Of a stretch of 32,000 nucleotides of DNA, positions 1-32,000 are shown one piece after another. The translations under genes were made by a program, and so were the position numbers. The stretch lies in the NCBI GenBank assembly GCA_963704755.1, contig OY969938.1:1-32000 (forward strand), given 5' to 3'. The DNA comes from an uncultured Chloroflexia bacterium (GTDB lineage Bacteria; Chloroflexota; Anaerolineae; Anaerolineales; Anaerolineaceae). Each line of letters starts with the position of its first letter. Within the stretch, counting starts at the first letter, position 1. Below the pieces are notes generated by a model. That model was not told the origin of the DNA. It ran no database searches and was given only the letters and a program-made list of their open reading frames with translations.

Positions 1-187
1 GCGGTAACAAATACACAAAGCCCCACCTTCGTGGGGCTCCTTTCGTAGCCCGGCGCAAATAGTCCCCCCTTGTCCCCTCTTGCGGAGGCTGTAAAAAACT
101 TCCGGGTGCAAGGGTGCTGCCATGGATTACCTGGTTTTCAAGAATTTGTCGCGTATCCGTAATTCTACACAGCCTCCGAGTGGGGAA

Positions 188-340
188 TACCGTTACTTGC
201 ACCCTCATCCCGAGGTAGTATCGTTTCTTACCCCCCTTCCCAAAGCGGGATCGTTTCTTGCCCCTTTCCCAAAGCGGGATCGTTTCTTGCCCCCTTCCCA
301 AAGCGGGATCGTTTCTTGCCCCCCTTTCCAAAGGGGGGTA
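188..340. repeat. Tandem array of a 29-30 nt C-rich unit with no spacers (3 near-identical copies plus diverged leading and terminal copies)
   Basis: Units ATCGTTTCTT(A/G)CCCC..TTCCCAAAGCGGG read at 220-249, 250-278 and 279-307. A degenerate copy lies at 308-338 and a diverged copy at about 188-219. Unit length is not a multiple of 3. Confidence 0.85.
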
Positions 341-505
341 GGGGGGATTCTTGAATTAGCCTGGAGACCAGCAGATCGGGTTACCTGGTTTATTCTTTGA
401 CTTCAGTACACTCACAGGTATCGAACATTCAGGGGCCGATCCGTTCGGGTTGAGCTGTAGAAGAGGAAGATTCTCAGTCCTCTTTAGCGCCGGGTTTGAA
501 AATAA

Positions 506-514
506 TGGTAGAAT
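506..514 (+). promoter_or_regulatory. Candidate extended -10 promoter (TGgTAGAAT)
   Basis: TG at 506-507 and TAGAAT at 509-514 in an AT-rich stretch. No good -35 element. Motif only. Confidence 0.25.
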
Positions 515-520
515 TTTTAT

Positions 521-668
521 TTGTACAAATAATTAATGTAACTACTCAGGCTCATCCTTGTAAGCCGAACGGTTACTTATTAATTACACCTGCATTTACC
601 TTTGCCGGTGACGAACACGGGAAAAGAGGTGTGCGTAGGAGCGTATACCTCCAACCACACCTTTTTTA
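521..668 (+). ncRNA. Candidate ~150 nt structured transcript or leader upstream of tkt (unknown family)
   Basis: Lies between the candidate -10 (509-514) and a strong intrinsic terminator (628-668). Contains an imperfect AT-rich stem, TAATTAATGTAAC / GTTAC(TTA)TTAATTA. The only ORF here (496..687) has an implausible protein sequence. Confidence 0.2.
628..668 (+). terminator. Rho-independent terminator
   Basis: GGTGTG (628-633) pairs with CACACC (656-661). An inner GGAG/CTCC stem is present. Followed by TTTTTTATTGTTTTTT. Confidence 0.5.
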
Positions 669-831
669 TTGTTTTTTCTCTTATTAGTGGCAAATCCCTG
701 GTTCGGAATGTTCTGCACAGCAGAGGGTATAGATCTTATCCGTAGGGGCTTACCGGAAAGCAGGTGAATAATGAAAAGAAGAGCCTGGAAATGGCTTTTA
801 AATTTCTAATTTTCCTGGAAGGAAAATCATT

Positions 832-2856
832 ATGGCAATAAACGAAGAGTTAACTGAGAAATGCATCAATACAATTCGCTTTTTATCCGCCGATGCGGTT
901 CAAAAAGCAAATTCCGGTCATCCTGGCTTGCCGATGGGCGATGCTGCCATCGCTTTCTCACTGTGGACCCGTTACCTGCGACATAACCCCACCAACCCAA
1001 AATGGCCTAATCGGGATCGCTTCGTTTTATCCGGCGGGCACGGCTCCATGCTGCTGTATTCGCTGCTGCACCTGACCGGGTACGACCTGTCGCTGGATGA
1101 GCTGAAAAACTTTCGCCAGTGGGGCAGCCGTACCCCAGGCCACCCCGAATATGGCCTGACCCCCGGCGTCGAAACCACCACCGGGCCATTGGGCCAGGGT
1201 TTCGCCAACGGCGTCGGCATGGCCATCGCCGAAGCGCACCTGGCGGCGGAGTTTAACCGGCCTGGTTTCGATATCGTGGACCACTTTACCTACGCTATCG
1301 TCACCGATGGCGACCTGATGGAAGGCGTTTCTTCCGAAGCGGCTTCCCTGGCCGGTCACCTGCGCCTGGGTAAGATGATTTATTTCTACGACGACAACCA
1401 CATCTCGATCGACGGCTCCACTTCGCTGGCCTTCACCGAAGACCGCGGCAAACGCTTCGAAGCCTATGGCTGGCATGTCATCCGCGGAGTGCAAGGCAAC
1501 GATGTCAAGGGGATCGAAGCAGCCATCCGCAAGGCGCAGAAAGACCCGCGGCCCTCGTTGATCATCTGCGAGACCCACATCGGGTTCGGCCTGCCCACCC
1601 GCCAGGATACCGAGAAAGCTCACGGCGAGGCACCGGGCGAAGAAGAGCTGCGCGGCGCCAAGGAAAAATTGGGCTGGCCCCTCGAACCATCTTTCTACAT
1701 CCCGGACGACGTGTTGGCGTATTATCGGAAGGCCGTCTCGATGGGTAAACGGTTGGAAAAGGCCTGGAACGAAAAGTTTGCGGCATACCGCGCTGAATAC
1801 CCCCAGTTAGCCGCCGATTTCGAGCGGCGGATGAAGGGTGAACTGCCCCAGGGCTGGGACGCTGGCCTGCCCGAATTTCCGGCCGATGCCAAGGGTATGG
1901 CTACCCGGGCTTCTTCGGGCAAGGTACTCAACGCCCTGGCTAAGAAAATGCCCGAGATCATGGGCGGATCGGCTGACCTGACCCCGTCCAACAACACCAA
2001 ACTGGACGGCGGGATCGATTTCCAACCCGATACTCCCCAGGGACGGTATATGCACTTTGGTGTGCGTGAAAACGGGATGGGCTCTATCGTAAACGGGATG
2101 GCTTTACACGGCGGGCTGCGCCCATTCGGTGCCACCTTCCTGGTCTTTTCGGATTATATGCGGCCGGCTATCCGCTTGAGCGCTTTGTCGCACATCCCCA
2201 GCATCTGGATCTACACCCACGACAGCATCGGACTGGGTGAAGATGGCCCGACCCACCAGCCGGTAGAACACCTGGCTGCCCTGCGGGCAATCCCGAACTT
2301 GAACGTCATTCGCCCGATGGATGCCAACGAGTCCCGCGAAGCCTGGAAGAACGCCATTGCGGCCAATCACCGCCCGACCGTGCTGGTTTTCACCCGCCAG
2401 GCTCTACCGACCCAGGACCGCACGACCCTGGCCTCTGCCGAAGGTCTGCATAAAGGCGCCTACGTCCTGGCCGACCTGGGCGGTGGCGAGCCACAGATCA
2501 TCCTGATGGCATCCGGATCAGAGGTTACGCTCATCGTCGAAGCCGGCTTTTCGCTGGTCGCCAATGGCTTCAATGTGCGCCTGGTTTCCTTCCCGAGCTG
2601 GTACCTGTTCGAGAACCAGGATCAGAGTTACCGCGACGAAGTGCTGCCGCCATCGATCAAACTACGCCTGGCGGTTGAAGCCGGTGTTACCCAGGGCTGG
2701 GACCACTACGTCGGCGATCGGGGCCGGATCATGGGCGTCAATAAGTTCGGCGCTTCGGCTCCCTACAAAAAGATCTTCGAAGAATATCATCTAACCACCC
2801 GTGATGTGGTCAACGAGGCCATGAGCATGTTGGGCCGCGACCCACAAGGAGATTAA
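832..2856 (+). CDS. tkt: Transketolase
   Basis: 674 aa ORF. N-terminal SGHPG and GHGS motifs and [16 protein letters not shown] are typical of transketolase. GGAAGGA lies upstream of the ATG. Confidence 0.97.
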
Positions 2857-2866
2857 CAGGTGCGTT

Positions 2867-3313
2867 ATGCGTGTAGCAATTGCATGTGACCATGGGGGTT
2901 TCCCCCTGAAAGAAGACGTTATGAAGGTGGTCGCCGGAGCCGGGCACCAGGTCATCGATCTGGGTACCTTCTCGTGCGAACCGGTGGACTATCCGGATTA
3001 TTCTGAAAAAGCCGGCCTGGCCTTGCAGAAAGGTGAGGCGGACCGGGCCATTGTCCTGTGTGGGTCGGGCGTTGGGGCGAGCATCGCTGCCAACAAAATC
3101 CACGGCGTTTACGCCGGATTGTGCCACGACACTTATTCGGCTCACCAGGGTGTTGAACACGACAATATGAACATGCTCTGCCTGGGTGCACGGATCATTG
3201 GCCCCGAACTGGCCAAAGAGATCGTCGGCGCCTTTCTCGCGGCAAAATTCAGCAGCGAAGAACGCCATCACCGCCGGGTAGAAAAAGTCCATGCCATCGA
3301 AGCCAGGAATTAA
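2867..3313 (+). CDS. rpiB: Ribose-5-phosphate isomerase B
   Basis: 148 aa. MRVAIACDHGGFPLKE and GSGVGASIAANK are typical of RpiB/LacAB. Starts 10 nt after the tkt stop. Confidence 0.93.
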   Translation: MRVAIACDHGGFPLKEDVMKVVAGAGHQVIDLGTFSCEPVDYPDYSEKAGLALQKGEADRAIVLCGSGVGASIAANKIHGVYAGLCHDTYSAHQGVEHDNMNMLCLGARIIGPELAKEIVGAFLAAKFSSEERHHRRVEKVHAIEARN

Positions 3314-3336
3314 TCACAGACAAGGAGTGAGCGAAT

Positions 3337-6117
3337 ATGGATCGTTTGAAACAGTTACAGGATCTTGGCCAATCGATCTGGTACGATAACATTCAGCGTT
3401 CGTTGCTGGAAAATGGCGTACTGGCCGGTATGATTACCCGCGGTGCGATCCGTGGGATTACCTCCAACCCCTCAATTTTCCACAACGCGATTTCGAAAAC
3501 ACACGACTACGACGCCGCGCTAATGCCAATGGCCTGGGCGGGTTGGTCTTCGGACCAGATTTTTTACCAACTGGCAGTGGAAGACATTCAAAACGCGGCC
3601 GACCTGTTCCGGCCATTGTTCGAGCTAAGCCAGGGCGGGGATGGCTACGTCAGCCTGGAAGTAAACCCACTGCTGGCCAACGACACGGACCGTACCATCA
3701 GCGAAGCCAAACGGCTGTGGGACCTGGTCAACCGCCCGAACTTGATGGTCAAAATTCCGGCCACCAAAGCCGGCATCCCCGCCATTCGCAAATCGATTGC
3801 GGACGGGATCAACGTCAACGTGACCTTGATTTTCTCGCTGGATCGTTACCGCAAGGTGATGGATGCCTACATTTCCGGTTTAGAAGACCGCCTGGCGAAG
3901 GGTCTGCCGATCGGCAGTATTGCCTCGGTCGCCTCGTTCTTCGTCTCGCGCGTCGATACGAAGGTCGATAAACGCCTGGAAACCATCTTAAAAAATGAAG
4001 GCCCGGATGCGCCCAAAGCCAGGTCGTTGCTGGGTAAGGCGGCTATTGCCAACGCCCGCCTGGCTTATGGACTCTTTTTGGAGGAGTTCGAGGGTGGGCG
4101 TTTCGCAAAATTGAGTCCGCATGGCGCACGAAAGCAACGCCCCTTGTGGGCTTCGACCAGCACCAAGAACCCGGCCTACCGGGATGTACTGTATGTGGAA
4201 GACCTGATCGGGCCGGACACGGTCAACACGATGCCTCCCCAGACCCTGGAAGCCTTCGCCGATCATGGTGAATCCAAAGTGATGCTGGGGCCCGACGTCA
4301 AAGCCGATGCGGATGCCATTCGCGAGTTGGAATCGCTGGGAATTTCGATGGACGATGTGACCCGCGAGTTGGAAGAGGAAGGCGTCAAAGCCTTTTCAGA
4401 CGCATTCGAGGACCTGATCAAGGCCATCGAAGAGCGCCGTCTGGCCGCGGTAGCCGAACTAGGGCCGTATAGCCAGGTTGTGCCCCAGGAAGTTGCCCGT
4501 CTGGAAAAAGAAAACGCAGCGGAGCGGATTTTTGCAATCGACCCGAAGCTGTGGGTGGACGACCCCGCCGGGCAAGATGAAATCAAGAAACGGATGGGCT
4601 GGCTGCAGACCCCCAAGCGCAGCCGCGCGCTCGTCGATACCGCCGAAAAACTGGCGGCTTCCTGCCAGGCAGACGGGATGACCCACGCGCTGCTGTTAGG
4701 CATGGGCGGCTCATCGCTGGCTCCTGAAGTGCTCAGCCTGACCTTTGGCACCGGTAAGATTGGCGATGTTTCAGCGCTTTCGCTGAGTATATTGGACTCG
4801 ACCGACCCCACCCAGGTGCTGGCGGCCGAAGCGCTGGCGCCAATCGAGAAGACCTTATTCATCGTGTCCAGCAAGTCCGGCGGCACCAGCGAAGTGATGG
4901 CTTACCTGGATTATTTCTGGGCCAAAGCCGGCCAGGCGCTGGGTTCCAAAGCCCCTATGCACTTCGTGGCGATCACCGACCCTGGTACAAAACTTGAAAA
5001 ACTGGCCAAAGAACGCAATTTTCGGGCCATCCTGCCTGGTGATCCAGAAGTAGGCGGGCGCTACTCGGCCTTGACGGCCTTTGGCATCCTGCCGGCAGCC
5101 CTGTTGGGCATCGACTTGACCAGGCTGCTGGATAAGGCCCAGGGGATGATGTCCCAATGCCTGCCCGAAGTTCCTGCGCAGCGCAACCCCGGGCTGGTGC
5201 TGGGCGCATTGCTTGGCAAGGCCGCTCAGAATGGCCGCAATAAGGTAACCATCCTGGCCGATGCGGAATTTCGGGCTTTCGGTTCCTGGCTGGAACAGTT
5301 GCTGGCCGAATTGACCGGCAAGACCGGACGCGGAATCGTGCCGGTGGATATCGAGCCGACCATTTCGGCCGGCGAGTACAGCAAAGACCGCGTGTTTGTC
5401 TATATCCGCAAAAGCGGTAAAAAAGATGAGTTAGCCGCGAGCCTGGTCAAGGCCGGCCACCCGGTGCTGACGTTCCACCTGGATGGGCCTTACGACCTGG
5501 GCGCAGAATTTTACCGCTGGGAAATGGCCACGGCAGTGGCCAGTGCGGTGATGCGGCTGAACGGTTTCGACCAGCCGGACGTGCAGGATAGCAAAAATCG
5601 CACCGCGGCAAAAATCAGCGCTTACCAAAAGACCGGTAAACTGGACGAGGGCGAGCCGCTCTGGCAAGGCGCGGGCGGTAGGGTATACGGCGTAGATCTG
5701 GCGGGCATCCGTGAAGCCAAAACCTTGAAAGAGGTGGTCAAGGCCTGGTTGAGCGCCGCCAAGAGCGGCGACTATGTGGCCATCAACGCCTACGTTCCGC
5801 GCAATGCGGCCAACCTGGAAAAGCTGCAAAACCTACGCAAAGCCTTTTTGGTGGAAAGTGGCTGCGCCACGACGCTTGGTTTTGGCCCGCGCTTCCAACA
5901 CTCGACCGGCCAACTGCACAAAGGCGGCCCCAACATCGGGTTGTTCCTGCAAATCACTTACCAGCCGCAAAGCGACTTTGAGATTCCCACCGAGGGAATC
6001 AGCTTCGGCACGCTCGAACAGGCTCAGGCCCTGGGTGACCTGGAAGCCTTGCTTGCGAAGGATCGCCGGGCGATCCGCGTCCACCTGACCGGTGCCAGCC
6101 TGGATGATTTGATCTAA
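3337..6117 (+). CDS. Bifunctional transaldolase / glucose-6-phosphate isomerase fusion
   Basis: 926 aa. The N-terminal ~370 aa are transaldolase-like (TSNPSIF, MVKIPAT). The C-terminal ~550 aa are PGI-like (GMGGSSLAPEV, SSKSGGTSE). AAGGAG lies 8 nt upstream of the ATG. Confidence 0.93.
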   Translation: MDRLKQLQDLGQSIWYDNIQRSLLENGVLAGMITRGAIRGITSNPSIFHNAISKTHDYDAALMPMAWAGWSSDQIFYQLAVEDIQNAADLFRPLFELSQGGDGYVSLEVNPLLANDTDRTISEAKRLWDLVNRPNLMVKIPATKAGIPAIRKSIADGINVNVTLIFSLDRYRKVMDAYISGLEDRLAKGLPIGSIASVASFFVSRVDTKVDKRLETILKNEGPDAPKARSLLGKAAIANARLAYGLFLEEFEGGRFAKLSPHGARKQRPLWASTSTKNPAYRDVLYVEDLIGPDTVNTMPPQTLEAFADHGESKVMLGPDVKADADAIRELESLGISMDDVTRELEEEGVKAFSDAFEDLIKAIEERRLAAVAELGPYSQVVPQEVARLEKENAAERIFAIDPKLWVDDPAGQDEIKKRMGWLQTPKRSRALVDTAEKLAASCQADGMTHALLLGMGGSSLAPEVLSLTFGTGKIGDVSALSLSILDSTDPTQVLAAEALAPIEKTLFIVSSKSGGTSEVMAYLDYFWAKAGQALGSKAPMHFVAITDPGTKLEKLAKERNFRAILPGDPEVGGRYSALTAFGILPAALLGIDLTRLLDKAQGMMSQCLPEVPAQRNPGLVLGALLGKAAQNGRNKVTILADAEFRAFGSWLEQLLAELTGKTGRGIVPVDIEPTISAGEYSKDRVFVYIRKSGKKDELAASLVKAGHPVLTFHLDGPYDLGAEFYRWEMATAVASAVMRLNGFDQPDVQDSKNRTAAKISAYQKTGKLDEGEPLWQGAGGRVYGVDLAGIREAKTLKEVVKAWLSAAKSGDYVAINAYVPRNAANLEKLQNLRKAFLVESGCATTLGFGPRFQHSTGQLHKGGPNIGLFLQITYQPQSDFEIPTEGISFGTLEQAQALGDLEALLAKDRRAIRVHLTGASLDDLI

Positions 6118-6149
6118 CAAAGTCAGCCGTCAGGCCTTTTTATAAAAAG

Positions 6150-6190
6150 CACGAGTGCGCGTGGATTTCTCCGGCGCACTCGTGTTTCAT
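6150..6190 (+). terminator. Rho-independent terminator after the tal-pgi fusion
   Basis: CACGAGTGCGC (6150-6160) pairs with GCGCACTCGTG (6174-6184). Followed by TTTCATTT. Confidence 0.6.
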
Positions 6191-6299
6191 TTATCTTTGG
6201 AAAAATCACTCCGGTGAATGGCAAAAAATGGGGCTCCTATTTTGAACGAGAAAATCCTAGGCGTAGCTCTTGTCAGAAAGGGATGAGCCTGAAAAGTTT

Positions 6300-6353
6300 C
6301 CGAATTTGAAGCATTTGTGCGGGCGAAAGCCCGCACAAATGCTTCAAATTCGG
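6300..6353. repeat. Long perfect palindromic hairpin element H1 (25 bp stem, GAAA loop)
   Basis: CCGAATTTGAAGCATTTGTGCGGGC-GAAA-GCCCGCACAAATGCTTCAAATTCGG. Arms verified as exact reverse complements. Sits in a convergent spacer that already holds a terminator at 6150. Confidence 0.9.
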
Positions 6354-6390
6354 TCCTCAATCCATTAAGTTAGGCGATTTAGATAAGAAA

Positions 6391-7383
6391 CTACTTTTTT
6401 CGCTTGCGGGCCAGCAGGAGCAAGACAAAGAACAAAATCGCCCAGGGATGCGCACTCAGCCACAAGACGCCCTGAAAGACCTTGCGGGCGAACTGGACCC
6501 GGCGGGCGTAGTGGATCTCCTGGGGGCGTTCCTCCCAATCCAAATTGACCAGCTTTTCCAGGTAGCCCTCGCGCTGGCAACCTTCCAGGCTGAATACGAA
6601 GATATCCTTGTCCAGCCGGTGGGCAGCAAGCAGGTCCTGCTTGAATTCGGCCCAGCTCAACGGACGGGTATCCGCGACGCCTTCCAGGTCGACCCCGCCG
6701 CCGGTGCTGCCAATCCCGACCGCCTGGGCGCAGGCGCCGTAGCTGCGCAGCAAGGCCGGTCCGAAAGGCCGCTCGAAGCTGGAATAAAGCATTAACACTT
6801 CGTGGTCGACCGGCAGGTCGAGGATGCCGCTCAAGGCCTGGATCAGGTGGGAGTGGGTCAGGCGGGCGTCCTGAATGTAGGGGAGCTGGTAGCTTTCGAC
6901 TTCAAAGCCGTCCCGGCGGATGCGCCTGACCAGATCGAGATACTGGTTTTTGATTTTGGCATTCGCCCGCCGTTGGCCTGTCTTGGCCAGCAGGCTGGCC
7001 GCGCCGGCGAAAAAGCCCCGTTTGAAGTCCTGGGTGAACTGGATGTCCGGTTCGATATCCAATCCGACGCGCTGCCAGGCCAGCCCGAACTCACCGGTCC
7101 AGGCGAGGAAGTCCAGGTAGCGCTGGCTGGCGGCCGGGTAATTATCCAGGTTGAACCAGTATCCCTGGGCCATGGGCAATAACAGCCAGGCGGTCACCGG
7201 GATCCCGGCCTGGTTCAACTTCTGCACGATTTTGGCGCGTTGAGGAGAGAGGTCGCGTAAGCCCATGGCGATCCCGGCGTCCATGGATTTAAGCGCAGCC
7301 AGAACGTCCTCCTGGGAGAGCAGGTCCACCAATTCAGGCGTATCCAGCTCACAGGCAAAAATGATCGGGGTGGGTTTGGGCAT
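6391..7383 (-). CDS. Hypothetical protein with C-terminal membrane anchor
   Basis: 330 aa ORF with coding-like composition. C-terminal hydrophobic stretch WAILFFVLLLLA followed by RKRKK. Starts 24 nt after the ROK kinase stop, so likely co-transcribed. No family recognised. Confidence 0.7.
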   Translation of the reverse strand: MPKPTPIIFACELDTPELVDLLSQEDVLAALKSMDAGIAMGLRDLSPQRAKIVQKLNQAGIPVTAWLLLPMAQGYWFNLDNYPAASQRYLDFLAWTGEFGLAWQRVGLDIEPDIQFTQDFKRGFFAGAASLLAKTGQRRANAKIKNQYLDLVRRIRRDGFEVESYQLPYIQDARLTHSHLIQALSGILDLPVDHEVLMLYSSFERPFGPALLRSYGACAQAVGIGSTGGGVDLEGVADTRPLSWAEFKQDLLAAHRLDKDIFVFSLEGCQREGYLEKLVNLDWEERPQEIHYARRVQFARKVFQGVLWLSAHPWAILFFVLLLLARKRKK

Positions 7384-7407
7384 AATGGCTCCTGAATGGC
7401 GAAGGGA

Positions 7408-8307
7408 TCAGGCCTGGAAAGCTTGTTCGGCCAGGGCAATGGCTCCCAGTACACCGGCCGTATTGCCTAAGCCGGGCGGCAGAATGTATTCGTCGATGGC
7501 ATCGATGATCTGCGGGCTTTGCACGTAACGGTTCAATAATTGCTGGACCTTGGTGCGCACCATGGAGAAAAGGTGGCTTTGCTGCATCACACCCCCGCCC
7601 AGGATGATCCGTTCGGGAGAAAGCGTACAGATATAGTCGCTGAGGGCAGTAGCGATGTAATAGGATTCTAGCTCCCAGGCCGGGTGATTTTCCGGTAAAG
7701 TTTCCGCGGGCTGGTTATAGCGCGCTTTCAGCGCCGGCCCGCTGGCTAATCCTTCGAAACAATCTGAATGGAAGGGGCAGACCCCTTCGAACGAGTTGAC
7801 CTTGGGATCACGGATCAGGAAAATATGGCCCATCTCGGGATGGACCATTCCGTGGTACGGCCGGCCGTCGACGATCAGACCGCCGCCGATACCGGTGCCA
7901 ATGGTCAGGTAGATATAATTGTTTAATCCCTGGGCTGCGCCCCAGCGACCCTCGCCCAAGGCGGCCGCGTTGACGTCGGTGTCGAGGATGGCCGGAATAC
8001 CGGTCTGCTCCTGAACCCGGTGCAGGATATCTACAAAGGACCAGCCGGGTTTTGGGGTGGCAGTAATACAGCCATAATGTTCGGATTTGGGATTGAGGTC
8101 CAGCGGCCCAAAGCTGCCAATGCCAATCCCGTCCAGGTGCAAGCCGTTTTTTTGCATAATGCTCTTGAAAAAGTCGGCGATCAACGCGATTGTTTCGCCG
8201 GGACTGGTGGTTGGAAAACGGGTTTCCGCAAGGATATGTTCGGGGGAAGATCCAACTGCACACACAATTTTTGTCCCCCCTGCTTCGATTCCGCCGTAGA
8301 TGGCCAT
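7408..8307 (-). CDS. ROK family sugar kinase (fructokinase/glucokinase-like)
   Basis: 299 aa. N-terminal GGIEAGGTK ATP-binding motif and the ROK zinc motif region CPFHSDCFEG. Confidence 0.9.
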   Translation of the reverse strand: MAIYGGIEAGGTKIVCAVGSSPEHILAETRFPTTSPGETIALIADFFKSIMQKNGLHLDGIGIGSFGPLDLNPKSEHYGCITATPKPGWSFVDILHRVQEQTGIPAILDTDVNAAALGEGRWGAAQGLNNYIYLTIGTGIGGGLIVDGRPYHGMVHPEMGHIFLIRDPKVNSFEGVCPFHSDCFEGLASGPALKARYNQPAETLPENHPAWELESYYIATALSDYICTLSPERIILGGGVMQQSHLFSMVRTKVQQLLNRYVQSPQIIDAIDEYILPPGLGNTAGVLGAIALAEQAFQA

Positions 8308-8473
8308 AAACTGCTCCTGTAAAATGGATGTGGGTTGTTCACTATGGCAAAAATAAAATGCGTTTTAAACTGGTTCTGTGTCGGGTACAGCAGATACCGG
8401 ATACCCCTATATTGTAACTGGGATCATAATATCGGGCAGGTGATAAATGCCACATGTATAAACCGGTAGATAT

Positions 8474-8482
8474 TGGTATAAT
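8474..8482 (+). promoter_or_regulatory. Candidate extended -10 promoter (TGgTATAAT) about 275 nt upstream of the alpha-oxoamine synthase gene
   Basis: TG at 8474-8475 and TATAAT at 8477-8482. Weak -35. Motif only. Confidence 0.25.
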
Positions 8483-8757
8483 CACCCAAAGGAATGGGTG
8501 GGATTGTAAGGATTGTCTGGACGACTTACCCTCAGCAATTATTATCCTTGTTATTGTAACTGTTCGTGCCAGCCATCTCAAAAAAAAATCTTCAAAAAGG
8601 ATGTACGTAGGGGAGTAGATCCTTCTACCGCCATCCTGTTTTCGAATTATCACAGATATAGGCTGGTAAGTTACTATTTTCATATTTCGCGACCGGCGGA
8701 TCGCTTCCGGGGATAGGTGATGGAAGCTGGTTCCCGGCCAAAGATCGAGGGATTCAT

Positions 8758-9936
8758 ATGGATATTTTTGAAAAATGCTTTAAGTATACAATTGTCCGGG
8801 AAGCCATCGAGCAAGGGTATTACCCCTACTTTATTCCATTGGACGAAAACGAAGGAACCGAGGTCGTTTACAAGGGCCAACGGTTGATTATGTGCGGTTC
8901 GAATAATTACCTGGGCTTGACCACGCACCCGCGGGTCAAAGACGCGGCTTGTGAGGCGATCGGCCGGTATGGATCGAGTTGCACCGGTTCTCGTTTCTTG
9001 AATGGGACTTTGGCGCTGCACGAGCGCCTGGAAGACGAACTGGCCCAATGGGTCGGCAAACAATGTGCGCTGGTCTTTTCGACCGGTATGCAGACCAACC
9101 TGGGAACGGTCAGTGCATTGATCGGGCGGGATGATACCGTCATTATGGACAAGGACGACCACGCCAGCATCGTCGACGGAGCCCGCCTGGGTTATGGCAA
9201 GATCGAACGCTTCCGCCACAATGACATGGAACACCTTGAACGGGTATTGGCCTCCTTGCCTGAAGAGACCGGCAAATTGATTGTGGTGGACGGCCTTTTC
9301 AGTATGGAAGGCGACCTGGCTGCGCTGCCGGAAATGTTACCCCTGGCGCATAAATACGGCGCCCGGGTGATGGTGGATGACGCCCATGGCATGGGGGTTT
9401 TGGGCGGCGGCCGGGGAACTGCGGCTCAATTTGGATTAACCGACCAGGTTGACCTGATCATGTCCACTTTTAGTAAATCGTTTGCTTCGCTGGGCGGGTT
9501 CGTCGCCGGCGATGCCGAGGTCATCGATTACATCAAGCACCATGCCCGTTCCTTGATTTTTAGCGCGTCCATCCCGGCCTCTAATGCTGTGGCGGCCCTG
9601 ACCGCATTGGATATCATGCGCCATGAGCCCGAGCGGATTGCACGGGTCAATGCCATTGGCGACCGGATGCGCAAGGCTTACACTGAAATGGGCTTTAACA
9701 TCGGCCGGTCGGTCACACCGATCATTCCGATCATTATCGGCGACGATGACCGCACTTTCCTGACCTGGCGGCTGTTGTTCGAGAACGGCGTATTCGTCAA
9801 CCCGGTTATCAGCCCGGCGGTCACGGCCGGACACCAGCTTCTGCGCACCAGCTACATGGCCACCCATACCGACGATCAGTTGGATCACGTACTGGAAGTC
9901 TTCCAGAAGGTCGGCAAACAGGTCGGACTGATCTAA
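8758..9936 (+). CDS. PLP-dependent alpha-oxoamine synthase family enzyme (Kbl / BioF / serine-palmitoyltransferase-like)
   Basis: 392 aa. Motifs SNNYLGL, DDAHGMGVLG and TFSKSFASLGG (PLP lysine). The YPYF N-terminal region resembles SPT-like members. No bio or tdh partner genes are in the window, so the substrate is unassigned. Confidence 0.9.
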   Translation: MDIFEKCFKYTIVREAIEQGYYPYFIPLDENEGTEVVYKGQRLIMCGSNNYLGLTTHPRVKDAACEAIGRYGSSCTGSRFLNGTLALHERLEDELAQWVGKQCALVFSTGMQTNLGTVSALIGRDDTVIMDKDDHASIVDGARLGYGKIERFRHNDMEHLERVLASLPEETGKLIVVDGLFSMEGDLAALPEMLPLAHKYGARVMVDDAHGMGVLGGGRGTAAQFGLTDQVDLIMSTFSKSFASLGGFVAGDAEVIDYIKHHARSLIFSASIPASNAVAALTALDIMRHEPERIARVNAIGDRMRKAYTEMGFNIGRSVTPIIPIIIGDDDRTFLTWRLLFENGVFVNPVISPAVTAGHQLLRTSYMATHTDDQLDHVLEVFQKVGKQVGLI

Positions 9937-9945
9937 ACTGTCATC

Positions 9946-9980
9946 AACAAACCCCTCGGTCACACGAGGGGTTTGTTGTT
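9946..9980 (+). terminator. Rho-independent terminator after the alpha-oxoamine synthase gene
   Basis: AACAAACCCCTCG (9946-9958) pairs with CGAGGGGTTTGTT (9965-9977). The T-rich tail is partly within the stem. Confidence 0.6.
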
Positions 9981-10019
9981 CAATAAAAAATCGGTTAATA
10001 CTCCGGTTAGTTCGGAAAT

Positions 10020-10078
10020 GAGGGATGTTTTATTGTTTTTCGCGTGCGAAGCTCGCGAAAAACAATAAAACATCCCTC
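10020..10078. repeat. Long perfect palindromic hairpin element H2 (25 bp arms; centre TGCGAAGCT)
   Basis: GAGGGATGTTTTATTGTTTTTCGCG ... CGCGAAAAACAATAAAACATCCCTC. Arms are exact reverse complements. The centre can extend pairing to a GAA loop with one mismatch. Confidence 0.9.
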
Positions 10079-10146
10079 TCTTTTGCGGTAGCTGAGTAGT
10101 TGCAAAAATGAGTAATACTCATCCTTTGGCAAGAGTTCCTGAATTT

Positions 10147-10183
10147 GAGGCGTTTGCCGGGGTTACACCCCGGCAAACGCCTC
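10147..10183. repeat. Palindromic hairpin element H3 (16 bp stem)
   Basis: GAGGCGTTTGCCGGGG-TTACA-CCCCGGCAAACGCCTC. Lies 14 nt beyond the degV stop. Confidence 0.85.
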
Positions 10184-10196
10184 TGATCCGGTTTTA

Positions 10197-11030
10197 TTAA
10201 TTGTTTTGCAAGTACAGCACCCCGATCGTTCCCGGGCCGCAATGGCTGGCGATGGTTGCACCGGCCGTGCTGATCAGCACATTTTCGATGGGAGCCAGCT
10301 TTTTCAGCTCTTCGGCCAGGTAAGCGGCATCCTCGTCACAGCCGGTGCGGGTGATGAAGACCCGCTTCAAGTCGATATCCGGCAGGTTGGCTTTGAAATC
10401 ATCCAGGAGTGAGTTGAGCGCTTTCTGGCGGGTCCCGCGGATCTTGTCTTTAACCCCCAGGGTGCCGTCTTTGCGCACCTCGATGACCGGGCGGATCTTG
10501 AGCATCGATCCAAAGACTGCTTGCAAAGCGGTGCAGCGACCGCCCTTGTACAGGTAATCCATCGTGTCGATGACGAAGGAAGTGTGCACCTTGGGGATCA
10601 AGTTCTCGATCTCGGCCTGGATCTGGTCGAGGGTGCAGCCCTGGTCGCGTAGGTCCACGGCTTTGAGCACCAACAGACCGATGCCGGTGGACAGATTGAG
10701 CGAATCGATGACCCGGACGTCAGCTTGGGTGACCTGGTCCACGGCCAGCAGGCTGTTGGAGATGGTAGCGGAAAGCATGGAGGAAATGCCGATGTAAAGA
10801 TTCTCGCGACCGGCAGAAAAGCAATCCAGAAATTCCGGAATGGGGACGGCCGATGTCTTGGGAAGCTGGCCGGTCTTGTCCACCAGGCCAAACAATTCAG
10901 GCAGACCGATGTCGCCATCGTGGAATGTTTGATCCTGGATGTAAACGAGCAGGGGAAGGACCTTGATTTGATATTGTTGAATAAGCTCGGGCGGTAAATC
11001 CGCGCAGCTATCGGTAATGATGTTAATCAT
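10197..11030 (-). CDS. DegV family fatty-acid-binding protein
   Basis: The ITDSCADLP motif lies right after the internal ATG at 11030. The 36 codons upstream in the ORF track (to 11138) are AT-rich and look non-coding. Length from 11030 is ~277 aa, typical for DegV. Confidence 0.9.
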   Translation of the reverse strand: MINIITDSCADLPPELIQQYQIKVLPLLVYIQDQTFHDGDIGLPELFGLVDKTGQLPKTSAVPIPEFLDCFSAGRENLYIGISSMLSATISNSLLAVDQVTQADVRVIDSLNLSTGIGLLVLKAVDLRDQGCTLDQIQAEIENLIPKVHTSFVIDTMDYLYKGGRCTALQAVFGSMLKIRPVIEVRKDGTLGVKDKIRGTRQKALNSLLDDFKANLPDIDLKRVFITRTGCDEDAAYLAEELKKLAPIENVLISTAGATIASHCGPGTIGVLYLQNN

Positions 11031-11218
11031 GATGACGGCCTTTGAAATAGGGGTAGAACGACGAATACGGTTATTATAAAACGAAAGTATAGCCAGTTTT
11101 AGAATAGAGTTTTGTATGCGTTTATGGGTGTTGGGCAAGCCAATAAATCGCGAAATTCGAGCGGATCAAAGCGCGCGGCTCTTGTAACGGTATCGAAGTA
11201 GATTTTGCGAACCCCGTA

Positions 11219-12197
11219 TTAGAACCATTTTCGACGGCGGAAGAAAATTAGCATAGCGAGGACGATCACAAAAAAGATCAGCCATATCGCCGGATAACCC
11301 CAACGCCAGGCCAGTTCGGGCATAGAGCGGAAATTCATGCCGTAGACCGCGGCGATGAAAGAAAGGGGCAGGAAGATGGTGGAAACGATGGTCAGGGCTT
11401 TCATGACCTCGTTCAACCGCAGCGAGGTGGAGTTGAGGTACACGTCCAGTGTGCTGGAAGTCATGTCGCGGATGATGTCGATCATGTCGTTGATGCGCAC
11501 CAGGTGATCGTAGATGTCGCGGAAGTAGATGCGGCTCCTGGCGTCGATCACGTTGAACTCGTCCCGGCTGAGGCGGTTGATCATCTCGCGCATGGGTGAA
11601 ATGACCCGGCGCAGGCCCATCAAATGGTGTTTCAATTCGAGAATGCGCTGCAGCATACCTGCATCCGGGCTGGCCAGCATACTATCTTCCAGGTTGTCGA
11701 TTTCTTCCCCCAGTTCATCCAGGTGGGGGATGTAGTCATCGACCAGCATATCCAATATGGCGTGGCAAAAGAAATCCGAGCCGCTCTCGTGGATGCGCTC
11801 GTCGCGGTTGAGCCGGTCCCACAAATTTTGGATCGGAGGCATGGGGTCTTGCGGGTAGGAAGTCACCACAAAATTTGGCCCAAGGAACAGGTTGAGCTCG
11901 ACGTGAGCCAGCTCACCATCCGCCTCAATGGGATTGAGCGCCTGGGCGATGATGAACAGGTAATCGCCAAAATCATCGACCTTCGGAGTTCTGGTAGCCC
12001 ACCGACTGGCAATCTTCGACAGCCAGGGGGTGGAAGTGGAACAGGTCGGCCAGGACGAGATCGATTTCACTTGGGTCGGGCTTTTCCAGGCTGACCCATA
12101 GTAGGACAGCCGGATCGGCCAGGACCTTGGGAATCTCTTCCAGTGCGATATTGTAAATGGGATCGCCAGCAGGCGGATAGAGGATGGACCGGATCAT
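11219..12197 (-). pseudogene. corA: CorA magnesium/cobalt transporter interrupted by a single-base frameshift
   Basis: ORF 11973..12197 encodes the CorA N-terminus, ending ...FHPLAVEDCQSVGYQ. ORF 11219..12070 continues in another frame with PKVDDFGDYLF and runs to the YGMNF motif and two C-terminal TM helices. The two frames overlap around 11975-12010. Confidence 0.85.
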
Positions 12198-12255
12198 AAT
12201 TTCTCCCTGGTTGCGTGGTTCAAACTATTATAGTGATTATTCGATAGCGCGCTAA

Positions 12256-12318
12256 AAGATTTCCAGAATTTGACCTGTGTGTGACAAAGCCACACACAGG
12301 TCAAATTCTGGAAATCTT
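12256..12318. repeat. Long perfect palindromic hairpin element H4 (28 bp stem)
   Basis: AAGATTTCCAGAATTTGACCTGTGTGTG-ACAAAGC-CACACACAGGTCAAATTCTGGAAATCTT. Lies in the divergent spacer between the corA start and the SCP2 start. Confidence 0.9.
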
Positions 12319-12375
12319 ATGAAGTTACCCATTATATTCAAATTAGTGTAAAATCAGCGCGAGGAGAAAACGACC

Positions 12376-12741
12376 TTGAGCGAACCAGATATTTCTTCAG
12401 TGATCAACTCCCTACCGGAATTTTTCCAACCCGAAACTGCGGTCGGAGTAAAAGCAAAGATCGGGTTTGATATCAGCGGTGAGCAGGGCGGACAGTGGGC
12501 CGTAGATATTCAAAACCAAACCTGCCAGGTCACCAGCGGGTTACCGGAACACGCTGATTTGACTTTATCCGCCGATGGGCAAGACCTGATCGATATTTTT
12601 AGTGGCAAACTATCCCCCATGCGGGCCTTTTTTATCGGTAAGCTGAAACTGCAAGGGAATATGTCACAGGCGATGAAGATCAGCGATTACTTCAAAATGG
12701 ATTCGGAGAAGCTTAATCGACTAGGCATCCACCTGGATTAA
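12376..12741 (+). CDS. SCP2 sterol-carrier-like domain protein
   Basis: 121 aa with a TTG start preceded by GAGGAG. GKLSPMRAFFIGKLKLQGNMSQAMK is a typical SCP2 C-terminal pattern. Confidence 0.75.
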   Translation: MSEPDISSVINSLPEFFQPETAVGVKAKIGFDISGEQGGQWAVDIQNQTCQVTSGLPEHADLTLSADGQDLIDIFSGKLSPMRAFFIGKLKLQGNMSQAMKISDYFKMDSEKLNRLGIHLD

Positions 12742-12832
12742 ATAGAAACCGTGACTTATTCTACTCAGCCAATGTAAAACAGGGTGATTTTATTTATGGT
12801 ATGCCTCGCATGCCAAAAAAGAAACCCCAATA

Positions 12833-12870
12833 AGACTTATTTGCGGGGGCTATACCCCGCAAATAAGTCT
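12833..12870. repeat. Palindromic hairpin element H5 (16 bp stem)
   Basis: AGACTTATTTGCGGGG-GCTATA-CCCCGCAAATAAGTCT. Confidence 0.85.
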
Positions 12871-12918
12871 AACAGGGAAATTTTATAAAAGTGGCCTGAG
12901 CTGTTACAAAAATGCAAT

Positions 12919-12946
12919 AAAAAAGGAAGCTTCAGCTTCCTTTTTC
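12919..12946. terminator. Bidirectional rho-independent terminator
   Basis: AAAAAAGGAAGC-TTCA-GCTTCCTTTTT between the convergent SCP2 and sufT-like genes. Confidence 0.6.
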
Positions 12947-12954
12947 TTATGTGT

Positions 12955-13302
12955 CTAATATAAACCCCAGTCGAGGTTGACCGATTCTTCCATCATCGAA
13001 AAATCCCACACCTCCATGCCCAACTCGATCGAGATTGGCATCCCCAGCGCTTCTTCCGCTTTGACGCGGGTCATGTCAATCAGCGCCGGCCCGTACGGGC
13101 AAAACGGTGTGGTCAGGATCATCCGCATCAAGCCATGGTCGCCTTCGACGGTGAAATTACGGATCAATCCTAGCTGGACGACGCTCAAGCCTATTTCCGG
13201 GTCGTTGACTTCGTTTAACGCATCTTTAAGTTTTTCACAAACATCGGGATGAGTTGCTTCGGCATCCCATACGGGTCGATTGGTTCCAGTCTGTTCAGTC
13301 AT
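12955..13302 (-). CDS. sufT: DUF59 / SufT-like Fe-S cluster assembly protein
   Basis: 115 aa. VNDPEIGLSVVQLGLIRN and the CPYGPALID motif are typical of the DUF59 (MIP18/SufT) family. Overlaps the sufR stop by 8 nt. Confidence 0.85.
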   Translation of the reverse strand: MTEQTGTNRPVWDAEATHPDVCEKLKDALNEVNDPEIGLSVVQLGLIRNFTVEGDHGLMRMILTTPFCPYGPALIDMTRVKAEEALGMPISIELGMEVWDFSMMEESVNLDWGLY

Positions 13303-13930
13303 TTTCCACTTCTACAGGTTTTTGCATGGGTACGATGTAAACACAATGATTATCTCCGTCCAAAACGCAATTTGCTTTTTGGGCGTTGGCAGACAATACG
13401 GTCGAAATTAAGGTCTGATCGACCGAGCAAACCTCCGGATGAGCCTGTGTTACGTGAAAATAGGGACAGGTGATCTCATGAATGGTGTAAGAATCACCGG
13501 TTTTTTGCCAATCAACAATAAAACCTTCGTCAGCCAGGAGGTCTTTCAAGAAATCCAGCTTTTGTTCGAAGGTCATGTTAAGGGTGGCACGGGCGTGTTC
13601 TTCAGCCAGGTCTTTAGCGATCTCCGAGAAAATCGTTTCGACTGCCGGAGAGGGTAATGTGGCTTTTAGATGTTCAAGTAACCGGTTGGCCAGTCGAAAG
13701 TAGCGTGTTGGAAACTTTTCCAGCCCATCCTCAGTCAGAAAATAGACCAGGCGGGGCCGGCCGACACCGTGGCGCTCCTCTTCTGCAGTGACCAGGCCAT
13801 CCGCCAGCATACTGTTGAGATGATGGCGGACTGAAATTGCGTTAATTCCCACCGCTTCGGCAAGCTCATTGATCGTTGAACGCGGTTCGTTTAGTAAGGT
13901 TTGCAGAATTTTTTCTCTAGTGCTTCTCAT
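13295..13930 (-). CDS. sufR: SufR-like winged-helix transcriptional regulator with C-terminal cysteine cluster
   Basis: N-terminal HTH (TINELAEAVGINAISVRHHLNSM). The C-terminus carries four Cys (CPYF..C..C..C), as in Fe-S sensing SufR. The start is placed at the ATG at 13930 because the longer ORF (13987) would begin upstream of the predicted -10. Confidence 0.8.
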   Translation of the reverse strand: MRSTREKILQTLLNEPRSTINELAEAVGINAISVRHHLNSMLADGLVTAEEERHGVGRPRLVYFLTEDGLEKFPTRYFRLANRLLEHLKATLPSPAVETIFSEIAKDLAEEHARATLNMTFEQKLDFLKDLLADEGFIVDWQKTGDSYTIHEITCPYFHVTQAHPEVCSVDQTLISTVLSANAQKANCVLDGDNHCVYIVPMQKPVEVEND

Positions 13931-13977
13931 ACATTCTCTTCTCTGGCCAGGCGATTTGCCCGGCCTAATCCAACGGA

Positions 13978-14006
13978 AGTATAGCAAAGCCCAATAAATT
14001 TGTCAA
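13978..14006 (-). promoter_or_regulatory. Predicted sigma-70 type promoter for sufR-sufT
   Basis: On the minus strand: TTGACA (plus 14001-14006), 17 nt spacer, TATACT (plus 13978-13983). Confidence 0.5.
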
Positions 14007-14030
14007 TATATATGAATATTATAGTAAATA

Positions 14031-14059
14031 TTGACCCTTTTAAAGAACCATGCTATAAT
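14031..14059 (+). promoter_or_regulatory. Predicted sigma-70 type promoter for sufCBD
   Basis: TTGACC (14031-14036), 17 nt spacer, TATAAT (14054-14059). Its -35 and the sufR -35 form an inverted pair, GTCAATAT ... ATATTGAC. Confidence 0.55.
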
Positions 14060-14083
14060 CGACAAGAATAAATATTAATTTAG

Positions 14084-14109
14084 ATATTTATGAACAAATT
14101 CATAAATAT
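14084..14109. promoter_or_regulatory. Palindromic candidate operator in the sufC 5' UTR
   Basis: ATATTTATGAA-CAAA-TTCATAAATAT, an 11 bp perfect inverted repeat. It lies downstream of the predicted sufC -10 and upstream of the GGAGG RBS. Confidence 0.4.
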
Positions 14110-14144
14110 CATGAACGCGATAGAACCGGAGGAAATCTTCAACA

Positions 14145-14924
14145 ATGGCTGTATTAAGCATTAAAAACCTTAAAGTTAACATTGAAGGGAAAGAAATATT
14201 GAAGGGTGTCAACCTCGATCTTCCCCAGGGAGAGGTTCATGCTATCATGGGCCCCAATGGGACGGGGAAGTCAACCCTGGCATACACCTTGATGGGACAT
14301 CCTTCCTACGAGGTGACCGAGGGAGAGGCTATTTATAAAGGTGTCAATATTCTGGAGCTCTCCCCGGACGAACGCTCTCGTTTAGGCGTGTTTTTAGCGT
14401 TTCAATATCCGGTTTCGATCCCTGGTGTGACGGTTGCAAATTTCCTGCGGACGGCTGTGAATGCCCGCCGGCGAGCGGAAAACCACGAAGATAAGGGTGT
14501 GCCAATCCCCGAATTCCGTAAAATGCTGAAAGGCAAAATGGATCTGCTCAAAATGGACCCCGCCTTTGCCGGCCGTTATTTGAATGATGGCTTTTCCGGC
14601 GGCGAGAAAAAACGAGCCGAGATCCTGCAAATGGCTGTATTGAAACCTGAGATTGCCATTCTGGATGAGACGGATTCTGGTTTGGATATCGATGCGCTGC
14701 GCGTCGTTTCGGAAGGCGTGAATGCCTTGCGTGGAGCCGACCTCGGTGTGCTGGTGATCACTCACTACCAGCGTATTTTGAACTATGTAAAACCGGATGT
14801 CGTCCACGTTATGATGGACGGACGGGTAGTAGAAACCGGTGGACCGGACCTGGCGTTGCACCTGGAAGAGCACGGATATGAATGGGTCCGCGAAAAGATC
14901 GAAAACGGAGCAGTCACTGCATAG
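14145..14924 (+). CDS. sufC: Fe-S cluster assembly ATPase SufC
   Basis: 259 aa. Walker [10 protein letters not shown], signature FSGGEKKR, Walker [11 protein letters not shown]. Confidence 0.97.
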
Positions 14925-14968
14925 TCTCCCGTGTAGCGGACTGATTTATGCGGTTTGAGGAGGTAAGT

Positions 14969-16381
14969 ATGACCACAAATCCACAAACGGATTTTTTAGA
15001 GGATTTAGGGGATTATCAGTACGGGTTTACCGACCCAGACGTATCGGTATTCAAGACGCGAAAAGGGCTGGACGAAGAAGTCGTTCGCCAAATTTCGGCC
15101 AGGAAAGGTGAGCCGGAATGGATGCTCGAGTTCCGCCTGAAGGCTTATAAACATTACATTCAACGGCCAATCCCCAATTGGGGCGCGGACCTTTCTGACC
15201 TGAACCTGGATGACATTGTGTATTATGTCCGGCCGGCAGAGATGTCCAGTAAATCCTGGGAGGATGTGCCCCCATCCATCAAGAATACCTTTGACCGCCT
15301 GGGTATCCCGGAAGCAGAGCAAAAATTCCTGGCCGGCGTGGGTGCCCAGTACGAATCAGAGATGGTTTATCACAGCATCCAGGCCCAGTTGGAAAAACAG
15401 GGTGTTATCTTTCTTTCGATCGAAGATGGGTTGAAGCAATACCCGGATTTGTTCCGCCAGTATTTTGGCACGGTTATCCCGATCGAAGATAATAAATTCG
15501 CTGCGCTTAACAGCGCGGTCTGGTCGGGCGGGTCTTTTGTCTACATCCCCAAGGGCGTCAAGGTCGACCTGCCTTTACAGGCCTACTTCCGCCTGAATAT
15601 GGCCAATATCGGGCAATTCGAGCGCAGTTTGATCATCGCCGATGAGGGCTCGCAGGTACACTACGTCGAAGGCTGTACGGCGCCTCAATATACGACCAAC
15701 AGCTTTCACAGTGGTGTGATCGAGATTGTGGTCAAAAAGGGTGCGCGGGTACGCTATTCGACCATCCAAAACTGGTCCAACAACGTCTATAACCTGGTGA
15801 CCCAGCGCGCGTTCGTCGAAGAGAATGGGACGATGGAATGGCTGGACTGCAACATTGGTTCTAAAGTGACCATGAAATACCCGTCCTGCTATCTGATGGG
15901 CCCGGGAGCGCATGGCGAGATCCTTTCGATGGCCTTTGCCGGCCCTGGCCAGCGCCAGGATGCAGGCGGCAAGATGATCCACATGGCTCCGCACACCAGC
16001 AGCAAGGTGACTTCCAAATCGATTAGCCGGGGTGGCGGCCGGGCGTCTTATCGTGGCCTGTTGAAGGTTTATAAAGGCGCCGAGGACGTCAAGTCCAACG
16101 TGGTTTGCGATGCCCTTCTGCTCGATCCGCAATCTCGCTCGGATACCTATCCTTATATCGAGATCGACGAGCAAGATGTCACCATTGGCCACGAGGCTTC
16201 GGTCTCCAAAGTCGGCGAAGAGCAGTTGTTCTACCTGATGAGCCGCGGCTTGAGCGAAGAAGAGGCAACTACGATGGTAGTTTCCGGTTTTATCGAACCG
16301 CTGGTCAAAGAGCTGCCCATGGAATACGCCGTCGAAATGAACCGGTTGATCCAGTTGCAGATGGCTGGTTCGGTAGGTTAA
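14969..16381 (+). CDS. sufB: Fe-S cluster assembly scaffold SufB
   Basis: ~470 aa with typical SufB sequence throughout. The ATG at 14969 is preceded by GAGGAGG 5 nt upstream and is preferred over 14948. Confidence 0.96.
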
Positions 16382-16420
16382 TGAAAAAACTACACGTTTA
16401 TCAACGAGAAACGATCAACT

Positions 16421-17779
16421 ATGACGAGTGAAACACCCAAAATCGTTACCCGTGGCCGCAGGCGAGAAGAATCCGGTCCGCGCCAGTTTCCCTTCACCCA
16501 GTCGATGGTAAGGAGCGCGGGCCAGGCAGAGCAAGTCGCGGTTTACCGGGAAAAGGCCTGGGAAAGTTACCAGACACTGCCGATGCCGACGACTAAGGAT
16601 GAACCCTGGCGGCGGACGGATATCACCGGCTTGAAAGCCGATATTTTTCACCTTCCGGAAAAGGATGCCTACCTGGACCTGGCGCCTTTGCCCACAGATT
16701 TGATGAAACCAGTCGCGGACCAGGAACATGCAGGAGAGGTCCTCCTCAGCCCGGGTGGCGCACAGGTTTCTCTGGCGCCTGAACTGGTCCAGCGCGGTGT
16801 GGTTTTTACCGACCTGCGTACGGCAGAAAAAGAGCACCCGGAACTGCTCGAAAAAGTGATAGGTAAAGTGATCAGCCCGGCCGAAGGTAAATTCGCTGCC
16901 ATAGCCGGCGCTTTGGCCGAAACCGGTGCTTTACTGTACATCCCGCGAGGTGTACAGATCGAGCAGCCCTTACATTCATTGCTGTGGGGCCCTGGCGAAG
17001 GGCTGGCCCACATTTCACACCTGATGGTGTGGATGGAAGCGGGCTCGTCGGTGACCTATGTCCACGAATATGCATCGCCGACCGAAAATGAGCAAACCCT
17101 GCACTGCGGCCTGGTAGAAGTGTATGTCGGCGAAGGTGCCAGCCTGCGTTTTGTGGAATTGCAGTCCTGGGGTGAAAATGTGTGGAACTTCACCCACGAG
17201 CGGGTACGCGTTGCGCGTGATGGTAATGTGGAATGGGTGTTCGGAGCGATTGGCGGCCAACTGACCAAGAATTTCGCCGACCTGGACCTGGTTGGGCAAG
17301 GAAGTACCGGGCGTATGTCCGGCTTCTACTTTACCGACGGGAAGCAACACCTGGACTATGATTCGCAACAAAACCACATGGCTCCCAATACGACCAGCGA
17401 CCTGTTATTCAAAGGCGCCCTGATCGACTCCAGCCGGGTTGTCTGGCAGGGTATGATCTACGTGGCCCCAGGATCGATGAAAACGGATGGCTACCAGGCC
17501 AACCGTAACCTGGTGTTGAGCCGAAACGCCCGGGCTGATTCGATCCCTGGCCTGGAGATCCTGGCGGACGATGTCCGCTGTACTCACGGCGCCACGGTTG
17601 GAAAGATCGACCAGGACGAGGTTTTTTATCTGCAATCGCGCGGCATTCCCACGCAAGATGCCGAGCGCCTGATTGTGGAAGGGTTTTTTGACCCAATTAT
17701 GCAGCGGATCCCATTCGAAGGGGTGCGGGTGCGGTTCCAGGAATTTATTCAACGCAAGATGGAAATTTTCCATAAGTGA
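16421..17779 (+). CDS. sufD: Fe-S cluster assembly protein SufD
   Basis: 452 aa. SufB/SufD beta-helix family C-terminal region (ANRNLVLS..., FYLQSRGI). Positioned right after sufB. Confidence 0.9.
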   Translation: MTSETPKIVTRGRRREESGPRQFPFTQSMVRSAGQAEQVAVYREKAWESYQTLPMPTTKDEPWRRTDITGLKADIFHLPEKDAYLDLAPLPTDLMKPVADQEHAGEVLLSPGGAQVSLAPELVQRGVVFTDLRTAEKEHPELLEKVIGKVISPAEGKFAAIAGALAETGALLYIPRGVQIEQPLHSLLWGPGEGLAHISHLMVWMEAGSSVTYVHEYASPTENEQTLHCGLVEVYVGEGASLRFVELQSWGENVWNFTHERVRVARDGNVEWVFGAIGGQLTKNFADLDLVGQGSTGRMSGFYFTDGKQHLDYDSQQNHMAPNTTSDLLFKGALIDSSRVVWQGMIYVAPGSMKTDGYQANRNLVLSRNARADSIPGLEILADDVRCTHGATVGKIDQDEVFYLQSRGIPTQDAERLIVEGFFDPIMQRIPFEGVRVRFQEFIQRKMEIFHK

Positions 17780-18124
17780 TGAATGAAGTGGTCTTGGCCG
17801 GGTGCTCATGTCTTGTGGAGGGGTGGGTAGGTGTGTGCGATGAGAATGAGCCCCGGAGAGGCCTTTTTTTTTCGAAATAGGAAAGAAGGCAAGCTGAAAA
17901 AGTCTCATTTGCCTGGCAGTTTTGATTTTTTTGGATGAAGTAATTGGATGAATCTCGAGAAAAAACTCCTTCCATCGCAGCACACATGGCTGTTAGTGGA
18001 AGAAATGATAACTTTAACCTTCATGATGGCGACACGTCAACCTGGAGGCGTTTTTTCGAGGGACTCACAGGTCGTTGTGATAAAATAAAATGATATTTTA
18101 AGTCTGATATGGTGGAGCTTTTAC

Positions 18125-18418
18125 ATGTCTAATATTCCCTTCATGCACCCGCCTGAACCCGAATCAACTTATGAAGTCGGGGATACTGTGGAAGTTTTTT
18201 GTGATCACGAGAAGGGAGGCCAGCGGATACGCGGCTGGTTAAAAGGAATCGTCGTTCAAGTTGATCCCAAAATGGTGGCCGTCCAGTTCCGGGTCAATGT
18301 GTTCCTGACAGACGGCTGGATGGTACCTGATCATATCCTTTGGTACCCGCAAACATCCCCTCACATCCGGTTTCCCCAGAAAAAAGGCTCACGAGCCGAG
18401 CTGGCGAATTTGGACTGA
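18125..18418 (+). CDS. Small hypothetical protein (97 aa) embedded in the suf operon; possible SH3/Tudor-like beta-barrel
   Basis: GGTGGAG RBS 7 nt upstream of the ATG. The pattern YEVGDTVEVF...WLKGIVVQV...VAVQF resembles small beta-barrel domains. No family confidently recognised. Confidence 0.6.
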   Translation: MSNIPFMHPPEPESTYEVGDTVEVFCDHEKGGQRIRGWLKGIVVQVDPKMVAVQFRVNVFLTDGWMVPDHILWYPQTSPHIRFPQKKGSRAELANLD

Positions 18419-18453
18419 TATTCGTGTTTATTTTTATGAGGTTGAGATAAGGT

Positions 18454-19698
18454 ATGGAGTCAATTACAACCGGTACCCTTGACGTGCAGCAAGTTCGTAC
18501 AGATTTCCCGATCTTGCAAAGAGAAACCTCTCCGGGGGTCAAACTAATCTATCTGGATTCAGCAGCGACCTCTCAAAAGCCGGCCAGCGTGATCCAGGCC
18601 ATGCAGGATTATTACCAGCTCTCGAACGCCAATATTCACCGGGGTGTCCACACCCTTGCTGAAGAAGCGACGGCCATGTACGAAAGCGCGCGCGAGCGGA
18701 TTGCCCGGTTTGTCGGGGCAAAAAAGTCGAGCGAAATTGTATATACCCGCAATACGACCGAATCGATTAACCTGGTCGCGTATTCGTGGGGGCGGGCGAA
18801 TCTGAACCCGGGCGACCTGGTTATTTTGACCGAAATGGAACACCATTCCAACCTGGTGCCCTGGCAGATCCTGGCTCAGGAAAAGGGGCTGCGACTGGAA
18901 TTTATTACGGTCACCGGCGAAGGCCTTTTGGACCAGGATTCGTACCGGGCTTTGTTGAGCCAATCGCCTAAACTGGTTGCGTTCACCCATATGTCCAACG
19001 TGTTGGGAACGGTCAACCCGGTCAAGGAAATGACCGCCGCCGCGCATGCGGCCGGAGCGGTGGTACTGGTAGATGGGGCCCAATCGGTGCCGCACCTGCC
19101 GGTCAACGTTCAAGACCTGGATGTGGACTTTCTGGCCTTCTCGGGCCACAAGATGCTTGGGCCGACCGGGATTGGCGCGCTATACGGCAAGGAAAAACTG
19201 CTGGATGCGATGCCACCTTTCCTGGGCGGCGGCGATATGATCAAGAAAGTATACTTGCGCAGTTTTAGCCCCAATGATTTGCCGCATAAATTCGAAGCCG
19301 GCACCCCGGCCATCGCCGAAGCGATTGGATTAGGTACTGCGGTGGATTACCTGACCGGCGTCGGGATGGAATTGGTGGCAGCTTACGAGCACGAATTGAT
19401 CTCGTATGCGCTGGAGGCCTTGAGCGAAGTAGAAGGCGTACGGGTTTATGGCCCAGAAGCGGCCAAAAAAGGCGGTGTGGCCTCCTTTACCCTGGAGGGG
19501 ATCCACCCGCACGACGTATCCCAGATTTTGGATGAAGACGGTATTGCCGTCCGCGCCGGTCACCACTGCGCCATGCCGCTGCACGATAAGTTCGGCCTGG
19601 CGGCCACGACCCGGGCCAGTTTCTATATCTATAACACGCCCCAGGAAGTGGATAAGTTGATCTCCGGATTGGCAAAAGTAAAAAAGATTTTTGGATAA
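18454..19698 (+). CDS. sufS: Cysteine desulfurase SufS (class II)
   Basis: 414 aa. Motifs HHSN, FSGHKM (PLP lysine) and RAGHHCAMP (active-site Cys loop). Confidence 0.96.
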   Translation: MESITTGTLDVQQVRTDFPILQRETSPGVKLIYLDSAATSQKPASVIQAMQDYYQLSNANIHRGVHTLAEEATAMYESARERIARFVGAKKSSEIVYTRNTTESINLVAYSWGRANLNPGDLVILTEMEHHSNLVPWQILAQEKGLRLEFITVTGEGLLDQDSYRALLSQSPKLVAFTHMSNVLGTVNPVKEMTAAAHAAGAVVLVDGAQSVPHLPVNVQDLDVDFLAFSGHKMLGPTGIGALYGKEKLLDAMPPFLGGGDMIKKVYLRSFSPNDLPHKFEAGTPAIAEAIGLGTAVDYLTGVGMELVAAYEHELISYALEALSEVEGVRVYGPEAAKKGGVASFTLEGIHPHDVSQILDEDGIAVRAGHHCAMPLHDKFGLAATTRASFYIYNTPQEVDKLISGLAKVKKIFG

Positions 19699-19708
19699 AG
19701 GTTGAAGG

Positions 19709-20107
19709 ATGGATGATCTCTATCGTGAAGTGATTATCGAACATTACAAATCCCCGTCCTATCGTGGCGAGTTGGACCCGCACGATATTTCCTTCGAGGA
19801 TGAAAATCCGCTGTGTGGCGATCATATCCGCATCGATTTGCGGGTCAACGAGCAAGGCATCGTCACCGAAGCTGCTTTCAGCGGCCACGGCTGTGCGATT
19901 TCACAGGCATCGGCAGATTTGTTGATGGAAACGGTAATTGGAAAATCAGTCGATGATGTTAAGGCCATGACCAAACAGGATATCCTGGATCTGCTGGGTA
20001 TCGAACTCGGCCCGGTGCGCTTGAAATGTGCACTGCTGCCCTTGAAGGTCATTAAAGCCGGTGTTTATGGGTTAGGGGAGGCCAGCGAAAGCCTGGTCGA
20101 GGAATAG
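19709..20107 (+). CDS. sufU: SufU / IscU-like sulfur acceptor protein
   Basis: 132 aa. NPLCGD, GHGCAIS and KCALLP motifs are typical of SufU-type proteins. Confidence 0.93.
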   Translation: MDDLYREVIIEHYKSPSYRGELDPHDISFEDENPLCGDHIRIDLRVNEQGIVTEAAFSGHGCAISQASADLLMETVIGKSVDDVKAMTKQDILDLLGIELGPVRLKCALLPLKVIKAGVYGLGEASESLVEE

Positions 20108-20112
20108 TTTTC

Positions 20113-20454
20113 ATGTCAACCGATGCCGACATTGCTCATTACACCTTTTACAACATTGCTGCCGAAAGCGAGTTGCCGCCAGGTGACCGGTTATTCTTAG
20201 AGATCGGCGATGAGGCCGTGGTGGTCTTCAATATCGCGGGCCAATATCTTGCCATCGGCGACGTTTGTACGCATGATGGCGGTCCGCTGGGCGATGGCGA
20301 GCTAGAAGGCTTTCAGATCGCCTGCCCGCGGCATGGCGCCCGCTTCGACGTGCGCAACGGCAAGGTGCTCACTTTACCGGCTGTAAGCGATGCGCCCAGC
20401 TACCCGGTACGGGTGGTGGATGGGAACATCGAGATCGGGGTTCTGGAAGAATAG
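20113..20454 (+). CDS. Rieske [2Fe-2S] ferredoxin-like protein
   Basis: 113 aa. Rieske ligand motifs CTHDGGPL and CPRHGARF. Starts 6 nt after sufU. Confidence 0.9.
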   Translation: MSTDADIAHYTFYNIAAESELPPGDRLFLEIGDEAVVVFNIAGQYLAIGDVCTHDGGPLGDGELEGFQIACPRHGARFDVRNGKVLTLPAVSDAPSYPVRVVDGNIEIGVLEE

Positions 20455-20456
20455 AA

Positions 20457-20525
20457 GCCCGTATTAAAAAAAGAGGTGTTTGCGTGGGCGAAGCCCACGC
20501 AAACACCTCTTTTTTTAATACGGGC
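20457..20525. repeat. Longest perfect palindromic hairpin element H6 (33 bp stem, GAA loop); also a plausible bidirectional terminator
   Basis: GCCCGTATTAAAAAAAGAGGTGTTTGCGTGGGC-GAA-GCCCACGCAAACACCTCTTTTTTTAATACGGGC. Verified exact. Internal A7/T7 tracts flank the GC-rich core. Lies between the convergent Rieske and ATP-grasp genes. Confidence 0.92.
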
Positions 20526-20551
20526 ATATAAGAAAACAGAAAAAATGCCGG

Positions 20552-21802
20552 CTAAACGGCCGGCGTTTCGATTTTTTGGACGGTGGCTGCCTGCAAGCTG
20601 TATGAGCCGATCGAATGGTCGGAAATCTGGCCGGCCCGGCGGGGATCGAGCAGCAACTGACCGGTGACGACCAGAAAGGGAATGATGCTGCGAATATCCT
20701 GGCTGAAGGGGGTCAGGTCTTCCCGGCTATTGGCAAAAATTTCCTGGTGGATCAAGGACTGCCAGAGCAGCCGGGCAACTTTGGTGCGGGACCCCTGCGA
20801 ATTGGCTGAACCGAGCGCTATGGCCATGGTGCTGTGCGTCCGCACCCCCGGCTGGCCAATCTTGGTTTGGGCGTACAGTTTTGCCTCCCCAAGAGCCGCC
20901 TGGATGGTCAGGTCAGGGAAGTTCACCCCACTATAGAAGGCATTCAGTGGCTCAACCAGGCGTGGATTGGCTTCCAGGTAGTAGGGGTGCCGGTGGCTTT
21001 GGCCGTAGATATAGTCCAGGGCAATCGGGCCATGCCAGGAAAGGGCCTCACCCAACCGGCGCACGTGCGCGATCACATCCGGGTGATTGACGGAAGTGCG
21101 GGCAGCATGCCCGCCGCCAACACTGATTCCGCGGGTGGACGTGCAATGCACACCTAAGAGGCGGCCGTGATCGAAAACAGCCTGCACCTGGCACAGGGCT
21201 CCTTCGACTTGTTCCTGGAGGATGAAACGGCCGTTGTCCGCCTCGTGGGCTTCCAGAAAGGCATCGCGCTGGTGTGCGTTTTCCAGGTGCCAGACACCCT
21301 GTCCGGCCGTACCAAAATCGGCTTTCAGGTAGCAGGGATAGGTGTCGATCGATTGGGCTTCTTTCGCGCGTTCGAATAATTGGAAGGGCGGTTGAGGAAG
21401 ACCAAGCGCTTGCAGGGTCAGCGCAAAGGCGGTTTTGCCCTGCACTTTTTGAAAGGCGCTGAAATCGGCCAGGGCCATGGCGGCCGGGATTACCCCGCGG
21501 AATTTTGCCAACAGGTAAGCCTGTTCGTGGACAGGTAATAAAACCGGATAATTCTCGGAGGTGCATACGTCCGCGACGGCCTGAAGGTATTCGGTTGGCT
21601 GTTCATTGAAACTCGGGCAAGGGTAATAGCCGCGGGTAAAACGCGAAAACCGGCAGATACAACGCAAATCCGGGTCACAGATCCCGACCGGGTAGCCAGA
21701 CAGCCCCAGGACGGTCAGGGCCTGGCGCGCGGATAGACTGGACCCTTCCGAAAATAAAACCTTTGGTTTCGACACCGGATCAGGATTGCGGCGCCAGGCC
21801 AA
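20552..21802 (-). CDS. ATP-grasp superfamily carboxylate-amine ligase-like protein
   Basis: 416 aa with ATP-grasp-like organisation similar to predicted carboligases. The TTG start at 21802 overlaps the upstream gene by 23 nt. An alternative GTG at 21775 lies 4 nt after the upstream stop. Confidence 0.75.
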   Translation of the reverse strand: MAWRRNPDPVSKPKVLFSEGSSLSARQALTVLGLSGYPVGICDPDLRCICRFSRFTRGYYPCPSFNEQPTEYLQAVADVCTSENYPVLLPVHEQAYLLAKFRGVIPAAMALADFSAFQKVQGKTAFALTLQALGLPQPPFQLFERAKEAQSIDTYPCYLKADFGTAGQGVWHLENAHQRDAFLEAHEADNGRFILQEQVEGALCQVQAVFDHGRLLGVHCTSTRGISVGGGHAARTSVNHPDVIAHVRRLGEALSWHGPIALDYIYGQSHRHPYYLEANPRLVEPLNAFYSGVNFPDLTIQAALGEAKLYAQTKIGQPGVRTHSTMAIALGSANSQGSRTKVARLLWQSLIHQEIFANSREDLTPFSQDIRSIIPFLVVTGQLLLDPRRAGQISDHSIGSYSLQAATVQKIETPAV

Positions 21803-22442
21803 ATGCCCCGACCACCCGCAGGATATCGAACCCTTCGGCGTAGCGGCGTTCGCTGATGGCGCCGTTGCGGATCAGAGTCGCGCGGGTAATCTCGGGGTCG
21901 AAATAATAACGGTTCTGGTAGGTCTTGTACTGGGCCAGGGCGTCGATCTTTTTCTGCACATCCTTTTCCTGAACCGCGACCAGAAAGCTGGGGAAAAAGC
22001 CGTAGCTGGAACGGATGACGTCGAAACCCAGCACCGATGTGCCACGGAAAGCCCGCAGGGCTTCTTCAGTGACCGTGGCGTGATCCTGGTGGATATCGGA
22101 TTTGGTGTGGACGAAGACGATCTCCGGTTGGAAGCTGCGGCGGATCTGGAGCATATATTCCAGGATCTCCTGGCGGGCCTGGGGGAAGCGGCGGGTTTCG
22201 AACTGCCCTAAAATGGCTTTTTCTTGAGGCACGCCCAGCACAGCCATGCTCTGGTAGTGTTCTTCCGGCAGGTTAACCAGCTCGGGGTTCTTTTGATTGT
22301 CAGAAAGGGTTACACAAAGGATGTCGGCCTGGCCGTTGATGTGAGAGATCAACGCACCACAGCCAATCTCGATGTCATCCGGATGGGCGCCCAGGAAGAG
22401 GACGCGCTGTCCATAGAAGAGCATATCGGATTTGGTGGGCAT
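21780..22442 (-). CDS. PIG-L / LmbE family N-acetyl-sugar deacetylase
   Basis: 220 aa. Zinc-binding motifs GAHPDDIEIG and HQDH. The ATG overlaps the upstream TAA by 1 nt (TAATG). Confidence 0.88.
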   Translation of the reverse strand: MPTKSDMLFYGQRVLFLGAHPDDIEIGCGALISHINGQADILCVTLSDNQKNPELVNLPEEHYQSMAVLGVPQEKAILGQFETRRFPQARQEILEYMLQIRRSFQPEIVFVHTKSDIHQDHATVTEEALRAFRGTSVLGFDVIRSSYGFFPSFLVAVQEKDVQKKIDALAQYKTYQNRYYFDPEITRATLIRNGAISERRYAEGFDILRVVGAFGLAPQS

Positions 22443-23242
22443 TATTTGGTCGCCAGGATCCCACCCACTACTTTGGTCATGACCAGCTTGCCCGATTCGG
22501 CTACCCGCCGTTCGGCGACGGCCTGGATCCTGGACATGATCCGGTCGAAATCGTCTTTATCCTCGAAGAAACTCTTCCATAGCTTGCGGTCTTCCGAAAG
22601 CGAGGCGCGGGTATATTCCACAAAGGGTTCGGCAGATTCGAACGTCAGCGGGTTTTCGAAAAGGTGCAGATCAACTTTCGAAAAAGTGTTTTGAATGGCG
22701 GAATAGATTTCGCTGGAATAACGTGAGCTGCCGGGCATAGGTGGGATGGGTTTATCGGTCGCTTCGAGGATGATATCGTAAAACAACTGCTTGTTTGCAG
22801 GCATGGGCCCGCTGGTAAATAAAACCCCGCCGGGTTTCAAGACGTGGTGCATTTCCCGAATGGTGAAGGGAATATCCTCGGCGTAATAGATGGCAAAGCA
22901 GCACGATTCCAGGTCGAACGTGTCGCTGGCCAGATCGAAGGTTTTGTTGAAGTTCAACTCCATGAAATTGACCGAAGCACCCATGCGCTGGTTTTCGCTG
23001 CGTGCCTGCCCGAGCAGCTCGGGGTTGACGTCACCACCCAGGATGTCTGCCTGTCCATGGAGAAATTCATTGTAAGAAAAACATTGTTTCCCGGCGCCAC
23101 AGCCCACATCCAGGATTTTTTGGCCGGTGTGCAGAGGTAATAGCTCCAGCATCCACTCATCGATATTGCGACTGCCGTATTTATTATGGATGTCGATCCG
23201 CTTCAACAGGTCGTTGGTCGTTTCTTGATAGTCGTATTTCAT
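22442..23242 (-). CDS. Class I SAM-dependent methyltransferase
   Basis: 266 aa. Motif I ILDVGCGAGK and the post-I acidic GGDV. Confidence 0.88.
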   Translation of the reverse strand: MKYDYQETTNDLLKRIDIHNKYGSRNIDEWMLELLPLHTGQKILDVGCGAGKQCFSYNEFLHGQADILGGDVNPELLGQARSENQRMGASVNFMELNFNKTFDLASDTFDLESCCFAIYYAEDIPFTIREMHHVLKPGGVLFTSGPMPANKQLFYDIILEATDKPIPPMPGSSRYSSEIYSAIQNTFSKVDLHLFENPLTFESAEPFVEYTRASLSEDRKLWKSFFEDKDDFDRIMSRIQAVAERRVAESGKLVMTKVVGGILATK

Positions 23243-23293
23243 ATTTCCTCTTCGTGGCTTGGTTTCGGTTTACTTATATCTTCGAAAATTGCT

Positions 23294-23340
23294 TCAGGTG
23301 TTTGTTTTGGGCAGTTTCACTGCCCAAAGCAAACACCTGA
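23294..23340. repeat. Palindromic hairpin element H7 (21 bp stem with one T-G pair)
   Basis: TCAGGTGTTTGTTTTGGGCAG-TTTCA-CTGCCCAAAGCAAACACCTGA. The single non-Watson-Crick position pairs 23305 with 23329. Lies in a divergent spacer. Confidence 0.85.
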
Positions 23341-23440
23341 GTATGTTTCTCGGGCCGGTTCTAAGTATAAGTGGTTGGTGAGGATTGTCAAGGAATTATG
23401 TTTGGGTGCTACGCAATGACCTATTGTGGGGCAAAACCGG

Positions 23441-23446
23441 TATAAT
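23441..23446 (+). promoter_or_regulatory. Candidate -10 box (TATAAT) 4 nt before the ATGATG at 23451; possible leaderless start
   Basis: TATAAT at 23441-23446 with TGACCT 18 nt upstream (23417-23422). Motif only. Confidence 0.25.
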
Positions 23447-23450
23447 AGTA

Positions 23451-24329
23451 ATGATGAATACGGTTCGAAGCTTGAACACAGTTCTAGACAATTGGGCAAA
23501 GAGCATGAGCTGCCCGATTTGCTGCAAGACCGGATTACGTGTCATTCGCGAACCGGGCGTTCCTGATTTGTTGTGCTGCGATCAATGTGGCTGCGAATTC
23601 TTTTTCGAGCAAGCCGGGGCACGCATCCGATTTTCCAAGACACCGGAATTGTTGGAAGATGTCCTGTACGGTGAATGGATGACATATATCGAGGTTCATA
23701 AGCGTCTCCAGGAGCGCTTCCCGGCCCTGGATGGACCTCGTGCCAGGGTGGATGTGGTCACGCTGCCTGTACGCCGGCAGAAGTCACTTGCACAGGAACT
23801 GGAAGAGGAGGCGCTGTTGGATCTGCCTAAAAACGCGATCGACCAGGCAATGGGGTTGTACCGCCTGGGAAATTCGATCCCGGATATCCGGCGGGTACTG
23901 CAACGCAATCCGAAGTATACCGAGCACGAAATTTTTACCACCCTCAAGAACGTAGGCCATTACGATGCAATGCGTAAATTACGGAGCTGGCTCACAGCCG
24001 GGCTGGTGGTGGTCGTTTTCCTGGCGGCACTCGGTTTTGCCGTTTCGCGTGGTGTTTTCCCGAAACTGATCGCGTATATCGAGGGCACGGTGAATAAGAA
24101 TGCCGCATTGGTGATCCCGGTCACAGGCAGCGCGGCTGGTTCAGCGGTCCAACCGGCATGCCCGGCCACCCCGGAAGCTGCGGCGCAACTCTTCGGGGGA
24201 AAAAGTAATAATTGGACTTACCAGGCTCCCCGTTGGTATTATCAGGATGTGATGCCGGCAGATATTATCGTCCCCAGTGGCATGGAAGCAACCTACCCTT
24301 CATTGACTCGCACCACGATCATGAGTTAA
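23451..24329 (+). CDS. Zinc-ribbon domain single-pass membrane protein (unknown function)
   Basis: CPICC...CCDQCGC cysteine pairs near the N-terminus. One TM helix (LTAGLVVVVFLAALGFAV). ~110 aa extracytoplasmic tail. The start is ambiguous: TTG 23385, ATG 23451/23454, or ATG 23505 directly before the zinc ribbon. Confidence 0.6.
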   Translation: MMNTVRSLNTVLDNWAKSMSCPICCKTGLRVIREPGVPDLLCCDQCGCEFFFEQAGARIRFSKTPELLEDVLYGEWMTYIEVHKRLQERFPALDGPRARVDVVTLPVRRQKSLAQELEEEALLDLPKNAIDQAMGLYRLGNSIPDIRRVLQRNPKYTEHEIFTTLKNVGHYDAMRKLRSWLTAGLVVVVFLAALGFAVSRGVFPKLIAYIEGTVNKNAALVIPVTGSAAGSAVQPACPATPEAAAQLFGGKSNNWTYQAPRWYYQDVMPADIIVPSGMEATYPSLTRTTIMS

Positions 24330-24460
24330 TTGAAAGGGCCGGCGAAACTGAGTAATATAATGGCTGTTTCGATAGCCTGCTTTTATTGAAAATCGCAATT
24401 CCTCGGTCATGGATGTGTGGTCATAAAAATTGGTGGCCACGCATGCCCTTATCTAGAAAT

Positions 24461-24517
24461 CCCCGGAAATGAGGTGTTATCGGTGGTGAAGCCACCGATA
24501 ACACCTCATTTCCGGGG
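24461..24517. repeat. Long perfect palindromic hairpin element H8 (26 bp stem, TGAAG loop)
   Basis: CCCCGGAAATGAGGTGTTATCGGTGG-TGAAG-CCACCGATAACACCTCATTTCCGGGG. Verified exact. Confidence 0.9.
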
Positions 24518-24524
24518 TTCTTAC

Positions 24525-24782
24525 TCATTGGGATGAGTAATTATAAATATCTATCCAATAATTATTTTTCGAATAGACACCATCATTTTTGGCTTGTCCT
24601 TCAAAAATTAAATAGTCGCATAGACTAACTGGATGCTGGTTACGAGCGGACGAATGAATTATCCCGGAATGCTCAACCTCTGGTAGAATCAGGCTGTGGT
24701 TCTGTTGAAAAATGCTATGCAACTGAATAAGTTTGAGACCAGAGGGGATGAGATGAATTCGCATCCCTTTTATGAAATCCAT
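24525..24782 (-). CDS. Questionable small hypothetical protein (85 aa) in an AT-rich segment
   Basis: Only an ORF. Weak RBS, atypically AT-rich for the window, no recognisable motifs. Confidence 0.3.
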   Translation of the reverse strand: MDFIKGMRIHLIPSGLKLIQLHSIFQQNHSLILPEVEHSGIIHSSARNQHPVSLCDYLIFEGQAKNDGVYSKNNYWIDIYNYSSQ

Positions 24783-24861
24783 AAAATTCTATCCGGGCAT
24801 CGCTCAGGTTGGGGTGAATGGGATGATGCGAATTGAAAATAATTCATAGAGGCCAGGATCG

Positions 24862-26364
24862 TTGAAACGGAAAAAGAATAGTAAATTTGCTTTAATTGCC
24901 AGCATCGTGTTTTTATTAGCGGGATTTGCCCTGGGGATCACGCAATGGTTGCAATATTCCAGTCAACCGGATGTGTTCCCAGCCGGCTCTAAGTGGGGGA
25001 GTTTCGATGTGGCCGGTTTGTCGGTCACCCAGGCACAGGACCTGATCCAGGCGACTTTCGATGCGCCGATTGCATTGAATTACCAGGGTCAAACCATCCA
25101 GGTGGACCCAAACGACCTGGGTTATACCCTGGATGACGCCGACCCGCAGGCTGCCCGGCAGTCACCGACCGGTTTGGCCGGCTTCTGGAGTTTTTTGCAA
25201 GGAAAACGGCCGTCCGCGGTTACCCTGGACTTGCCGACGCACCTTGACGATGCGGTTTTGACAGATTACCTGAAGAACCAGGTCGCTCCTCATTATGACC
25301 AGCCTGAGACCGAGGCTGTGCCGATCGCGGGCACGACCGAATTTACGCCCGGACAACCGGGCTACCAACTGAATGTGGATGCCTCGGCAGCGGTGGTCAA
25401 ACAGGCGCTGGAGAATGGCAGCCGCAGTGTGGACCTGGTAGTCAATTCTGTCCCGGCGGGCGGAGTCAGCCCGGCCAACCTGGAAACCTTCATCCGCCAA
25501 CAGATCCAGGCGGCGGGTTTCAATGGCATCGCCGAACTCTACACTCGTAATCTCAAAACGGGCGAAGAAGTCCACTTTGCCTTGCAAAATAACCAGGAAG
25601 TGGACCCTGGTATTTCTTTTTCAGCGGCCAGTACGATCAAAATTCCCATCCTGGTTTCGATCATGCGCCGGACGGACATGCCGGTACCGGACGGCATCAA
25701 TACTTTAATCGAAGATATGATCATCTACTCGGAGAACCCACCGGCGGATGATTTGATGAACGAAGTCATCGGGCAAAACACGGCTCCACTGGATGTAACC
25801 AGCGATATGCATGCCCTGGGATTGGACGATACATTCCTGGCCGGTTATTTTTATGCGGGTGCACCTTTGCTGCAGGTCTTTCAGACCCAGGCCAATTCCC
25901 GCACCGATATCAACCTGGACCCGGATATCTATAACCAGACCACCCCGGCCGATATGGTCAAGCTGCTGACCGCCATCTACAACTGTGCGGATACGGGCAC
26001 CGGCCTCTTGATCGATACTTTCCCCGGCGAGATTACCAAAGAGAAATGCCAGTACATGCTGGATATGCTCAAGCGCAACAAGATTGGCGTTTTGACCCAG
26101 GCAGGTGTACCGGAAGGCACCGCTGTGGCGCACAAACACGGCTGGACCGAAGAATCCGATGGCTACCTGCACACGCTCAGCGACGTGGCGGTGGTCTTCG
26201 CACCGGATGCCGATTATGTGTTCGTACTCTATTTATACGACCCGATCCAACTACTCTTCGACCCTGGAAATGCCTTGTTTGCCCAGTTGAGCCAACTGGT
26301 CTATAACGCCGACAACCTGGATCATCAGGCCGCCTGGCTGTTCGGCCCGGTGACATACCGATAG
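24862..26364 (+). CDS. Membrane-anchored serine hydrolase, class A beta-lactamase-like
   Basis: 500 aa with a TTG start. N-terminal KRKK plus a TM helix. The C-terminal domain has S-x-x-K (STIK), S-x-N (SEN) and a K-H-G variant of the KTG box. Confidence 0.8.
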   Translation: MKRKKNSKFALIASIVFLLAGFALGITQWLQYSSQPDVFPAGSKWGSFDVAGLSVTQAQDLIQATFDAPIALNYQGQTIQVDPNDLGYTLDDADPQAARQSPTGLAGFWSFLQGKRPSAVTLDLPTHLDDAVLTDYLKNQVAPHYDQPETEAVPIAGTTEFTPGQPGYQLNVDASAAVVKQALENGSRSVDLVVNSVPAGGVSPANLETFIRQQIQAAGFNGIAELYTRNLKTGEEVHFALQNNQEVDPGISFSAASTIKIPILVSIMRRTDMPVPDGINTLIEDMIIYSENPPADDLMNEVIGQNTAPLDVTSDMHALGLDDTFLAGYFYAGAPLLQVFQTQANSRTDINLDPDIYNQTTPADMVKLLTAIYNCADTGTGLLIDTFPGEITKEKCQYMLDMLKRNKIGVLTQAGVPEGTAVAHKHGWTEESDGYLHTLSDVAVVFAPDADYVFVLYLYDPIQLLFDPGNALFAQLSQLVYNADNLDHQAAWLFGPVTYR

Positions 26365-26371
26365 TTTAATC

Positions 26372-26408
26372 AAAAAACAGGCAGCGGTTTCTTCTCTGCC
26401 TGTTTTTT
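26372..26408 (+). terminator. Rho-independent terminator (bidirectional form)
   Basis: AAAAAACAGGCAG ... CTGCCTGTTTTTT directly after the hydrolase stop. Confidence 0.65.
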
Positions 26409-26430
26409 ATAGAAGAATTCGACAGGATTC

Positions 26431-26477
26431 TTTGGGGTTATCCATTTGCGGCTTAGCCGCAAATGGATAACCCCAAA
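26431..26477. repeat. Long perfect palindromic hairpin element H9 (22 bp stem, TTA loop)
   Basis: TTTGGGGTTATCCATTTGCGGC-TTA-GCCGCAAATGGATAACCCCAAA. Lies 6 nt beyond the hypE stop. Confidence 0.9.
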
Positions 26478-26482
26478 TTTTA

Positions 26483-27556
26483 TTAACAAATACGCGGCAG
26501 CATTTCGCCGGCCAACACATCCACGATGCGGGTTGCGCCGATGCTGGTGTGCATCAACACCCGCCCAGCCGGGTCAGGCTGTACGCGACCGATGCGAACG
26601 GCATCGCGCCCGTAAGGATTGGCCCGCATGGCGGCCAGGGCGCTTTCGGCCTCATCCTCAGGCAGGATGACGATCACTTTGCCCTCGTTGGCTACGTAGA
26701 GCGGGTCGAAGCCCAACATTTCACAGACCGAGCGCACGGCCGGCTTCAATGGGATGGTATCTTCTTCGATGAGGATGGCCTGTCTGCTCTGTTCGGCGAT
26801 TTCGTTAAGGGTGGTGGCCAATCCACCGCGGGTCGGGTCGCGTAAAACATGTGTATGCGGGGCGACGTCAAGCACCTGGCGGATCAGATGGTTGAGCGGG
26901 GCGACATCCGATTCGATTTTTGCGCTGAAACCCAGCTCGCCACGTTCGGTCAGCACCGCGATACCGTGATCGCCCATCGTGCCGGAAATCAAGACGGCGT
27001 CGCCGGGTTTGGCCTGGTCGCCGCGAATGATCACCCCTGCGGGGATAAAGCCCACTCCGCTGGTGGTGATGAACAGGCCATCGGCTTTCCCTTTCTCGAT
27101 GACCTTGGTGTCGCCGGCCACGACCTGGACACCGGCTTCCTCTGCCGCCGCTTGCATGGAGGCGAGTACCCGTTGGAGTGTTTCCACCGGCAGGCCTTCT
27201 TCCAAAATAAAGCCGGCGGTCAAATAGAGCGGCGCCGCGCCGGACATGGCCACGTCGTTGACCGTGCCGCAAATAGCCAGCCGGCCGATGTCACCGCCGG
27301 GGAAAAAAAGCGGCGAAACGATATGGCAATCGGTCGATATGGCCAGGCTGCCGGCCCCGTTCCAGGCGTGAACGTCGGCAAAATCATTACCCTGCTCCAG
27401 GGCCGGATTGGAAAGGTAAGGTTTAAATACCTTGTCGATCAATTCGCGGGTCATGCCGCCGCCACTGCCATGGCCCATCACGATTGTCTCATTGTGGCGT
27501 AGGGGAACCGGGCAGACCGGTCCTTCTATCGTAGGTATATTTTCCATAGGCTGCAT
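26483..27556 (-). CDS. hypE: Hydrogenase maturation protein HypE
   Basis: AIR-synthase-like fold sequence with the diagnostic C-terminal PRIC. The ATGATG start overlaps the hypD TGA. The upstream extension to 27613 lies inside hypD. Confidence 0.95.
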   Translation of the reverse strand: MQPMENIPTIEGPVCPVPLRHNETIVMGHGSGGGMTRELIDKVFKPYLSNPALEQGNDFADVHAWNGAGSLAISTDCHIVSPLFFPGGDIGRLAICGTVNDVAMSGAAPLYLTAGFILEEGLPVETLQRVLASMQAAAEEAGVQVVAGDTKVIEKGKADGLFITTSGVGFIPAGVIIRGDQAKPGDAVLISGTMGDHGIAVLTERGELGFSAKIESDVAPLNHLIRQVLDVAPHTHVLRDPTRGGLATTLNEIAEQSRQAILIEEDTIPLKPAVRSVCEMLGFDPLYVANEGKVIVILPEDEAESALAAMRANPYGRDAVRIGRVQPDPAGRVLMHTSIGATRIVDVLAGEMLPRIC

Positions 27557-28674
27557 CATCTTTCTTGAGGAACCGTCGCGTTCAAGCGCGAGTAGCGATA
27601 ATAAGCAGCGCAAGCCCCTTCAGCCGAGACCATCGGAGCGCCCAAGGGCGTCTGGGGTGTGCATTGTTTGGCATAAGCCGGGCATTCGAAGGGTTTCTTT
27701 AGCCCCTGCAAAATCTGACCGGCGATGCACAGCGGTGATTCTTTGGTCTGGATGTGCTCGACCTGGAAGCGTTTTTCCGCATCGAATTCGGCGTATTCGG
27801 GGGTCAATCCCCAGCCGCTCATCGGAATGGTTCCAATCCCGCGCCAGTTGCGATCGACCGGCTGGTAAACTTTGAAGATAATATCCTGGGCAGCCCGGTT
27901 ACCCTCGCGCGTCACCGCCCGGGCATAGGCATTCTCGACGTCTACCCGGCCTTTTTCGAGCATTTTGACCACAGTCAGGATGCCGTGGACCAGATCAAGC
28001 GGCTCGAAGCCGGTGACGGCCATGGGGACACCGTACTTTTCTGCGAGGGGAAAATACTCGTTGTAGCCCATTACGGTGCAAACGTGGCCGGCCAGCAGGA
28101 ACCCTTGTACCCGGTTCAGAGGCGAGCCCAGGATGGCGTGCATGGCCGGTGGAACGCATACTTGCGACACCAGCAAAGAAAAATTCTTCAAGCCGAGCAT
28201 TTTGGCCTGGACGGCGCTCATGGCATTGGCCGGAGCGGTCGTTTCAAACCCGATGGCGAAAAAGACGACCTGTTTATCGGGGTTTTGTTGGGCTATCTTG
28301 ACTGCATCCAAGGGTGAATAGACAACCCGCACCGATCCGCCGGCAGCGCGGATAGAAAACAGGTCCCGCTGTGAACCCGGCACGCGCAGCATATCGCCGT
28401 AAGAACAGAAAATAACATCGGGCTGCGAGGCAATTTCGAGGGCTTTGTCGATCAGCTCAAGTGAAGTCACGCAGACCGGGCAGCCCGGCCCGTGCACCAG
28501 CTCGATTTCCTTAGGCAGGATCTGGTCCAGGCCAGATTGCAAAATGGCGTGGGTCTGGCCGCCGCAGATTTCCATAATCACCCAGGGGCGGGTGACCGTG
28601 CGCTCGATTTCTTCCAGAACGCCTTTGACCAGGTGGGCATCCCGGAATGAATTCGTGAAATTAGATAAATTCAT
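27556..28674 (-). CDS. hypD: Hydrogenase maturation protein HypD
   Basis: 372 aa. CGGQTH and GPGCPVCV motifs. Confidence 0.96.
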
Positions 28675-28695
28675 GCGCGTCCGCTTTTCATAATC

Positions 28696-28944
28696 TTATT
28701 CGGGATTGAGTTCCCGATCGATAATGCCTGCCTCGCGCAGCAGGTTCAAGGTATCCATGGCTTCTTCCGGGCTGAGCAGGTTCAATGCAAACCCGGCATG
28801 GATGATGGTGTAGTCGCCCGGTTGAGCTTCGGGTAACGTCTCTATGCAGACAACCTGGGTGACTTCGCCAAAATCGACCTTGGCCATTTTCAGCCCATTC
28901 TGGTCGTAAACCTCTATTATTTTTCCGGGTATTCCTAGACACAT
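28696..28944 (-). CDS. hypC: Hydrogenase assembly chaperone HypC
   Basis: 82 aa. N-terminal MCLGIPGKI with the essential Cys2. Confidence 0.93.
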   Translation of the reverse strand: MCLGIPGKIIEVYDQNGLKMAKVDFGEVTQVVCIETLPEAQPGDYTIIHAGFALNLLSPEEAMDTLNLLREAGIIDRELNPE

Positions 28945-28989
28945 GTTTGCACCTGTTTTGTTCTGTAATTCGAGATGAATATCTCGTTT

Positions 28990-29118
28990 TTATAGGTCTG
29001 GGTAGGCTGCCGCGGCGATCAAGGCCTGTCCCAGGGCAATCCCGCCGTCATTGACCGGCACCCAGCGTTGGGTAAGCACATGAAAACCGGCTTTATCGAG
29101 CAAGGAGAGAGTTCTTGG
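28990..29118 (-). other. hypF: Displaced out-of-frame 3' coding segment of hypF
   Basis: An alternate minus-strand frame reads ...LSLLDKAGFHVLTQRWVPVNDGGIALGQALIAAAAYPDL-stop (stop at 28990-28992). This is the expected HypF C-terminus that the main ORF lacks. Confidence 0.8.
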
Positions 29119-31282
29119 TCAGCAAAACTTTGTTCTGCCAGACGCCGCCGCTCAAGGCGATGGTCTCTACTGCATTGGACCGGCGCAGTTCCTGGCTGAT
29201 TTCCAAAACCAATGCCGCCACGCTGTTATGGAAGCGGGCCGAAAGGGTCGCCGCGGGGATGCCGGCCTGCCAATCTCGTAAGAGGGCTTCCAGCAGAGGG
29301 GCTGTATCGATCACCCCTGACTGCCGGTCGAACGAATATCGTCCCTCTTCGTCCGGATCGGCGGCGGCTTCCAGTTCGATGGCTGCCTGGCCTTCATAGG
29401 TGGCGTTGTACCGCACGCCACACAAAGCTGAGACCGCGTCGAACAACCGGCCCATGCTGGAAGTCAGAGGGGTATTGATCTGTTTATCCAGTTGCGACCG
29501 CAGGATGGTCCGGTCTTCGGCGCATAACTGCTTGACCGGCAGGAATTCCGGGTCCCAGGGGATGCCGGCCGACCACAGGTAAGCCAAAGCCATGCGGCTG
29601 ACATTGCGCACGGCCAGGTCTCCGCCCGGTAGGGGAGTGTATTTGAGGTGATAAGCGCGCTGGTAGCCCTTGTAGCCGCCCAGAAGGAATTCACCGCCCC
29701 AGATGGCCCCGTCGGTGCCGTAGCCGGTGCCATCGAAGCTGACACCCAGGACCGGCTCGGGGTTGACCCAGCCGTTTTCGGCCAGGCAGGCGGCCAGGTG
29801 TGCATGGTGATGTTGGATTTCAACCAGGGGCAGTTTTTCCTGTGCGGCCCGCTGGCGGGCGTAGCGGCTGGCCAGGTAATTCGGGTGCAAATCGCAGGCA
29901 ATGACTTCCGGCCGGATGCGAAACAAACGCTCATAATGGCTGACGCCTTCCTCGAATGAGCGCAGTGTTTCGTAGTTCTCCATGTCGCCAATGTGGTGGC
30001 TGAGGAACGCATACTGTTTTCGAGTGAGGCAAAAAGCATTCTTTAGTTCAGCCCCGGTGGCTAAAATAGGCGGTACTTCCTGGGCCAGGCGAATCGGATC
30101 CGGGGCGTAACCGCGCGCCCGGCGGAGCATGCGAGGCTGTCCAGCCAGTACCCGCACCACCAAATCGTCGACGCGCATGTGGATTTCACGGTCGTGCAGC
30201 AGGAATGCATCCGCCAGGCCGTCCAGGCGGGTGCGGGCATCCTCATCCTGATAGGCAATCGGCTCTTCACTCAGGTTGGCGCTGGTCATCACCAGGCAGT
30301 CCGGGAAACCGGGCTCCGGCTCGAGCAAGAGCAAATGCAGGGGCGTGTAAGCTAACATGAAGCCCAGGGTGGTCTGGTTAGGCGCCACCGATGGGGCGAT
30401 GGAAGATCCGGCTTGACGCTGCAGCAGTACGATGGGGTGCTGAGGGGATTGAAGCAATGTGCGTTCGGTCGCATCGACTGAGCAGTATTTTTCGATCGTC
30501 TTCAGATCGAAGGTCATCAACGCAAAGGCTTTGTCGCTGCGTTTCTTGCGCTGGCGCAGCTCGTCCACAACGCTGGAATTGGTCGCATCGCAGGCCAGGT
30601 GATAGCCGCCCAGCCCTTTGATGGCCAGGATCTTGCCTGCGCGTATCGCCTGGCGAGCAGCTTGCAGCGCGTCTTCACGGCGGGCCAGAACTTTCCCGCC
30701 GGCTTCCAGCCAGATCTGCGGCCCACATTCCGGGCAGGCGACCGGTTGGGCGTGGAAGCGCCGGTCGGCGGGGTTTTCGTACTCAGTCCGGCAATCGGGA
30801 CACATTTCGAAGGGGGCCATGGTCGTCAAGGGGCGGTCGTAGGGTATATCGCGGATGATGGTGAAGCGCGGCCCGCAGTTGGTGCAGTTGATGAATGGAT
30901 AACGGTAGCGCCGGTCGTGGGGGTCGAACAGCTCTCGGGCGCAATCCGGGCAGATAGCCATATCGGCCGAGACGGGAATAAAATCACCCGCCTGGGCGTG
31001 GCTTTCCAGGATCGTAAAAGATGTGTAGTGGTCTGGCTCAAGGGGAGTGACTTCGATCTGGTCGATATGGGCCAGGGGAGGCGGCTCGTTGCGCAGCGCT
31101 GCCATAAATTGGTAGATGGCAGCCGGCTGGCCGTTGATCTCGATCTCGACGCCGGCCGAAGTGTTGCGCACCCAGCCGGTCAACGAATTGCGTGTAGCCA
31201 AGTTGTAAATAAATGGCCGGAAGCCTACTCCCTGGACAACGCCCCTTACCCAGATCTTGCAGGCTGCCTTTGGCGAATTCAT
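29093..31282 (-). CDS. hypF: Carbamoyltransferase HypF, 3' end truncated by a frameshift
   Basis: 729 aa. Acylphosphatase domain (VRGVVQGVGFRPF), two zinc-finger pairs (CPDC...CTNCGPRF; CPDC...CPECGP), then YrdC-like and Kae1-like domains. The ORF ends abnormally at ...GGVWQNKVLLTKNSLLAR. The ATG overlaps the hypB stop (ATGA). Confidence 0.93.
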   Translation of the reverse strand: MNSPKAACKIWVRGVVQGVGFRPFIYNLATRNSLTGWVRNTSAGVEIEINGQPAAIYQFMAALRNEPPPLAHIDQIEVTPLEPDHYTSFTILESHAQAGDFIPVSADMAICPDCARELFDPHDRRYRYPFINCTNCGPRFTIIRDIPYDRPLTTMAPFEMCPDCRTEYENPADRRFHAQPVACPECGPQIWLEAGGKVLARREDALQAARQAIRAGKILAIKGLGGYHLACDATNSSVVDELRQRKKRSDKAFALMTFDLKTIEKYCSVDATERTLLQSPQHPIVLLQRQAGSSIAPSVAPNQTTLGFMLAYTPLHLLLLEPEPGFPDCLVMTSANLSEEPIAYQDEDARTRLDGLADAFLLHDREIHMRVDDLVVRVLAGQPRMLRRARGYAPDPIRLAQEVPPILATGAELKNAFCLTRKQYAFLSHHIGDMENYETLRSFEEGVSHYERLFRIRPEVIACDLHPNYLASRYARQRAAQEKLPLVEIQHHHAHLAACLAENGWVNPEPVLGVSFDGTGYGTDGAIWGGEFLLGGYKGYQRAYHLKYTPLPGGDLAVRNVSRMALAYLWSAGIPWDPEFLPVKQLCAEDRTILRSQLDKQINTPLTSSMGRLFDAVSALCGVRYNATYEGQAAIELEAAADPDEEGRYSFDRQSGVIDTAPLLEALLRDWQAGIPAATLSARFHNSVAALVLEISQELRRSNAVETIALSGGVWQNKVLLTKNSLLAR

Positions 31283-31950
31283 TTAACGCGGTTGCCTTCG
31301 ATGCGAGCGCTCAGCCAGTCTGTCCAGGCCTGTACGCCTTCACCGGTCTTGCAGGAGAGCGGGAAGGTAATCAGCCCAGGGTTGAGCATTTCGACGCCCT
31401 GGCGAAAATAGTCCATATTGAAATCGATGTAGGGGGTCAGATCGGTCTTGTTGATGATCAAGACTTCCAGGCCCCGGTAGATGTTGGGGTACTTGTAAGG
31501 CTTATCGTCGCCTTCGGGGATACTGGCTACCAGAATGTTCAGGTGGGTACCCAGGGTGAATGCAGCCGGGCAGATGAGGTTGCCCACATTTTCGACGATC
31601 ACCAGGTCCAGGCCGGTCAAGGGGAGCTGGCTTAGTCCCGCTTTGAGCATGACGGCATCCAGGTGGCAATCGCCGCCGGTATTGATTTGCACAGCCGGCA
31701 TACCAACCGCCGTGATCTTATCGGCATCGATGGTGACCGGGGCCGTATCGCCTTCAATAACGCCAATCTTGTAGCGGTTTTCGAGGGAATGAATAGTTTT
31801 GAGGATAAAGCTGGTTTTTCCAGCGCCGGGTGAGGCCATCAGGTTGATCCCCAGCACCCGATTCTGGTCCAGTAAGCCCTGGTTTAATTGGGCAACCTGG
31901 TCGTTTGCATCGAGAATTTTTTCAACAACCGGGACACGTGATACAGGCAT
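31279..31950 (-). CDS. hypB: Hydrogenase nickel-incorporation GTPase HypB
   Basis: P-loop GSPGAGKTS-like (ASPGAGKTSF), CH motif GGDCHLDA, and NKTDL. The ATG at 31950 is preceded by GAGGTG and is preferred over the GTG at 31959. Confidence 0.94.
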   Translation of the reverse strand: MPVSRVPVVEKILDANDQVAQLNQGLLDQNRVLGINLMASPGAGKTSFILKTIHSLENRYKIGVIEGDTAPVTIDADKITAVGMPAVQINTGGDCHLDAVMLKAGLSQLPLTGLDLVIVENVGNLICPAAFTLGTHLNILVASIPEGDDKPYKYPNIYRGLEVLIINKTDLTPYIDFNMDYFRQGVEMLNPGLITFPLSCKTGEGVQAWTDWLSARIEGNRVK

Positions 31951-31960
31951 AAAAGTCACC

Positions 31961-32000
31961 TCAAGGTTTTTCGACGCCGATACTTTCCAGGTAGAATTCT
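31961..32000 (-). CDS. hypA: 3' end of probable hypA (partial, runs off the window)
   Basis: Only 12 codons visible (EFYLESIGVEKP-stop). The position immediately upstream of hypB and the ...SI.VE ending fit HypA. Confidence 0.4.
   Translation of the reverse strand, partial: EFYLESIGVEKP

Follow-up and report, generated by a model that had tools for sequence, protein, structure and literature searches.

Bacterial MITEs are non-autonomous derivatives of DDE insertion sequences, and the element described below resembles them in being ~100 bp long and non-coding, in having terminal inverted repeats and a fixed-length target-site duplication, and in occurring as many dispersed intergenic copies, each of which folds over its whole length into a long hairpin. 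It differs from them in an inner half made up of a 25-bp perfect palindrome, which lies outside the ends and which other elements with these ends lack, in that no parent insertion sequence was found for it, and in a very high copy density. MITEs are a familiar kind of element, and what sets this one apart is the exact complementarity of its arms despite the divergence of the copies. The Correia elements of Neisseria (CREE/NEMIS) are small palindromic MITEs located beside genes and transcribed into long hairpins, which are a substrate of RNase III; they can also provide promoters or terminators. Although they duplicate TA, are unrelated in sequence and belong to another host phylum, they offer the closest analogy for what the element is likely to do to adjacent genes. 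REP/REPIN sequences share with the element the abundance of intergenic palindromes and the fact that the hairpin is the unit that matters; however, they have a GTAG head, no target-site duplications and a Y1 transposase, whereas the element has 8-bp duplications and long terminal repeats. Finally, in the Ripley model of quasipalindrome correction, a single template-switching event can perfect an inverted repeat, compensate several sites and invert the loop (PMC8794818). All three signatures are seen in this family. Template-switch mutation has been documented at single loci, in rRNA and in mutation clusters across genomes; it is not known to act steadily on a MITE family.

The window (the whole stretch of DNA that was analysed, 32,000 nucleotides) contains ten perfect stems of 14-33 bp, while the longest stem in 30 dinucleotide-preserving shuffles of it was 11 bp. 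All nine long intergenic hairpins listed in the first-pass annotation were recovered: 6300-6353 (25 bp perfect, loop GAAA), 10020-10078 (25 bp perfect, or 28 bp at 96%), 10147-10183 (17 bp, perfect), 12256-12318 (28 bp, perfect), 12833-12870 (16 bp perfect, extending to 23 bp at 87% in 12826-12877), 20457-20525 (33 bp perfect, 38 bp at 95%), 23294-23340 (22 bp at 95%, with a single T-G), 24461-24517 (26 bp perfect, loop TGAAG) and 26431-26477 (23 bp perfect, with a centre of 1 nt). Since the readable part of the source genome amounts to 32 kb, this sample of nine is biased towards perfect stems. The density of copies in this stretch is about one per 2-3 kb. The four conventional short terminator-like hairpins of the same annotation were located as well (6147-6187, 9945-9978, 12920-12945 and 26372-26408).

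The unit was previously taken to be a hairpin of 16-33 bp; it turned out to be an element of ~111 bp that has inverted repeats at its termini and duplicates 8 bp of its target site. The profile draws on over 100 metagenomic copies of a single element, the modal length of which is 111 bp and the terminal inverted repeats of which are GTAACTGCTCAG…CTGAGCAGTTAC. By information content the arms span ~48+6 nt, beginning at GTAAC, and their pairing falls into three zones, namely the outer terminal repeat, an unpaired asymmetric middle and an inner stem of 25 bp (CCGAATTTGAGGTGTTTGCGGGTGC, perfect), usually with GAA or TTC as the loop. Among 48 complete copies with both ends present, the 8-bp target-site duplications, which are A/T-rich, were identical at 8/8 positions in 22 and at 7/8 in 11. 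Given the terminal inverted repeats and 8-bp duplications, this non-coding element is a MITE, probably mobilised by a cut-and-paste transposase. A two-arm pattern matched two window copies and at least 120 metagenome stretches, and had no matches in viral contigs. Copies occur in both orientations and are almost exclusively intergenic: the centres of 17 out of 91 lie in long stop-free stretches, though such stretches make up 89% of the sequence. Other short elements combine the same ends with unrelated interiors (L053, 9420-9554; L020, 11565-11652). Elements with these ends do move without the palindrome, hence the stem would be dispensable for transposition.

The arms of the window hairpins align over their full length to a single consensus, ~YCCNGAAWTTGAGGYRTTTGC-CGGGC. 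The proposal that they form one family is borne out, and the shared modules noted earlier are real, not as a mosaic, however, but as ordinary full-length homology along the arms. Seven of the nine were found by the nhmmer profile made only from metagenomic copies, with E-values of 5e-11 to 3e-4 for five hairpins (24461, 10147, 20457, 6300 and 12833), 0.012 for 12256 and 1.4 for 26431, and the alignments of the first six extend into the terminal repeats. The 10020 copy is assigned by its 111-bp length, ends and 6/8 flank duplication instead of the profile; the 23294 copy gave no nhmmer match at E<10, and only the similarity of its arms assigns it to the family. The 26431 hairpin is a weak member, since it has only the TTTGCGGC module in common with the others. 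It is highly probable that these hairpins represent inner palindromes from diverged copies of a ~111-bp MITE.

The individual copies, to which no strand is assigned, are preserved to different degrees. Copy 1 (6263-6373, 111 bp; core 6300-6353; nhmmer E=1.6e-8) lies where tal-pgi and an unknown gene converge, adjoining the conventional terminator at 6147-6187; it has six compensated pairs relative to the family consensus, and no target-site duplication is recognisable in its flanks. Copies 2 and 3 stand in tandem in the convergent spacer between a serine-palmitoyltransferase-like gene and degV. Copy 2 (9994-10104, 111 bp; core 10020-10078, placed as an hmmalign row) has the ends GTTAATACTCC… and …GCTGAGTAGTTGC and the flanking octamers AAAAATCG / AAAAATGA (6/8). 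Copy 3 (10113-10215, ~103 bp with an approximate right boundary; core 10147-10183; E=3e-10) is an exact two-arm pattern match, its left end GTAATACTCATCC lies 8 bp beyond copy 2, and its right arm extends over the stop codon of degV (10197-10199). Copy 4 (12233-12328, 96 bp, right arm shortened; core 12256-12318; E=0.012) is flanked by the octamers CTATTATA / CCATTATA (7/8) and lies between the divergent corA and an SCP2-like gene, hence not in a terminator position; promoter-like hexamers overlap both of its arms. In copy 5 (12799-12907, 109 bp; core 12826-12877; E=3e-4, aligned to profile position 111), located in a convergent spacer adjoining the terminator at 12920-12945, the right terminal repeat GGCCTGAGCTGTTAC is almost intact.

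Copy 6 (20434-20530; core 20452-20530; E=1e-9), also an exact two-arm match, has the suf Rieske gene and an ATP-grasp gene converging on it. Its outer ends are unrecognisable, and the nhmmer alignment revealed symmetric insertions, A6 in the left and T6 in the right arm, giving an A7-stem-T7 arrangement which looks like a bidirectional intrinsic terminator. Copy 7 (23268-23372, boundaries approximate; core 23294-23340), recognised by its arms (CAGGTGTTTG…GGGC), lies between a methyltransferase operon and an unknown gene that diverge. Copy 8 (24433-24544, 112 bp; core 24461-24517; E=5e-11, profile positions 15-110), downstream of the gene at 23385-24329, has the right end GGGATGAGTAATTAT and the left end GTGGCCACGCATGCC, the latter similar to that of copy 5, and seven compensated pairs relative to the consensus. 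Hairpin 9 (26431-26477; E=1.4) lies in a convergent spacer adjoining the conventional bidirectional terminator at 26372-26408. In addition, an internally deleted copy was detected at 538-576, which retains both ends (GTAACTACTCAGGC…CGGTTAC) and has lost the palindromic core; it is flanked by TAATTAAT / TTATTAAT (7/8), matches both profile ends weakly in nhmmer and has a terminal-repeat pattern match at 538. Duplication remnants are found beside three window copies, and most window copies have no recognisable duplication. As ends and duplications are eroded, the window copies appear to be old insertions.

The window represents an Anaerolineaceae-like chromosome, its SufD being 75-78% identical to those of Bellilinea and a related MAG. 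The element is absent from the suf regions of both, and 34 related suf loci yielded no profile matches and almost no long stems, which suggests that it is lineage-specific. Six of the nine hairpins lie between convergent genes, all five convergent spacers of the window being occupied, and two lie in divergent promoter spacers. As for the source of mobility, a search for an autonomous element with these ends found none in the window, 0.67 Mb of metagenome loci yielded no long pair of terminal repeats, and no tnpA/tnpB/tnpC genes were seen. The GTAA ends and 8-bp duplications, common to the element and the IS66 family, provide a lead, and only a lead, to a possible IS66-family parent. Duplications of 8 bp are also made by the IS6, ISL3, IS256 and IS1595 families. 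Insertion of IS66 gives 8-bp direct repeats, and its published terminal repeat begins GTAAGCG (PMC11946415), as against GTAACTG in the element.

The earlier suggestion that arm symmetry is maintained while the copies diverge is well supported. The inner arms in the window are 63% identical between copies, yet each stem is near-perfect. Double changes occur across copies at 26/26 inner pairs and amount to 118 cells, compared with 33±4.7 in shuffles (0/500 of which reach 118) and 35-59 in slid controls. In copies not chosen by the two-arm pattern, 85 inner pairs were compensated and 69 mismatched. One-sided G·U-type changes in the inner helix account for 29 cells versus 106 for double changes, transversion pairs included. 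Loops flip independently of the outer arms (about 15 to 10 in orientation relative to the outer-arm asymmetry), and in 11 of 108 copies the palindrome reaches within 0-2 nt of the axis. We prefer to read these data as the trace of a symmetrising process at the DNA level that would copy one arm onto the other, either by intrastrand/inter-arm template switching at replication or by repair of an extruded hairpin; such copying would produce flipped loops, symmetric indels and palindromes running through the axis. A DDE-type cut-and-paste transposase supplied in trans would recognise the terminal repeats, and the palindromic core would be a passenger dispensable for movement. Any such process would not be universal, because some metagenome copies decay (7-9 mismatches per 25 pairs). 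Moreover, multi-copy subfamilies have part of the "compensation" in common, and this part could have originated in master copies rather than in place.

Another reading is possible, albeit rather unlikely, namely that the window hairpins were copied fairly recently, each from its own master subfamily. Transposition, stability or host tolerance would oblige the masters to have a perfect inner stem, so all "compensation" would have arisen in them, without in-place repair. Compensated multi-copy subfamilies do exist (apical stems GGGTGC/GCACCC, GCTTAC/GTAAGC, GGCCG…/…CGGCC and GTGTGC/GCACAC), the variants GAATTC…GAATTC and TTTTGAGTG…CACTCAAAA recur across several loci, and two window copies share the distinctive left end CGCATGCC. 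However, the eroded repeats and mostly absent duplications of the window copies misfit recent insertion, many of the compensated variants are seen only once, in copies that are otherwise standard (L076, L100, L092_308, L064_3906, L079), and double changes in masters would themselves need a source; nor does the mobility of palindrome-free elements with the same ends fit a stem kept for transposition. It seems unlikely, too, that the MITE is only a delivery vehicle and that selection on a folded transcript or cruciform DNA keeps the symmetry, the host using the copies as terminators, mRNA-end stabilisers, RNase III/attenuator sites or protein-binding palindromes. The covariation at every inner pair, the predicted folds of the window copies (-40 to -65 kcal/mol), the unusually stable C-GAA-G and GNRA-type loops, the occupation of all convergent spacers and the A7/T7 flanks of the 20457 copy, a terminator-like site of the suf operon, would all agree with it. 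Nevertheless, a conventional terminator is already present in four of the occupied spacers and two hairpins lie in divergent promoter spacers, so the view that the hairpins are surplus to termination holds. Copies occur in both orientations, one-sided G·U-type changes are rare relative to double changes, some copies decay freely, no Rfam family matches the hairpins, and folding cannot explain symmetry through an axis with "loops" of 0-2 nt.

Two further readings deserve very little credence. The MITE half of the original REP/MITE-like proposal stands, while REP/REPIN-type elements, moved by RAYT (an IS200/IS605-like Y1 transposase) via single-stranded hairpins, are highly improbable, even though the palindromes are short, abundant and intergenic and their arm symmetry would suit hairpin recognition. 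The young copies carry long terminal inverted repeats and 8-bp target-site duplications, which together characterise DDE-type integration and are not produced by Y1 transposases; the GTAG head is absent, and the window contains no Y1 transposase gene. Independently evolved intrinsic terminators, converging on GC-rich stems and stable loops, have next to no probability. The convergent position of most hairpins, the GAA/GAAA loops and the full U-tracts of one of them (20457) are what such terminators would show. Yet two hairpins are in divergent spacers, a T-run is absent in most, such stems are almost absent from related Anaerolineaceae loci, and the hairpins together with their non-stem flanks align for ~100 bp with an element that has terminal repeats and duplications; profile matches and target-site duplications rule this reading out.

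Within the preferred interpretation, in which the hairpins are cores of old MITE copies, co-option of some copies is probable. That at 20457 resembles a two-way terminator, and those at 23294 and 12256 lie in leader or promoter regions. In the case of the former, a strong minus-strand promoter-like site (23391-23364) would transcribe across copy 7.

All nine hairpins listed by the first-pass annotation (named here by their starts: 6300, 10020, 10147, 12256, 12833, 20457, 23294, 24461 and 26431) were recovered by a repeat search of the window, with arms of 17-38 nt and 87-100% complementarity, together with four shorter terminator-like hairpins. A perfect-stem scan of the window returned ten perfect stems of at least 14 bp, the longest of 33 bp, whereas a perfect stem never exceeded 11 bp in 30 dinucleotide-preserving shuffles, so that the presence of the hairpins, with stems far above this shuffle maximum, was confirmed. 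Both the arms and the flanks of the window hairpins align along their full length to one consensus, with approximately YCCNGAAWTTGAGGYRTTTGC-CGGGC ahead of the loop.

The arm consensus of the window served to derive a two-arm pattern (GAGGYGTTTGC, a gap of 6-24, GCAAACRCCTC), which has two matches in the window against 0 expected by chance and was found in at least 120 stretches of metagenome contigs; about 100 of the metagenome matches listed represent one highly conserved element. According to the information content of the metagenome copies, conservation sets in at GTAAC, some 48 nt outward from the pattern, and the modal length of the copies with both ends is 111 bp. The element, with the consensus GTAACTGCTCAGCCATTAGGGGAAAAGTCCCGAATTTGAGGTGTTTGCGGGTGC-TTA-GCACCCGCAAACACCTCAAATTCGGGGATTTTCCCCTAATGGCTGAGCAGTTAC, bears terminal inverted repeats on both ends (GTAACTGCTCAG…CTGAGCAGTTAC), the outer pairs 1-12 being mostly complementary; the terminal repeats of the window copies are diverged yet recognisable. 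The octamers flanking the metagenome copies with both ends are A/T-rich and identical at 8/8 positions in 22/48 and at 7/8 in 11/48. Column-wise pairing distinguishes a paired outer terminal repeat (columns 1-12), an asymmetric middle with two arm types (columns 13-29), which makes the left and right ends of the element distinct, and a 25-bp inner stem (columns 30-54) that is paired almost always. The terminal inverted repeats, the fixed 8-bp duplication, the small size, the non-coding character and the many copies define the element as a MITE. The initial proposal of a single hairpin family is therefore retained, but the hairpin is not its unit, which is instead the 111-bp element with terminal repeats and duplications; the MITE-like nature proposed at the same time is supported by the terminal inverted repeats and the 8-bp target-site duplications. 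This identity explains a striking sequence feature of an Anaerolineaceae-like genome.

The element behaves as bacterial MITEs do and is in this respect of a known kind, while the family itself matches no Rfam family or plasmid record. The window yielded 0 matches to Rfam 15 at the gathering score and, at relaxed E-values, only chance matches to miRNA precursors far below threshold (12251-12320), and no plasmid was matched by the element consensus in blastn searches. No description of a MITE from Anaerolinea or Chloroflexi came up in the literature searched. The closest functional analogy is provided by the Correia element of Neisseria, which is not known to have either sequence or duplication type in common with the present MITE.

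Six window copies were matched by an nhmmer profile built from metagenome copies only, at 24448-24543 (E=5e-11, profile positions 15-110), 10116-10195 (E=3e-10), 20448-20524 (E=1e-9), 6289-6366 (E=1.6e-8), 12818-12907 (E=3e-4, reaching the final base of the terminal repeat) and 12253-12316 (E=0.012), these E-values being flattering because both palindrome arms match together. The profile alignments run on into the non-palindromic flanks. MITE copy 2 (9994-10104) is exactly 111 bp long and is flanked by the octamers AAAAATCG / AAAAATGA (6/8), copy 4 (12233-12328) is flanked by CTATTATA / CCATTATA (7/8), and an internally deleted copy at 538-576 has kept both ends and a 7/8 duplication and lost its core. 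Copy 3 starts at 10113, 8 bp past the end of copy 2. The two copies thus stand in tandem (9994-10215), spaced by exactly the 8 bp AAAAATGA that represent the right-hand duplication remnant of copy 2, and this shared octamer suggests that copy 3 inserted right at the edge of copy 2. The stop codon and the last few codons of degV (10197-10215) lie inside the right arm of copy 3, the insertion of which may have remodelled the DegV C-terminus. Hairpin 23294 resembles the family in its arms only, and the membership of hairpin 26431 is weak because only TTTGCGGC is in common with the family. The structure at 620-670 (AAAAGAGGTGTG…CACACCTTTTTT), referred to previously as the 628 terminator, has GAGGTGTG in common with the MITE core; no profile match was obtained at this site, a proper T-run is present, and it is probably an ordinary terminator.

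The hairpins occupy intergenic spacers of an ordinary chromosomal region coding for tkt-rpiB-tal/pgi, scrK, a serine-palmitoyltransferase-like gene, degV, corA, sufR with sufCBD-S-U, and hypEDFB; the SufD of the window shares 75-78% identity with those of Bellilinea species and one Chloroflexota MAG, which assigns the window to an Anaerolineaceae-like chromosome. At least one copy is present in 5/5 convergent spacers of the window and in 2/4 divergent ones. An 85-aa ORF without family match (24525-24782, minus strand) extends into the right arm of MITE copy 8 and probably does not represent a gene; in that case, the spacer of copy 8 lies between same-strand genes and is not convergent. The copies avoid coding sequence, as only 17/91 copy centres are located in stretches of 120 or more codons without a stop, though these comprise 89% of the bases.

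In 34 suf loci of related Anaerolineaceae, found by a SufD search at 54-78% identity, there was no copy, almost no long stem and no match to the two-arm pattern; hence, the family is specific to a lineage rather than common throughout these bacteria. The two-arm pattern was also absent from viral contigs (0 matches). The metagenome contigs that do carry the element often contain several copies, up to six in 13.6 kb, which is comparable to the approximately one copy per 2-3 kb of the window; at this density the family shapes many spacers of the stretch, and assemblies are probably broken by the dense copies. One carrier contig contains a 75%-identical fragment of the serine-palmitoyltransferase-like gene of the window adjoining a ROK kinase gene, suggesting that the hosts of the metagenome copies are related bacteria. 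In two loci with the closest ortholog, at 67% amino-acid identity (L155 and L156), both flanks of the gene are free of copies; their spacers do not align and are too diverged for a clean empty site to be recognised.

Two further elements differ from the MITE in their interiors. A 135-bp element in one of the fetched loci (L053, 9420-9554) has the same terminal repeats (GTAACTACTCAGCC…GGACTGAGCAGTTGC), a non-palindromic unrelated interior and a 7/8 duplication (CGTTTCAT / CTTTTCAT), and is presumably a second MITE type moved by the same transposase. Just after sufD of a Chloroflexota MAG (L020, 11565-11652) lies an 88-bp perfect zero-loop palindrome with the ends ACTGCTCAGGC, which has the appearance of a related element from another lineage; 21 kb of this MAG contain five further stems, of 14-24 bp. 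Since the same ends enclose other interiors, it would be the ends that define the mobilised unit, the palindromic core being its cargo. A palindrome at the start of another contig (L056, 1-160) was excluded from the evidence, as its symmetry continues past the MITE ends for 12 bp or more of flanking sequence, up to the contig start, and it is most likely an inverted-duplication assembly artefact.

The 8-bp duplication and the terminal inverted repeats point to a DDE cut-and-paste or copy-paste transposase, which, supplied in trans, would move the MITE. No transposase is encoded in the window, as judged by gene annotation and Pfam searches of the unknown ORFs, and no autonomous element with these ends was found in the window or the fetched loci, where a search for solo terminal repeats returned short variants only and no long element. 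Ends starting with GTAA, the terminal repeat GTAAGCG and 8-bp direct repeats at insertion have been described for the IS66 family (PMC11946415). The GTAA start and the 8-bp direct repeats are found in the MITE too, but its repeat reads GTAACTG. Other insertion-sequence families likewise make 8-bp duplications, and for both of these reasons an IS66-type parent is a lead only; no candidate parent with tnpA/tnpB/tnpC genes turned up in the window or the fetched loci. REP/REPIN sequences are short imperfect palindromes with a conserved GTAG head, no target-site duplication and a RAYT (Y1 transposase) partner. The present element has 8-bp duplications and ends that read GTAAC, with long terminal repeats and no GTAG head, and no RAYT gene was found among those of the window; a REP/RAYT identity is therefore disfavoured, and the REP-like alternative of the first-pass annotation is not supported.

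As regards the neighbouring genes, the 20457 copy, situated 2 bp after the last suf gene, has the structure A7-stem-T7 and received a terminator score on either strand; no other copy shows all features of an intrinsic terminator (a GC-rich stem with a directly adjoining U-tract, downstream of a gene). A short run, TCTTTTG, is present in the 10020 copy, and the other hairpins have no T-run adjoining the stem. The 12256 and 23294 copies are located in divergent spacers. The interpretation of the hairpins as ordinary intrinsic terminators was rejected, most of them having no adjoining T-run and two lying in divergent spacers. Since a short conventional terminator is already present in four other occupied spacers, most copies are surplus to termination, as had been proposed. 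The 23294 copy is preceded on the minus strand by a strong promoter-like site, the -10 hexamer of which is inside the element, and the hairpin of this copy would thus be located in the leader of the methyltransferase operon, while the 12256 copy overlaps weak promoter-like hexamers of both divergent genes. Judging by position and predicted features, the 20457, 23294 and 12256 copies would affect host genes. The predicted RNA folds of the window copies range from -40 to -65 kcal/mol. The family places strong hairpins at gene ends, leaders and promoters, and can mislead terminator and small-RNA predictors.

In the window copies, which look old, the terminal repeats are diverged and the duplications are mostly gone. 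Their inner arms show 68-84% identity to the consensus and 63% identity to each other, as opposed to 87% among the metagenome copies, yet the stems are perfect or nearly so, whereas independent decay of the arms would be expected to leave about 60% of the pairs intact (a rough estimate, from about 0.75 squared). The earlier remark that symmetry is kept while the copies diverge is therefore well founded. Among copies not selected by the two-arm pattern, 85 inner-stem differences from the consensus were compensated and 69 mismatched. In the pair-change alignment, which comprises 32 such copies including eight window copies, 89.8% of the cells pair and double changes occur at all 26 inner pairs, including transversion pairs, e.g. 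GC to CG or UA. Both-side changes were counted in 118 cells, as compared with 33±4.7 in shuffles (0/500 reach 118) and 35-59 with slid partners. One-sided G·U-type states occupy 29 cells versus 106 with double changes; an excess of G·U was set aside as a test of RNA-level selection, since such a test needs the transcribed strand and the copies occur in either orientation.

With the asymmetric outer arms taken to define the orientation of the element, both loop orientations are found (approximately 15 GAA-type to 10 TTC-type), indicating that the centre inverts independently of the ends. In addition, the symmetry of 11/108 copies reaches up to 0-2 nt from the axis, into positions that no hairpin can pair, and in the 20457 copy an A6 insertion in one arm is matched by a T6 insertion in the opposite one. 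Natural selection for stem symmetry is a candidate, weighed beside in-place repair and descent from many masters on 32 kb of host genome; however, the loop flips, the through-axis symmetry and the A6/T6 insertions point to copying at the DNA level and not to selection on folding alone. A single template-switching event during replication is known to make stems perfect, to introduce compensatory changes at several sites and to invert loops (PMC8794818). We tentatively regard it as possible, albeit short of probable, that the inner palindrome has been kept symmetric by DNA-level copying (template switching or extruded-hairpin repair), repeatedly and in hundreds of copies. The 7-9 mismatches of some metagenome copies count against a universal symmetrising process. 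Part of the compensated variation is common to multi-copy subfamilies and may have come about in master copies.

The co-evolution of the arms together with the loop flip-flop deserves further attention. The family offers many independent replicates of the question whether long perfect stems are kept by selection or by templated mutation during divergence, a question that is open for RNA hairpins generally (PMC8794818). If DNA-level copying does operate, the family would constitute a natural genome-wide record of quasipalindrome correction, including multi-site "compensatory" changes, loop flip-flop, through-axis palindromes and symmetric indels, among them the A6/T6 pair from which the two-way terminator arose, and transposon hairpins would become host terminators without stepwise selection.

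Two sites beside the family were also noted. The corA ORF (11219-12070), which adjoins MITE copy 4, begins at approximately position 65 of the 320-position CorA model; an upstream ATG (12195-12197) in good ribosome-binding context is in another frame than corA, and 11219-12199 contains a stop, so the 5' end of corA may reflect a frameshift, a pseudogene or a sequencing error. The divergent sufR/sufC spacer contains a perfect 12-bp inverted repeat (14083-14110, GATATTTATGAA-caaa-TTCATAAATATC) flanked by strong promoter-like sites at 14031-14059 (plus strand) and 14006-13978 (minus strand); this repeat has no relation to the MITE family and probably serves as the SufR operator.
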